From the NCBI GenBank assembly GCA_951406725.2, contig OX597819.1:127658001-127722000 (forward strand): a DNA stretch of 64,000 nucleotides, read 5' to 3'. Below, piece by piece: positions 1 through 64,000 of this stretch. Positions within the stretch are counted from its first letter, which is position 1; every line of letters starts with the position of its first letter. Below the pieces are notes generated by a model. That model ran no database searches and was not told the origin of the DNA. It saw only the letters and a program-made list of their open reading frames with translations. The translations under genes were made by a program, and so were the position numbers. Origin of the DNA: Octopus vulgaris. Lineage: Eukaryota.

Positions 1-10
1 AGGTGGTGTG

Positions 11-19
11 CAGGTGAGT
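11..19 (+). other. Possible 5' splice donor (CAG|GTGAGT)
   Basis: Perfect match to the metazoan donor consensus at the window start, followed by AT-rich intron-like sequence; the exon itself lies mostly outside the window. Confidence 0.3.
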
Positions 20-420
20 TACGTGTGCACTGGGTGTAAAGATATATATTTTGGACCAATTAAAAGTGTATTATGATTTAATTTATGTTAATGTTTTGTG
101 GCAGTTATGTCGTTGGCGGAATGCTTATTTAATTAAGCAACTAATATCAATACAAGTTGCGAAATTACAGCTAAATTGAATTTTTAATTCACCTTGATTG
201 GACATGAATTACAATTGAGACATTTCCCTTTTTTAATTGGGAAAACCGAATCATCAAAAATCGTCACTCAAATATTCCCGCAACCCATATTCGGACTCTT
301 ATGAATGTTTTCTATTTTTCACAGTCGTCCGAAATCGTAATCGAGTAACTAGGATTAAAGATTTCAGATGATTCAGCGCCCAATAATTTATCCCTTTTTT
401 ACTTATAATGCTGAATAATT

Positions 421-435
421 TTCTCTCTCTCTCTC

Positions 436-512
<77 letters not shown>
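421..512. repeat. (CT)n microsatellite
   Basis: Direct reading. Confidence 0.95.
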
Positions 513-518
<6 letters not shown>

Positions 519-805
519 CTCATGTCTCCACTCGCGTGTGTTCATTTATTTATTCCCTCTCACAAATACACCATGCATACACACACATTAAAACACACAC
601 ACAAATATATATACATGCTGTACATATGTAACACGTACATTAACCTGTGCGTGTGTGTGTGTGTGTGCGTATGTGTGCGTGTGTGTATGTGTTTTCTTTT
701 GTTTACGAAACTAATAAATTGATGTCATTTCAATTTTTCTATATCGTACATTTTCAAAATGTATTAAAATTTTGTTTCCTTATTTATTAATATTATCATC
801 CTTCA

Positions 806-868
806 TTATTATTATTATAGTTGTTGTTGTTGCTGCCATTGGTGTTGTCGTTGTTTTTGTTATTATTA

Positions 869-908
<40 letters not shown>

Positions 909-918
909 CATTATTATT

Positions 919-963
<45 letters not shown>
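806..963. repeat. (ATT)n/(GTT)n trinucleotide microsatellite
   Basis: Direct reading. Confidence 0.95.
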
Positions 964-965
<2 letters not shown>

Positions 966-1178
966 TCGCTTTTAGTATTTTATTAATATTGCAGTCAACA
1001 TCAGCATCATGTCTGTCACCAAAATTACCAATATTATTGTTTCTCAATAAATATAGATATATATATAGATATAGATTATACATAGACATACAGATATATA
1101 TTACATATTTATATTATAATACATATAATACTTAATATGAGTATCTGTGTATATTTGTATATGTACATATATATTATT

Positions 1179-1210
<32 letters not shown>

Positions 1211-1237
1211 CTTATATTATATATATATATGCATAAA

Positions 1238-1296
<59 letters not shown>

Positions 1297-1552
1297 CATA
1301 CACGTATGTAATTTTTATTTATCACATATGTATAAATATATTAAAATAATAACAGATTTTTTTTCTTTCGTCACTAGAATTAAGTTTCTATTTTCATTAA
1401 AAAAATAAATGATGGGTGTGGGGGGGGGGAGATGTTATCCTGTGAACAAGAATAAAAAATAACATTATGGAATTTAATTCCATAGATTATTGCAAAAGAA
1501 CTGTAACATTCTAAAGCACACATACCCAAACACACATACATACATATATATA

Positions 1553-1632
<80 letters not shown>

Positions 1633-1833
1633 ACATGTATACAGATATATATACACACAGACAGGCGTATACACAAATGCATACGCATATACACGACAAA
1701 AATATTCTAAATATTGTTCGTTTGTACATCAGAAAATATGTCGCTGTACGTACGTGTTTCCACGCACTCACACATGCACATATACTCGCAGTTATATACA
1801 ATGCACATGCATAAGAATACACGCACGTAGATG

Positions 1834-1892
<59 letters not shown>

Positions 1893-2485
1893 TTTGAGAT
1901 GGAGTATTTAATAAACGTACATTTAACTACCCTATGGAAATATGTATGTGCTTGCCATATATATCCATGTACCTGGGCGCTTCCCTGTGTATGTATATGT
2001 GTATAGCTGCCATGTATTTTTTGTTTGTGCTGTCCACATTTTTGTTGTGTACATCCATAACTTATGTTTGTTTTTCGCTATCCTATTAAAATATATACTG
2101 ATGGCAAATTTTCTTTCACTGAGAAAAATTTTGTAATGAAGTGTAAAATTTGTACTTAAATCAATTTCTGTACGCCACTGATATTTATTGAGCCAATGAA
2201 ATATTGTATCAGTGAACGCGATCTACTGGATATGACAGCCAAATACCACTCAAATCATACTCAACCATCTCCGGAAAGAAGATGACACGGATGGGTGTAA
2301 TCGTTGATACACTATTTGATGGAATGACCATGGTTAGGATGCCTCCGATCACACCTCTACTAAAACAAGGTTCGCATAGAGTTAGCAGCAAGGCCAGTGC
2401 CTCTTTACTTATTTCATCAACACTGAAGAGTTACAAATAATTAGCGGAAGACAATATTTGATGATAATGCAATATACATATATAT

Positions 2486-2565
<80 letters not shown>

Positions 2566-2582
2566 ACACACCCACACCCACA

Positions 2583-2629
<47 letters not shown>

Positions 2630-2636
2630 TTATACG

Positions 2637-3380
2637 TTGAGCAAGACCTTTACTGACATATACTTCGCCATCTACAAAGATGATTCCCTCGCCTTAACCG
2701 CAAATACCAATGAACCACTACAGGATCGGTTTAGGAAGGACATTATCCATTTGATGAAAACCCTCGGACTTAGTATAACTACAGACACCAACCTGACGGT
2801 TGTCAATTTCTTAGATGTATCCTTAAATCTAAATAAGAACATTTATAAGCCCTATAGGAAGCCCAATGATAGACTTAGTTATATTAATGTAGGTTCCTGC
2901 CAGCCCCCTATACTGTTTAAAAATTTAGTTAAAAACATTAGCAAGAGAATTTCTACCCTCTCCTCCGATAAGGACATTTTTATAGCGTTGCCCCAGCATA
3001 TAACAAGGCTCTAAGAGATAGTGGTTTTAGTGACGAAATAACCTATACACCTGCCACCAGCCCAACGATAACGAAGAGGAAACATAGGAATAGGAAAACC
3101 ATCTGGTTCACACCCCACTTCTCAGCCGAGGTGACCTTCAATATAGGCAAGTATTTCTTAGCACTGATAGATAGACATTTTTCCAGTCAACCATACTTAC
3201 AGAAATCTCTTCAATAGACACAACTTAAATATAAGTTTCAGCTCCACTATGAATTTTAAAAATACAATCGCGCACAACACATAAAAACCACAATACGAAA
3301 CTAGCTGTTCTTGCAAGGAAAAAAATTGTGCCCGCTAAATGGAGCTTGCATGTCCGAGACCATCATCTACGAAGCCACTA
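2637..3380 (+). pseudogene. Penelope-like element (Naiad-type) fragment: RT C-terminal/thumb, linker and start of GIY-YIG, frameshifted
   Basis: ORF 2637-3014 has YKDD (YxDD), VNFLDVSLNL and YKPYRKPN; after frameshifts it continues as RKTIWFTPHFS..NIGKYFLALIDRHF and CSCK..CPLNGAC..ETIIYEA, motifs typical of this PLE group. Confidence 0.85.
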
Positions 3381-3768
3381 AAGACACAGTTAAAATATGT
3401 TTGTGACATATTTCAGCTTCTAAAAGGAGATTCCCTACAGTTACTGCGGAGATAAAATTGCCTTTAATGGTAAAAACAAAATGGTATATAAACGTCATAT
3501 CTGTCGAATTTTCCCGGATACGTTTCTAGATATTTAGCTGTTCTCAGTGGGAAATACCGATGTGAGGCAACTCTCGAAAAATTTAATTAAAGCTGTAGCT
3601 TTAACTAAAACACAGTCACACGCATTTACTGAGCTTCAGCCATTAGACTGCAAGGTCAGAAAAAGTTACAGCAGTATCAGCGCCAAGCAGTGTTTAAGCA
3701 TAAGCGAATTTTAAGTTATTTGAAACATGTTTGTGACACATTTCAACTGCTAACGGCAAGTCTCATAT

Positions 3769-3864
<96 letters not shown>

Positions 3865-3871
3865 ATATATA

Positions 3872-4207
3872 AGTTCAGCAAAATTTAGATTCAGATGAAT
3901 ATGGTACTTAAGTTAAAGGCACCAGAATTTTGTATGGTATTATCCATATAAATCAAATGGGGTGATTATAATCAAAATAAGCAACAAGGATATCCAAGGT
4001 AGTGTAGTACAATTGTTCCATGCTACTTCATTTTATTAAATACTCTAAGTATTACATCAGTTTTAAAATGTCGAGCAATCTTCAGCCACATATAGAATTT
4101 TTTAATTAAACAGACAATGCATATTCTTATGCTTATTTCATTTGCCAACATTGCAAAGAGAGTAGATATATAGACAGAGATGTTGATTTCATCATTAAGA
4201 ACATGGT
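3872..4207 (-). mobile_element. Short non-coding PLE-derived element (pLTR-like) between TA arrays, carrying a hammerhead motif
   Basis: Homologous to 29416-29560 (shared ATCAAAATAAGCAAC..GGATATCCA); flanked by (TA)n-type repeats on both sides. Confidence 0.7.
4003..4090 (-). ncRNA. Type I hammerhead ribozyme, degenerate (GAAA>GGAA)
   Basis: Minus strand: TGTGG-CTGAAGA-long stem II-GGAA-CAATTG-TA-CTACA; stem I TGTGG/CTACA, palindromic stem III. Confidence 0.65.
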
Positions 4208-4832
4208 GGATATATATATATATATCCTCCATTCGACTTCCATATAATATTGTCTAACCACCAATGTTACCGTCGTTGCATTAACTAAACAGATGATTTG
4301 TTTTCAGTGGTGAAGACCTGCATAGAACCAGCCACAAGTTTCTGAAATGATCTTAGCAGGAAAGTGGTGCGAATTTTTGCTACAAACTCAATGAACAACA
4401 TATCTCCGGCTTTTCATGCCTTCGTCGTCGCTTAGAGTCTAACCCCACTTAGGTAAATTTCCACTTTTAACCTTTATATAAACTGGGTTCAAAGCAGATT
4501 TGATGCAGAAACAATGGTAACTGATCATTAAAGATGTGCGTATGCGTGGACAGACAGTTTTCCTACGTGCGCACCTGCGTGTGCGCCCGCGCCTGCGTGT
4601 GATACCGCGCCTGCGCCTGCGTGTGCGTATCTTAGTCTTTCTGATGTGTGACAATTGTAATCGATTTGCTTGCTTCCCTGTAACCCTCGGTTTGGCAAAA
4701 GAAATTTGATAGAATACGTACAGACTTTAAAAGGTATAATAATGGGGGTCGATTTGTTCAACCAAATCCTTCATGATAGTGTTCCAGCATGGCCAACGTC
4801 CAATGACTGAAAGATATCAAATAAATGCCAGG

Positions 4833-5322
4833 TTCATCATCATTGTTCGACCGTGGTCGAGACAATGGAATTTACTATGTTACACCAGACTTCACGGTCC
4901 ATCGTAGCATTACGGAGGTCCTGTTGCTGGATGCCTATATCCCTGGAGATTACATCAGGGTAGGAGTGTGTGTGCCCTCTGGTATCGTCAGCAGATGGCT
5001 TCCAGAGGAGAAGAGTAGAAATTGCCTCGTCTTCAGCTCTACAACAATGTCCAGCAAACTGGACTCTTCTACCTTTCACAAGAGATGATACAGGTGGTAG
5101 TTACCCATATATTTGTACTTTGGTTGGATGACGCTTCCACGAGATATTTTGAGCTCTCATAAGGAAGCGAGTGTAAGTTCCATCCAACAGCTTCTCAAGC
5201 TTCTTTGATAACGTCCAGCTCTCTGAGCCATATAGTAGAATTGGTTCAACTGTGGCTTTGAAGATTTTAAGTTTGAAATCTCTATTTAGATTTGATGACC
5301 AAATCTTATGCATATCATTAGA
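4833..5322 (-). mobile_element. RTE-clade LINE 3' fragment (5'-truncated) with (TGA)n tail
   Basis: KIFKATVEPILLYGSESWTL..LDGTYTRFLMRAQNISWK, RRVQFAGHCCR..LLLWKP and MDREVW are RTE C-terminal motifs; ends in TGATGATGA. Confidence 0.85.
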
Positions 5323-6019
5323 TGTACCGAAATGAATTAATACATCCAAACTGACTTGGAAGTGTTGCGTGTAACGACTTATACTGTTGCTTAGCCTCAG
5401 GTCAACCCCAAGTTCGTTTGTGTAGATGGCTAACGTTGAAAATCGGCGAAATTCTATTATCGGTTGACGAAATTCCATCAGAACACCGGTAGATGGCACA
5501 ACGTATCAAGTGATTTCGCCGTATCGCGAAACATAAGCTGCAGCTGACAAAAGCAAATACCACATAGAAAATTAGTCAAATCGATATAGAATAATACTGG
5601 CCAAACAGCGAATAGTGTCGCGAAAATCTGGCGGGCTGCGTATACATTAGCTATTAGCCACAGAAGCAGCTTTTGTGACGAATATTAAGTTTTTTAAAGA
5701 ATATCAATTAACATGTTCAGCCTAACTTGGATGAATAACTTAAGATGCCTTAGACTGCTGTAAACGTCCCGTAAAATCATTTCGAGTGGACGACAGATGC
5801 TAAAAAGCATTGAAATTCTATCATCGGTTGAGGAAATTCCGTCTAAAGTGTTATAAAAAGAACATCCAAGTCATTCAATACAAAAGGTGCTCCTGTCGCT
5901 GATAGCAAAGTAATAATATCATCTGGCCTATATGAAATTATTGTGTGCAAGTCAAGAATTGTAAGGTAAAATATTATTTGCTTTATCACCGTGATTATTA
6001 TTAATGGTATTTAGATAAA

Positions 6020-6306
6020 GGCGGCGAGCTGGCAGAATAGTTAGCACACCGGGCTAAATGCTTAGCGGTATTTCGTCTGCCGTTACGTTCTGAGTTCACA
6101 TTCCGCCGAGGTCGACTTTGCCTTTCATCCTTTCGGGTTCGATTAAATAAGTACCAGTTACGCATTGGGGTCAATATAATCGACTTAATCCGTTTGTCTG
6201 TCCTTATTTGTCCTCTCTGTGTTTAGCCCCTTGTAGGTAGTAACTAAATAGGTATTTCGTTTTTCTTTACATTCTGAGTTCAAATTCCGCCGAGGTCGAC
6301 TTTGCC
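6020..6306 (+). mobile_element. tRNA-derived SINE family A (GGCGGCGAGCTGGCAGAA head) with partial second body unit
   Basis: A-box TGGCAGAAT, B-box-like GTTCACATT, central GCCTTTCATCCTTTCGGG..GATTAAATAAGTACCAG; TSD GGTATTTAGATAAA at 6006-6019 and 6312-6325. Confidence 0.9.
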
Positions 6307-7226
6307 TAATAGGTATTTAGATAAATAGAAATATGTTTCCTTGTGACTTTTTTCTTGATCAGCATTGTTACTTTTCTTTGACTTTATTTCTTTGTTCGCT
6401 AGTTTTCATTACACTTTCAGTTTACTTACAAACCTTACGCATGAAACTATGCTAACTTCAATAAAATCCTGTATTTACCTCAGTGGTTCTTACACAGTGC
6501 ATCATGTCACACCAGTCAACCACAACATGTATCTTGGTGTCCGGTGGATTTTGAAAAAAACATAGTCCAACGCTTTAGAAAATTCATATTAATGCGTCAA
6601 TGTCTTGAGAAACATATTTTTTTTATAGTTTTGCTGTACATAAGATAAGCATTAATCTCTCTAAATATTTAACTTAACTTAATTTTTATTTTAATTTCCC
6701 ATTTGAAGTGCGCCAGTAATTGTTGTTATTTGGTTTTCAGAACACTGTCGATGTTTTTTCTTGATCTTCGATATTCCAGTAATTTTATTCGTTAATCTAT
6801 TTATTTTTTGTTATTATTTCATCTCGAGTCCACCGTGAAGCCACAAAGCTGAGGTCTAGTGATTTTAAGCAATAATCATTGTCCTTAAATGAAATAAAAT
6901 ACTGACAATTTTATGTAAAGAAAATCCGACAAGCATAGAGCCAAGTGAATGTCAGTTAACTCTTATAAGTTCATAGTTTATATATTCACAAAACCAAGTA
7001 TGAAACCATGATACTTTATCCAATAAAATATTTAATCTCTGCAATTTATATAATGAGAGACATCGGGTTCATTTGAAAGGATATAAAGCCCGGTAAAAAT
7101 GATCCTTTCAATTAGTTACATATCTTTTAGTTTTGGCCCCACCGACTACATTTACTTTACTGTTTCTCCAAGCGTTGCTGTTGTTTAGCCCCAGGTCAAC
7201 CCAAATTTATGGTTCTTATGTTCAAA

Positions 7227-7450
7227 GCGAGCTGGCTGAAACGTTAGCACGCCATGCTTAGCGGCATTTCGTCTGCCGTTACGTTCTGAGTTCAAATTCC
7301 GCCGAGGTCGACTTTACCTTTCATCCTTTCGGGGTCGATTAAATAAGTACCAGTTACGCACTGGGGTCGATATAAACGACTTAATCCGTTTGTCTGTCCT
7401 TGTTCGTCCCCTCTGTGTTTAGCCCATTGTGGGTAGTAAAGAAATAGGTA
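7227..7450 (+). mobile_element. SINE family A, single body
   Basis: Homology to the other family A copies in the window. Confidence 0.9.
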
Positions 7451-8041
7451 TACCTTCTGTGCCATCCAGTCTTCATTTTCTAGATACACAGATATACTGT
7501 ACACCGGACTATGCAATCAAATGTATTCGCATGTTTGACTGATATTTCTAGCAGATCCCGCCACTACAGAGTGGTTTTCTTTATGGATTATAATACATTT
7601 CTTTATGGATTATAATAGTAAAATATTGATGCTACATGTGACTACGTGCGACATACGATGCCAAAGTAATAAACGTATCTCTTCGTAATATAACTCAGCG
7701 TTTTTGATACCACTGCAATACCAGTGCATATGACGGAAGAATGATATATGATATATATCTACCTCGCCGAAGTAATAACTGATACATGCATAAATTTTCG
7801 GATCATGAAATCTCAGGGTGATTACACTGGAGTAATTCCAAGCGGAATTTTTCACACTGGAGAGTAATCTAAGTTCAACAGAGAAGCAGGAGTTGGCCAT
7901 TGTATTATTCATGTTTTTTCTTAAACAGATTTCGATACCCTCAACAAAATTTATTATTATTATTCTCACACACATGCGCACACATATACGCATGTATACA
8001 TACTGATGCACATATGTAAGTGTATATATATATATAAATAT

Positions 8042-8128
<87 letters not shown>

Positions 8129-8132
<4 letters not shown>

Positions 8133-8484
8133 TGCAGCGTGGAAGGTGTTTGTAAGCCATTTAAGAAACACACAAAAGCCGTTCGATTCACTTCAACATT
8201 TAAGTTTAATTTGTCAAAATATTTTCGGCGTTTTAAGACCGCGACCTGTTCACTGACAAAAATCCGTGCTGCATCTAAGCTTAGATGCAGCACGGATTTT
8301 TGTCAGTGAACAGGTCGCAGATTTTAGCGACGAAAATATTTTGACAAATTAAACTTAAATGTTGAAGTGAATCGAACGGCTTTTGTGTGTTTCTTAAATG
8401 GCTTACAAACACCTTCAACGCTGCAATTGTTTTCGTTTCAGCACACGATCTCAGATCAAATCACTTGCTATGCGAGTACATCTC

Positions 8485-8488
<4 letters not shown>
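8129..8488 (+). mobile_element. Fold-back element family F1: ~150 bp inverted arms plus ~59 bp unique tail, inserted in (TA)n
   Basis: 8129-8280 is the reverse complement of 8281-8429 (centre TCTAAGCTTAGA); homologous copies at 36543-36879 and 41242-41593. Confidence 0.9.
8299..8348 (+). ncRNA. Hammerhead-like motif with G3-C8 core (GTGAACA)
   Basis: TTTGTCA-GTGAACA-G-GTCGC(loop)GCGAC-GAAA-ATAT-TT-TGACAAA. Confidence 0.6.
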
Positions 8489-8522
<34 letters not shown>

Positions 8523-8526
<4 letters not shown>

Positions 8527-8745
8527 TGGGGAAAAAAAAACTTTTATCAATTCAAAATGAACAATTAAATTATACCATCTAGAAAATTACATATAATAGA
8601 AATATCAAAATTAAAATTACAATAATATACCGATGATTAAGTAAATTGCAATATAATAATAAAAACGTATATAATTGGTAGAATAACGACACGTGTTTCG
8701 TGGCTATATCTTATAGGAGTAGTAAAATCTCTTCGATATAAATAT
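8523..8745 (-). mobile_element. Truncated PLE-type terminal fragment with the 3' half of a hammerhead
   Basis: Minus strand GCCAC-GAAA-CACGTG-TC-GTTA at 8684-8704; lies between TA arrays; 5' core strand not seen. Confidence 0.45.
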
Positions 8746-8869
8746 ACTTCAAAATTTTTCTAATTTTTATATATATATATATATATATATTATATTGTAT
8801 GAAATTTGATTTAGTATTTCTAAATTGAATTTTTCTCTGTAAGTTAGGATTAATATTCCCTCAAATATG

Positions 8870-8902
<33 letters not shown>

Positions 8903-9603
8903 ATGTGTGTGTGTGTGTGTATGTATATGTATATATATATAACACATATATATTATCTATCAAAATCTACATATATATGTGTGTGTGTGTATGTGTGTGT
9001 GTGTCTGTGCGTGTTTGTGTGTGTGTGTGTGTGTGTAAATGTATGTATGTGTATCTCCATGTATATAAATAGTATGCAGATAGTTTGATAGATATTTACT
9101 CATAGAATAGAAAATTTAAAGGTTAAGAAAAGTTCACACGTTCTAAACTCCATAGGCCTCCCGCAGAATTCCTATGACAAATGCATATTTTCCTCTGTGT
9201 ATGTGTGTGCGTGTGTGTGTGCGTACGTGCGTGTGTGTACATACAGTATTATGTATGTATGTATGTATTTATGTATGTATGTATGTATGTATGTATGTAT
9301 TTATGTATGTATACCTACTGGGTGTATATGAAACGTATTAATAAAACAACAAAATATTTACAAAGTGCATGGAAACCAGATGAGCCTCCAGAATATGATA
9401 TTTATCTTTTATGATATTTATAAATCTTCTGTTTGCTTCCTGGTGTGTTGCGGTATATATTCAGGATGGAAACATTTGCTATGCTATGTAACATCATAAA
9501 CAGCACGCCGAAATCGCAACAGTCGATATTTCTTTACCCTCACAATCATTATAGGACTTCATTATAGGATGATCAATAAGATATCAATATTACTTGAATT
9601 TTA

Positions 9604-10464
9604 AGGCGGCGAGCTGGCAGAAACGTTAGCACGCCGGGCGAAATGCTTAGCAGCAATTCGTCTGCCGTTACATTCTGAGTTCAAATTCCGCCGAGGTCGA
9701 TTTTGCCTTTCATTCTTTCGGGGTCGATATATTAAGTACAAGTTACGCACTGAGGTCGATGTAATCGACTTAATCCGTTTGTCTGTCCTTGTTTGTCCCC
9801 TCTATGTTTAGCCCCTTGTGGGTAGTAAAGAAATAAGAAACGGTAGCATGCCAGCCGAAACGCTTAGCGATATTTCGTCCAACTTCGCCTTTCATCCTTT
9901 CGGGGTCGATAAATTAAGTACCAGTTACGCACTGGGCTCGATGTAATCGACTTAATACCTATGTATGTCCTTATTTGTTCCCTCTATGTTTAGCCCCTCG
10001 TGGGTAATGAAGAAATAGGAATTTTGTCTGCCGGTGCGTTCTGATTTCAAATTCCGCCGAGGTTGACATTGCCTTTCATCCTTTCGGGGTCGATTAAATA
10101 TATACCAGTTACGTACTGGGGTCGATATAATCGACTTAATCTATTTGTCTGTCATTGTTTGTCCCCTCTGTGTGTAGTCCCTTATGGGCAGTGAAGAAAT
10201 AGGTATTTCGTCTGTCTTTACGTTCTGAGTTTGTCCCCTCTGTGTTTAGCCCCGTGTGTGTAGTAAAGAAATGAGAATCGTTAGCACACCATGCAAAATG
10301 CTTAGGGGCATTTCTTCTGTCTTTACGTTCTGAGTTCAAATTCCGCTGAGGTCAAATTCATCCCTTCGGGGTCCTTAGATTAAGTACCAGTTGCGTACTG
10401 GGGTCGATCTAATCGACTGGCCTCCTCATCCAAAATTTCGGGCCTTGTGCCTAGAGCAGAAACG
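9604..10464 (+). mobile_element. SINE family A multimer (head plus about four body units plus alternative tail) inserted as one unit
   Basis: Repeated body units; 16-bp TSD AATATTACTTGAATTT at 9586-9601 and 10465-10480. Confidence 0.9.
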
Positions 10465-10513
10465 AATATTACTTGAATTTCGCAATTAATTGCAGAACCA
10501 GCCTTTTGGAATT

Positions 10514-10553
<40 letters not shown>

Positions 10554-11113
10554 CAGACAGACAGACAGACAGACAGCGACAGAGAGAGAGAGAGAGGGAG
10601 AGAAAGAGAGAGAGAGTAGATGATAAATAACTATCAGGATATAGTCGCTGATGCAGTTTCAATTTCTTCACTTGTCTTTCTAACGTCAAGTAAAAGTTTG
10701 TTCTTACTTGTATGAAACTAGTATTACATTGAACTAGCGAGGGATCCTTTGCACGATCACCCTAATTGTTAGAAATAACAAACAAATCTCCTTCATATCG
10801 TGCCCAATGATTTAACAATGGAAGGAAAGATTGCACAACGAAAAATTTAGAAATGGTTTAAAAGGGAAATTAACAGACATTGAAGTAAGTTATACATTCT
10901 CTGGTGACGAGTCGGTTCTAATAATCAATATTTTACGTATAAAATAACAAATTTTATCTTTCGCTAGTTTCAGCGTTGTCTATTTGAGTTGCTCGATCAA
11001 AGGATCACAATACCAATTGAATTACAATGTGGGCAGTTGACTATTTAGGATGTACTAGTGCTATGAACGTAGTCATCAACCGGAATCAGTGAGAACCGGC
11101 TTATATTACGGCT

Positions 11114-11280
11114 AGGTTTTTCGTCTGTCTTTACGGTCTGAGTTCAAATTCCGTCTAGGTCTACTTTGCCTTTCTTCCTTTCGGGGTCGATAAATTAAGT
11201 ACCAGTTACGCACAGGGGTCGATGTAATTGACTTAATCCGTTTGTCCCCTCTATGTTTAGCCCCTTGTGGGCAATAAAGA
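11114..11280 (+). mobile_element. SINE family A, headless body unit
   Basis: Homology; starts at the internal repeat junction (GGT..TTCGTCTG). Confidence 0.8.
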
Positions 11281-11464
11281 TGTAAAGGCTTCAAGATATT
11301 TTCTGAAAATATAATTCTTTTTTCGCAAGACAACAGTCGACTCGAGGTTATATTAAAATCCAGTTACAAAATGTAGTTGTTAAGCCTTCGGCCATGCTTG
11401 GTCTTTCGAACTATTCATTCAGACATACATGTATTTGGCCGTTGCGCTATAAATATTAAGCGTA

Positions 11465-11880
11465 AGGCGTCGAGCTGGCAGAAACGTTTGCGCGCCGGGC
11501 GAAATGCTTAGCGGTAGTTCGTCTGCCGCTACGTTCTGAGTTCAAATTCCGCCGAGGTCGGCTTTGCCTTTCATCCTTTCGGGGTCGATTAAATAAGTAC
11601 CAGTTAGGCACTGTGGTCGATATAGTCGACTTAATCTGTTTGTCCGTCCTTGTTTGTCCCCTCTGTGTGTAGCCCCTTGTGGGTAGTAAAGAAATAGGTA
11701 TTTCGTCTGCCGCTACGTTCTGAGTTCAAATTCCACCGAGGTCGACTTTGCCTTTCATCCTTTCGGGGTCGATTAAATAAGTACCAGTTACGCACTGGGG
11801 TCGATGTAATCGACTTAATCCGTGTGCTTGTCCTTGTTTGTCCTCTCTGTGTTTAGCCCCTTGTGGGTAGTAAAGAAATA
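11465..11880 (+). mobile_element. SINE family A dimer (184-bp body twice)
   Basis: Units start at 11513 and 11697; TSD ATATTAAGCGTA at 11453-11464 and 11888-11899. Confidence 0.9.
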
Positions 11881-12721
11881 TATATATATATTAAGCGTAT
11901 TGCCAAATACACAGCTATACTTCTACTGAGGATTTGAGCCCAAGACCTACTGGCATGTAGTGGAAAACAGGATCCACTCGACTATTTCACCTCTTTTTGT
12001 TATCTGATGTCATTTTTTTTTTTTTTTCAGAATCCCCTACGAAGAAAACCCGCCGTTAGGAATTGCTTGTCTTGCTGTGCGAGTCTCTCTCTCTCTCTCT
12101 ACAGCAACTCATAGTGTGCTGATACATTAAAGGTCGACGTCATATTTATGAGTTATCTCGGAATCATTGACTAATGTTTTCACAACATTTTCACAACTGT
12201 TGTAAACTGCAATCATGAAGAGGTTCAATGAAAAGCGGTGGAGGATGAAACGTGTCTGACTTCAATTCAGTGTGTGGTTTCTTTGCTGTTCCTGTTGAAA
12301 ACATAACCTCATGTGGTTTCGTTGAACTTTCATAAATAAATAAAGCCTCCTCCTGCATGCTGAAATGCAAATAGCACAAATTTATACGTGCAATACATAC
12401 ATATGTTGGTGATAGCTGTGTAACTCCTGTCTACGTCTTTGTTGTACATCAGGCGGTTGGTCCCTTGTAGAAAGTCTCAACGTTTCGTGCGTGGTTTTGA
12501 GTTAAATTAAACACATCTAAACCAATATAGTGATTACACTCAATTAAACATCTTAATAATATGAGCATGCAAATATGCTGAAAGAAAAAAATAAAGAATA
12601 TTATATATTGATATTTTTTCTTAATATTTGTTTCAAATACCTCGAGTTCCACAACAGTGATTTCGATTTAAATTGCCTATATCTAAGTATTATTAAATAT
12701 CACTTAATTAGTGAACAACAC

Positions 12722-12723
<2 letters not shown>

Positions 12724-12752
<29 letters not shown>

Positions 12753-12856
12753 TGTATGTATGTATGTATGTATGTATGTATGTATGTATTTATATATGTA
12801 TGTATTTATGTATTTATGTATGTATGTATATATTTATGTATGTATGTATGTATATA

Positions 12857-12889
<33 letters not shown>

Positions 12890-13145
12890 ATATGTATGTA
12901 TGTATATATATATATGTATGTATTTATTCATGTATGTATGTATGTATATATGTATGTATTTATGTATGTATTTATGTATGTATGTATTCATGTATGTGTA
13001 TATCTACACATGTATGCATATAGGCATGTATGAATATATGTGTACATACACAAATACTTATGTGTGCATATTTGTCTATATCTATGAATACTTATATACT
13101 ATTTGTAAATCAATAACTATATATGCATATATACATATATATCTG

Positions 13146-13190
<45 letters not shown>

Positions 13191-13207
13191 GTGTGTGTAT
13201 GTGTGCG

Positions 13208-13260
<53 letters not shown>
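12724..13260. repeat. (TATG)n/(TA)n microsatellite tract
   Basis: Direct reading. Confidence 0.95.
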
Positions 13261-13264
<4 letters not shown>

Positions 13265-13341
13265 GTTAGGTTTCCCGTCCGGCCCATAACCTCATATATA
13301 TATATAAATATATCAAATTATTTTATTTGTTCGTTGATGTT

Positions 13342-13358
13342 GAAACCTAGGTACACAG
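13342..13358 (+). ncRNA. 3' half of a hammerhead motif in a short element between TA arrays
   Basis: GAAA-CCTAGG-TA-CACAG with palindromic stem III; no upstream CTGANGA found. Confidence 0.35.
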
Positions 13359-13514
13359 CTAACTATCGGAAATGCTTTTATTTTTCATCCCCTTCGAAAT
13401 TACTCTTGTTCGTGGTTTGGGCTTTGACTGCTCTTTTTAGTATGCAAGGTTTCCTGTTAAGTTCACCTCTTTTCTATATAGAAATGTACACTAATTATAC
13501 ACACACACACACAC

Positions 13515-13556
<42 letters not shown>

Positions 13557-14127
13557 GTATATACATTTATAGTTAAATTTGTGCTTCACAATAAATATTA
13601 CAATTTAACAAAGGACACTCAATATGAAATTGAAAATCAGATTTAATAGAAGCTTAATGACCATATCTATGTCATTAAAATTAAAGGAGATTGTCGATAT
13701 CCAGCATATCAGACAGCGTAAATATATATGGTTCGGAACTACACTTTCCCAAACGTCCGAGCTTTCCCATCTAGTGTGAAAACCGTGTACTGTTATTGCG
13801 TCCCCAAATTCCATCCCCTCCTCACCGTGGTGGGGACGCTGGCAACGGGTAGTGTCAGATCTTTGCCACCTAAGGCGGATTGGTCTGACACCGAGTGGTA
13901 TTAGGGCCACAACCCGGCAGACGGGGCTCTGGTGAAAACCCTCGGAGTGTCTGTTTCGGCAACCGGCGGCTCCTCGGTCGTTCTGTCCCTGCGCCTGCGG
14001 ACAATCTGCGGCAAACAGGATGTCTCTACATGCGGGATTGTTGGGGACCGCTTGTGAAATCCACGTATTCCCACGAAACTTCTTCCGGTAGAAGAAGCCG
14101 ACACAACCCGCCCAGAGTGAATGTCGC

Positions 14128-14360
14128 CACAAGTACAAGTAAGTACTGTTATAGCTTGGGATTCAAGGGCTCACAGTTATTTAATACCTCGTCAAAACAT
14201 CTGAGAGATCTCCATGCAGTCGGTGCAGATATTTTCAAGAAATAACTTGATCTTATGTTGCTCAACTTTCCACATGAACCTAAAACACGGCAAGAAACTC
14301 AAAAAAGGGCAGCCATATCGAACTTAGTCCTTCGCCAAAAACCACTGAAAAAGGGATAAT
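14128..14360 (+). mobile_element. L2-group (Crack/Daphne-like) LINE 3' fragment
   Basis: SLGFKGSQLFN..HLRDL..FKK*LDLML..PHEP..RAAISN resembles the G.RLFN.LP..FK..LD..PDEP..AA.SNS C-terminus of this group. Confidence 0.6.
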
Positions 14361-14532
14361 GCTGGCGTTACTCCAGCATGGCTGTAGACTTTGTGCTGAA
14401 ATGCATCAACTGTTGAACTTACAACTGTTTCTTAAAATCCATAAAGGTTAATAAAAACATTACAGTTAAGACTACTAATGTGATTGTAAACGAAAATATT
14501 TGTAGAATTTGCAACTGTGATTCTTACAATGT

Positions 14533-14790
14533 GGAGGCGCGTGGCTTAGTAGTTAGGGTGTCAGCACCATGATCGTAAGATTGTGGTTTCGATTCCTGGA
14601 CCGGGCGACGCGTTGTATTCTTGAGCAAAACGCTTCATTTCACGTTGCTCCAGTCCAATCAGCTGGCAAAAATGAGTAACGCTGCGATGGACTGACGTCC
14701 CGTCCAGCTGGGAAACACATGCATCATAGAAACCGGGAAACCGGGCCCATGAGTCTGGCTAGGCTTTAAAAAGGGCGCATTTATTTTCTG
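14533..14790 (+). mobile_element. tRNA-derived SINE family C (CORE-like centre)
   Basis: A-box TGGCTTAGTAG, B-box GTTTCGATTCC, TTGAGCAAAACGCTT core-like segment, GCGATGGACTGACGTCCCGTCCAG. Confidence 0.75.
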
Positions 14791-14944
14791 ACATTTTCAT
14801 TCTTACGATATAAATTTGTAAATATCACGTCTCTAACATATAAATATAACGCAAACTTGCCGGATTTCGAGGCATATGAACTAACAAGCAATGGCACCGA
14901 ACAACATCATACAGCATAAATAAAAATAAAATAGTGTGAATGTA

Positions 14945-15190
14945 CTTAAGTAGGTGTTATTGACGTAAGCCCCTTGGCTCTGGAGCCCTTCACGGATTTA
15001 TCATGTTGACTGAATAATTTAGAAACACGATCCCTTCCATCAACTCTTCTCATTACATTGAAACTCCTGCAATGTGCATTTAGTGCACCATTAAAGATAT
15101 TGTAGTCTTGAATTAGCTGCGTGTCATATCCTGGGCAAGATTGCTTACACGTTGCTAGGACACACTCCAAAGTTGCTCAGTCTTATACAG
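14945..15190 (-). mobile_element. RLE-type (HERO-like) LINE fragment
   Basis: Highly similar to 21540-21710; LECVLATCK is the His/Cys zinc-knuckle region. Confidence 0.55.
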
Positions 15191-15708
15191 ATAACCCTAC
15201 AAATGAAGTGATAAATGATTGACGCGATACAAATACCGCAACTCAGCTAAAATTCAACGCATTGATAAAATATACAGGTTACATAGAGAACAAGTTCTTC
15301 GAGCCTCTTTGATTCCGTTGGTCCTGCCAACGATAAAAAGAGAAGCAATATATGCCAATAGCATAGAAGCTATCCAGAAGATAGCCTCATTTATTAGAAA
15401 CGTTGGGGACTTGGAAACTTTGTACTCATGGAGAAATATGAAAGAATATAATAAGACATGACTAGGACATAATCATGTTTCGAAATGAATAAAATCGACA
15501 GACACACATCGACAGACATACAAACTCACGCGTATATACATGCGATGGGTTCTTTCTAAGACCGAAACAGACTGCACAATTTAGCCTTCGACGTTGAATA
15601 ACAAACTCTTGTTTACTTTGGATCGTACCGAGCAAATTTCCGTTCATGTGTGTATGTGTATGTGTGTGTGCGTGTGTGCGTGCGTGTGTGTGTGTGCGTG
15701 TGTGTGTG

Positions 15709-15755
<47 letters not shown>

Positions 15756-15819
15756 TATACTACAAAGTAAGATAGGGGTTATGGGTGTAACCCACTATGG
15801 GATATCATTTATCCAATAC

Positions 15820-16050
15820 TAGCAGTGGTACCCGGCGTTGCCCGGTTGCATTCAATTGAAGAATTAAACTTTTCTGTTATATTTTCTGTAATGAACTGGA
15901 ATATCTATATTTCGAATTTCATCAAAATTGCAGATGAGGGTTATTTCCCTCTTTAGACACCCTAAAAAATTTGTAATCGTGCCACATGTATCCCATACTA
16001 TTGATTTTTATGCGCATATTCCAAAATTCCAGTTTTATTGAACCTGTTAA
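15820..16050 (-). mobile_element. Helitron 3' end fragment
   Basis: Minus strand ends in the hairpin CCGGGCAACGCCGGG followed by CTAG-3'. Confidence 0.55.
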
Positions 16051-16998
16051 AAAGATTTTGCTCCTGAAAAATGAAGGTCATGGAACTCTAAAATGTGAGA
16101 GTTAAGGCCCCTGTTGGGGGTGGGCATCTTAATATCAACCAGAGAAGTTGAATTGTTGAAAGGCTTTTTAACTTGGGTATTATATCTATTGTTTGAATTT
16201 CTTTCAAATAGGAAATATATGTTCACTGGGTTTGTAAAAGAGAGCAAAGCTACAGGAAACCAAAAAACAAATGATCACAATAAGTAATCAGCTACAGTAC
16301 CCTAGTCGTTACCACTCCCAAAGTAGTATTCCTCACCATCCAGGTGACAGGCACAGCCGTAAGATGCATTACGAAGCTATAGCAATTGGAAGAGCGTGAC
16401 CCAACTGAAATCAACATTAAAAACTGTGTGACGTGAGGGCTTAGGAGAAATTAAAGTGTCACATCTGGAGTTTGCAAATGACCACTATACTGATACGTAA
16501 CTGGACAGAATGAATTTAAAATCTATAAATGTCTTTGAATAACCAGTCACTTATCTGGGAAGGCCTTGAAATCAATGTTACCATCTGGGGACTATGTGTG
16601 ACCGTATGTATATGTATGTATATATGTAAGTGTATGTGTGTGTCTTTGTCTCTGTGTTTCGCCCTCATCACTGCTGCTCAACTGCTGTTCATTTATTTAC
16701 ATCCACATAAATTACTGGTTTTACAAGAACAAACTAATCGAATAAGTACTAGGCTTATCAGCATAAGTTCATTAAAATATTGGGTGCAAAAGATTACAAC
16801 ATAGATATACATTCTCAAGAAAATTTTAAAGATAGTTTTCAGAAGGAATTATTGAAAAGTTCAGTGGAATATTGGTATTGTATTAATGAACTTGTTAAAC
16901 TTTTTTATGTCCTTAACATGTTCTTGTTACCAAAGACTGTATATATGTATTGTAGCATTTTGTGACAACCATTAATTAACACATCAAACTTTTATACG

Positions 16999-17043
16999 TT
17001 ACTTTTGACAATCTTTTTCCAAAGAGTGAAACCGGTAAAGTAA
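16999..17043 (+). ncRNA. Hammerhead-like motif with U3-A8 core (TTGACAA)
   Basis: TTACTT-TTGACAA-TCTTT(TTCC)AAAGA-GT-GAAA-CCGG-TA-AAGTAA; about 40 bp upstream of a (TA)n array. Confidence 0.55.
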
Positions 17044-17082
17044 ATAAACATCTTTTAAAATTGCATTTTCACACTTTCTTTC

Positions 17083-17153
<71 letters not shown>

Positions 17154-17470
17154 AATACAAATAAACAGAAACATTAAACTCAAATGGACGCACAATACAC
17201 ATACTTACATACATGCATGCATACATACACACACACACTTATACATACATACTCATATATAGTGAAAGCGATATGACGAGAAGACCCAAGAAGTACTTCC
17301 TTAAACAATCACATGAAGAAGCATGTTTTATTCCTTGGAAGTATGACAATGATTGCACAACACTTCGATAATGTGCTAAAGGTGTAAAAATGTCTCGAAA
17401 CTATTGTAGTGATCTTAAATGAAAAAATGGCCTTCATTACATTTTCTATTATCTGTCTGTCTGTCTGTCT

Positions 17471-17525
<55 letters not shown>

Positions 17526-17772
17526 TATTTGTCAGAAGTTCATATATGCAAGAAAAGAACACACTAAAGCATTAGAGTAGTAACATCTATTTTTTAGAAA
17601 GTTAAAAGTTATAGCCAGCCACAGGGTGATGATTGGTTTTACACTTATAGGCAACCATAAGCAGTATAAGCAACTTACCAGACTCAGTCGCATGTACCGC
17701 TAAGAGTTTGTAGGTGCGAAAGCAATGATCATTCTATGACTTGCCATAACTTAAATTTCTAAAATATATATT

Positions 17773-18308
17773 CAGTTATGCCTCGATATACGAGTTAATT
17801 TTTACCCGGACACCGCTCGTAAAGCGAAAGCTCATAAAGCAGAGTAATAATTTGCCATATTAACAATGCTCTAAATCGTAATTCGTTCCCAGAAAAAGTA
17901 TTTTACCAATAAAATTTAGAATACTCGTAAATAAATGGCAATAAAACAACAGTAGAATGTAAAGAATGTTTTATCTAAAGTAAAAAGAATGTCAAGATCA
18001 TTTGTAATATAAAAATTATTATTAAAATAACCGTTTTCTGAATCATTTTCACCCGCACTCACCATCACTTGCAAATGCGATCGTCATTCACAAGCCCTCG
18101 TAGACGGAATTGTAGATCTATTTGTTAATAAACAAGTCTAGAATTGTTTGCTTAGAAGCTTTTGTTTTTCGCTCTCCATAAATGTCTCTAACTTGTAGAA
18201 GTATTTGCTATGATAGGACAAACTTTTGCACTTCGTTCAAAATTTGGATCGTGTGCTTGCAATGTAAAACTCTCGCAAAATGGGTCCTCATAAAGTGAGA
18301 TATTACTG
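17773..18308. mobile_element. pogo/Tigger-like MITE
   Basis: Imperfect TIRs CAGTTATGCCTCGATATACGAG and CTCATAAAGTGAGATATTACTG, followed by TA. Confidence 0.6.
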
Positions 18309-18865
18309 TATATCGGTGGGTGGAGAGTTCTACAGGATATATCATAATCACCGAAAGGCAATTAAGACCAGCTACATTGGAGAAGGAGAGAAAATATCAA
18401 AAATCAAGGATTCTCCAAAAGTGACATGACATTAAGGGACAAAAAGAAAGACAAAGAAATGTAAGGTAAACTTATGGGCACGTGTTTTTGTAGATTTGCA
18501 ATTTTGGTTTTGTTTCATACAGATAAACCACGTGTTTTTCCTCACTGCGACCAGTTAGTTGCAGTGTACCATATCATTTCATCAAAGATTTTATGCTCGT
18601 TTATCTATCCACAGGTAGAATGACATCTTATATTTAGTTGCATTAATTCTACATTAACGACTACAGAGGTGTGCTGGACTCTAGTAATTTTCATAATGCT
18701 GCAGACATTGACAGCATTGTATGTATGTATGTATGTATGTATGTATGTATGTATGTATGTATGTATGTATGCGTGTGCGTGTATGTCTGTGTGTATACGT
18801 GAGTATGTATATGCATGTATACATAAACGCATACAGGTACATATATATGATATATAAAATCATTT

Positions 18866-18927
<62 letters not shown>

Positions 18928-18952
18928 CACAGACGCACACATATATATATAA

Positions 18953-18999
<47 letters not shown>

Positions 19000-19003
19000 A
19001 AGA

Positions 19004-19039
19004 ACAGGTTTTGTTGAATTTTCTGCTGCTTTAAATAAA

Positions 19040-19040
<1 letters not shown>
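19004..19040 (+). mobile_element. Solo arm of fold-back element family F3
   Basis: ACAGGTTTTGTTGAATTTTCTGCTGCTTTAAATAAAG matches 43605-43640; embedded in TA/CA repeats. Confidence 0.75.
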
Positions 19041-19080
<40 letters not shown>

Positions 19081-19168
19081 TATACACACACATATATATA
19101 TATACATATATATATATAATATATAATATATAATATATAATATTATTATGTATATGTAGAAATATAAA

Positions 19169-19203
<35 letters not shown>

Positions 19204-19483
19204 GTATGTATATGTATAAATAATTATTGCACACATTTGATTTTGAATGTTCATTCAAGCATTCGCTGTTGCTTCGTCGTAATACATCCGCGTATTTGCG
19301 CTTTATCCAGACGACTTCAAAGAGATGTTTATTTATTTATTTTAAAGAAAAATATAATGCTTCATTGAGTAAAGGGGAAAATGAAATAAAAGGGGGGGAA
19401 ATAGACATGGGCCTTTCAATTTTCGCCCGGAGCTCTAATTTTTCTTAAGACATTTTCTATAAAATTACCTAGTTTCACACAAG

Positions 19484-19519
<36 letters not shown>

Positions 19520-19553
19520 TTATATTGTACACGTGCGCATACACACACACATA

Positions 19554-20760
19554 TGAGGGGTAACAAAACGTTCCTGGACTGGTTCTGCAGCACGCCAACA
19601 GATGGCAGCTCACAGTTGCGTGCGCAGTGAGAGCTGGTAGGGATCATCATGAGCCCATGTGGCGAGTGACATCGCTGTGTCTACTTCACAAGATGTGAAA
19701 TTCGTGTTTTCGTGCTCACGTGTATGCTGTAGTCTGCAATTTTTTAATGGAGAGGAATAAAGAACTAACGTGAAATTTTGCGTAAAATTTCAGAAGTCTA
19801 CTACAGAGATTTTAAGCATGTTTGAGCAAGCTTAAGACAACGAGACATTGGTATGGGCGCTTCAAAAGCGGAAGAACATCCCCGGAAGATGGTGAGCGAC
19901 CTGGAAGACCGGTCACGACATTGCTGATGTGGTTGGTCTATTGTATATGTGTCCGTGCAAGCAATCCTAACGTCTGAATTGAATACGTGGCGGGTCTTTA
20001 ACAAGTTTGTTCCCTGCCTGCTGACCACTGAGCAGAAAGAACATCGCGTCGAAGTCTGTCAAAATATCCGTCAGCGTGCCGCTGATGACCCATCCTTCAT
20101 ATGTCGAGGATCATCAACGGTGATAAGAGTTGTGTCTACGGGTACGACCCTGAGACGAAGCATCAGTCATCAAAATGGAAGAGGCCTTCATCTCCACAAC
20201 TGAAGAAAGCACGACAGACCTGCAGTTTAATCAAGAGAATGCTCATCGTTTTGTTTTTGACATCTGCGGTATTGTGCATCGAGTATTCGTCCCTCAGGAC
20301 TAGACCACCAGTCGAGGGTTCTACTGCGACATTTTGAAGCGTTTGAGAGAAGATTTTCGGTGAAAACGGCCAGATTTGTGGAGCGTGAAGAATTGAATTC
20401 TTCACGATGACACTGTACCCTGTCACCAAGCTCTCCCCACTCGGGATTTTCTCGCCAAAAGCAACATGGTATCGCTTTCGCATCTACCACTATTCACCAG
20501 ATTTAGTACCTGCGGACTTCCATCTCTTCCGCAAGATGAAAATGATGCTCTAAGGTTGTCGTTGTCGAAATCCAGATCACATTGCACGTTTAGGGAAAAC
20601 GACTTCCAGATTCCAAAAGTGGCAGCAACGTCGAGTTTAGTGTATTACTGCGCAAGCTGACTATTTTCAAGGAGATGATGTTAAAACTTAGGTGAATAAG
20701 TATTTTTTTTTATTAATTAATCAAACGTAACTAGTCCGGGAACTTTTTTATACCACCCGG
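19554..20760 (+). mobile_element. mariner (Tc1/mariner) DNA transposon, near full length, decayed transposase
   Basis: KFVPCLLTTEQKEHRV (WVP linker), IINGDKSCVYGYDPETKHQSSKW, LHDDT and decayed P.SPDL.P.DF motifs; imperfect TIRs and TA flanks. Confidence 0.9.
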
Positions 20761-20841
20761 TATATATTTGTGTGTGTGCACGCGCGTGAGTGTGTGATTG
20801 TGTGATTATATGCGTGCGTATATATATATATGTATATATAC

Positions 20842-20904
<63 letters not shown>

Positions 20905-21099
20905 ATATATATGTATGTGTGTGTGCGCGCTTGTTTATATACCTATATTATAAAGCTACCTTATATACGTATATATAGTTTTGCGATTACCTCTCCACAA
21001 TTCGTCAGTTGCAGTAAGGAGACCATAATAACTTCCATATCATCAATCAGTATCGATCCTTCCAGAAATCCCGACTTGCATTGATGTTACAAGAGCTTC

Positions 21100-22440
21100 T
21101 CAGTTTCTTGTGGCCGAAAGCGTCTCTTGTGGCATCTCTATATATTGAGCAGGGGAACAAAGCGCACCTGTCCTGTTCTCCGTACAAATGCAACAAGTCC
21201 AGTCTAATCACATGGAAACTATTCTAATCATCCAGCAATTATTTCATTTTTCTATCTGCTGAGGATTTCTTCGTTGTGTATAGCTTTGGCCTTTCTTGTG
21301 TCACTGCTATTTTCATGATGAAGCCTTCTTTGTTTCCATCTCTGATATTTCAAAATCCGACCCCTGCACCGTGCTCGCACATCACACTTGCCTTATCCCA
21401 CCACACTTTATTTACTTTGTATATTTGGCCCTTCTTCCACGAGTCCATTCTATATAACCTTTCCAAGGCAACAACTATGACTTGTGTTTTTTACAGTCTC
21501 ACATGAAACAAGCCCAAGCTGTTGTATCGTTATTGCAATATAATTTAGAAACACGATCCTTTCGTTCAACTATTCTTCTCATTAAATGACACTCCTGCAA
21601 TGTGCATTTAGTGTACCCTTAATGATATTGTAGTCTTGAATTAGCTGCGTGTCATATCCTGGGCAAGATTGCTTACACGATGCCAGGACATGCTCCAAAG
21701 ATGCTCAGTCTTTTTACCTATTACATGCAGCAACGCCCTGCCAGTACCACCACATAGCATTGATCGAAAATGGATGTGCATCGTGCATAGCTCTTTGGAG
21801 AAAGCCACCATTTTCTACGATAGCTTTCTTTGCTCGGAGGTTCCAATGTATCCTTAATTCTCCGGCTTTAACCAAACGACCTTCCTTTTTAATACGACAA
21901 ATTTATTTTCTAATACTATCTCGCATACCTTTGTGATTCTGGTGAGATATCTATTTGATCCGTATCCTCTCCAGTCCAACCCGCATCAGTTCTTTCCATT
22001 ACCGGTTGGTCACTGTTACCTTAACAACTTTCCTCATGTTCACTTTCTTTCCACTCACCAATACTGGCAGGGTCGAACGAACAGCGAGATCTACCGAAAT
22101 CTAGACTGTCGGATGGGAGCCGTTTGGGAGCCGGGTGAAACGCGGCCGGAAGCTGTTTTCTACTGTTTTTATCCACCAGTGATGTCAAAGGCAGCAGCAG
22201 ATTTGCACTATCACCATACACACTTGGTGTGAGTTCAAACCAACAAAAATGGCATGAATCCAAACCACTCTAATAGAATCTTCCAAGAATTCTTTTCTAT
22301 TCTCTCCACTCCTGTTAATGATATTTCATGCACACATGCATTTCTGGTTGACATAAAATAATATTTTATTTCGGTGAAGGGTATGTGTGGATTAGTTTTG
22401 TCAGGAAAGTGTCTTGACACACAGTGTACAGAAATGGATT
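21100..22440 (-). mobile_element. RLE-type (HERO-like) non-LTR retrotransposon fragment, decayed
   Basis: Minus frames give EISLTGVERIEK..WFG, VYGDSANLLLPLTSLV, FLQRAMHD and SLEHVLASCK. Confidence 0.6.
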
Positions 22441-23449
22441 ATGAATCTGTGTGATGTTTCTGCATATAGACGACAGTTGAGCTTTAAAAAAATGCGATGA
22501 TTTTGATCCAGTTTATATGGGTTTCACAGTGTTAGTACAAGCAGTTTCAAATACTGATTTCCTGGTGTCTCCTTGAAGAAATAGACTGAAACCATGGTCT
22601 ACATTTATCTGTAGTTTATGCTGGATGGAAATTTGCCAGTATTCTGTACGTCTATGACATATATTCTTTGTTATTTCTTTGGCTAGTTGCAGAGTTTCGT
22701 TGCATGATTTTGTATACTGTGTTCCTGTCCAATGATCTGGGCTATTTCTGTTCAGTTTTCTGTGTTTCCCCGTAGAATATACTTTTCCAGAATGCCTATA
22801 CATTTTGTTGAATGTATAATTGTGGTGTCTATATTGGTGATGATGGCGATGCTGAATGATAAGAAATTTCATTCAGGAATTTTTTTTATCTTTGCTAAAA
22901 CTCTTGTGAGTTCCTAAAAATATTATTGCTTTGTTCGTTTATGTACGAATGTATTGCGACGAGGAAGATGCGGCTTCTACTGCTGCTACTACTGCTGCTG
23001 CTACTGCTTCTGCTGCTTCTACTGCTGCTTCTGCAGTTGATGAAGGTGTGTAGATAAATTTGGAGATTGCTTGCCATGTTATTGTAGTGTTGTGGTGATT
23101 CAATTCTTGAGATAAAAGCTGGGTAGTTTGGGAGTAGATTTGTTGGTATTGGAATTGTCAGGTATATGGACGTGTTGGTGTTGATTAGCGTTAGTTTTAT
23201 TGGGTCGCCTCTAGTGTTACTTGGATTCATTTTCCGCCAGGATATGTTGCGTGATTCACCAACGACTTCGCGCAGGAATGTTGAAACTCTTTTGTTAATG
23301 TGTAAACCCTGTTGGAACGTTTGAAGACATTGGTCGTAGTACATATATATTATGTTAGTGATCTCATGCGGTTGGCATCTACTTGAAATGACTGAATTTC
23401 TATGCACTGTAGAACCCAATGAATAATCGAAAGTTATTTCAGATACCTA

Positions 23450-24007
23450 GTTACGGAATGTACAGCTTTATGCCTCCAGGATATTAATAATCTGGAAGCC
23501 GTTCAGCGACGTGCAACCAAGAGAATACCCTCCATCAGGCAATTGCCATATTCTGAACGCATCACTTCCCTGGGCATGAATACATTGAAACTCCGACGTC
23601 TGGCAGCTGACTTGGCAGACACCCATAAAATTATTAACCATCTTACAAACAATAACTCTGAGCACCTTTTCAAACTCCACCTGTCTAACACACGTGGGCA
23701 TGTTTACAAAGTCAGAAAACGGCACAGCTCCCATGACTTTCGGAAACATTTTTTCACGCTAAGAGTTGCTGAAGCATGGAACAAACTGCCAGCATCAGTT
23801 GTTAGTTGTCGGAGCACTGCATCCTTCAAAACTTCCATGCTTCCTGAGATTCGCCAACACTACACCTGATTTTCTCCCCTCCATACACACACAAGCATGT
23901 ATCTGACTCGTACACCGTTCACTTTCCAGGCATTTGTACATTACTGCATATACTTTATACGCACTTTTGACAAGTTGTGGTGCACCTGAGCACTGTATAC
24001 AATAATT

Positions 24008-24078
<71 letters not shown>
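23450..24078 (+). mobile_element. CR1-clade LINE 3' end with (ATT)n tail
   Basis: LEAVQRRATK..LPYSERI..L.TLKLRRL..D..NTRGH..K..FRKHFFTLRVAEAWNKLP; 3' UTR runs into (ATT)n at 24009-24078. Confidence 0.9.
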
Positions 24079-24468
24079 GAGTGAGAGAGCAGTTCATGCC
24101 ATCAAAGTGACACTGGGGTAAAATATACGAAGCCCAATATACCCATCATGACTACCCGTCTGATAAAGGTACACCAGGCACATGCATCACAACCATATGT
24201 GCGCGACATGGTGATCTCATATCAAGATAAACAGCACATGACCTTGAAGGTGGGGCCCAGTTAGAATTTTCTTCAGGTTGAGTAACGCATCCCGCTCAAA
24301 CGGTCCCTGAATAAGGGTTGTTTAAGGATGTTGAAAGAACCACCCATGTTCCCAGAGGTGAACTATTCAAACCCCAAAGAATCCCTCTCAACACATGGCT
24401 ATGATGCTCCCCCACTTGAGCAGAATATTTGCTGTAGCCCATCTTTTATACCAAGACAAAACAATGTA
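24079..24468. mobile_element. ~390-bp element inserted within an (ATT)n array (possible R4/Dong-type 3' UTR)
   Basis: Complex sequence flanked on both sides by (ATT)n; family assignment is inference. Confidence 0.45.
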
Positions 24469-24513
24469 CTATTATTATTGTTATTATTATTATTATCATC
24501 ATCATCATCATCA

Positions 24514-24596
<83 letters not shown>

Positions 24597-24792
24597 TATG
24601 TCTTGCCTTATTGATAGATACTTCAGAATTTCAGGGATTTGTGTAGGGTTTTAATGTTATGAATGTCGTTTTTGAGAATACTGTTTTAGATAACAAACGA
24701 GGATTATTTTTTTATTCAGTACTCTGTCACATAATTTATTTTATAGTTTTGTTATATTCATTGGTTTACTTTGGCATGCGGTCAGTCAACTT

Positions 24793-25101
24793 GGATCTTT
24801 TCGTTTTGACCGGCAGATTTTTAAAATAATTTCTTTGTAACTATGACAGCGTCAGAAAATGTTGTTGACAACAATCCGGCAGAAATTGAATTCACCTCAA
24901 TAGATGTCATTGATTGGTTGAAATTGCCGAAATGCAAGAAATTAAAGAAAAAATAGCTTACAAACTACAGAATTTTCTCAAGAAAGCCAAGAGAAAAAGA
25001 TGTTTTATAAACACATTCTACCAGTATACGAAGTTTAAAAGTGTTTAGTTACATTACAAAGAAATTATTTTTTGAATCTGCCGGTCAAAGCGAAAAGATC
25101 C
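24793..25101. mobile_element. MITE with ~50-bp TIRs starting GG and 8-bp TSD (Merlin- or hAT-like)
   Basis: GGATCTTTTCGTTTTGACCGGCAGATT and AATCTGCCGGTCAAAGCGAAAAGATCC; TSD GTCAACTT/GTCAACCT. Confidence 0.85.
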
Positions 25102-25367
25102 GTCAACCTTCATTAATTCAGTAATAATTTTTTTAAATTTAGGCTTTTAGATTTGCAGCATAAGGAAAATTGTCTATGTATCTTTTTCTTAGTGATAAAC
25201 AAATGCCTTTTTCATAGACAGTACATCAGCATGGCCGCAGCTCTGAGCTGAAACTAGGAAAAAAAAAAGAAAGAAAAATCAAAAGATGTACAATATGTAC
25301 ATTATTTATAAGCAAAAAGCGCTGGCAAATAGCTTAAATATTTTGATATATCTTCATATATAAATAA

Positions 25368-25573
25368 GGCGGTGAGCTGGCAAAATCGTTACCGCGCTGG
25401 CAAAATGCTTAGCGGTATTTCGTCCGTCTTTACACTCTGAGTTCAAATTTCACCGAAGCCGACTTTACCTTTCATCATTTCGAGGTCGATAAAAAATGTC
25501 CCAATCTAGTACTGGAATCGATAGAATCGACTTATTTTCTTCCTCTGTACTTGCCAAAATCTGAAACCAATAT
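25368..25573 (+). mobile_element. SINE family A, older diverged copy
   Basis: Homology to family A head and body. Confidence 0.8.
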
Positions 25574-25745
25574 TACCAAACTTAATGATTATACGAGTAA
25601 AGATAACCTGTGTACATATAGCGCAAGTTTGGGAAATTTAGTTAAACATTACGTACACAGGAATTTATCACGAATATATGTGTGTATGTGTGTGTGTATG
25701 GAAGTGTGTGTGTGTGTGTGTATAGGAGTCTCTCTCTCTCTCTCT

Positions 25746-25786
<41 letters not shown>

Positions 25787-26965
25787 TACGTTTTCCAGTT
25801 TCAGCTCTTGAGCTGTGGCCATGCTGGGGCACCGCCATTTTAAAAAAATCCACCCAACGTGGATATAAAGAGATATATAAAGAGAGAGAGAGGGAGGGAG
25901 ATGCGTGTGTGTGTATGGTTGTAAAGAAATGCATACACACACACACACACACACTGAAAACATGCGTCAATTAGCTTATTTTTCTGTTTTTAAGTATTTA
26001 TACGTTCTAAAAGGAAAACGTACCACATTTCAACAAAGAAATGCCGACAACAAAACCTTAAGGTTTAGTCACAGTATCTTCAAATAGTTAGCAAACTCAT
26101 AAAAAATATTCTTCTGTAACATCAAAGAACTTAATAACGACGACCCGCCGAGATATAGTAAGAAAAACTGGGTCACAAAAATAGGGGTGGAGGATTAACT
26201 TCGTCTCCATCCCTTATACATGAAGAGCAACAGTTGAAATAAAATAAAATGCAGTTACACGTCAGATAAATGTGTGCGCTTGTTTTTTTTTTTTTGTGTG
26301 TGTGGTTGGAAATATACGTGTGTGAACAAGTAAATACAAATATGCGTACATACTTAGAAAGACTCGCCCGTATACATACATACATGCATACATACATACA
26401 TACATACATACATACATACATACATACATACATACATACACACATACATACATACATACATACATTCATACACACATACATACATGCATACACACACACA
26501 TACATACATACATACATACATGCATGCATACATACATACGTACATACATACATAACATACATAACTATGTATTATAGTACTAGTGATCACTATGTGCTTT
26601 TTAAGGGCGATGTCTTTGTTGTATAAAAACTGCTTTTTTTTTCTAGCTTCGTAGTAATAAATTAATATTATTCTCTTTAGAATCGTAGTTGCTACTTGTC
26701 ATAAAAAGCAGGTGATGGCATAATGGGAATATTACATGAAAGTTTTGATCCGGCAGCTTGTCTATTGGTTCACAGGCAGCGTTTATGTTTTTTAACGCTC
26801 TTCACACCACTCTCTCGAAGCTACTGCCTCGGTATCGAAACCAAGGTGATATCCGATAAGCAGCTGATGAAGAGAACGAGACTTTGATATGCTTATTAGT
26901 AAATCTTTTTTTATATCTTGGGTTTTGCTATTCTGAACTGTCCTTGTTGAACATGTTTGTGGGAT

Positions 26966-27005
<40 letters not shown>

Positions 27006-27067
27006 ATATATATATGTGTGTGTGTGTGTGTGTTTACATATATATATATATATATATACATAATATA

Positions 27068-27426
27068 CTAGCACTATGACCCGGCAACGCCGGGTCATAG
27101 TGCTAGTGCATGCATATACAGCTGCGTGCGTGCGCACATACACGCCAGTCCAAATCTCCGACCAATCACATACAGCTGGCTGGCTTTCAATTGGCGTATC
27201 AGGTTTCGGGCATTTTGATTGGGTTTTGGATAGAAAATTCACAAAAAAGTCACCTCTATTGATTTTTAAATGGCTTTGCGGGGTGACTGGGGAAATGTAA
27301 AGATGTGTACGACCACCCTTGGACGATTTTGAATGACCATAGAAAGTGCGAGCCTTCTAACTGAAAAATTGTGGATTTGTATAAAGGATACACACAGACA
27401 GACATTTTGCCGTTTATATATATAGA
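27068..27426 (-). mobile_element. Non-autonomous Helitron with perfect terminal palindrome
   Basis: Minus strand starts 5'-TCTATATATATAAACGG and ends hairpin-CTAG-3', between A and T; 19-bp-arm palindrome at 27067-27107. Confidence 0.8.
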
Positions 27427-27716
27427 TTATATATATGCATATAACTACATACCTACATACCTACATACATACATACGTAGGTAGGTAGGTATGAAGGGCA
27501 GGAGGGAGAGAGGGGGAGGTGGATGGACATATGGGTAACATTCTTTTTAATAATTACGTATATCCATATATAACTACATATAAATATGTATATATGAGAG
27601 AGCGTACATACATGTACGTGTGTGTGCGTAATTATGTGTATACTTTGTGACTTATATAATCAATGCAAATTTATAATTATAAAATATACAAGGATTCACA
27701 AGAGAGTTTTGTGGAG

Positions 27717-27757
<41 letters not shown>

Positions 27758-27779
27758 GCACACATATATTCTTTATTTT

Positions 27780-28140
27780 TTTTACTTGTTTCAGTCATTT
27801 CACTGCGACCATGCTGGAACACCGCTTTAAAGGGGTTTTTAGTGGAAGAAATCGGCCCCAGGACTTATTCTTTGTAAGCCTGGTACTTATTCTATTGTAC
27901 TGTTTTGCCGAACCGCTAAGTTACGGGAACTTAAACATGCCAACACCGGTTGGCAACCCATGGTAGGGGACACAAAGACACAAACATAAATATATACATA
28001 TATGTACAACAGTCTTCTTTCAGTTTCCACCAAGATGGCTTTGGCTAGCCCGAGGCCACAGAAGAAAAAAACGCAGTGGGGCAGAATCCAAAACCATGTG
28101 GCTGGGAAGCAGGTTTGTTACCACACAGCCACGCCTGCGT
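27780..28140 (-). mobile_element. SINE family B (tRNA head, internal microsatellite, CAGCATGGCCGCAGT tail)
   Basis: Homology to 31004-31430 and 34165-34528. Confidence 0.8.
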
Positions 28141-28260
28141 CTATATATACGTCCTTAGCTGTTTGGCCAAATCCGTGGCACTTTCAGCAAGTGTATTCTT
28201 TGGCAAATCTCGGCGGAAGGATGCCTTGGGAATGGATTTGTGGGACGGAAACTGAAAGAA

Positions 28261-28306
<46 letters not shown>

Positions 28307-28319
28307 ATATACATATAGT

Positions 28320-29075
28320 ACAAAAAGAAAATTGAAACTACACGCGGAAATGTAAGAGGAAAATAAACGAAAATGCACATTGGAAGTCAAAAAAGTAAAG
28401 GCTTTTATGAAAAGTAACGATGGGTATATATACAATTGGATGAACTGAGGTAGGAATAAAAGTAATAAAAGTCATAATTATGAATTGTTAAAGAGATTCA
28501 AAAGCATACCGGTTTTGTAAAATTACTAATCATTGCCTTGGATGCACACCGATTACTGAACAGTGTCAGGTCTACTAGTCCCTGAGTAAAAAGATTATGT
28601 GTAAGGGAGGTAAGTAGTTCTGGATTTGGTGCAATTAGGATAGATATAAATCTGTAATGTGAATGGTGTATGGGATGTATGGGGGTTAGTGGTATTAATT
28701 GAAAGGTTAGTAGTGTACTGTATTATGTTATGTGTTCATATTGAGTTATGGTAGACATTTATTGATGGAAGTTGCCTCTTTATTCATTCTTTGTTGTACT
28801 GAGGTGTTCTGTGAACATTGTTAGCAGGAGAAAATTAAGAAATTAAGATTAAGATTCCTAGCACATCTTTCTATGTGTTCACTGACCTATATCTGTCTGT
28901 ATTTTAGGTGGTAGATTTGTTCTTTGTGGAGAGTGGTTATTCGACGGAGTGATATTCCTGTTTGGTTAATATAATTATTACCACACTCTAAGCATGTAAT
29001 GGTATAGATTAGATTTTCCGAGGCACAGGTGAAATTTGATTTAATCTTAAATATTTCGCCTTGTTTATATACAAG
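28320..29075 (-). pseudogene. Penelope-like element (Neptune-like) GIY-YIG endonuclease fragment plus 3' UTR
   Basis: Minus translation 29070-28850: FKIKSNFTCASENLIYTITCLECGNNYINQTGISLRR..H..VSEHIERC. Confidence 0.8.
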
Positions 29076-29114
29076 TATATAATTGAAACAAAGTAAAAGA
29101 ATAAAAGAATATAT

Positions 29115-29330
29115 ATTCTTTTATTCTTTTACTTGTTTCAATCATTTGAGTGCGGCCATACCGGGGCACCGCCTCTAGTCGAGCAAATCGACTCCAGAAC
29201 TTATTCTTTGTAAGCCTAGTACTAATTCTATCAGTCTCTTTTGCGGAACCGCTAAGTTACAGGGACATAAACACACCAGCATCGGTTGTCAAGCGATGTT
29301 GGAGGGACCAGCACAGAGACACACATATAT
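29115..29330 (-). mobile_element. SINE family B, 3' half
   Basis: Homology to family B tail. Confidence 0.8.
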
Positions 29331-29359
29331 GCACACATACATACATGCATACATAATAC

Positions 29360-29419
<60 letters not shown>

Positions 29420-29448
29420 CAAAATAAGCAACAGGATATCCAGGGGTA

Positions 29449-29536
29449 ATGCAGTACGATCGTTTCAAGCGGCTCCATTTAATTGAACAATGCAACCATT
29501 ACATCAATTCAAATGCAGAGCAATCCTCAGCTGCAT
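29449..29536 (-). ncRNA. Type I hammerhead ribozyme, intact core
   Basis: Minus strand ATGCAG-CTGAGGA-long stem II-GAAA-CGATCG-TA-CTGCAT; 6-bp stem I, palindromic stem III, GUA cleavage triplet; element 3' end abuts (TA)n at 29416. Confidence 0.8.
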
Positions 29537-30089
29537 AAATACATAGAATTAAATCAAATTAAAACATATGCACACATTAGTATAATTTTACCCAAATCTC
29601 CTAGAAGGTAAGGAGATAGACAAAAAACATGCTGACTTCACTTCAGCTTTGAAGTTACTAAGGTATCAGGAAGAAAGACTTGTTAGAGATCTAGCTTGTC
29701 ACTGCTTTTGGGGGTCGGGTTTAATTTATAGTCTAGTTTATCTAACTTTTGTATATCAAAATCTAAGGTCAATGAACAAGGAGCAGTATCTGTTAGGAAA
29801 GGGGCTGAGGGAGTCGACAGAAATCATAAAACTATCATAAAACTATCAAGATTAATTTGAAGTAATATATTGAGATTTGGCAAGCAAACTACTTACCACA
29901 ACTCCTCCTGCGCCTATATATATATATATATATATATATATGGAGAGAGAGAGAGAAATTATTATCACTATATCTCTGAACACGAAACATTCAGTAACAT
30001 ACCAGAATAAGCTAACATACAGACCAACATAACAGTAACAGTCGTCCTAATCAGGACTTCCACATTATGTTGGAAAATTATCTTTACTA

Positions 30090-30127
<38 letters not shown>

Positions 30128-30128
30128 T

Positions 30129-30178
<50 letters not shown>

Positions 30179-30183
<5 letters not shown>

Positions 30184-30488
30184 CGTGATCACGTGACCGA
30201 CCAGGCTATCAGAATTTGCTACACATCGCTGGTCACAATGTGCTTCGCATTGTTTTAGCCTTCAAATGACGCCATCCCACTGGCTAAGCGGGAAGGCCAA
30301 CACAAGAAAGACTGGGAGAAAGTTGTGGCGAAAGAATACAGCAGGGGTCGCCACCACCCCCAGCCGGAGCCGCGTGGAGCTTTAGGTGTTTTTCGCTCAG
30401 TAAACACTCACAACGCCGGGTCTGGGAATCGAAACCGCGATCCTACGACCGCGAGTCCGCTGCCCTAACCACTGGGCCATTGCGCCTC

Positions 30489-30489
<1 letters not shown>
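30179..30489 (-). mobile_element. SINE family D (tRNA-Arg-like head) with alternative tail
   Basis: Head GGAGGCGCAATGGCCCAGTGGTTAGGGCAGCGGACTCGCGGTC shared with the 42644 and 60788 copies; 3' half differs and ends CACGTGATCACGGTGAT. Confidence 0.85.
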
Positions 30490-30520
<31 letters not shown>

Positions 30521-30572
30521 TATATATATATGTATATATATATATGTGTGTGTGTGTTTGTGTGTGTGCGTG

Positions 30573-30617
<45 letters not shown>

Positions 30618-31003
30618 ATGCATGTTTTGTATGTATGCACGTATATAGCTATGTGTGTGTATTGCTTTTGTGCTTGTTCGTTTACCACTGTTTAGCAAAC
30701 GGTGTTGGCTTGTGTATCTCCCAGTAACTTAGCAGTTCCTCAAAATGACCGACAGAAGAAGCAAGGAGTCAATTCGTTTAACTAAAAATCCTTCACGGTC
30801 CTGCCCCATCATGACCGCATTCTTATGACTGTAACAAGTAAAATATAAAAGATATATGTGAATGTATATATACGTATATACGCATATACATATACATGAA
30901 TGTATGTATGTACCTATTTATCTATCTATCTATCTATCTATCTATATATAAATATCTTTCTATCTATCTATCTATCTATCTCTCAATATATATATATATA
31001 TTA

Positions 31004-31177
31004 GGCGCAGGAGTGGCTGTGTGGTAAGTAGCTTGCTTACCAACCACATGGTTCCTAGTTCAATCTCAATGCGTAGCGCCATGGGCAAGTGTCTTCTACT
31101 ATAGCCTCGGGCCGACCAAAGCCTTGTGAGTGGATTTGGTAGACGAAAACTGAAAGAAGCCTGTCGTGTATATGTGT

Positions 31178-31227
<50 letters not shown>

Positions 31228-31430
31228 CTGTGTCTGTATATGTGTTTGTGTGTTTGTGTTTGTCACCCACCATCGCTTGACAACCGTGGTTGGGCAAAAG
31301 TACCCGATAAAGGAAGCACAAGGCTTACGAAGAATAAGTCCTGGCGTCGATTTGTTCGACTAAAGGCGGTGCTCCAGCATGGTCGCAGTCAAATGACTAA
31401 AACGAATAAAAGAACAAAATAATAAAAGAA
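31004..31430 (+). mobile_element. SINE family B, full length, with internal (TG)n
   Basis: A-box TGGCTGTGTGG, B-box-like GTTCAATCT, GGGCAAGTGTCTT core, internal (TG)n, A-rich tail. Confidence 0.9.
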
Positions 31431-31460
31431 TATATACATATATATATATATATGTATGTA

Positions 31461-31496
<36 letters not shown>

Positions 31497-31574
31497 TGCA
31501 TGTATTCGTATTTCGATATCTATATCTATATGTCTATCTTTCTCTCTCTCCCTCTCTCTGCCTCTCTCTCTCTC

Positions 31575-31619
<45 letters not shown>

Positions 31620-32516
31620 TGTTCGCGCGCGCGTGTCTGTGTCGCTGTATAGTTGTAGTTAGTTATGCGCCATAAAGGTACTATGATGATACGCAGACAC
31701 GTGCACAAATCATACACACGCACGCACACACGCACACTCACACACACACATTCAAACGCGGAAAGGCACTAACAAATAGACCTATACTACCTCACAGTTG
31801 TTCATACTTATATTCACACACATTCATTCATCAACATTCGTCTGTAGCAGACGGACACCCAGGGTTCTTGATTTGTATTTATCAAAACAAGAATCCTAAG
31901 AGATGAGTAGTTTTCGTTAACTGTGTGACGTCTTAGCAAACCCCATGAGGAAAATAATGATTTGAAATGTGGTGGGGTGAATTCTTTTTCATTTTGTTCA
32001 TTCAAAACAACAGAAAAGCCCTGCCTTAATAACATTCATGCTCCCATCAAAATATTGTCTCACAATCTATGTTTACGTTTCATGGCGACTACTCATCTTT
32101 AACACAACCAAGACTACTTTTCTAAGCAATACGTCTTTGCTAATTCGCTGGCTCTCAAGAAAGCCCCGCGAGAAAAAACTAATATCAGAATAGTACTTTA
32201 GTAATTGATATAATATACCAACCTATCCCATAAATATTTAACAAACTGAGAATCTTCTGCACGTAGCACGGACAACCTTTTTCTAGAAGCGGGCCGCATG
32301 AAGCATCACTGAACATTATGCGGGCCACATTACTAAAACAATTCATGGTAAATTTTTGCTAGGCGTGCATTCAGAAATTCCCACAGTTTGATCATAATTG
32401 TTTTACATCTCTGGAGGAGATGTCTTCCTGGGGCTACAAGCTACAGTAGCATCAACCCTTTAAGGGTTAGCCACATTTGGGTGGCAAATATACTTCACGA
32501 TACATATATATATATA

Positions 32517-32891
32517 CTAGCAGTATCGCCCGGCGTTGCTCGGGTTTGTAAGGGAAATAACTATATAAGCATTTTTAGAGATGTAAAGTATAATAACCAT
32601 CTCAATATGGCTAACCAGAAAGGGGGAGGGGTGTTACTGTAGCTTTTTACGTTCTGAGATTTAATAATACATTTTTAGAGAGTTACTTCCCTTATATATG
32701 CCAAAAATGCATTAAAAATGGGGAAAAAATTTATGGTAAATTTTTTTTTAAATCGTAGACTCATCGTAGACGCGCGTTAATACCCAGAAGGGCTCGATAT
32801 GAATCACGACTATAAGATACCCGGTTTTGGTTAAACTACACCGCAAAATGTGGGAGTAGTTAGGAATCTAAATCGTAGGAGACAGACAGCA
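32517..32891 (-). mobile_element. Non-autonomous Helitron (shared 3' end, different body)
   Basis: CTAGCAGTATCGCCCGGCGTTGCTCGGG end is identical to the 39172 and 57441 copies; the interior diverges. Confidence 0.8.
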
Positions 32892-34164
32892 CTTTTTGTC
32901 CTTGTTTGTCTCCTCTATGTTTAACCCCTTGTGGGTAGTAAAGAAATATATATTATAAGGTATTGTATTGAATACAGATTTGTGTATGGTTCAGAATACC
33001 GTATCGTATGTAGACCCCTAGTTATAGACTTGTATTTTCTTTAACTAGTTTACTTATGTATTGTGCGATATTGTGTTACCATGGCACTTTGCTTGTAAAT
33101 ACAGTCATTCGTTGAGAATGTGTAGTTTTTGTATGTCCTGTGTAGGAGAAAGAATCGTGGAATTTACAACACCCTTATTTACACATGAATTTATGCATTT
33201 CATTAGTCATAGGATGTGTATTCATCTGCTTCCAGAATGTGGGTGATCAGGAGATTTGTTTAATTTTCGTAATTTCCTAATATATTAATTTTCTAGATTC
33301 CTATTACGTGCAATACTTGCTCTGCTCTATTTATTGAGCTCGCCGATAATGCGTTCATTTATTTTAAAGCTGGGATAAATTTGTTTAATAAAATATATTT
33401 AATGTGCCATTCGTTTGTCGTTATTGATAGTTGTGTCTGTCGTTTACGTAAAATATGCCTCTAAATTACACAATAATTTAGTTTAATAATTCATTGAAAT
33501 ATCAGTTAAGTATGTCTGCTTTTATTTCGTTTAGTTGTTATTAATTTATTAATTACTTTATGAAGTGCTGTTTTTACGGAAGAGAATATAAAGGCCATGT
33601 AAAGGCTATTTTAGTTTCATTTTTTAGAAGAACCTTTCATGATTCAAAGGTCGAGCAAATAAAGTACCAAAAAAGTAACGAAATTTATTGCCCCACACCC
33701 ACGCTTTCTCTCGGTTTGAGTAGCACATGGGTGTAGTCACCGTTTTCTTCCAAGATGACTGCATCAGTTATAGAGAATGTGATCGCCATTCTTAAATTAA
33801 AAAAAAGTAGGAAAACTACTGCTGATGATGTTGATGCCGACGATGAGAATGATAATATAAACCGATGACAACAGAATGTAAACCGCAATAAGTAAATAAG
33901 GCATTAAACCGTGTTCGTCTACGTTCAAATTTAGATGATGTCATTTTTCCATTTCATTCTCCTGGACTCAATGAAATGAGTTTTAGTTCTTTGTGTTGTT
34001 GTTTATCATACCTCTGGTAGAAGGTAATCCAGCCATAACCATCTCCTCTCGTGATATTTTTCAGATAATGTATCTTTCATTTTTAAAGTCGCTATGGTTT
34101 CATAAGATGGAGTTTGGTACCAATTTCTAGCAGATCGAAAGCCTTCGCAGATCCTCTCTTTTGC

Positions 34165-34528
34165 TCTTTTATTCTTTTACTTGTTTCAGTCATTTGACTG
34201 TGGCCATGCTGGAGCACCGCCTTTAGTCGAGCAAATCTATCCCAGGACTTATTCTTTGTAAGCCCAGTACTTATTCTATCGGTCTCTTTTGCCGAACCGC
34301 TAAGTTACGGGGACGTAAACACACCAGTATCGGTTGTCAAGCGATGTTGGGGGTGGGAGACAAACACAGACACACAAACATATACACACATTTACATATA
34401 TATATGTAGGCTTTGGTCGGCCCGAGGCTATAGTAGAAGACACTTGCCCAAGGTGCCACGTAGTGGGACTGAACCCGCAACCATGTGGTTCGTAAGCATG
34501 CTACTTACCATACATCCACTCCTATGCC
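34165..34528 (-). mobile_element. SINE family B
   Basis: Homology to 31004-31430. Confidence 0.9.
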
Positions 34529-34599
34529 TCTCTAAATATATGTAATAAAGAGGGATTAATCCAGTTGATTGTGTGACTCATAATCTGGTTTTATGGTAA

Positions 34600-34830
34600 A
34601 AAGCAATATGTTTATTTCTGCTATAGACAAAACGTCTGAAATTTGTTGGGAAGGGGCCTGTCAGTTCATCGACCCTAGTGCTTGACTGGTGCTTATTTTA
34701 TAAACCCTACCAAAAAAATTAAAGGCAAAGTCAAACTCAACAAAAATTGAACCCAGAAAGCAAAGAGTCGGAAGAAATGCCGCTGAGTAGGTTGTCCGAT
34801 ACTCTAACGAATCTGCCAGGTCGTAGACTT
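34600..34830 (-). mobile_element. SINE family A, highly diverged copy
   Basis: Degenerate match to head and body. Confidence 0.6.
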
Positions 34831-35451
34831 AATATAAATTATAATTAATAAACGAAAAACAAGATTATTTAGGCAACATAATATTTACAAATTATTTCTA
34901 GTAATTTTATGGGATACACTATATATATATATATATATATATATCTAAAAAAAATTTCTTTTTTTCTTCTGTGTGTCATATTCTTTCGTGTTAGCTATTT
35001 ATAAAATGACAAAGAAAAATGTAACCTTTCTTGAGGTCTTATCGCAATAGGTTATTAAGCAATACGGTTGACCAAGGAAAACATGATAAATGACTTAAAA
35101 TTGGTCAGGTCACAGAATATTTAGCCTTATTGAAAGACTGTTGTAAATTTTACTGGAGACTGAAAAGAATATTTATATCTATATATATATATAACTATAT
35201 TTATAAGAATATATATATATATATATATATATTACTGCCTCTTGTGTTGTGATAACATACTTATTTGTGGCCAAAATATTTTGCTTCTGCGAAAAATTAA
35301 AGGAAATCGTTGGAAGAAAGCAACAGACTGTATGTTATAACTTATTTGTTATCGGAGAATTGAATAGAAGCTTCACGCAGGTCTTTTATCGACTTTTCAT
35401 GCGAAATATGATACGCAGAATTAAAGCGGTAGTAAAAGAAGCTAATACACA

Positions 35452-35489
<38 letters not shown>

Positions 35490-35710
35490 TGTGCGTGTGT
35501 GTGAGAGAGAGAGAGAGAGAAAGAGAGTGTGTTTGTGTGTATGTAAGTGCGTGTTTGCCTGTGTGTGTGTGTGTAAATGCACACATACGCACACATATAT
35601 TAAGACAAAGAGAGACAGATAGTGAAGGAGGCAGAGAGAGAGAGTGTGTGTGTATGTAAGTGCGCGTTTGCCTGTATGTGTGTGTTTGTGTATGTGTGTG
35701 CGTGTGTGTA

Positions 35711-35764
<54 letters not shown>

Positions 35765-35937
35765 TACATGCACACATACGCACAAATATATTAAGACAAA
35801 GAGAGATAGATAGTGAGGAAGAGATTGGGAGAGATAGAAAGAGGGAGAAAGAGATAGACAGATAGAGAGAGGTGGGGAGAGAGGGGAGAGAGAGAGGGGG
35901 TAGAAAGATGTAAAAGAATTGGTATGTCACTGAAAAT

Positions 35938-36055
35938 ATGAAGAAGAAGAAGAAGAAGAAGAAGAAGAAGAAGAAGAAGAAGAAGAAGAAGAAGAAAGAA
36001 GAAGAAGAAGAAGAAGAAGAAGAAGAAGAAGAAGAAGAAGAAGAAGAAGAAGAAA
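35938..36055. repeat. (GAA)n microsatellite
   Basis: Direct reading. Confidence 0.95.
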
Positions 36056-36542
36056 GTAGACAAAATTTCTCAACTGAAACTGCCATAGTTTTGTCTTCGT
36101 ATCAACTCCGTTCGATATCGTAAAATATTCGCTGTTTCCGGCTTCGTGTCTCAATGTCTTGGCCATTAATTCAAAACATTGTTCTAGAACTTCTTGCAAG
36201 GTGAATATTAGGATGTCCAAAAATATCACCGAAATATCTAGAGGAAACATTTAAGTGCATCTCATGCAATACTGATAAGTGTATGGTTGTCGTGCTTGAA
36301 TTCATGCTTTACTTTTGTAATCATGTATCATGGATCACAAGCTACATTTCAGGACTTTCGGATCGCAGCGTTACCGCATAAAAAGCAGAGATTTTGTTTT
36401 TTCTATTTTTATTGAGAGTTAAAATACTGCCATTTTACTGCATGCCGAACTGTAGTGCTAAAAGTCAATTGTTCGTATTGCGAAATGAATGAGTTGTGTT
36501 CATGGCAAAGACACTTAACTTATAGGTGAAATATTATATTTT

Positions 36543-36879
36543 ACGGAGATGTACTTGCATAGCGAGTTACTTGATCTGAGATCGTGTGCTGGAACGAAAT
36601 CAATTGAAGCGTGGAAGGTGTTTATAAGCCATTTAAGAAACACACAAAATCCGTTATATTCACTTCAACATTTAAATTTAATTTGACAAAATGTTTTCGT
36701 CGCTTTGAGACTGCGACCTGTTCACTGACAAAGATGCAGCACGGAATTTTGTCAGTGAACAGGTCGCAGTCTCAAAGCGACAAAAATATTTTGACAAATT
36801 AAATTTAAATGTTGAAGTGAATCTAACGGATTTTGTGTGTTTCTTAAATGGCTTATAAACACCTTCCACGCTTCAATTG
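36543..36879 (-). mobile_element. Fold-back element family F1, copy 2 (opposite orientation)
   Basis: Tail 36543-36600, arms 36601-36733 and 36747-36879; carries the G3-C8 hammerhead-like motif. Confidence 0.9.
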
Positions 36880-37392
36880 TTCTGTTTTATATGTTTCTCT
36901 ACAAATGCATGTATTCTTTTTTTATAGGGTTTTCAAAGGTATTTCGCTTGGATTACATGAAAACGAAATTTATTGTACATAACAGTATAGTACTTGACTC
37001 TGTCACATTTCAATACTTATTATAACAATCCTGATCTTATGATGAAACATTCATAAGCAGTTCCACAGTCGGAACTCAAAGGAACACACTACTTCAAGAG
37101 CAAATAACCTCAGAATATAATCAGGGAGCATTCACCTTGAATGATGAATTGCTACAATGTAGTGAGATGGTCACTAAAAAACATGGTTGGAGTGCATTGA
37201 AAAGTATTGCATCCAGTGAGATAGATATTTAATGTAAACTGTATTATAATGAGAGCCACTAATAATACGTGCTTAGGCAGATTTTTATAACGTACTTTGT
37301 GTCTCAACGGCAACAAAGCTATTAGTAGCTTTTATTTTAATACGGTGTAATACAGTGTGGCGCTCGATTAGAAATAATTAAAAAAATACACA

Positions 37393-38252
37393 TTAGGTAC
37401 AGGACAACAGCAACGAGCTAAAACACGGAAACACACGAGACAAAATACCAAAAAATACACAATATGAACAGGAAATCAACAACGAGTGAAAAATACGTAA
37501 ACATAGATCGAGAGACAAGAACGGGACAAAATACCAAAAGTCTAACTTTTCCTCAGTTGTCGACTGTTTCTTACTCCCAATTTCGAGCATACAGAAAAAT
37601 TTAAAGTATAAAATTTGAGGAGAGTTAGCGCTTCGAAGGAACAAACAGCAACAAAGAGGATGTACAGTGTAAACAATCGACGAAGACAAACATTAAGAGC
37701 CGTTAGGCCAAGCCGCATTGTAAGGGGTAACGCCTGGGAGAAATTTTGAAAGGATATAGAATAAACAGAAGAAAAGAAAATAGAAGAAAAAGCATTCCTG
37801 GAGGCGAGGGAAATGCCGTCCAGCTAGAGGGACGCCACGTCTGGAAAAGACAGAGGCGAGAGAAATGGCCTCAATCAAGTGTGAACGAACAGGCAGAGGG
37901 AAAGGGGGACAAGAGAGAGTATGAAGAAAAGAAACAAAGGAAGTGTGGAGAAGGGAGAAGGAACGAAAGGTAGTAGGGAGTGGAAGAAAGACAGACAGGT
38001 GACAGCAAAGAAAGAGGGGGAGAAACGGAAAATAAAGAGGATTATAATGGGCCAGAGAGAAAGGAAGAAAACAGAGTGTGGCGTCGCAGAAATTATAAAT
38101 AAATGTAAGAACTTATAGGGGAAAAGGCTGCATGGCGTTCGATTATAAATAAATAAAAGATACACATTAAGTACAGGACATCACCAACGAGCGAAAAACA
38201 CGTAAACTCACGAAAGATAAGTACAGGACAAAATACCAAAAAATACACAATA
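37393..38252 (-). mobile_element. Non-coding element with diverged direct terminal repeats (pLTR-like)
   Basis: 37393-37462 resembles 38167-38252 (TTA.GTACAGGACA..CAACGAGC..GACAAAATACCAAAAAATACACAATA). Confidence 0.5.
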
Positions 38253-38259
38253 AAAACAT

Positions 38260-38610
38260 ACCGTTCCATCCTTGAGGAAAGTTCTGTCGAGGAAAACCAC
38301 CACAGAGAACCCCCGTGGGGAGCACACTCACCAACTACACCATGCTCCAGGGACTATGTAGTTTACAAGGTAGCCTGCAATCAATGTGGAGCATCCTTCA
38401 TAGGGAGCACCCCTAGAAAACTACACATCCGTATAAAGAAGCACATGCAAACAGACACTTCGAAGAAGAAACACCTCAAGAAGTGCCAAACCGGGAACGT
38501 CAAGGTTTTCATGAAGACCACTCAAAGCAACAGGAGCAATATCAGGATTAAGGAAACCCTCCTGATAAACAAATTGAAACCGGTCATTAACAACAGGAAG
38601 AAATTACACG
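38260..38610 (+). pseudogene. Penelope-like GIY-YIG endonuclease fragment (third type)
   Basis: Frame of ORF 38445 extended upstream: CSRDYVVYKVACNQCGASFIGSTPRKLHIRIKKH..H..C..IKETLLINKLKPVINNR. Confidence 0.8.
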
Positions 38611-39171
38611 AAGCAGACTACCGTCCGCGCATGTCACCTTCTCAACATATGAAGCTATTAGTAGCACTTAAAGAGATGTATTGTGCCCTTTAATAGGCCT
38701 TCTGTGAAATTATCATATAGCTGCTATCTCAATTTGAAGAGTATCATTACACAAGGTCAATACTAAGAGCCTAAATCCAGTTGTAAGTATTGCGACCCAT
38801 GTGTTATTAAATTTGTCGTATATGACGCTGAAATTACTGCATCGCTAAATGATAATGCAATAACTGGGAAGACCTATATTGGATTATGTGAAGGAGAATT
38901 TAAAAATCGCTACGCCAATGGCATATCCTCTTTCGGACTTAAGCTACTAAGTTGAGTTGCCACGTATGGAGTTTGGAAGCAAACGAAACGCGCGTATAAT
39001 TAATGTGTAAAATAATTGAGAAATCCACACCTTATGTGAACGTATCAAATAAATGTAGGCTATGTCTAGCTGAAAGAGCTCCGATCCTTTTCAGATCCAA
39101 TACCTCTAATTCTCAACTGAACTCTCGGCTGCAATTTTCAGCGATTGCAGACATGTGTAAAATATACTATA

Positions 39172-39554
39172 CTAGCAGTATCGCCCGGCGTTGCTCGGGT
39201 TTGTAAGGGAAATAACTATAGAGCATTTTTAGAGAGTTATAGCCAAAAAATAGCCAAAAAATGGGAAAAAAATGATGGTAAATTTTTTTGAGAGTTAAAA
39301 AGGTCGAGTTGCGTCCCATAGACAGTCTGTGGTTTGTGTTTCTGATTCTCGACCCCATGTCGAATTTATCGATTTTTTTCAGAACTGGGGCAACTTTTCA
39401 AAATTTTCGCTGCGTTAATTTTGAATTATGACATTGGGCTATGTGTGTGTCAAGTTTCATCCGAAACGGTTGAAAGCCGTGGTCAGGGTGAGGGTACAAC
39501 CTAACAGACACACAGACACGCAGACAGACAAACTGCCGTTTATATAGAGAGAGA
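39172..39554 (-). mobile_element. Non-autonomous Helitron nested in the PLE
   Basis: 5'-TC start and hairpin+CTAG end on the minus strand, A|T site; near-identical to 57441-57809. Confidence 0.9.
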
Positions 39555-39696
39555 TACTTTGAAGAATTGGGAAATTCCCCCTATATCTGATTAACTTGTT
39601 GCTCTCTTTCAGCCCTATAATTTAAGGCCTACATACTGCTTTCTCAGCTTTTTTGCGTTTCTTCACTTTTTTTTTAGTTCGTTATGATATGTGGTT

Positions 39697-39753
39697 CGTG
39701 CCTGATGAATACGTCTGAGATATTTCTCAACATATGAAACTATGTATTATGTC
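39697..39753 (+). ncRNA. Hammerhead ribozyme in PLE 3' UTR, degenerate stem I
   Basis: CTGATGA-ATACGTCTGAGA(TATT)TCTCAACATAT-GAAAC-TAT-GTA. Confidence 0.6.
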
Positions 39754-39831
39754 CTTTAAATAAATAATATTTATCTCTCACAAGATGGAGTGCTTTTTTT
39801 GTTGACCTTTCAATCACAGAACAGTACATTA

Positions 39832-39882
<51 letters not shown>

Positions 39883-40514
39883 GTGCATGCATACATACTT
39901 ACATACATACATATTTACATACATGCATGCATACATACGCACATTCATACAAATATCCATATACACATACACATATACAGTAAAGTAATTCTAATGCTGA
40001 TTCTGTAAAGGAAGGGATTAAAAATTAGCCAGGAAGTATAAATGGAGAATCGAAAATGTTATTCCATATAAACTGGTGGAGGAAATATGACAATTAACAG
40101 AGTTGAACAGAGTGACTTTTAAATTCATTTGATAGGAAGTGACGTTAATGAAATATTGTAATATATTTGAAAACAACTGCAACTGAAGAACAGGAAAGGT
40201 ACCGAATTATAATTCTAAAATAAATACTAGTTGTAACAGGAAATCAGAATATTTCAAAAACATAATTGAATCAGCAATGTTTTCGTTCCCGTCCATTATA
40301 ATTATAGCGGATTGTACTGCAGCAAAAGAAAGTAGCGTTGACATTTTTACAATTCTTCAAAGCGATTATGTGTATTTGCATATATGCGTCTGTGTGTGTA
40401 TGCATACTTACATATATACACAAGTACTTATATACATACATGTGTGTATGTGTGTGTATATATGTGTGTGTATGCATACTTATATATATACACAAATACT
40501 TATATACATACATG

Positions 40515-40665
40515 TCCCCGTCACTTAGCGGTTCGGCAAAAGAGACCGATAGAATAAGTACTGGGCTTACAAAGAATAAGTTCCGGGGTCGATTTGCTCG
40601 ACTAAAGGCGGTGCTCCAGCATGGCCGCAGTCAACTGACTGAAACAAGTAAAAGAGTAAAAGAGT
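40515..40665 (+). mobile_element. SINE family B, 3' half
   Basis: Homology to family B tail. Confidence 0.85.
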
Positions 40666-40971
40666 ATACATGTGTGTAGGTGTGTATATATGTGTGCGTA
40701 TGCATGTACATATATATGTATATTTGTGGGGGCACGCGGCCCAGTGGTGCGTTGTCTTCTTGTACAAGCCACATCACCTCACGCTACTCTGCAGCACGTT
40801 TACACCTGACGTGTGGTACACAGTGTACCTTGTTCAGACAAAGATCGATTTGATGGAATGAGTGGCCTAACAAACAGTATAACGTTTTGATCAATATACA
40901 CGAAAGATTTATGTCAGTCGTTTTGCAAGAATTTGTGGAGCCATCTTTCACGGAATACGAGAGACTGCCAT

Positions 40972-41057
<86 letters not shown>

Positions 41058-41149
41058 CGTGTGTGTCCGTGTGCCTGTGCGTCTGTGTACACACTCACAC
41101 ACACACACACATACTCACACATACACACACATACACACACACATATATA

Positions 41150-41240
<91 letters not shown>

Positions 41241-41241
41241 T

Positions 41242-41593
41242 AAACAATTGCAGCGTGGAAGGTTTTTTATAAGCCATTTAAGAAACACACAAAAACCGTT
41301 AGATTCACTTCAACATTTAAATTTAATTTGTCAAAATATTTTCGTCGGCCCTCACAGATATACATATATATGTACACACACACACATGTGTAGCACGAAG
41401 TTTTGTCAGTGAACAGGTCGCGGTCTCAAAGCGACGAAAATATTTTGACAAATTAAATTTAAATGTTGAAGTGAATCTAACGGTTTTTTGTGTGTTTCTT
41501 AAATGGTTTATAAACACCTTCCACGCTGCAATTGTTTTCGTTCCAGCACACGTTCTCAGATCAAGTCACTCGCTATGCAAGTACATCTCCGTA
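41242..41593 (+). mobile_element. Fold-back element family F1, copy 3 (short arm and microsatellite spacer)
   Basis: Left arm 41242-41347, spacer, sense copy 41391-41593; hammerhead-like motif at 41402-41452. Confidence 0.9.
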
Positions 41594-41605
41594 ATATATA
41601 TATAT

Positions 41606-42139
41606 ATTAAACTGCGGTTGCAGAACAAACAAATACAGGATGATCCACGTAACATTTCATATCTCGAACATTTAATCATCACATAATACTTTTTCCTTTC
41701 ACATAGAATATACATGTATAACATCACAGAAGATGCAACATAATTCATCAGTACAAGCGTATAAGAAAATACAAGAAAAATGCATGAATACAGTTCATCT
41801 CGGTTAAAAGTTAACGATTAATATATGTATAATCGCTAAAGTATTAATCGTTAACTTTTAACCGAGATGAACTGTATTCACGCATTTTTCTTGTATTTTC
41901 TTATACGCTTGTACTGATGAATTGTGTTGCATCTTCTGTGATGTTATACATGTATACTCTATGTGAAAGAAAAAGAATTATGTGATGATTAAATGTTCGA
42001 GATATGAAATGTTACGTGGATCACCCTGTATTTGTTTGTTCTGCAACCACAGTTTAATATATTTGTCTCATTTAATTGAGCACTTCTATAGCAGTCCTAT
42101 TAAACATTTGTTCCTGATAAGAAACAATTACTGTATTAT

Positions 42140-42141
<2 letters not shown>
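41606..42141 (+). mobile_element. Fold-back element family F2: ~217-bp arms, 18-bp spacer, ~80-bp tail, in (TA)n
   Basis: 41606-41823 is the reverse complement of 41842-42058 with about 7 differences counted by eye. Confidence 0.9.
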
Positions 42142-42185
<44 letters not shown>

Positions 42186-42643
42186 CCATGTATGTAAATA
42201 TACATAAAATGACCCCTTTTGGTCATGAATGACCATGGGACTGTGACTAGAAAGTTCCCCACCGAGGCACAAGTCCGGTCAAATTTATTTATGGAAGGCC
42301 AGCAATCCTCCCTGCATACCGACCTTCCCTTTCCGTACCACCTGTATAATCGAATACAGAGTAGGCCGAGAAGTAGTCATCGAAGACATTCGTATCAGGT
42401 ATTTAAAATGAGTTTATACGTATAATTATGAACATATAAATGAATATACACATACAATATCCATATACATCAACCGGGTTACCTATCTGTGCAATACCCT
42501 AGAACTATTATACAGACAGAAATCCACACTGTTTACGTACGTCAAGCTTCATTCACAAGTCTTGTACGAGACTTGTCCGAGGTGCTATGAAGCTGCGGTA
42601 GATCTGCATCTATCACTTTGGTCGGTATTATATATTTGAATCT

Positions 42644-43024
42644 GAGGCGCAATGGCCCAGTGGTTAGGGCAGCGGACTCGCGGTCGTAGGATCGCGGTTT
42701 CGATTCCCAGACCAGGCGTTGTGAGTGTTTATTGAGCGAAAGCACCTAAAAGCTCCACGATGCTCCGACAGGGGGTGGTAGTGAATCCTGCTGTACTCTT
42801 TCACCGCAACTTTCTCTCACTCTTACTTCCTGTTTCTGTTGTACCTGTATTTCAAAGGGCCGGCCTTGTCACTCTCTGTGTCACGCTGAATATCCCCGAG
42901 AACTACGTTAAGGGTACACGTGTCTGTGGAGTGCTCAGCCACTTACACGTTAATTTCACGTGCAAGCTGTTCCGTTGATCGGATCAACCGGAACCCTCGT
43001 CGTCGTAACCGACGGAGTGCTTCC
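42644..43024 (+). mobile_element. SINE family D, full length
   Basis: tRNA-like head; TSD ATATTTGAATCT at 42632-42643 and 43025-43036; near-identical to 60788-61170. Confidence 0.9.
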
Positions 43025-43382
43025 ATATTTGAATCTCATAGTTATGTCTGTGACCATAATTAGTTGGGTGAAATTATGAAAAAATTGAAAAAAGCTGATT
43101 GAAAATGAAATATTAATGATTTCGTATTTCAAATAGAATTCAAAAGTTAAACACCTTTAAACAATTTACTTTTAAACAAAAACCAAAACGAACAGCACTT
43201 TTGTTACAACCTAGTATATCAAGAGTTTGTGTTGTATAGAATTTGATATACCTGTGTTTGTGTATGTTGTTTGCTATGAGGCTCTGGCTTGAAGAATTTT
43301 AATCGAGCGGATGGACCTCAGTACTTATGTATTTCTTATCAGGCTGATACTTATTTTAATGGCGTGACGCAAAGGCAGCACA

Positions 43383-43460
<78 letters not shown>

Positions 43461-43464
<4 letters not shown>

Positions 43465-43640
43465 GGAGTAAACACATAAATGTGAAACAAGGCGGAGAAA
43501 AGAGTACTCAAATACCAGTGGTAGAGTAATAATATGCTTTATTTAAAGCAGCAGAAAATTCAACAAAACCTGTAACTCTGAGTTTCACGTTCCCGTTCGT
43601 CGGCCAGGTTTTGTTGAATTTTCTGCTGCTTTAAATAAAG
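43461..43640 (-). mobile_element. Fold-back element family F3 with hammerhead in the loop, in (TA)n
   Basis: 36-bp arms 43537-43572 and 43605-43640; tail 43461-43536. Confidence 0.85.
43569..43608 (-). ncRNA. Hammerhead ribozyme, U4C variant (CCGACGA)
   Basis: Minus strand CCTGG-CCGACGA-ACG(GGAA)CGT-GAAA-CTCAGAG-TT-ACAGG. Confidence 0.7.
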
Positions 43641-43787
43641 TATATATATATATATATATATATAATAAATATTAGGGAATAAATCCAAATTTACAGGGAA
43701 AAAAATCAGATTTAGGATTAAATCCAATTTTATAGTAAAATATTATATAATATTATTGTTTTGCAAAATAGTGGTTTTGTCTCTAAT

Positions 43788-43829
<42 letters not shown>

Positions 43830-43832
<3 letters not shown>

Positions 43833-44528
43833 CAATTAAGGACAACTACTTAATAAGGAAAACTTAAGAAGAAATTGTCAGGTAGATAGCGTAAAAACCT
43901 CATAAGAGAAAAAATTTCGAAAATAATTATTTCTTATTGAACATATTAATTTATATATAGAGGGCATTATACATACATGCCAGAAGGCATTATACATACA
44001 TGCCAAACGCTAAGAGGGACAATTAGTCATTTCTACCAAAAATATTACTAATCCCACCGAATGCAATTTTTCAAAGTAAGACATTTAAAAAATATAGACC
44101 TGTATCACAGTGATTTCATACTTACGTACTCATCAGCAGGCCTGAATGCATTATAAATAAACAACGACCCTGCCCCGCTTAAGTCGATCAGCTAACTGTT
44201 CAACATCAACGAAGCACATGGGTGAGTTTACATATATTACATCCGGTCAAATGGCAAACTTTTACGAATTGCATTTCGGGAGAGGAAAAGTTTTTTCGGA
44301 ATAAAAATTTAGCAATTAAGGACAACTACTTAATAAGGAAAACTTAAGAAGAAATTGTCAAATCACTGTGATACAGGTCTATATTTTTTAAATGTCTTAC
44401 TTTGAAAAATTGCATTCGGTGGGATTAGTAATATTTTTGGTAGAAATGACTAATTGTCCCTCTTAGCGTTTGGCATGTATGTATAATGCCTTCTGGCATG
44501 TATGTATAATGCCCTCTATATATAAATT

Positions 44529-44530
<2 letters not shown>
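43830..44530 (-). mobile_element. PLE pLTR-type element family F4: direct repeat plus 5' inverted arm, in (TA)n
   Basis: Direct repeat 43830-43880 and 44310-44360; inverted repeat 43948-44115 and 44360-44528. Confidence 0.9.
44096..44143 (-). ncRNA. Type I hammerhead ribozyme, canonical core
   Basis: Minus strand AGGCCTG-CTGATGA-GTAC(GTAA)GTAT-GAAA-TCACTGTGA-TA-CAGGTCT: 7-bp stem I, GNRA-capped stem II, near-palindromic stem III. Confidence 0.85.
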
Positions 44531-44562
<32 letters not shown>

Positions 44563-44564
44563 GA

Positions 44565-44700
44565 TGGTCATTTTTCAGTTTCCACTCACAAAGTTTTGAT
44601 CAGCCCGAGGCCTTAGCAGAAAACACTCACCCAGGGTGCCACGCTGTGGAAGTGAACCTGAAATCATGTGGTTGGGAAACAAACTTCTTACTTGCAGAGT
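44565..44700 (-). mobile_element. SINE family B, 5' half, diverged
   Basis: Homology to family B head. Confidence 0.65.
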
Positions 44701-44761
44701 CATACAGACACGCTCACACATACCTATCTATATACACTTAAACATACAAATACATATATAC

Positions 44762-44809
<48 letters not shown>

Positions 44810-44824
44810 CTTTTGATGGAAAAA

Positions 44825-44860
<36 letters not shown>

Positions 44861-45269
44861 ATATGTATATCATGTACCTTCCCACAAATGTTCTGTCTTT
44901 TCGTTACTTTGTTCCAGAATGGAATAGTATTATACAACTTTTATAAGTCTTCACTGACTGGTGAAGTTCAATCCGTGGGTGTTCAGCTTTTACACCCGAA
45001 GGTCGATACATCTAGCGGAGATATAACCAGGGAATAATTCCCACGCTTATTCTATGAAATACACAGTAGATTAATTTTGAATAAGAAAAATAGCTTTGGA
45101 AAAGAACATATTCATTGTATGTAAACATTTTCAGAAATAAAATTATAATTGAGATAAGCAAATTAATAGATTTTAATCAATCGTAGAATTAAGATTATCA
45201 AGACGGCTAGAGCACTAAATTAATTACTTTACAGTAATTATTTTCGTCTCTTTTCTCTCGATTCCCATT

Positions 45270-45427
45270 TCAGATCCCGCCAGAATCAGGAAGTATCTGT
45301 AATAAATTTTCGAGAGGAGACGATCCATTCATCCGTGCGCTTCTACTTGAGTGGTTTTCTTTGTACTTAAACAACAAATCATCAAGATGATTAGCATTGT
45401 CGCCGAAGACTCCTAAAGTTAAGCCTG
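45270..45427 (-). other. Candidate exon (unassigned)
   Basis: Polypyrimidine tract plus TAG|CAG acceptor; non-repetitive open frame GLTLGVFGD..RSAR..LPDSGGI*; no homology recognised. Confidence 0.25.
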
Positions 45428-45610
45428 CTATAGAAAATGAAGTATAATGAGAGAAACAATCATTTTTATCTCCAAATAGATATGAAATGAGACATTCCTT
45501 TTGTATCAGACATCTTGCACACACGCACACACATACATACATATATATACATACTTACTTAATACATAAATATATATATATATATATATATATACATATT
45601 TGTGTGTGTG

Positions 45611-45650
<40 letters not shown>

Positions 45651-45664
45651 CATATATATATATA

Positions 45665-45712
<48 letters not shown>

Positions 45713-46098
45713 AATGTACGTATGTATGTATATTAAATATAAGCGACAGAAGCGCTAACAATACCAAAAAGTAGTCTTTGTATCTAACTTAACGTGGATG
45801 TTTCTTAGCCTTGACAGATCCTCTCATATACGCGCATAGAACGTAGCAGACGAGAATCCGACAGTCATGACTGACGATTGCCATCTGCTACGATATATTT
45901 CGGTGCCTTTATGCACCAAGCGCCTACTTGAAAGGATTTTTCAAGACCAGTAATGCAGCATTTGGTATTCTAACAAGACATCCATGTTGACAAATGAGTC
46001 GGCTTGTCGGATAACTACATTTCCGTAATAACATTCGCTCTGCGCGTTTTGATTCAAATCTGGTCGAAGTCGTGTTTTTTACTCCCTTTAATCCTTCT

Positions 46099-46329
46099 TA
46101 TTTCTTTATTGCCCACAAGGGGCTAAACATAGAAGGGACAAGCAAGGACAGACAAAGGGATTAAGTCGATTACATCGACTCCAGTACGTAACTGGTACTT
46201 AATTTATCGACCCCGAAAGGATGAAAGGCAAAGTCGACCTCGGCGGAATTTGAACTCAGAACGTAGCGGCAGACGAAATACGGCTACGCATTTCGCCCAG
46301 CGTGCTAACGTTTCTGCCAGCTAGCCGCT
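46099..46329 (-). mobile_element. SINE family A, single body
   Basis: TSD CCCTTTAATCCTTCT at 46084-46098 and 46336-46350. Confidence 0.9.
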
Positions 46330-47243
46330 TTAACCCCCTTTAATCCTTCTGGCTCAGTCGTTAAGTACGGCACAGTCAGTATGTGGAATCGATTTTTCTT
46401 TCGGCTAGATTACCTTTGAGCTGCGCAAATACCCGTCCAACGACAGGTGAAGTGACAAACCAGATAAATCAGGCAAATCGCTTAAAGCAGAATGAATAAT
46501 TTCAGTGGAACCTACAGACTCTCCATAAAGCAAAATAAGTGCAAGGAAACAAGGACTATTTTCGATATGATCTAGTTATACGGCATGTTGCTTTGTAACT
46601 AATCGCTTACTATTTTACTCGTTAATTCAAGTGCGCTTATAGACTTGTCCGAGCACCGAAGCACCGGACATCAATTAAATGTTTCAGCGTTTTTCCTTTC
46701 CTTATTTCTTTCTTTTTCTTTCCTTCTTTCCTTGTTTCTTTGTCTTTGTCCTTTATTTCTCCTTTTCTTTCTTTACAATTTATCTATTTACTTTGTGGGT
46801 CCACAATAAAAGGTTTTCCTGCCACCCTGCCCTCTTTATCTAGAAATACGTTATCCAGCGTGTCCTTCTTTTGAGACAGAGGATGATTTCAGAAAGATCC
46901 GAAAACTACTTTTAGTAGTTATTTTGTTGTTGATGTTTTATCATCATTTCATTTGAGGGGATGGTGACAGTGCCTGTAGCCCTCCGTTCTAAACACACCC
47001 ATTCATTAATCTTATGTGTTTTTGATCGAATTGCTGATAAGAATCCTTTTATTAAAGTTTATTTCATCGGCAAGCAAAAAATATTGACCACAATAAAAAC
47101 AGAGAAAGAACGAAGCGCTCTTAACTGTATTGCAGAGCAGAGACTACGACGACGACGACGATGCTCCCGTGTGTTTGCTGCACTTACGTACGGAACATCT
47201 TTAAACTGTCACTCAAAGTGCTCAACTGACCTCAATTCGTAGC

Positions 47244-47822
47244 TTTCTTCTTCTTCTTCTTCTTCTTCTTCTTCTTCTTCTTCTTCTTCTTCTTCTCCTC
47301 CTCCTCCTCCTCCTCCTTCTTCTTCTTCTTCTCCTCGTTCTCCTCCTCCTCTCCTCCACGTTCTTCTTCATCGTCTTCTTCTTCTCCTCCTCCTCATCCT
47401 CCACGTTCTTCTCTTTCTTCTTCTTCTTCTTCTTCTTCTTCCTTCTTCTTCTTCTTCTTCTTCTTCTTCTTCTTCTTCTTTTTCTTCTTTTTCTTCTTCT
47501 TCTTCTTCTTCTTCTTCTCGTTCTCCTCCTCCTCACCTCCACGTTCTTCTCTTTCTTCGTCTTCTTCTTCTTCTTTTCCTTCTTCTTCTCTTTCTCCTCG
47601 TTCTCCTTTTCTTCCTCGTCGTCGTCGTCCTCCTTCTTATTCCTCTCATTCTCCTCCGCCACTTCCTCCTCTTTTTTTTCTCCTCCTTTTCTTCCTTTTT
47701 CTCCTCCTTTTCTTCCTTCTTCTCCGCCTTCTCATTCTCCTCCTCCTCCTCCTCCTTCTCCACCTCCCCATTCACCTCCTCATCTTCATCCCCAACTTCC
47801 TCTTCTTTTTCTTCGTTTCTCC
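47244..47822. repeat. Long (CTT)n/(CTC)n polypyrimidine tract
   Basis: About 580 bp almost purely C/T on the plus strand. Confidence 0.95.
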
Positions 47823-48174
47823 CGAAGGAGACGCTGTGAATGGCCTCTCCTGGACAACGTAGCCAGTTGTGTGAGCAAGTGTGTATGTGTGTATGTGCGT
47901 GTGTGTGCATGTGTGTGTATGTGTGTGTATGCGTGCGTCTGTGAGTGGGTGTGCATGAGAGAGATGAGGGGAAGAAAAATAATAAAAGACTTTATCAGTC
48001 AGAAGAAAATCAAATTGGACTTTGGTGAGACTTGAACTACCGTAAATAGCCGGAGCCTCAAATCGTGCATGACCCTGGCCGGCCTGATAGACGTATGCAC
48101 AAAATAATAAGAATGATCATTGCAGTAACACCTTTCATCATGTGTCTGTTGAATCAGAGCTCATTGGTATAAAA

Positions 48175-48774
48175 GGCGGCGAGCTGGCAGAAACGTTAGC
48201 ACGCCGGGCGAAATGCGTAGCCGAATTTTGGTCGGCCGTTACGTTCTAAGTTCAAATTCCGCCGAGGTCGACTTTGCCTTTCATCTTTTCGGGATCATTA
48301 AATTAAGTACCAGTTACGCAGTGGAGTCGATGTAAACGACTTAATCCGTTTGTCTGTCCTTGTTTGTCCCCTCTATATTTAGCCCCTTGTGGGCAATAAA
48401 GAAATAGGTATTTCGTCTGCCGCTACGTTCTGAGTTCAAATTCCGCAGAGGTCGACTTCACCTTTCATCCTTCCGGGGTCGATAAATTAAGTACCAGTGA
48501 CGTACTGGGGTCGATGTAATCGGCTTAATCCGTTTGTCTGTCCTTGTTTGTCCCCTCTATATTTAGCCCCTTGTGGGCAATAAAGAAATAGGTATTTCGT
48601 CTGCCGCTACGTTCTGAGTTCAAATTCCGCCGAGGTCGACTTAACCTTTCATCCTTCCGGGGTCGATAAATTAAGTACCAGTTACGCACTGGGGTCGATG
48701 TAATCGACTTAAACCGTTTGTCTGTCCTTGTTTGTCCCCTCTGTGTTTAGCCCCTTGTGGGTAGTAGAGAAATA
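48175..48774 (+). mobile_element. SINE family A trimer (184-bp body three times)
   Basis: Unit junctions at 48407 and 48591. Confidence 0.9.
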
Positions 48775-49100
48775 GAGGTTCTTTTCTTATCTGGGACTAA
48801 AAAATACAAGCTATATTTGTACATATTTTTCGATGCCCCTATATTTGCGTTCTAAGTATTAAAAAATTTCTTTTTGAAAATTTTTTACGGAAGAATGCAT
48901 GGCTTGAATCCCATAGGCTGCTTTTTACATCAAAGGGATTTTTACACTAGTGTATTATAAACTATTATTTTATAAATAGTTTGCTTCGAGATGTAGCCAG
49001 AATAATGACTTAAAAGAACTTATGTTCTTTTTTCTTTTTTATCAATTCTAATGACATTCAAGCAATTAGAGTACTAGTTAGCCTGTCAATTCAATATAAT

Positions 49101-49202
<102 letters not shown>

Positions 49203-49493
49203 CGCGGGTACATAGAAATAATCGGACTGAATACCCGATCGCGCGGTTAAACCATTGGGAGTGAAGGACATCTAGACTTTGCTAGGGCATCCTTCAAGGT
49301 GAAGGTAACTCAGGTAACTGTGATAACTCCGACATAAAACCTGCGGCTCAGTGGTTACCGATGACTCAGTCCACAGCCTTTCCTCACTTTAAAAAAATCT
49401 TCTTGCACAGGCATTGCACAGGCATTGCACGATAACAACATTGATTAAGCTTCGTGCAATGGCCATACTCGATAACGAGGGGACAGCCACCAC

Positions 49494-49524
<31 letters not shown>

Positions 49525-49532
49525 CACACACG

Positions 49533-49600
<68 letters not shown>

Positions 49601-49829
49601 TGTATATTGTCAGTGGATCAAATATCCGAAAAAGAAATATGCTCTAAAGGATAGATCAGTAATGTATTTACACGCATGTGCAGTAAAATATATGTCCCGT
49701 TATAGAAGACTCGTCAGACACTAATGACAGGGGTTATATGCCCTCCACCATTAGGGTCTGCGAAATCGTCTATAAGGCTAAACAATTGGTCACGATATAA
49801 GCGGACATATATTTAACTGCATGTAAATA

Positions 49830-49861
<32 letters not shown>

Positions 49862-49863
<2 letters not shown>

Positions 49864-50056
49864 CCATGATAGATCGTTAGCCACTACACACATTTTTTTC
49901 TCTCCTTGTTTCTCTCCTTGTTTTTTCTGTGTCCCTTTCTGTAGAATAGCGTAGGCTCGAAACGTAAAAGACTCTTTCTATTCCTGAGCGCTATATTAAT
50001 ACATCTGTTTGTTTCTACACCACCTGTCTTCGTCTTTTGTTTTTTTCGTAAACTCT

Positions 50057-50059
<3 letters not shown>
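49862..50059 (+). mobile_element. Short element between TA arrays with a hammerhead-like motif at 49935-49970
   Basis: CTTT-CTGTAGAA-TAGC(GTAG)GCTC-GAAA-CG-TA-AAAG. Confidence 0.55.
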
Positions 50060-50153
<94 letters not shown>

Positions 50154-50230
50154 AAATATAAGCAAGATTCTGTCAACTGAAATAGGAGCAGAATCACTGT
50201 AAATGTACTCGATCTGGTGAGAGATAAATT

Positions 50231-50517
50231 TTATTTAATGAACACAATATATATTTTATGTACTACTATTAGTCTCATGTGCTAGGAACAAACCAAATAG
50301 TGTTTTTTAACACAAATGGTGTCCTAGCACAATCACTAAACACTGCCCACATATCATAACGAGCTAAAAATGAGCGACCCATTTTATAGTTCGTTATGCC
50401 GTGTGGGCAGTGTCTGACGATTGTGCAAGAACACCAGCATGTTAAAAAACACAGTTTGGCATGTTCTCAGCACATGAAACTAATAGTAGCACACAAAAAC
50501 ATATATTCAGTTTATTA

Positions 50518-50522
<5 letters not shown>
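50231..50522. mobile_element. Old fold-back MITE (imperfect palindrome along its whole length)
   Basis: CTACTATTAGT/ACTAATAGTAG, TGTTTTTTAACA/TGTTAAAAAACA, ACACTGCCCACA/TGTGGGCAGTGT and CATAACGA/TCGTTATG pair symmetrically. Confidence 0.8.
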
Positions 50523-50572
<50 letters not shown>

Positions 50573-51564
50573 GTGTGTATATATTAAAATACATATGGGT
50601 GTGTGAATTCATGTGTTTGAGCCTCTATGTGTGTATGCATGGTTATGCACACAAAGACACACACATTGCTACACACATATTTGCATGGGTTATAAGAAAC
50701 ATGTACACACAAACAAGTAACTTCTCCATCTCTGTTTCCTCCTTCCTTCCTTCCTTCCTTCCTTCCTATCCTTTTATTTGCATATACTATCTTACTTTGT
50801 TGCTAATGTTATATTTTACTGTTGTAATTGTGCAAACCTTCGAATAAAGATATTCAAGCCTTAATCAACACTTTTTTTTGTTTCAAAGCTTCATGTTTGT
50901 AGGAAGAAAAATGGTCCAATGCTTCCTTCGGTTTATTGTTTAGACAACAGAATGCGATGTGAGGTTCGGTTTTGGCTGCGACTTCTAACACTTTGAATGA
51001 CCAGGCTGAGGTTTCTGCGTTGGCTCGGCTTTCTATGTGTATGTGTGAGGCAAGTTATGAAAGATAACATATACATTGGAGACCTAATCGGATCGTTAAG
51101 TCTTCGGAGAACTATTATCATAAGGACTGCGATTCGCTTTGTGTTCATTGTGGTATATTTGTTTACAGCGCGCACTCATATGTAAAATGGCAGGTAGGAG
51201 GGAAAAACAAAAAAACAACAAAGAAAAACTGTGACTGTTACAGATGGAAGCATAGCAATAAATATGCGTCTTTAGTGGATACAGATGGATATTCATACAC
51301 AGATACAGGCGTATGCTCCATAACTACATACATACTACACGCACATGTATATGCACACACACACACACACACACACATACACACACACACACACTCACAC
51401 ACACATACATCCATACGTAGACACACACACACATACATACATACGCACACACACACATACACACACATATATATATATACAACGACATATATACATACAT
51501 ATATGTGCGTGTGTGTGTGCGCGTATGTGCGTATATAGATATGGAAATTAACTTAGGCACAATA

Positions 51565-51870
<306 letters not shown>

Positions 51871-52232
51871 AATGAAGTACTACTATCTTTGTGTGTGCCT
51901 AATAAGGCTGTATAGTTTGGTTCAATAGTATTCAATTGATTGCAACGAAGCGTGCGTTATGTTGATTCGCTTCGTTTCTTGATTTTTGAGGGAAATATAT
52001 TTACGTGTGTATGTACTTTTATATGTGTGTGTACATGTCCGTGCCAATGTGCGTCCGTTTGTGACGTATATATACGTATGTACGCAAATGTATAGGCATA
52101 TTTACATATGCAAATACGTATATGCATATGCGTATACGTTATATATACATGCACACTCAAAGATATGAATATATATATATGTATATATGTGTATTTATAT
52201 GTGTATATATATACATACATACACACGCACAC

Positions 52233-52317
<85 letters not shown>

Positions 52318-52894
52318 AATATATATATATGCCACCGGATAACGAGACATGTACGTATATATGTGTTTGAGTGTATATTTGCGCACGTCTGTGTATCGGT
52401 GTGTTCCTTGTAAGAGCATGAATTTATGTATATACTCTAAGATCGATACACAGATATGGATAAGACAAATCTTTAGTGATAAAAACCCTTTTCAATGACT
52501 TATCGTTAACGATTCTCACTTTCTCTTTTCTCTTTCTGTCTCTCTCTCTTTTTCCCTCATTATATATGTATGTATATAAATGTATATATACACACACCTA
52601 TATATATATATATATATATGTATGTATATATAAATGTATATATTTATATATTGACATATATGTGTGGCGGTGTATATATAAATCTATATGCATTTATGTA
52701 TGTGTATATATATATCTACATACACACACACACACACATATATATATATATTTACACACATACACACATATCTAAATACATTCATATATACATACGTGAT
52801 ATACAAATACAGTCACTGAGAGAAAGAGAGAAAAACACAGACAGACAGACACAGTGAGAGTTTGGAAGAAATAGAGACCCAGACATAACGGTAT

Positions 52895-53025
52895 TCATCC
52901 TTTCGGAGTCGATTAAATAAGTACCAGTTACGCACTGGGGTCGATGTAATCGACTTAATCCGTTGGTCTGTCCTTGTTTGTCCCTTCTATGTTTAGCCCC
53001 TTCTGTGAAGTAAAGAAATAGGTAT
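52895..53025 (+). mobile_element. SINE family A, 3' fragment
   Basis: Homology. Confidence 0.85.
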
Positions 53026-53099
53026 TGTGTCATCTTTCAATATTCCGTTACTCAGAGTTTCATCCATCTGTTGTTGCACTGTACTCACATGGGATTTTC

Positions 53100-54300
53100 T
53101 AAGTGTTTATTATCTTCTTTCTTCTCTGCTCAAACTGTCATTCTTTTATAATGACATGTCTTGTGATCTTGCATTGTCCCTCATATTGTGCCGCATGAAT
53201 TACGGTGTAACAATCTCTCTTTATGTTCAGAGAAACTTTGATCCAATGTGTTGGCATTGAGCTGATCTGCAGCCTCCTCATCAACAGTACATGTATATTC
53301 TTACCTCATTGATGTGGCGTAAGAAACTTTCTTTCACTAAAATGCATGACATTTTTTATATATTGAATCAAACAAGAATATGAAATACGCTATTTTAAAA
53401 TTTTATTCCTCTTCTTTTTTTTATCCTTAAAAAATATCAGCAAGATTCTTATGGTCTATTACTCCCAGTATATTCACGCTCAGGTGGTGTTAATTTTTCT
53501 TACAAGCTCTATTACAGATTGCTCTGGTAAACACTTCATGCCTCATGCAAAGGTACTATATAGAGTACTTTCTCTCATAATTGGCCATGATACGAGTAAT
53601 ACTTCCGGCTTTAGTTTCTGCAGAGTCTACATTTGTTTTCACCTGAGGAATTCTGCTTTTTGTGCAGAAGGTATCTTGTAGTCATTTCTTGCTCTTGAAT
53701 TTCTTGGGGGTAATTTCAAAATTTAAAACATTTTGGTTCTACATGCCAGGTTTTTAATGTAGTTTCTAACTTTTATGGTCTGTGATTTTTTGTTTAAATT
53801 ACCCATGTATAACCTTCCTGGGGAACTGGCCAATTTTAAAATTCTTTTTTGTATTATTACTTTTCAAATGTCACCACAAGAAGTTTACTACTTGGCCTAA
53901 AGGTGTATTATTTTCGTACTCACAACCATTAACGAGATCATTGCTGACCCAGTTTTCAGCGGAATAGTTTGTCTCGATGTTAGATCACCCATGCCACATG
54001 ATGTTGATAGATTTGAGGGCACGACATCTTTGCATTGGAAACATGATTTGTCTATATCTGGTAATGTTGAAACCTCTGGAAACACACCCCATGAGCATAC
54101 TTCCAGCTCATTATGAAATGCTTAGTACTCAATCCAGAAGGCCAAAAATAATTGTAACGAGAAGGTTGGCAATTGTGATGTGAATGATATGCTGCTTGTA
54201 GGATGAGAGTTCTGATGACATACTTTACTCTGTTCAGGTATTCGTACTTTTCCCGATCCTTATTGACCAGTCCACATTACCAGACATTCTCATTCTGTAT
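53100..54300 (-). mobile_element. R4/Dong-like non-LTR retrotransposon fragment, decayed
   Basis: Minus translation QEQEMTTRYLLHKK..NKCRLCR at 53697-53617 resembles the R4-clade Q.Q...T..Y..CRLC zinc knuckle; boundaries approximate. Confidence 0.55.
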
Positions 54301-54626
54301 GAGAATGCTAGGAATTGAACCCACAAACTTACGATCGTAAGCCCAATGCTCCTTACCACTAAACAACGCGCCTTCACACGAATACAGACACTAATTCTTT
54401 GAAGTATTCACAGAAAAGAAACATAATCAAACTACAATTAAACACATAAACTCATCCGTAAACATTGATTGTAACACTTTGACAAATGTAAAATTTGAAA
54501 TCAAAACAATTTTGGTAAAATTATGAACCAGATAGAAACAGTGAACCGGAAGAAAAAAAAAGTATATTGATGATATATTATGTTATGTTAGCCGGGTGGT
54601 AGCATAACTCTGTCATGCAGAAACGG

Positions 54627-54866
54627 AAGTGCTCTTCAATATCATCACAAGCGAATAAATTGCAAATTGTAAGGAAGAAAACAAAAACTGGCCAGTGTAT
54701 CGAGGGTACCTGAAACACATACGGGTGCCACTTTTCTACCCATTTAAGTGCTCTTCAATATCATCACAAGCGAATAAATTGCAAATTGTAAGGAAGAAAA
54801 CAAAAACTGGCCAGTGTATCGAGGGTACCTGAAACACATACGGGTGCCACTTTTCTACCCATTTAA
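54627..54866. repeat. Perfect 119-bp tandem duplication
   Basis: Units start at 54627 and 54746 and read identically. Confidence 0.9.
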
Positions 54867-55001
54867 ATCTGATATGAGGTATCAGTGAGTGTTGTTGACA
54901 CATGTTTTACAGTACAAGTTTGCTGGTGAATGCAGACGTTACGCAACTGTATGTGAATGAATGGATCAGCGTGGGTATACAAGGGCTGATGCTCCACTAC
55001 C

Positions 55002-55229
55002 CATTTCTTTACTACCCACAAGGGGCTAAACGCAGAAGGGACAAACAAGGACAGACAAACGGATCAAGTCGATTATATCGACCCCAGTGCGTAACTGGTA
55101 CTTATTTAATTGACCCCGAAATGATAAAAGGCAAAGTCGACCTCGGCGGAATTTGAACTCAGAACGTAGCAGCAGAGAAAATACCACTAAGCATTTCGCC
55201 CGGCGCGTTAACGTTTCTACCAGCCCGCC
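55002..55229 (-). mobile_element. SINE family A, single body
   Basis: TSD GATGCTCCACTACC at 54988-55001 and 55230-55243. Confidence 0.9.
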
Positions 55230-55823
55230 GATGCTCCACTACCACTACCACAAGAACAACATGGAGCCATCTTCCATCGTAGTGGAGAAAAACAAAATGA
55301 AAACAATTATATTGGCGGTTTACTGCGAAGAGCTTAGTTGCTATACTTTTAGTATGGAATCGTAAAAATTGTTACAGCAAAAGAAAGCGGTGGTCAACAA
55401 GAGACAACGACTAGAGCCGGCCCCTGAAATGGTTTCAGTGTTAAAGAACCACCGAGAGAGTCGATAAGATTCCTCTCCCAGGAAGCCTTTTGTCCCTATT
55501 AGTGACTTGTTATTAATTTCGTGATTTTTGTATTTCTTCATGTTGCAGACACAACTGCTTCAACCAACTGGATAGCGCCATTTTTGACTGCACTTTTCTA
55601 CTTACATATTTTTTCTGAATATATTTTTTTATTGACTTATTCAAAACAACATGACAGTTTACTGTCATGATTGCAGAGAACACATACTGAGGAAGAAGTG
55701 TTTTCATTTTTCATCGAAACCCACTTTCTGCAGTTCTCAGTTAACAATACCATTACTGCTACCACTACCATTGTCTTCCACAGAGGTGGATGAGGACGAA
55801 AGATTCAGTTCCACCAATAACCT

Positions 55824-56230
55824 ATTTCTTTATTACCCACAAGGGGCTAAACACAGAGGGGACAAACAAGGACACACAAACGGATTAGGTCGATTGTATC
55901 GACTCCAGTGCGTAACTGGTACTTAATTTATCGACCCCGAAAAGATGAAAGACAAAGTCGACCTCGGCGGAATTTGATCTCAGAACGTAACGGCAGACGA
56001 AATACCTATTTCTTTACTACCCACAAGGGGCTGAGCACAGAGAGAACAAACAAGGACAGACAAACGGATTAAGTCGATTACATCGACCCCAGTGCGTAAC
56101 TGGTACTTAATTTATCGACCCCGAAAGGATGAAAGGTAAAGTCGACTTTGGTGGAATTTGAACTCAGAACGTAACGGCAGACGAAATACGGCTACGCATT
56201 TCGCCCGGTGCGTTAACGTTTCTGCCAGTC
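55824..56230 (-). mobile_element. SINE family A dimer
   Basis: Two body units; TSD TTCCACCAATAACCT at 55809-55823 and 56237-56251. Confidence 0.9.
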
Positions 56231-56399
56231 ACGAAATTCCACCAATAACCTGTCAGACTACGAAACAATTCTGTTAAACAACAAAACAACACTGGAGCGG
56301 GAAAAGATTAACACCATAATGAGCATCAAACGCCAGAATAAGAACTGCAGCAACGCCACCAGATCAGCTATGATCCAGTCATCAAACAAGCGTAACAAA

Positions 56400-57396
56400 T
56401 ATCGTGCGAAATGAAAGATGAAACGAGGCTTTATCTGTTCCTCTGAAGAATTTGAAAGTGCAGAAGAAATGTGAGAGATCGGCAAAGGACTGGCGCCCCA
56501 AGAAAAACGATGGCGCAGTTGGACCGTCAAATCCACCGACTCTCGGAAGGCAACTGAATGCTGACAGACGTTGACATTTGTCCAATGAGAATGGTGTTAT
56601 TTTTACACCATAAACCGTCCGCAACCGTTTGAGAGAATTTGGACTACATGGACGAATCGCTAGGAAAAAGCCAATAATATTAGAAAAAGTCGACTCAAAC
56701 GCCTTAATTTCGCAAAAAGCCATGCTCTATGAACTGCCGAAGATTGGTGCAGGGTCCTTTGGAGTGACGAGTCACGCTTCTGAATATTTGGATCAGATGG
56801 TAAAACATATGTCAGACGTCGTCCAACCGAGGAATTCCATCCGAAATGCGTGAAAAAGACGATGCAAGCGTTGGTGGGGTGATGGTGTGGGTGGCATTTA
56901 GTAGCTTTGGTGTTGGCCCTCTAGTTAAAGGTGATGGAAAGCTAAATTGTGTAGGTTTTATGAATCTAATAAAGGATAATGTTGTGCCATATTTGACTCA
57001 CCAAATGCCTCCGAGGTCTATTTATCAGCAGGACAATAGTCCTGTGCACAAATCCAAAAGGTTATGGAATTATTTGATCACCATAATATTGACGTAATGG
57101 AATGGCCTCCCCAGAGCCCGAACCTAAATCCGATCGAGAACTTGCAGAATTATGTTAAAAAAACCATCTAATCTAAAACAATTATTCGATTGTATCAATG
57201 AAATATGGCAAAACATTCCCATAGAATTTTGTAATCAATTAGCGAATTCAGTGCCGAGGCGTTGTTCACTAGTTGTTAAGAATGAAGACAACAACACAAA
57301 GTACTAATATGTATTTCGTTCTTGTTGCTCATTTTCGCTACAAACTTCAGCTTTAAATAAAATTATAATGGTACGGTCTAATTTTGCCGGTAAATG
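56400..57396 (+). mobile_element. Tc1-like transposon, decayed transposase
   Basis: TVRNRLREFGLHGRIARKKP, WSDES, GGVMVW..GVGPLV, QQDNSPVHKS and EWPPQSPNLNPIENL; left TIR not identified. Confidence 0.9.
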
Positions 57397-57440
57397 TATG
57401 TATGTAAATACAGACATACACATGCGTATTTATATATACA

Positions 57441-57809
57441 CTAGCAGTATCGCCCGGCGTTGCTCGGGTTTGTAAGGGAAATAACTATAAAGCATTTTTA
57501 GAGAGTTATAGCCCAAAAATGGAAAAAAAATGATGGTAAATTTTTTTAGTTAAAAAGGTCGAGTTGCGTCCCCTAGACAGCCTGTGGTTTGTGTTTCTGA
57601 TTCTCGACCCCATGTCGAATTTATCGATTTTTTTCAGAACTGGGGGAACTTTTCAAAATTTTCCCTGCGTTAGTTTTGAATTATGACATTGGGCTATGTG
57701 TGTGTCAAGTTTCATCAGAATCGGTTGAAAGCCGTGGTCAGGGTGAGAGTACAACCTAACAGACACACAGAAACACACACAGACAAACTGCCGTTTATAT
57801 ATATAGAGA
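57441..57809 (-). mobile_element. Non-autonomous Helitron
   Basis: Near-identical to 39172-39554; TC..CTAG termini, A|T site. Confidence 0.9.
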
Positions 57810-58049
57810 TGCATATGCATACATAGACAGGCGTACATTCACATACATACATACATGGACTTACATAAATGCATATATACACACATACATAAACATACAT
57901 ACATACATGTACACCCAGACATGCACATACACACACATATCCATACACATACATAAATACATATGCATGCACATACAGATACAAGCATACAAATACATAC
58001 ACACATACACCAACATACATATATATACACAGACATGCATACACACACA

Positions 58050-58337
58050 CAGGTTTTTATGTTACCTAACTTATGTTTGCATCTGCTTACAATTTCGTTT
58101 TCAATGTTATCCTTTGCCGAGCCGAGCCAAGCCGAACCGAACCGAATCGAACCGGACCGGACCGGACCAGACCGGACTCGTAGCCGTGGACAGTGAGCCC
58201 AGTGAGCTAAGTAAGACCCTAAGTAAGACATGTGTAAAATTTGAATGAAATTGGTTGTGTAGTTCTCAAGTTTTGGGGATTCACTCAGACAGACAGACAG
58301 ACAGACACACACACATTGTCAGTTTTATACATATAGA
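58050..58337 (-). mobile_element. Helitron-like 5' fragment with internal pentamer repeats
   Basis: Minus strand starts TCTATATGTATAAAACTG..(GTCT)n; graded (GCCGA)/(ACCGA)/(ACCGG) array. Confidence 0.6.
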
Positions 58338-59653
58338 TTGTTGCATGTTATTGTAATAGCGAAAGATTGTCTTCGACATAAACGAGACGGATTTTTTATT
58401 TTTTTATTTTTTATGTTTATTCAAAATTTATTAGGTTATAATATAAATAAGTTATTGGATTGTGAAGGATAGCTCTCTATTTAATTTTTTTTGTAATTTG
58501 CATAATACCCATATTTATATGGATTCAACAGACATACCAGTGAGGTGGATGTTTCACACACCCGCGATCTAATCGACTGGCCCCACTTCCCCAAAAATTC
58601 CTGCCCCGTGCCTATATATATATATATAATTATATATATATAATTTGTATACATTTGTATATATGCGTACACACATACACACATATATATATAATGTGTG
58701 CATTATGTGGTCGGTTGAGCTGAAAATATGCACACCTATGTTAAAAGTGCTGGCGAGTTTGCATGGCAACTATTTTTTTCCTCAAATGAAAGGCATGACC
58801 TCTGGGACAAAATTCCTCATCTTATAGAATGTGGCCCGAGTAGACCTGAATGAAATCGAGTTATATTAACCAAAATGTGAAAAGGGGTCTAAATGGGGCT
58901 GAGAGGGGATTAAAATTTATAGGAGCGGGTGTTTAGGTATTCTCTATTACATCAAGCTAAAAAATTTGCGCTAGCCTTTAAATCTTCAATGTGTTGCATT
59001 CCATGATGAAGAAGTTTTGAATTCTTGCCATGGTGAGTCTACTGTCGTGAGAAAGAATCACTTCAAAACTTGGTGTTTACGAATTTTCTTTTACATCAAG
59101 TTCAAAATTTTACGCCAGCCTTTAAACTGCCACTACGTTGCTGTCCGTCGTTAAGAAATGCCAGAAATCTACTATCCTCAGATTCTATCCCTTCAAACGT
59201 TGGTTTCCAATATTTTTTTTTTTTTTCAGCTCGCAAGTTCGTCTGTCCCTTTTAAATGTTAGTGTTTTGCTGTCTGCGTTGAAGTAGACCTTTCCGTTGT
59301 CACTGCCTGATATTTATGATTTTTTCTAGTTCCACGCGGAGGGGTGATACGAGCGAATGGTGTGCATGCTGTCTGCCAGTATATTTGTTGATAGTTTGGT
59401 GAAAATGGCTTATACATTTGAATGAATAGGCCAGAAAGAAACTGTAGGCCGAAAAGTGATACCAGGTAAGGGTCATAGTTATCTTAAATATGTGGGATTC
59501 CTTAATTAACCTTAAGAGGCACTTACACCGTTTGTGAAGTTTCTGTTGTTCTTGTTTTATTCTCTGTTGTTCATGATATGGTTTTTACCAAGTGAAAACA
59601 CTGTTTTTCTCCTGGTAAAAATTACTATTATAGTATTTGTTGTTGCCGTTGGA

Positions 59654-59654
<1 letters not shown>

Positions 59655-59741
<87 letters not shown>
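59655..59741. repeat. (ATT)n microsatellite
   Basis: Direct reading. Confidence 0.95.
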
Positions 59742-59742
<1 letters not shown>

Positions 59743-60787
59743 ACAGTCTCATCCACAAAGTCTCCATTAACATTATCCATTTCCTTATTCTATCGGAGTA
59801 AGTGCATTCATATATCAGCGTTGATTTTAATCTGTTCTCAAATTCTCGTAACTTTCTGCTAATATAGGTTCATCAGAATTAGTACAGTGCCGGATAAACG
59901 CTTCGTAGTCTCTTTGCATGACAAATTTGGTTCATAATGGAAAGATTCGGGTTTAAACTTATGAGACATATCAATGTTTGTGAGCCCACTTCTGCATTAA
60001 GGTTTTATCCACCAATCGAGTCTCTTCATAACAAAATTGCCTTAACTTATAACCTCGGATCAGACCTGAGACTAAGAGTTAAATTATGCAGATAGGATGT
60101 AATTAAAATAGAAAACGCTACACTGTCACACAGATTGTATCTGAGAATTATGTTAATAGTTACACTCAACCACGTGCATTATAGAAAGTTAGCTACCCTA
60201 ACCAAAATATTAGTCTACTTGTCGAAACTGACGTGAAGCCCATTTACTTAATGTACGAGAGGAAAGCCTTTGTGCCAGGATTAAAAGTTTCGCATTTCTA
60301 CCTATAAGGTTAGCCGAAAGCTTAAACGTTATTACTCTACATTCTAAAAGTAACGTTGAAATCTTCCTAAATTCGCTAAATTCGAAAAGGTCACGTTAGA
60401 AGATATGGTCCTAGGTTTCCAGTACATATGAAATAAACGGAATTATAATTGCTGGAGCGCCTTTCTTTGGTCAAAAGTTTACTCATCAAAGTTTGAACTG
60501 GGCCTAAACAACTCAACGGCAAAAAGAGCCTCTACGTTGTTGTTCGACTTGTTACACGCCGCTCCTTTTTCGTTTAACATTTTTTTTTTCACAAAAATGA
60601 AAGAATCCTTTCAACAATGTGGTTCTTGGTATACAAAAGAAGGTGACATTCATAGCTAATATACTTTTGATCATAACTCTGCTCGATCAGGCTGACCTGA
60701 CGCTAGGGAACAACAAGAAAAGCAACATAACTTTCCATCTTCTTGAGTTCGGTAAAATAAGCACTAATCAAGTACTGTGTGTGTGTT

Positions 60788-61170
60788 GGAGGCGCAATGG
60801 CCCAGTGGTTAGGGCAGCGGACTCGCGGTCATAAGATCGCGGTTTCGATTCCCAGACCGGGCGTTGTGAGTGTTTATTGAGCGAAAACACCTTAGAGCTC
60901 CACGAGGCTCCGGCAGGGGTGGTGGTGATCCCTGCTGTACTCTTTCACCACAACTTTCTCTCACTCTTACTTCCTGTTTCTGTTGTACCTGTATTTCAAG
61001 GGGCCGGCCTTGTCACTCTCTGTGTCACGCTGAATATCCCCGAGAACTACGTTAAGGGTACATGTGTCTGTGGAGTGCTCAGCCACTTACACGTTAATTT
61101 CACGAGCAGGCTGTTCCGTTGATTCGGATCAACCGGAACCCTCGTCGTAGTAACCGACGGAGTGCTTCCA
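60788..61170 (+). mobile_element. SINE family D, full length
   Basis: Near-identical to 42644-43024. Confidence 0.9.
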
Positions 61171-61401
61171 CATGTATGTGTGTGTGTGTGTGTGCGTGTC
61201 TATGTGCGGGAATGGCCTTGACTGCGATGGGATTAAACTCTTAGTTTTAACCATTCCTCAAAATGTGTGGCCTTGTGCCAATTAGAAATAATCATAATTT
61301 TTTTGCTATTACCACAATCAACGTCATTGGTTTGCTTCCTTCTACTTCCCGCGTCTCTCCTTTTCTCTCTCTTTCCGCTTCTGGAAGTATTCTCTCTCTC
61401 G

Positions 61402-61432
<31 letters not shown>

Positions 61433-61561
61433 ACGCTTGCCCCTCTCACTGTTGTAATTATTATACGGGTGATCATTTAAGGAGCGAATGGGTTGGTATT
61501 TTTGGATGTTAAAACATGTGCGCTACTGTGTATGTAAATATTCTTGTGTGCGTGTATGTGA

Positions 61562-61600
<39 letters not shown>

Positions 61601-61744
61601 ACTGTAGGAAGGTGAATATGTCAGCATATTTAAGGAAGCGTTTAATGCACTGTTTTCAGTGAATATGCCTGTCGGTTTGTTTGTGAATGTGTATGTACAT
61701 ATGTACCTTTTTTATCTACACACACACACACACACACACATACA

Positions 61745-61794
<50 letters not shown>

Positions 61795-61999
61795 ACTATA
61801 GATAGGTACATAGATAGAGAGAGAGAAAAAAGGAAGAGGGACAGACAGACAGACAGATAAATATATGTATATATATGTACATATATATTCACAAATATGT
61901 ATGTATATATATATATATGTATAGACATTAAATATAAATTATAAATTACAAAGTGGGACAAGAACGCAAAAACACACAAAGGGACGTCATAAAAAAACA

Positions 62000-62040
<41 letters not shown>

Positions 62041-62079
62041 ATTTATATATATATATAAACATATGCATACATACATACA

Positions 62080-62112
<33 letters not shown>

Positions 62113-62249
62113 GTACATACCTACACCTATATGTATATATACATGCATATATATACAGGACACTACAAATTAAACGTAGAACACAACGAGAAACGAAAAC
62201 ATAAAACCAAACAAGGAAACGGACTATACATATATATTTATATCGGTAC

Positions 62250-62825
62250 ACCCGTGGCTGTGTAGTAAGCGGTTTGCTTCTCATCAGTTGTATGATTTAG
62301 GGTTCAGTCCCACTGCGTGGCACCCCTTGGCCGGATGTTTTCTGCTATAGCCTCGGGCCGACCAAAACCTTGTGAATGATCTTGGTTGATGGAAACTGAA
62401 AGAAACCTGTCGTGGGGTATCTGCTCCTTCCTCCCCTTTGGATTTGTTCCTCTTTCCGACGAGAATCTATGCTCGAAACGTCATTTCCACGTCTATTTTT
62501 CCCCTTAAAGCTTTCACTAAGTGTCAGTCTGATATATTTACAGAGTTCGACCACTTGACTTTTGTTGGTTTTCCCTGTTCTAAATTTTCAATTTATCTTT
62601 GTGTGTGTGTGCGTGTGTGTGTGTGTGTTTGTCTTCCAACACCACTTGACGATCGGCGTTGGCGTGCTTACGTCACCATAACCTTGCGGTTAGGCCAAAG
62701 AAACCGAGAGAATATGTACCAGGTTTAGTAAAACCGTGAGTACTAGGGTCAATTCGCTTGACTAAAATTCTTCAGCGCGGTGCCCCAGCATGGTCGCAAT
62801 CTATTTGAAAGTCTAAACGAAAGAT
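62250..62825 (+). mobile_element. SINE family B with a ~190-bp insert in its central linker
   Basis: Head 62250-62412, insert to about 62600, tail to about 62825. Confidence 0.7.
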
Positions 62826-62861
62826 ATATACATATGCGTATATACGTATATATTTACATGT

Positions 62862-62914
<53 letters not shown>

Positions 62915-62917
<3 letters not shown>

Positions 62918-63142
62918 TTTTACTACCCACAAGGGCCTAAACACAGAGGAGACAAGCAAGGACAGACAAAGCGATTAAGTCGATTCCATCGACCCCAGTG
63001 CGTAACTGGTACTTAATTTATCGACCCTGGAAGGATGAAAGGCAAAGTCGACCTCGGCGGAATTTGAACTCGGAACGTAATGGCAGACGAAATACGGCAA
63101 CGCATTTCGCCCGGCGTGCTAACGTTTCTGCCAGCTCGCCGC

Positions 63143-63143
<1 letters not shown>
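62915..63143 (-). mobile_element. SINE family A, single body, in (TA)n
   Basis: Homology. Confidence 0.9.
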
Positions 63144-63203
<60 letters not shown>

Positions 63204-63436
63204 GTGTGTGTGAGAGTAAGTATAAAGTATATATGCATACGTAAATATATCTGCATATTTATACACCAACATATTTGAGTATACATATATATATATATTC
63301 TTATATATTTACATACATATGTACGTGCACATACACGTAAAAACACAAGCAGAAAAATGTGTTTGAAGGGAAAGAGAGAGGGGAAGAAAGAAAGAAAGAA
63401 AGAAAGAAAGGAAGAGAGTAGGAGAAAGCCACAAGC

Positions 63437-63478
<42 letters not shown>

Positions 63479-63843
63479 GGAAATTACCACCCAATTCTTA
63501 AAAATAAACCCGCAGATTAATTCCCACGCGGTAACTTCTCTATTTGACTTTGTATATCAACGCGACATACAGACGCCTCCATTGACCAATTCATCTCGAA
63601 TAATTTTGCTTTCCTTTCTGTTTTTGTGTTTTTTTATTACTTTACTTTCTATCGTTAGTTAATTTCTTTGTTTCTTTTCTCTTTTTATAATTCTTTCTTC
63701 TCCGCCTGCCTTTCTTCCTAAACGCTTATTTTCTTCCCCTTTTCTTCCCTTCTTTCCTTCCTTCTTTCTCTCTTTCTTTGTTTCTTTCATTTTTTGTTTG
63801 CTTTCATGCCTTCTATTTTCTTGTGTTTTGTAGTTTTACATCG

Positions 63844-63970
<127 letters not shown>

Positions 63971-64000
63971 TGTATGTATTCCATCCACTTTATCAACAGA

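What the first reader, a model, noticed from the sequence alone, without database searches (positions are those of the whole stretch)
8129..41593. Fold-back family F1 carries a hammerhead with a swapped C3-G8 pair (GUGAACA core)
Seen in three copies (8129, 36543, 41242): stem I TTTGTCA/TGACAAA, then GTGAACA in place of CTGANGA, one extra G, stem II GTCGC/GCGAC with a loop that varies between copies (AGATTTTA, AGTCTCAAA, GGTCTCAAA), GAAA, palindromic AATATT and a UUU cleavage triplet. Established: C3 and G8 form a tertiary Watson-Crick pair in the active hammerhead, so G3/C8 is exactly the compensatory swap. Inference: a natural non-canonical ribozyme that standard CUGANGA searches would miss. 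The extra G after A9 and the UUU triplet may make it slow or dimer-dependent.
Basis: partly seen in the sequence, partly recalled or inferred. Interest (0 to 1): 0.8.

Follow-up and report, generated by a model that had tools for sequence, protein, structure and literature searches.

The report
Swapped-core hammerhead in octopus Penelope retroelement
The three fold-back repeats are short stubs of an abundant octopus jumping gene whose RNA begins with a hammerhead (self-cutting-type) motif with two paired core letters swapped; related elements keep that pair in other letter combinations, so the motif is likely still under selection, but it likely cuts slowly at best and cutting has not been shown.

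Summary
The motif is in the sequence and is not chance. It is intact in copies 1 and 3; both arms of copy 2 are damaged. F1 is not a stand-alone element. It is the pseudo-LTR of a Penelope-like retrotransposon (RT plus GIY-YIG ORF; 29 of 30 ORF loci end in F1), with 6,323 exact copies of the stem-core 20-mer in an Octopus genome. Relatives carry a hammerhead at the same place with C3-G8 or U3-A8, and a related octopus family has near-identical stems and a core differing only at positions 3 and 8. G3-C8 is therefore a real compensatory swap. The extra G, palindromic stem III and U17 are ordinary for these motifs. G3-C8 is known from lab mutants (partial rescue); my searches found no natural case in print. 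Against efficient cutting: 98 of 100 young copies run through the cut site, and over half stop at one point carrying a cap-like extra G. Fold-back arms are always age-matched but sometimes come from different subfamilies (copy 1 included), which points to two RNA templates per insertion. The scan noted this swapped motif before, on other pieces of this genome. New variant of a known kind; interest 0.45.

The parts
8129..8279 (-). Copy 1, inverted arm: pLTR fragment ending at the first fixed 3' end; carries a decayed mirror hammerhead (8260-8210) with the 9-nt loop type
8280..8429 (+). Copy 1, direct arm: pLTR fragment from the inferred transcription start (8283) through the hammerhead and the first codons of the ORF (ATG at 8398)
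   Evidence: 96% identical to the pLTRs of the tandem full-length copy L066
8299..8348 (+). Intact G3-C8 type I minimal hammerhead: stem I 8299-8305/8342-8348, core 8306-8312, extra G 8313, stem II 8314-8318/8327-8331, GAA 8332-8334, palindromic stem III 8335-8340, U17 8341; predicted cut 8341/8342; 8-nt loop type
8430..8489 (+). One-sided tail (about 60 nt) between the two fixed 3' ends, followed by (TA)n
   Evidence: tail defined in PMC11167929 and PMC8557442
36543..36600 (-). Copy 2 tail (element in the opposite orientation)
36601..36732 (-). Copy 2 long arm; hammerhead 36732-36682 with G3-C8 core but damaged stem III and stem I
36732..36879 (+). Copy 2 short arm; hammerhead 36748-36798 with G12 changed to A (36782), predicted inactive
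41245..41348 (-). Copy 3 inverted arm, truncated inside the hammerhead (3' half only); right boundary approximate
41402..41452 (+). Copy 3 intact G3-C8 hammerhead (G3 41409, U17 41445), older subfamily with 9-nt loop
41392..41592 (+). Copy 3 direct arm with tail (41535-41592), followed by (TA)n
   Evidence: 89% identical to the L066 pLTR

Best explanation
F1 is the short pseudo-LTR stub of an endonuclease-bearing Penelope-like retrotransposon, and the motif inside it is that element's minimal type I hammerhead with the 3-8 core pair swapped to G3-C8, which likely still cuts, but slowly and only as a dimer or with help from the element's protein. Shown: F1 ends the RT plus GIY-YIG element and also precedes its ORF; relatives keep a Watson-Crick pair at 3-8 in other letters; stubs have one fixed 5' limit and two fixed 3' ends. 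Inferred: the RNA starts with a cap about 22 nt upstream of G3, reverse transcription starts inside the RNA at two sites about 146 and 207 nt from the cap and runs back to the cap, and two such cDNAs, one primed from each side of a nick in (TA)n, join head to head to give the fold-back with a one-sided tail. The copied RNA is mostly uncut. A cut would remove the capped 58-nt leader ahead of the start codon, so it would likely act as an off-switch for the mRNA rather than as a step of insertion. The window's own copies are inert fragments.
For: Link to the ORF: 29 of 30 loci found with ORF DNA have F1 745-1255 nt downstream on the sense strand, 25 with an intact motif. L066 reads pLTR-ORF-pLTR-tail with an inverted copy upstream, and the ORF opens at an ATG inside F1. 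L047 holds an open frame of at least 970 aa with GIY-YIG above Pfam cut-off. Covariation: the sister family (58% aa identity, tree support 99) has C3-G8. An older octopus family has majority core CTGAAGA with near-identical stems. Six of six scanner hits just 3' of related ORFs in metagenome contigs pair 3 with 8 (4 C-G, 2 U-A). Held-out model hits add C-G (L191, L209/L211, L215), U-A (L195) and a weak A-U (L208, E 0.045). In alignment A3 the 3-8 pair forms in 12 of 12 rows and the covariation score is 0.76 against 0.20 shuffled. Within F1, 4 of 5 common variants in the 50-nt motif fall in loop 2 and the fifth keeps a U-G pair. Stems I and II form with high predicted probability in RNA from the inferred start. 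C3G/G8C partly rescues a Penelope hammerhead that needs the element's protein (PMC11167929). Ends: 56 of 100 young arms start within a 10-nt zone; 13 of 15 starting exactly at its main base have a non-genomic G before it; 41 of 44 fold-backs have one short and one long 3' end.
Against: No cleavage was measured. No young arm of 100 starts at the cut site (1 nearby is a deletion edge), and 1 of 123 arms in the all-age sample does. The abundant young sister family has A9 changed to C, and about 73 of 100 listed G8 hits are G3-G8 mispairs, so these elements can spread with imperfect cores. Among F1 copies the core is no more conserved than the non-loop flanks. Two held-out hits show C3 with A8 (L223, L033). 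G3 is predicted to wobble-pair with U17 and extend stem I, an off-pathway fold. The computed dimer is barely more stable than two monomers (-25.6 against -25.0 kcal/mol). The extra G could in part come from microhomology with the inverted arm. Three of the 12 rows of A3 came from a pattern search that fixed C3 and G8, so they are not independent for that pair.
Confidence: 0.68

Rival explanations
1. The motif is a catalytically dead or near-dead descendant of the Penelope hammerhead. Its stems and palindrome are kept as a structural or RNA-pairing signal, and the 3-8 swap drifted through a mispaired stage because cutting no longer matters.
For: Templates are uncut. The sister family thrives with C9. 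G3-G8 copies are about ten times the background transversion rate (4 of 80 against 0.37%). Hammerhead mutants did not affect insertion in vitro (PMC11167929).
Against: The 3-8 pair is a tertiary pair of the active fold, yet it is restored in F1 and kept in nearly all relatives. U4, G5, A6, A9, G12, A13, A14, A15.1 and U16.1 are unchanged across F1 subfamilies. G3-G8 copies are scattered over subfamilies and share no private alleles, so no expanded mispaired lineage is shown.
Confidence: 0.24
2. The motif is an efficient ribozyme that cuts the element out of longer transcripts, and the cut (perhaps circularised) RNA is the normal template.
For: Proposed for Penelope hammerheads in general (PMC4209133 discussion). 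Nine of 123 arms start 3-9 nt past the cut site.
Against: Those nine are all in copies under 92% identity, where alignment edges slip and a common variant lies at the same spot; 0 of 100 young arms start there. Most stubs keep the 5' side of the cut and end at a cap-like G.
Confidence: 0.06
3. F1 is a fold-back DNA transposon (MITE) and the hammerhead likeness is chance.
For: Each window copy is a near-perfect palindrome of about 300 bp, and Rfam lists no hammerhead.
Against: Linked to an RT plus GIY-YIG ORF in 29 of 30 loci; 35 of 79 insertions are single arms; one-sided tail; hammerheads at the same place in relatives; no scanner hit in shuffles.
Confidence: 0.02

Closest known systems
Minimal type I hammerheads (min-HHRs) in the pLTRs of metazoan Penelope-like elements (Cervera and de la Pena 2014, PMC4209133; read: main text parts 1-2 of 4, supplement file 2 parts 1-2 of 3)
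   Same: Position in the pLTR, unpaired base between 9 and 10.1, G10.1-C11.1, palindromic stem III, frequent U17, many solo and opposite-strand copies, predicted dimer dependence.
   Different: Core is GUGAACA. The Fig. S3 rows as read have CUGA or UUGA cores and none has GUGA; the reported covariant is U3-A8. The extra base is G here and in all 12 rows of A3, against H in their consensus.
C3G/G8C double mutant hammerheads (PAc of Anolis, PMC11167929, read: passages and second half of main text; review PMC8495972, passage; G17 study PMC3884650, passages)
   Same: Same swapped pair; partial rescue of cleavage; PAc hammerhead needs the element's protein, uncut RNA is the main template, two internal RT start sites define the tail.
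   Different: Those are laboratory mutants; here the swap is the natural state of a family with thousands of copies. F1 has U17, whereas a G3-C8 mutant was reported less active with C17 than with G17 (data not shown there).
Natural U3-A8 hammerheads (Perreault et al. 2011, PMC3088659, passages)
   Same: Natural covariation of the 3-8 pair.
   Different: G3-C8 is not among the variants in the passages read.
EN+ Penelope-like elements with inverted pLTR and tail: Nematis/Neptune type (PMC8557442, passages, section 11, supplement part 2 and searches; Adineta Pen2a, PMC3846280, passages)
   Same: Single RT plus C-terminal GIY-YIG ORF, partial tandem and inverted pLTRs, ORF start inside the pLTR, one-sided tail, (TA)n targets, CX2-5CxxC linker, CCHH-like motif.
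   Different: Tail about 60 nt rather than 30-40; DKS in place of DKG; about 0.95 kb microsatellite-rich spacer before the 3' pLTR. Arms from different subfamilies do not fit the single-template self-priming model of PMC3846280.

Membership tests
Type I minimal hammerhead of Penelope-like elements | Invariant U4 G5 A6, A9, G12 A13 A14, A15.1-U16.1, H17 | tested here: met
   Window 8299-8348 and 41402-41452; majority state in 74-96 arms per position. Not met in copy 2.
Type I minimal hammerhead of Penelope-like elements | Watson-Crick pair between positions 3 and 8 | tested here: met
   G3-C8 in F1; C-G, U-A and a weak A-U case in relatives.
Canonical CUGANGA hammerhead (literal consensus) | C at 3 and G at 8 | tested here: not met
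   6,323 exact G3-C8 matches; 225 non-G3 matches, 11 of the 100 listed with C3 and none of these with G8.
Type I minimal hammerhead of Penelope-like elements | Stems I and II with G10.1-C11.1 and an unpaired base after A9 | tested here: met
   Predicted pairing near 1.0 for stem II and 0.7-1.0 for stem I; compensatory changes across families.
Type I minimal hammerhead of Penelope-like elements | Short palindromic stem III (dimer architecture) | tested here: met
   AATATT in F1; other palindromes in relatives. Dimer formation itself not shown; computed gain is marginal.
Type I minimal hammerhead of Penelope-like elements | Located in the pLTR of a Penelope-like element | tested here: met
Hammerhead ribozyme (functional sense) | Site-specific self-cleavage 3' of N17 | not testable with these tools
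   No assay. Public runs were contigs only and none is on record as RNA. Genomic 5' ends show no peak at the site.
EN+ Penelope-like retrotransposon | Single ORF with RT and C-terminal GIY-YIG endonuclease | tested here: met
   Open frame of at least 970 aa with YVDD and GIY-YIG PF01541 at 25.6 bits, cut-off 22.6. The RT is recognised by motif and by a homolog's source name; Pfam gave no RT hit.
EN+ Penelope-like retrotransposon | pLTRs in partial tandem and inverted arrangement, optional one-sided tail, AT-rich targets | tested here: met
Nematis/Neptune clades | CX2-5CxxC linker and CCHH motif in the endonuclease | tested here: met
   Linker C-x3-C-x2-C, then C, C, H, H residues, compared by eye with Fig. 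S2 rows; spacing resembles Nematis.
Nematis/Neptune clades | Placement in an RT tree with named reference elements | not tested
   The tree held no named reference sequences.
Hydra clade | DKT motif, CxCX5C linker, no CCHH, element under 3 kb | tested here: not met
   DKS, CX3CX2C, CCHH-like residues present, unit about 4.3 kb.
Non-LTR retrozyme | Non-coding tandem arrays with a hammerhead in each unit | tested here: not met
   F1 occurs as single or inverted stubs of a coding element.

The most novel reading that the evidence does not exclude
F1 carries the first natural, working G3-C8 hammerhead, and its palindromic stem III pairs two element RNAs in one particle. Both RNAs are copied at once from the two sides of a nick (hence fold-backs whose arms come from different but contemporary subfamilies), while the slow dimer-dependent cut removes the cap and switches the RNA off as a messenger. 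This would give Penelope hammerheads a defined job and explain the inverted-repeat-plus-tail insertions.
Probability: 0.2. Interest if true: 0.72.

Novelty: new variant of a known kind. Interest (0 to 1): 0.45.

Why it matters
It adds G3-C8 to the natural pairings of the hammerhead's tertiary core pair, so pattern searches fixed on CUGANGA or UUGANAA undercount these motifs (over 6,000 copies in this genome alone). A related octopus family whose core differs only at positions 3 and 8 offers a ready-made natural comparison. The function of Penelope hammerheads is open (PMC8557442, PMC11167929). The thousands of stubs give a fossil map of the RNA: a likely capped start, two RT start sites, uncut templates and signs of two RNAs per insertion. 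That makes the cutting and dimer questions directly testable. It is not a new ribozyme class, and lab mutants already predicted that the swap is tolerated.

Tried and rejected
Rfam scan: no hammerhead among the 150 of 281 matches shown. A G3-G8 subfamily as the evolutionary intermediate: G8 is enriched (4 of 80; about 73 of 100 listed) but the 12 copies examined fall in several subfamilies, share no private alleles, are not significantly older (p 0.19), and one fold-back has C8 in one arm and G8 in the other; left unexplained. An F1 subfamily with C3-G8: none among the 100 listed of 225. Intron reading of the 5' limit: the upstream sequence looks like a branch point and acceptor, but no shared upstream exon appears before the limit, only a single G; not excluded for other transcripts. 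Cleavage fossil: the 9 arms starting 3-9 nt past the site are all in old copies, absent in 100 young arms. RNA data: no RNA holder listed; laid contigs cannot show ends. In one search no other letter reached 5% at positions 3 or 8 in runs labelled as four organisms, which I take only as weak support for a shared core. Hydra-clade assignment, my first guess, was dropped on motifs. The RT fragment beside L023 is a different element, not the F1 partner. The ORF test and the tree used a wrong reading frame and were redone; the careful tree did not finish, so the quick tree is cited. The pattern was one base too long and caught only indel variants. Of 43 metagenome loci scanned (of 77 returned; the 34 left out matched at low identity), 37 gave no scanner hit, many because the contig stops before the pLTR. 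Literature: searches found no natural G3-C8 hammerhead. Lunse et al. 2017 (about 150,000 Penelope-linked variants, figure recalled) and Przybilski and Hammann 2007 were not available and may bear on novelty; supplement file 1 of PMC4209133 was not searched.
Full report
Observation. Each is a head-to-head inverted repeat of 280-300 bp with about 60 extra bases on one side; copies 1 and 3 sit in (TA)n. The motif is complete at 8299-8348 and 41402-41452. In copy 2 the + arm has lost G12 and the - arm has damaged stems I and III; the mirror arm of copy 1 has a damaged stem II. A relaxed scanner that left positions 3, 8 and 9 free scored the intact copies 22 and gave no hit of 14 or more in 10 shuffles. 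Rfam listed no hammerhead among the best 150 of 281 matches shown.

What F1 is. The genome is 2.8 Gb; a homolog named Octopus vulgaris matches it at 100%. It holds 6,323 exact copies of the stem I-core-stem II 20-mer and 12,489 of a downstream 20-mer. Walking upstream from one copy reached an RT plus GIY-YIG frame. Of 30 loci fetched with that ORF DNA, 29 have F1 745-1255 nt downstream on the sense strand and 25 keep the motif intact. L047 has an open frame of at least 970 aa with GIY-YIG above the Pfam cut-off. L066 reads inverted copy, pLTR, ORF, pLTR, tail, and its ORF starts at an ATG inside F1, matching window 8398. This is the layout described for endonuclease-bearing Penelope-like elements (PMC8557442; PMC3846280). 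The linker and endonuclease motifs fit Nematis/Neptune and not Hydra; no tree with named references was built.

Is the swap real? The sister family (58% aa identity, SH-aLRT 99 in a quick tree) has a motif at the same place with C3-G8, compensatory changes in stems I and II, and C at position 9 in most copies. An older octopus family, with ORF remnants in 6 of its 20 fetched loci, has the majority core CTGAAGA, the same four inner base pairs of stem I and a near-identical stem II, so its core differs from F1 only at 3 and 8. Among 43 related metagenome loci the scanner hit six, all just 3' of the ORF and all paired at 3-8: four C-G and two U-A. A seventh, U-A, was picked by eye. On a 12-row alignment the 3-8 pair forms in every row (7 C-G, 3 U-A, 2 G-C) and the covariation score is 0.76 against 0.20 shuffled and at most 0.21 slid; three rows were retrieved with a pattern fixing C3 and G8, and related rows are not independent. 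A model built from it found held-out motifs with C-G (L191, L209/L211, L215), U-A (L195), a weak A-U (L208), two C-A mispairs (L223, L033) and two broken cores (L200, L225). G3-C8 appeared only in F1, so it is likely the derived state; the tree is unrooted. Within F1, four of five common variants in the motif lie in loop 2 and the fifth keeps a wobble pair (p 0.001), but the core is not more conserved than the other flanks, and only 36 of 73 spanning arms are intact, as expected of decaying copies.

What is ordinary. PMC4209133 reports the unpaired base after A9, G10.1-C11.1, the palindromic stem III, low dimer-dependent activity and a natural U3-A8 form; many rows of its Fig. S3 have U17 and none that I read has a GUGA core. 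PMC3088659 also reports U3-A8. The C3G/G8C double mutant partly rescues cleavage, including in a Penelope hammerhead that needs its protein. Eight literature searches and the hammerhead table of PMC8557442 gave no natural G3-C8; Lunse et al. 2017 could not be read.

How the stubs arise. I mapped arm ends in copies chosen by downstream patterns. In 123 arms of all ages (first 100 matches on one contig, segmental duplicates not removed), 45 start in a 13-nt zone about 22 nt before G3 and 2 extend further; 3' ends fall at two sites about 60 nt apart; 41 of 44 fold-backs use one site each; 35 insertions are single arms. In 100 arms of the youngest subfamily (a few shared with the first set), 56 start in that zone, 17 extend upstream, 25 start between the zone and the cut region, none at the cut. 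Of 15 starting exactly at the main base, 13 have a G before it where the genome has T (p about 1e-6 against 0.25), and 12 of 20 in the all-age set. That a copied cap leaves an extra G is recalled knowledge; microhomology with the inverted arm may add to it. With internal RT initiation at two sites (PMC11167929), the simplest reading is that stubs are cDNAs from those sites back to the cap of uncut RNA. This step is inference.

Two templates. The two arms of a fold-back were never of different age class (0 of 28, 13.7 expected at random), so they arise together. Yet in the subfamily layer where two loop types coexist, 3 of 14 pairs have one of each (about 4 expected for two independent RNAs, none for one template), and three more such pairs are visible (L143, L159, L163). 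Window copy 1 is one of the three. The loop types differ by several changes and an indel, so later point mutation does not explain this; gene conversion from another locus is not excluded. It argues against single-template self-priming (PMC3846280) and for two RNAs per event. Whether the stem III palindrome pairs them is untested, and the computed dimer gain is marginal.

Does it cut? For: keeping a tertiary pair through three or four letter combinations is hard to explain without selection on the active fold, and the stems fold in the natural leader. Against: templates are uncut, G3 can wobble with U17, the C9 sister is abundant, and G3-G8 copies are unexpectedly common. Uncut templates and no read ends at the site were also found for a canonical, demonstrably active Penelope hammerhead, so the absence is not decisive. 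RNA runs were uninformative. The window's fold-backs would fold into one hairpin of -170 to -250 kcal/mol and bury the motif.

Verdict. Real motif, known host element, new natural core variant, activity likely low and unproven. The scan recorded the same swapped motif on two other pieces of this genome and two-armed insertions for other families. Interest 0.45.

Noticed in passing
window 16999-17043 (+): A second hammerhead-like motif with a U3-A8 core, extra U on both sides of stem II and a palindromic stem III, ending about 40 nt before (TA)n; resembles Hydra-clade motifs.
   Followed up: partly
window 44143-44097 (-), inside fold-back 43935-44541: Canonical CUGAUGA type I hammerhead with a full stem III, in another inverted-arm insertion.
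   Followed up: partly
window 41602-42062 and 50224-50529: Further fold-back insertions; the first has CTGATGA on both arms (41914 +, 41751 -) but no complete hammerhead by my scanner.
   Followed up: no
L111, L112, L114, L120 (sister family pLTR); A young sister Penelope family with open frames up to about 1,312 aa carries A9 changed to C in most of the listed copies of 4,428 matches; a minority of copies have A9. A second natural core variant worth assaying.
   Followed up: partly
G000 genome-wide: F1 copies with G3-G8 are roughly ten times more frequent than the background C-to-G rate and than C3-C8 copies, yet are scattered across subfamilies; unexplained.
   Followed up: partly
L191:4967-5015: Hammerhead of a related element with the 15.1-16.1 pair reversed to U-A and a palindromic stem III.
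   Followed up: no
L208:1506-1545: Weak model hit (E 0.045) 3' of a related ORF with A3-U8, the fourth Watson-Crick pairing.
   Followed up: no
window 6018-6366, 9581-10317, 11463-11996, 48223-48890, 54998-56228: A dispersed repeat family with about 184-nt spacing, in both orientations (D20 and I1-I15).
   Followed up: no
L066:8536-9480: The element's 0.95-kb spacer before the pLTR is packed with (TACA)n and (CA)n repeats, so long copies spread microsatellites; it ends in a branch-point and acceptor-like sequence right at the inferred start.
   Followed up: partly

Follow-up and report, generated by a model that had tools for sequence, protein, structure and literature searches.

Four fold-back repeat families of probable PLE origin in Octopus vulgaris, three of them with predicted hammerhead motifs

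Introduction

An inverted pLTR, a 3' tail, a bias towards TA targets and two reverse-transcription start sites together form the published signature of Penelope-like elements, or PLEs (PMC8557442, PMC3846280 and the available parts of PMC11167929). Described insertions have a head-to-head inverted, 5'-truncated copy and an optional unpaired tail of 30–40 nt, with a hammerhead near the 3' end, a motif that is absent in Naiads. In vitro, two internal reverse-transcription starts flank the tail of Anolis Poseidon PAc (PMC11167929, available parts). The origin of the inversion and tail and the function of the hammerhead are named as open questions in PMC8557442 and the available text of PMC11167929.

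Here we analyse four families, F1–F4, in a window of 64,000 nucleotides from Octopus vulgaris (contig OX597819.1, positions 127,658,001 to 127,722,000); all coordinates below are window positions. These families resemble published PLEs in the inverted copy, the optional tail and the TA bias, and differ from them in having no ORF, in their small units of about 145–530 nt and in their longer tails (58–113 nt); F1 is also set apart by its defined 5' end and by the very large number of its copies. We conclude that they are very probably of PLE-type origin. The explanation offered in the initial annotation, in which the inversion is remade from a second priming site at each insertion, is largely already in the PLE literature, and since the architecture is a known PLE signature the anatomy of F1–F4 is not surprising in itself; the families themselves are new. 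Such elements are easily mis-annotated as MITEs or SINEs, F1 alone perhaps numbering 10^4–10^5 copies, and small families of this abundance would make both open questions testable through breakpoint counts.

Anatomy of the four families

In all four families a head-to-head inverted arm is joined to a sense copy that continues into an unpaired 3' tail (Table 1). The tails measure 58 nt in F1, about 85 nt in F2, 75 nt in F3 and 113 nt in F4, and are mostly flush with (TA)n. This succession of inverted copy, sense copy, tail and (TA)n had been recognised in the initial annotation and is borne out by these measurements; its orientation needs revision in part, since the sense strand of F1, F3 and F4 is set by the hammerhead motifs described below, so that F3 and F4 are now read on the minus strand. 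The view that the families are unrelated also stands, as no pair strongly exceeds shuffled sequence in the six pairwise alignments (15–452 of 500 shuffles equal or better). Inverse complementarity between the element ends extends to only 5–11 of 30 terminal positions in F1–F4, with 9, 5, 8 and 9 matches respectively when the initial 30 nt are set against the inverted final 30 nt, and their termini are therefore not inverted repeats. The two ends of F1 have an inverted match of 5–6 nt in common.

The arms are closely similar in each family, with 96% identity in F1a (41242–41347 and 41432–41537), 94–97% in F2 (41608–41823 and 41842–42056, with an 18-nt spacer), 36 of 36 positions in F3 (43537–43572 and 43605–43640) and 99.4% in F4 (43943–44116 and 44360–44533). 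A long-read palindrome artefact was considered and rejected, given that arms differ by 1–6%, are asymmetric and have similar joints in several runs. F4 alone of the four carries a direct repeat, in which 44360–44310 matches 43880–43830 at 51 of 51 positions, confirming an earlier observation; tail sequence that recurs at the unit's beginning is also known from the 34-bp repeat of D. virilis Penelope. A tail is present in every family and yet optional, as the F3 fragment at 19004–19040 lacks it. This fragment and the F3 inverted arm end at the identical base, giving a fixed outer end in both F3 copies. The inversion, too, seems to be optional in these elements.

The units are non-coding: the RT and GIY-YIG ORF is absent from the sense-strand translations of F1–F4, and 41242–44530 contains no ORF of at least 120 aa. 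Neither Rfam at gathering thresholds, below which minimal hammerheads and a SINE head score, nor ARAGORN gave a match in the window. The AT-rich piece F5 was considered as kin of the F4 tail, an idea discarded because shuffles scored as well in 435 and 126 of 500 cases.

Table 1. Positions of the elements and predicted motifs in the window.
Feature	Position	Strand	Basis or remark
F1a inverted arm	41242..41347	-	outer end 3 nt beyond CAATTG
F1a inner filler, (TA)/(CA)-like, about 40 nt, private to F1a	41348..41388		arm alignment
F1a sense copy	41389..41593	+	family 5' end upstream of 41392 by about 6 nt
F1 predicted type I hammerhead, predicted cut after 41445	41402..41452	+	motif scan
F1 unpaired 3' tail, 58 nt	41536..41593	+	arm alignment
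(TA)7 common to F1a and F2	41594..41607		tract scan
F1b, complete, perfect central palindrome, within (TA)n	8127..8487	+	window comparison
F1c, inverted arm complete, sense copy clipped at its 5' end; flanks AT-rich but not microsatellite	36543..36883	-	window comparison
F2 inverted arm, 216 nt	41608..41823	-	self-alignment
F2 18-nt spacer, sense copy and tail (42057–42141)	41824..42141	+	self-alignment
F3 sense copy (arm 43573–43537, tail 43536–43462)	43462..43604	-	alignment
F3 predicted hammerhead core, U4C in this copy, mismatch at stem I base	43603-43574	-	relaxed scan
F3 inverted arm, 36 nt; inner end 1 nt beyond predicted cut, lengthens stem I	43605..43640	+	motif scan, alignment
Tail-less F3 fragment, 37 nt, then (TA)n	19004..19040	+	window comparison
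F4 sense copy, 531 nt (480-nt unit and 51-nt terminal direct repeat; tail 43942–43830)	43830..44360	-	self-comparison
F4 predicted hammerhead, canonical core, predicted cut after 44103	44096..44143	-	motif scan
F4 inverted arm, 174 nt; reaches 14 nt 5' of predicted cut	44360..44533	+	self-alignment
F5, AT-rich piece of 127 nt with a (TA)n tract on either side	43665..43792		no relative in window
F6, fifth fold-back family: tail, (TA)n, long-stem-II hammerhead (predicted)	50150..50521	-	motif scan, alignment
Dispersed SINE-like repeat between the two groups	42644-43028		window comparison

Predicted hammerhead ribozymes

The predicted hammerhead motifs in F1, F3 and F4 were overlooked in the initial annotation. 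Scanning of the window gave four cores, all in F1 or F4, against one match in 15 shuffled windows, and a relaxed scan, run on the real window alone and without shuffles, added F3, F6 and a U3-A8 covariant core at 17005. The F1 motif occurs in all three sense copies and in none of 100 shuffles, the pattern having been derived from these same copies. Its predicted structure has a G3-C8 core, an unusual swap of the core base pair, with an additional nucleotide after A9 and a G10.1-C11.1 pair, surrounded by a 7-bp stem I, a 5-bp stem II and a palindromic stem III. The isolated hammerheads are predicted to fold weakly (z of -2.3, -1.3 and -0.3). The position near the 3' end is as in published PLEs, except in F2, in which neither strand has a complete hammerhead and only a half core is seen.

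Comparison with the minimal PLE hammerheads, as described in the main text of PMC4209133, shows type I topology and a palindromic helix III in both, as well as pairs of motifs on opposite strands, 100–700 bp apart. The additional residue that lies between bases 9 and 10.1 and the G10.1-C11.1 pair of F1 are found there, as is the U3-A8 covariant seen at 17005, whereas the G3-C8 of F1 is not reported in that text. We found a G3-C8 core in print only as an engineered mutant. Such a core escapes the standard CUGANGA descriptors and, if fixed in nature, would widen the range of known natural hammerhead variants. In the available parts of PMC11167929, no RNA ends were found at the ribozyme cut of Anolis Poseidon PAc, whereas here the F3 fragment 19004–19040 spans exactly the sequence from the predicted cut to the fixed arm end. 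A further difference from Poseidon PAc, as presented in those parts, is that no stable stem-loop is predicted in the tails of F1 or F3.

Arms and junctions of F1

In the three F1 copies of the window the outer end of the inverted arm lies 3 nt (F1a), 1 nt and about 2 nt beyond CAATTG, in agreement with the earlier claim that the arms stop at or near this one point. The inner junctions differ in all three copies, as had also been stated, being a perfect palindrome in F1b, a microsatellite-like filler of 40 nt in F1a and an offset joint in F1c. What had been described as a 13-bp spacer in F1c is better read as an offset start of the sense copy: the complete inverted arm joins a sense copy that begins about 17 nt in. 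Simple fold-back of a cDNA cannot produce F1c, whose inverted arm extends beyond the 5' limit of the sense copy.

The comparison of arms within and between copies that the initial annotation suggested gave identities of 96, 98 and 96% within copies as against 91–94% between them (12 pairs), and all five informative columns of 103 unite the arms of the same copy. Taken with the many distinct inner junctions, these five columns indicate that the copies did not inherit the palindrome as a single unit. A CpG column that is not among the 103 unites an F1b arm with F1c, and the F1b arms have seven differences in a 13-column stretch, with only two in the outer 100 columns; homogenisation after insertion may therefore have acted, and could also yield the private variants of the F1 arms.

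Wider evidence on F1 comes from public assembled contigs of four runs, some loci recurring between runs. Eight of the 15 joints listed, out of 99, connect opposite strands, at eight different coordinate pairs; their depth is 8–332, compared with 10^5–10^6 for the F1 family, and corresponds to one to a few loci each. Four of the eight lie no more than 5 nt from the predicted cut. Among the long F1 contigs, 13 of 31 listed stop at 41531–41537 and eight at the tail end (32 of about 72,000 being listed). Summed depth drops by 30–40% across 41535 in three of the four runs and shows no drop in run X1. The outer arm end was not among the 24 loose ends listed of 1167, and no 3'-to-5' tandem joint was found among the joints listed. 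Many contigs continue across the 5' end of F1 into unrelated sequence. This 5' end is a defined one. The copy number is roughly 10^4–10^5, and the exact F1 pattern had no match in metagenome contigs. Related species carry F1 as well.

Candidate PLE partner

Two ORF remnants in the window match RT-EN proteins of ~710 aa with the Hydra-clade marks RWK, DKT/DKS and CxCX5C, an assignment made from motifs read by eye, Pfam at E 0.01 giving no family in three Hydra-like homologues. PLEs of this clade target (TA)n, carry hammerheads and have aquatic invertebrate hosts (PMC8557442, section 11); they are a candidate partner only. No sequence shared between F1–F4 and a PLE ORF was found in the window. 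Only F6 has such a match, to the 3' end of the ORF at 38157–38693, a GIY-YIG ORF by Pfam (E 9.5e-6); none of 500 shuffles was as good. A protein search with the 38307–38627 part of this ORF found no relatives among longer proteins. A 'Naiad-like' label for 2445–3014 was dropped.

Origin of the inverted arm

On balance we lean slightly towards two-site priming as the whole mechanism for F1–F4. A PLE reverse transcriptase-endonuclease would introduce nicks into the two strands of its target, (TA)n or AT-rich DNA, much as both strands of AT-rich targets are cut and extended by Anolis Poseidon PAc (PMC11167929, available parts). An autonomous PLE, for which the Hydra clade is the best candidate, would supply the protein that binds the element RNA in trans, and the two target 3' ends would prime, as with an Anolis PLE in vitro, at two family-specific starts, the tail end and a fixed internal site, producing a tail-bearing copy and a tail-less arm. 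Both cDNAs would be copied from the same source locus, extend towards the RNA 5' end and be joined head to head by end-joining, with 0–4 nt of microhomology or filler, so that the inner junction would be new at each insertion; use of a single start would leave a simple copy with or without a tail. Since the copies run to tens of thousands, RNAs bound independently of each other would rarely share a source locus, and the model needs either few active source loci or a single RNA that is read twice. In L1 twin priming the inversion likewise arises from a second target primer, but its two cDNAs derive from different segments of the RNA and the position of the second start is variable, whereas in the model for F1–F4 the cDNAs overlap and the site is fixed. 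Regeneration of the inversion at each insertion, as first proposed, is supported by junctions that are not shared (three of three copies and eight of the 15 joints listed); we infer the fixed second site, which fits the in vitro result in the available parts of PMC11167929, where, however, the inverted arm is not tied to the proximal start.

A possible but rather unlikely alternative, also for PLE-type elements, is that, at a short inverted repeat, the first cDNA turns back on itself by folding or by a template switch, copying then running as far as a fixed stop or a site of endonuclease cleavage at the arm/tail border; a scheme of this type, with self-priming and EN resolution, has been proposed (PMC3846280, PMC8557442). 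This would explain private variants common to both arms without a second RNA and accounts for the perfect central palindrome of F1b and for an F3 junction that falls in hammerhead stem I, but F1c, with an inverted arm about 17 nt longer at its 5' side than the sense copy, would need a later deletion, the tail-less solo F3 copy ends at the same base as the F3 inverted arm, and both tail borders are reverse-transcription starts in vitro in an Anolis PLE (PMC11167929, available parts). It is very unlikely that the fold-backs were inherited from a few palindromic master loci, with later deletions at the centre and arms homogenised by conversion. Long palindromes are unstable, and the F1a filler and the patchy F1b arm differences resemble post-insertion repair; yet the same asymmetry recurs in four or five unrelated families, the F4 arms are 99.4% identical on either side of a strongly asymmetric junction, and many contigs continue beyond the 5' end of F1 with unrelated sequence.

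Animal non-LTR retrozymes (PMC7229834; bioRxiv 10.64898/2026.07.22.740005) are, like the present elements, small and non-coding, with a type I hammerhead and likely PLE-moved, but are defined by tandem arrays and circular RNA, whereas dispersed single units with inverted arms are seen here. We consider it quite unlikely that F1–F4 are retrozyme monomers copied from circular RNA, a reading that could be combined with the PLE mechanism. The F4 unit with its terminal repeat would be a more-than-unit copy of a 480-nt circle, the 51-nt redundancy being so explained, and retrozymes have been argued to be non-autonomous PLE derivatives (bioRxiv 10.64898/2026.07.22.740005); against this, the window has single units and no tandem unit with two hammerheads, the F1 joints listed include no 3'-to-5' tandem, and D. 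virilis Penelope, for which no circle is known, also has its tail repeat at either end. The fold-back look, the long inverted arms, the TA flanks and the 5–6 nt inverted match between the F1 ends would suit MITEs or DNA transposons of the fold-back kind, both with duplicated TA targets, or Helitron-type elements, whose inverted repeats are subterminal. Such an origin is highly improbable, being largely refuted by ends without inverted repeats (5–11 of 30 positions, F1–F4), by the hammerhead motifs in three of four families and by the solo sense fragments and 5' truncation. That the elements are retro-products and not MITEs, as the initial annotation held, is likely from these motifs and termini and from an anatomy like that in PMC8557442 (Fig. 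2) and PMC3846280.

It is conceivable, though in our judgement unlikely, that F1, at about 210 nt the size of a SINE, travels as a PLE passenger in tens of thousands of copies, that its G3-C8 hammerhead is natural and functional, and that in these families ribozyme-cleaved RNA is a true template in vivo, some arms and solo fragments (F3 at 19004–19040 and 43605–43640; four of the eight F1 joints listed) running from the fixed priming site to the cut. If so, junctions of this kind, in their millions, would preserve on a genome scale a fossil record of twin priming by PLEs and of the part that the hammerhead plays.

Target sites and clustering

Of the eight termini in 41242–44530, seven have a (TA)5+ tract no more than 4 nt away; as background, 4% of non-tract positions lie within 15 nt of one. 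The 5' flank of F1a is (GATA)n, and F1c has no (TA)5+ tract within 1.3 kb. Serial insertion into a single TA hotspot had been suggested for this cluster. The elements fall into two sets, F1a-F2 and F3-F5-F4, separated by 1.25 kb of other DNA, and the clustering has a P of 0.010 under uniform placement and 0.056 with TA tracts as targets, for a window chosen after the fact; a single hotspot is therefore weakly supported. New insertions that keep or enlarge (TA)n would attract later ones beside them. A target-site duplication would be masked by (TA)n; in F1a and in F1c the two flanks of the copy have only 4–6 nt of AT-rich sequence in common.

Architecture of the fold-back families

The window, which has a GC content of ~35%, is rich in microsatellites and has the look of animal genomic DNA, contains the four fold-backs F1 to F4 of the initial annotation, confirmed here by self-comparison and by measurement of their unpaired 3′ tails (58 nt in F1a, ~85 nt in F2, 75 nt in F3 and 113 nt in F4). 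When the two termini of each element were compared, no inverted repeats were found between them. The four families are indeed unrelated, with between 15 and 452 of 500 shuffles scoring equally well in the six pairwise alignments, and the 51-nt direct repeat reported in F4 is exact, lying at the start of the sense copy and at the tail end, 480 nt apart. The table includes a fifth fold-back family, F6, and other repeats and coding remnants.

Fold-back elements and neighbouring features of the window
Feature	Coordinates	Remarks
F1a arms	41242-41347 / 41432-41537	Self-comparison
F2 arms	41608-41823 / 41842-42056	Self-comparison
F3 arms	43537-43572 / 43605-43640	Self-comparison
F4 arms	43943-44116 / 44360-44533	Self-comparison
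Further F1 copies (F1b, F1c)	8127-8487; 36543-36883
F3 fragment	19004-19040	Without tail
F6	50150-50521	Arms ~80% alike; tail, (TA)n, predicted hammerhead with long stem II
F5, AT-rich piece between F3 and F4	43665-43792	127 nt between two (TA)n tracts; 31-nt imperfect direct repeat, 16-nt palindrome; no relatives within the window
Local inverted repeat outside F1-F6	24793-25101	48-nt arms, 213 nt apart
Local inverted repeat outside F1-F6	27067-27107	41-nt palindrome
Local inverted repeat outside F1-F6	29079-29145	67-nt palindrome
Probable further PLE 3′ end	16990-17085	Hammerhead-like U3-A8 core (17005-17037), then AATAAA, then (TA)n ~45 nt on
GIY-YIG ORF	38157-38693	E 9.5e-6
F6-related fragment	39660-39830
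Frameshifted RT-thumb-linker and endonuclease remnants	2616-3379; 38671-39089
Dispersed repeat, likely a SINE	42644-43028; 60789-61173; 30304-30488	90-95% alike; tRNA-like head by eye
Second dispersed repeat	44581-44691; 31024-31134; 62292-62378	77-80% alike; first copy directly after F4 (TA)n
ORF pieces	23423-23869; 5101-5505	Resemble, by eye, the C-terminal region of LINE reverse transcriptases; Pfam matches sub-threshold only

Predicted hammerhead motifs

A scan of the whole 64 kb, with any Watson-Crick pair permitted at core positions 3 and 8, gave four hammerhead cores, every one in F1 or F4, against one match in 15 shuffled windows. A relaxed scan, run without the shuffle control, adds motifs in F3 and F6, as well as one with U3-A8 at 17005. 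These putative ribozymes, missed by the initial annotation, place the sense strand of F1 on the plus strand and those of F3 and F4 on the minus strand; F2 has half a core only, so its strand is called from the tail alone. The predicted core is canonical in F4; in this copy of F3 it carries U4C, with a mismatched basal pair in stem I, and in all three F1 sense copies it has a G3-C8 pair and an extra nucleotide after A9. The isolated motifs fold only weakly better than shuffles (z of −2.3 for F1, −1.3 for F4 and −0.3 for F3), as expected since minimal hammerhead motifs are thought to act as dimers (PMC4209133, in excerpt).

Public contigs from four of 24 runs (X1 and X2 from organism A, X7 from B, X4 from C) were placed on 41385-41832, comprising the F1 sense copy, the F1 tail and the F2 inverted arm. 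In the contig difference table the sole G-to-C place in each of X2, X4 and X7 is 41642, in F2, so that reversion of G3 (41409) to C stays below 1% of depth in these runs; X1 has one further G-to-C place, at a position not displayed. The common variant A41448G would preserve stem I as a U-G pair. Natural U3-A8 hammerheads are on record (PMC3088659; PMC4209133), and G3-C8 is an engineered, partly active form (PMC11167929; PMC3884650). In the portions of the literature accessible to us only this engineered G3-C8 form was found; the supplements of PMC4209133 and PMC8557442, subscription papers, Repbase and Dfam may contain natural cases.

Origin of the inversion

Over the outer 100 nt the two arms of each F1 copy are 96, 98 and 96% identical, compared with 91-94% in the 12 between-copy pairs, and all five informative columns among the 103 common to the six arms pair same-copy arms. 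One CpG column farther in places the F1b sense arm with F1c, and the F1b arms (8280-8431 versus 8128-8279), which differ only twice over the outer 100 columns, have seven differences within 13 columns in the region of hammerhead stem II and loop II. Post-insertion conversion or repair is therefore possible.

Contig depth is 10^5-10^6 for F1 and ~100-fold lower for F2; relative to single-contig depth the F1 figure suggests 6-9 × 10^4 arm copies, to be read as an order of magnitude and not as a copy number. Among the 15 joint rows displayed (of 99) are eight opposite-strand joints with eight different coordinate pairs, each at a depth of 8-332. Inner junctions are thus not common to most F1 copies, and their variation between copies, first noted within the window, holds in the contigs. 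Contig support is weaker for the fixed outer end of the inverted arm. Thirteen of 31 listed long F1 contigs end at 41531-41537 and eight at the tail end, some representing the same locus in different runs; depth falls by 30-40% at the outer end in three of the four runs, but not in X1, and this end is absent from the 24 loose-end rows displayed (of 1167).

Upstream of 41392 the loose-end consensus resolves only ~6 nt in all four runs, and no window copy of F1 reaches farther 5′; F1 therefore has a defined 5′ end, with a unit of ~210 nt. In X1, 214 contigs cross this end into unrelated AT-rich DNA, against 11 for the inversion joints displayed between 41392 and 41402, a ratio blurred by fillers, rows not displayed and poor hairpin assembly; the inversion thus seems to be optional. 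Both features are new relative to the initial annotation. The 5′ end and the tail end (8283-8298 and 8472-8489) are complementary over two alternative stretches of 5-6 nt, by which the RNA ends could pair with each other.

We lean towards two-site priming as the origin of the F1-F4 fold-backs. A protein of a Penelope-like retroelement (PLE) would nick the two strands of an AT-rich target, and cDNA synthesis would start from one target end at the end of the tail and from the other at the arm/tail border; variable end-joining would then link both cDNAs in head-to-head orientation. In F2 and F4 the sense sequence runs on past the outer end as TA-like bases, with which the target could anneal. Two-site priming agrees with outer ends that are fixed and inner ends that vary, with the solo copy lacking a tail, with the longer inverted arm of F1c and with the pair of start sites used in vitro by an Anolis element (PMC11167929, in part). 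It is weakened by the requirement that a single source locus supply both arms, a need removed if a cDNA folds back with a fixed stop, a published proposal (PMC3846280 and PMC8557442, in excerpt) that we regard as a tentative, less probable alternative. A circular retrozyme-like template (PMC7229834 and bioRxiv 10.64898/2026.07.22.740005, in part), compatible with both two-site priming and cDNA fold-back, is unlikely. Inherited palindromes subject to conversion fit the data less well and are slightly more doubtful still, and DNA transposons, also a poorer fit, are very improbable.

Predicted ribozyme cut and arm ends

The tail-less F3 fragment is identical over all 37 nt to the F3 stretch that begins with the base following the predicted cleavage site and runs to the fixed arm end, and the F3 inverted arm ends 1 nt short of this site. 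Of the eight F1 inversion joints listed, four have an end ≤5 nt from the predicted cut (P 0.002-0.007, or 0.07-0.13 with three near-identical rows merged into one, the rows being a selected set). Five of the six motif-bearing inverted arms (F1a, F1b, F1c, F4 and F6) cross the predicted cut, which argues against a general rule that arms end there. Stem I microhomology also accounts for the F3 junction, and ribozyme cleavage was found to be dispensable in vitro (PMC11167929, in part). We take the coincidences with these predicted sites as a lead on a ribozyme role.

Classification and candidate partner

The earlier reading of these elements as PLE retro-products is mostly right; the observation stands, and its signature of an inverted pLTR (the PLE terminal repeat), tail and TA bias is already known for PLEs (excerpts of PMC8557442, Fig. 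2 legend; PMC3846280; PMC2377424; PMC8969392). We file F1-F4 as new non-autonomous members that behave like PLE insertions, rather than as autonomous PLEs, retrozymes or MITEs. No published description of them was found in the accessible portions of the literature, including PMC13282606, repeat libraries being outside the search.

The 3′ end of the GIY-YIG ORF resembles F6 (0 of 500 shuffles) and the F6-related fragment (1 of 500). The frameshifted remnants match ~710-aa RT-EN proteins (47 matches among 292 candidates; also by tblastn), and the three homologues inspected have RWK, DKT or DKS, CxCX5C and CxxC/CxH motifs, marks of the (TA)n-targeting, hammerhead-bearing Hydra clade (PMC8557442 section 11, in excerpt). 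Since no sequence tie was found between F1-F4 and the PLE ORF remnants of the window, a Hydra-clade PLE is only a candidate partner.

Clustering at TA tracts

Four of the seven fold-backs lie within 2.84 kb, an interval chosen after the fact (P 0.010 for uniform placement, 0.056 with the 108 TA tracts as targets), and form two groups 1.25 kb apart. The single TA hotspot proposed in the initial annotation is only weakly supported. The common (TA)n linkers are consistent with insertion beside older elements and imply no order of insertion. One copy of the likely SINE (42644-43028) separates the two groups.
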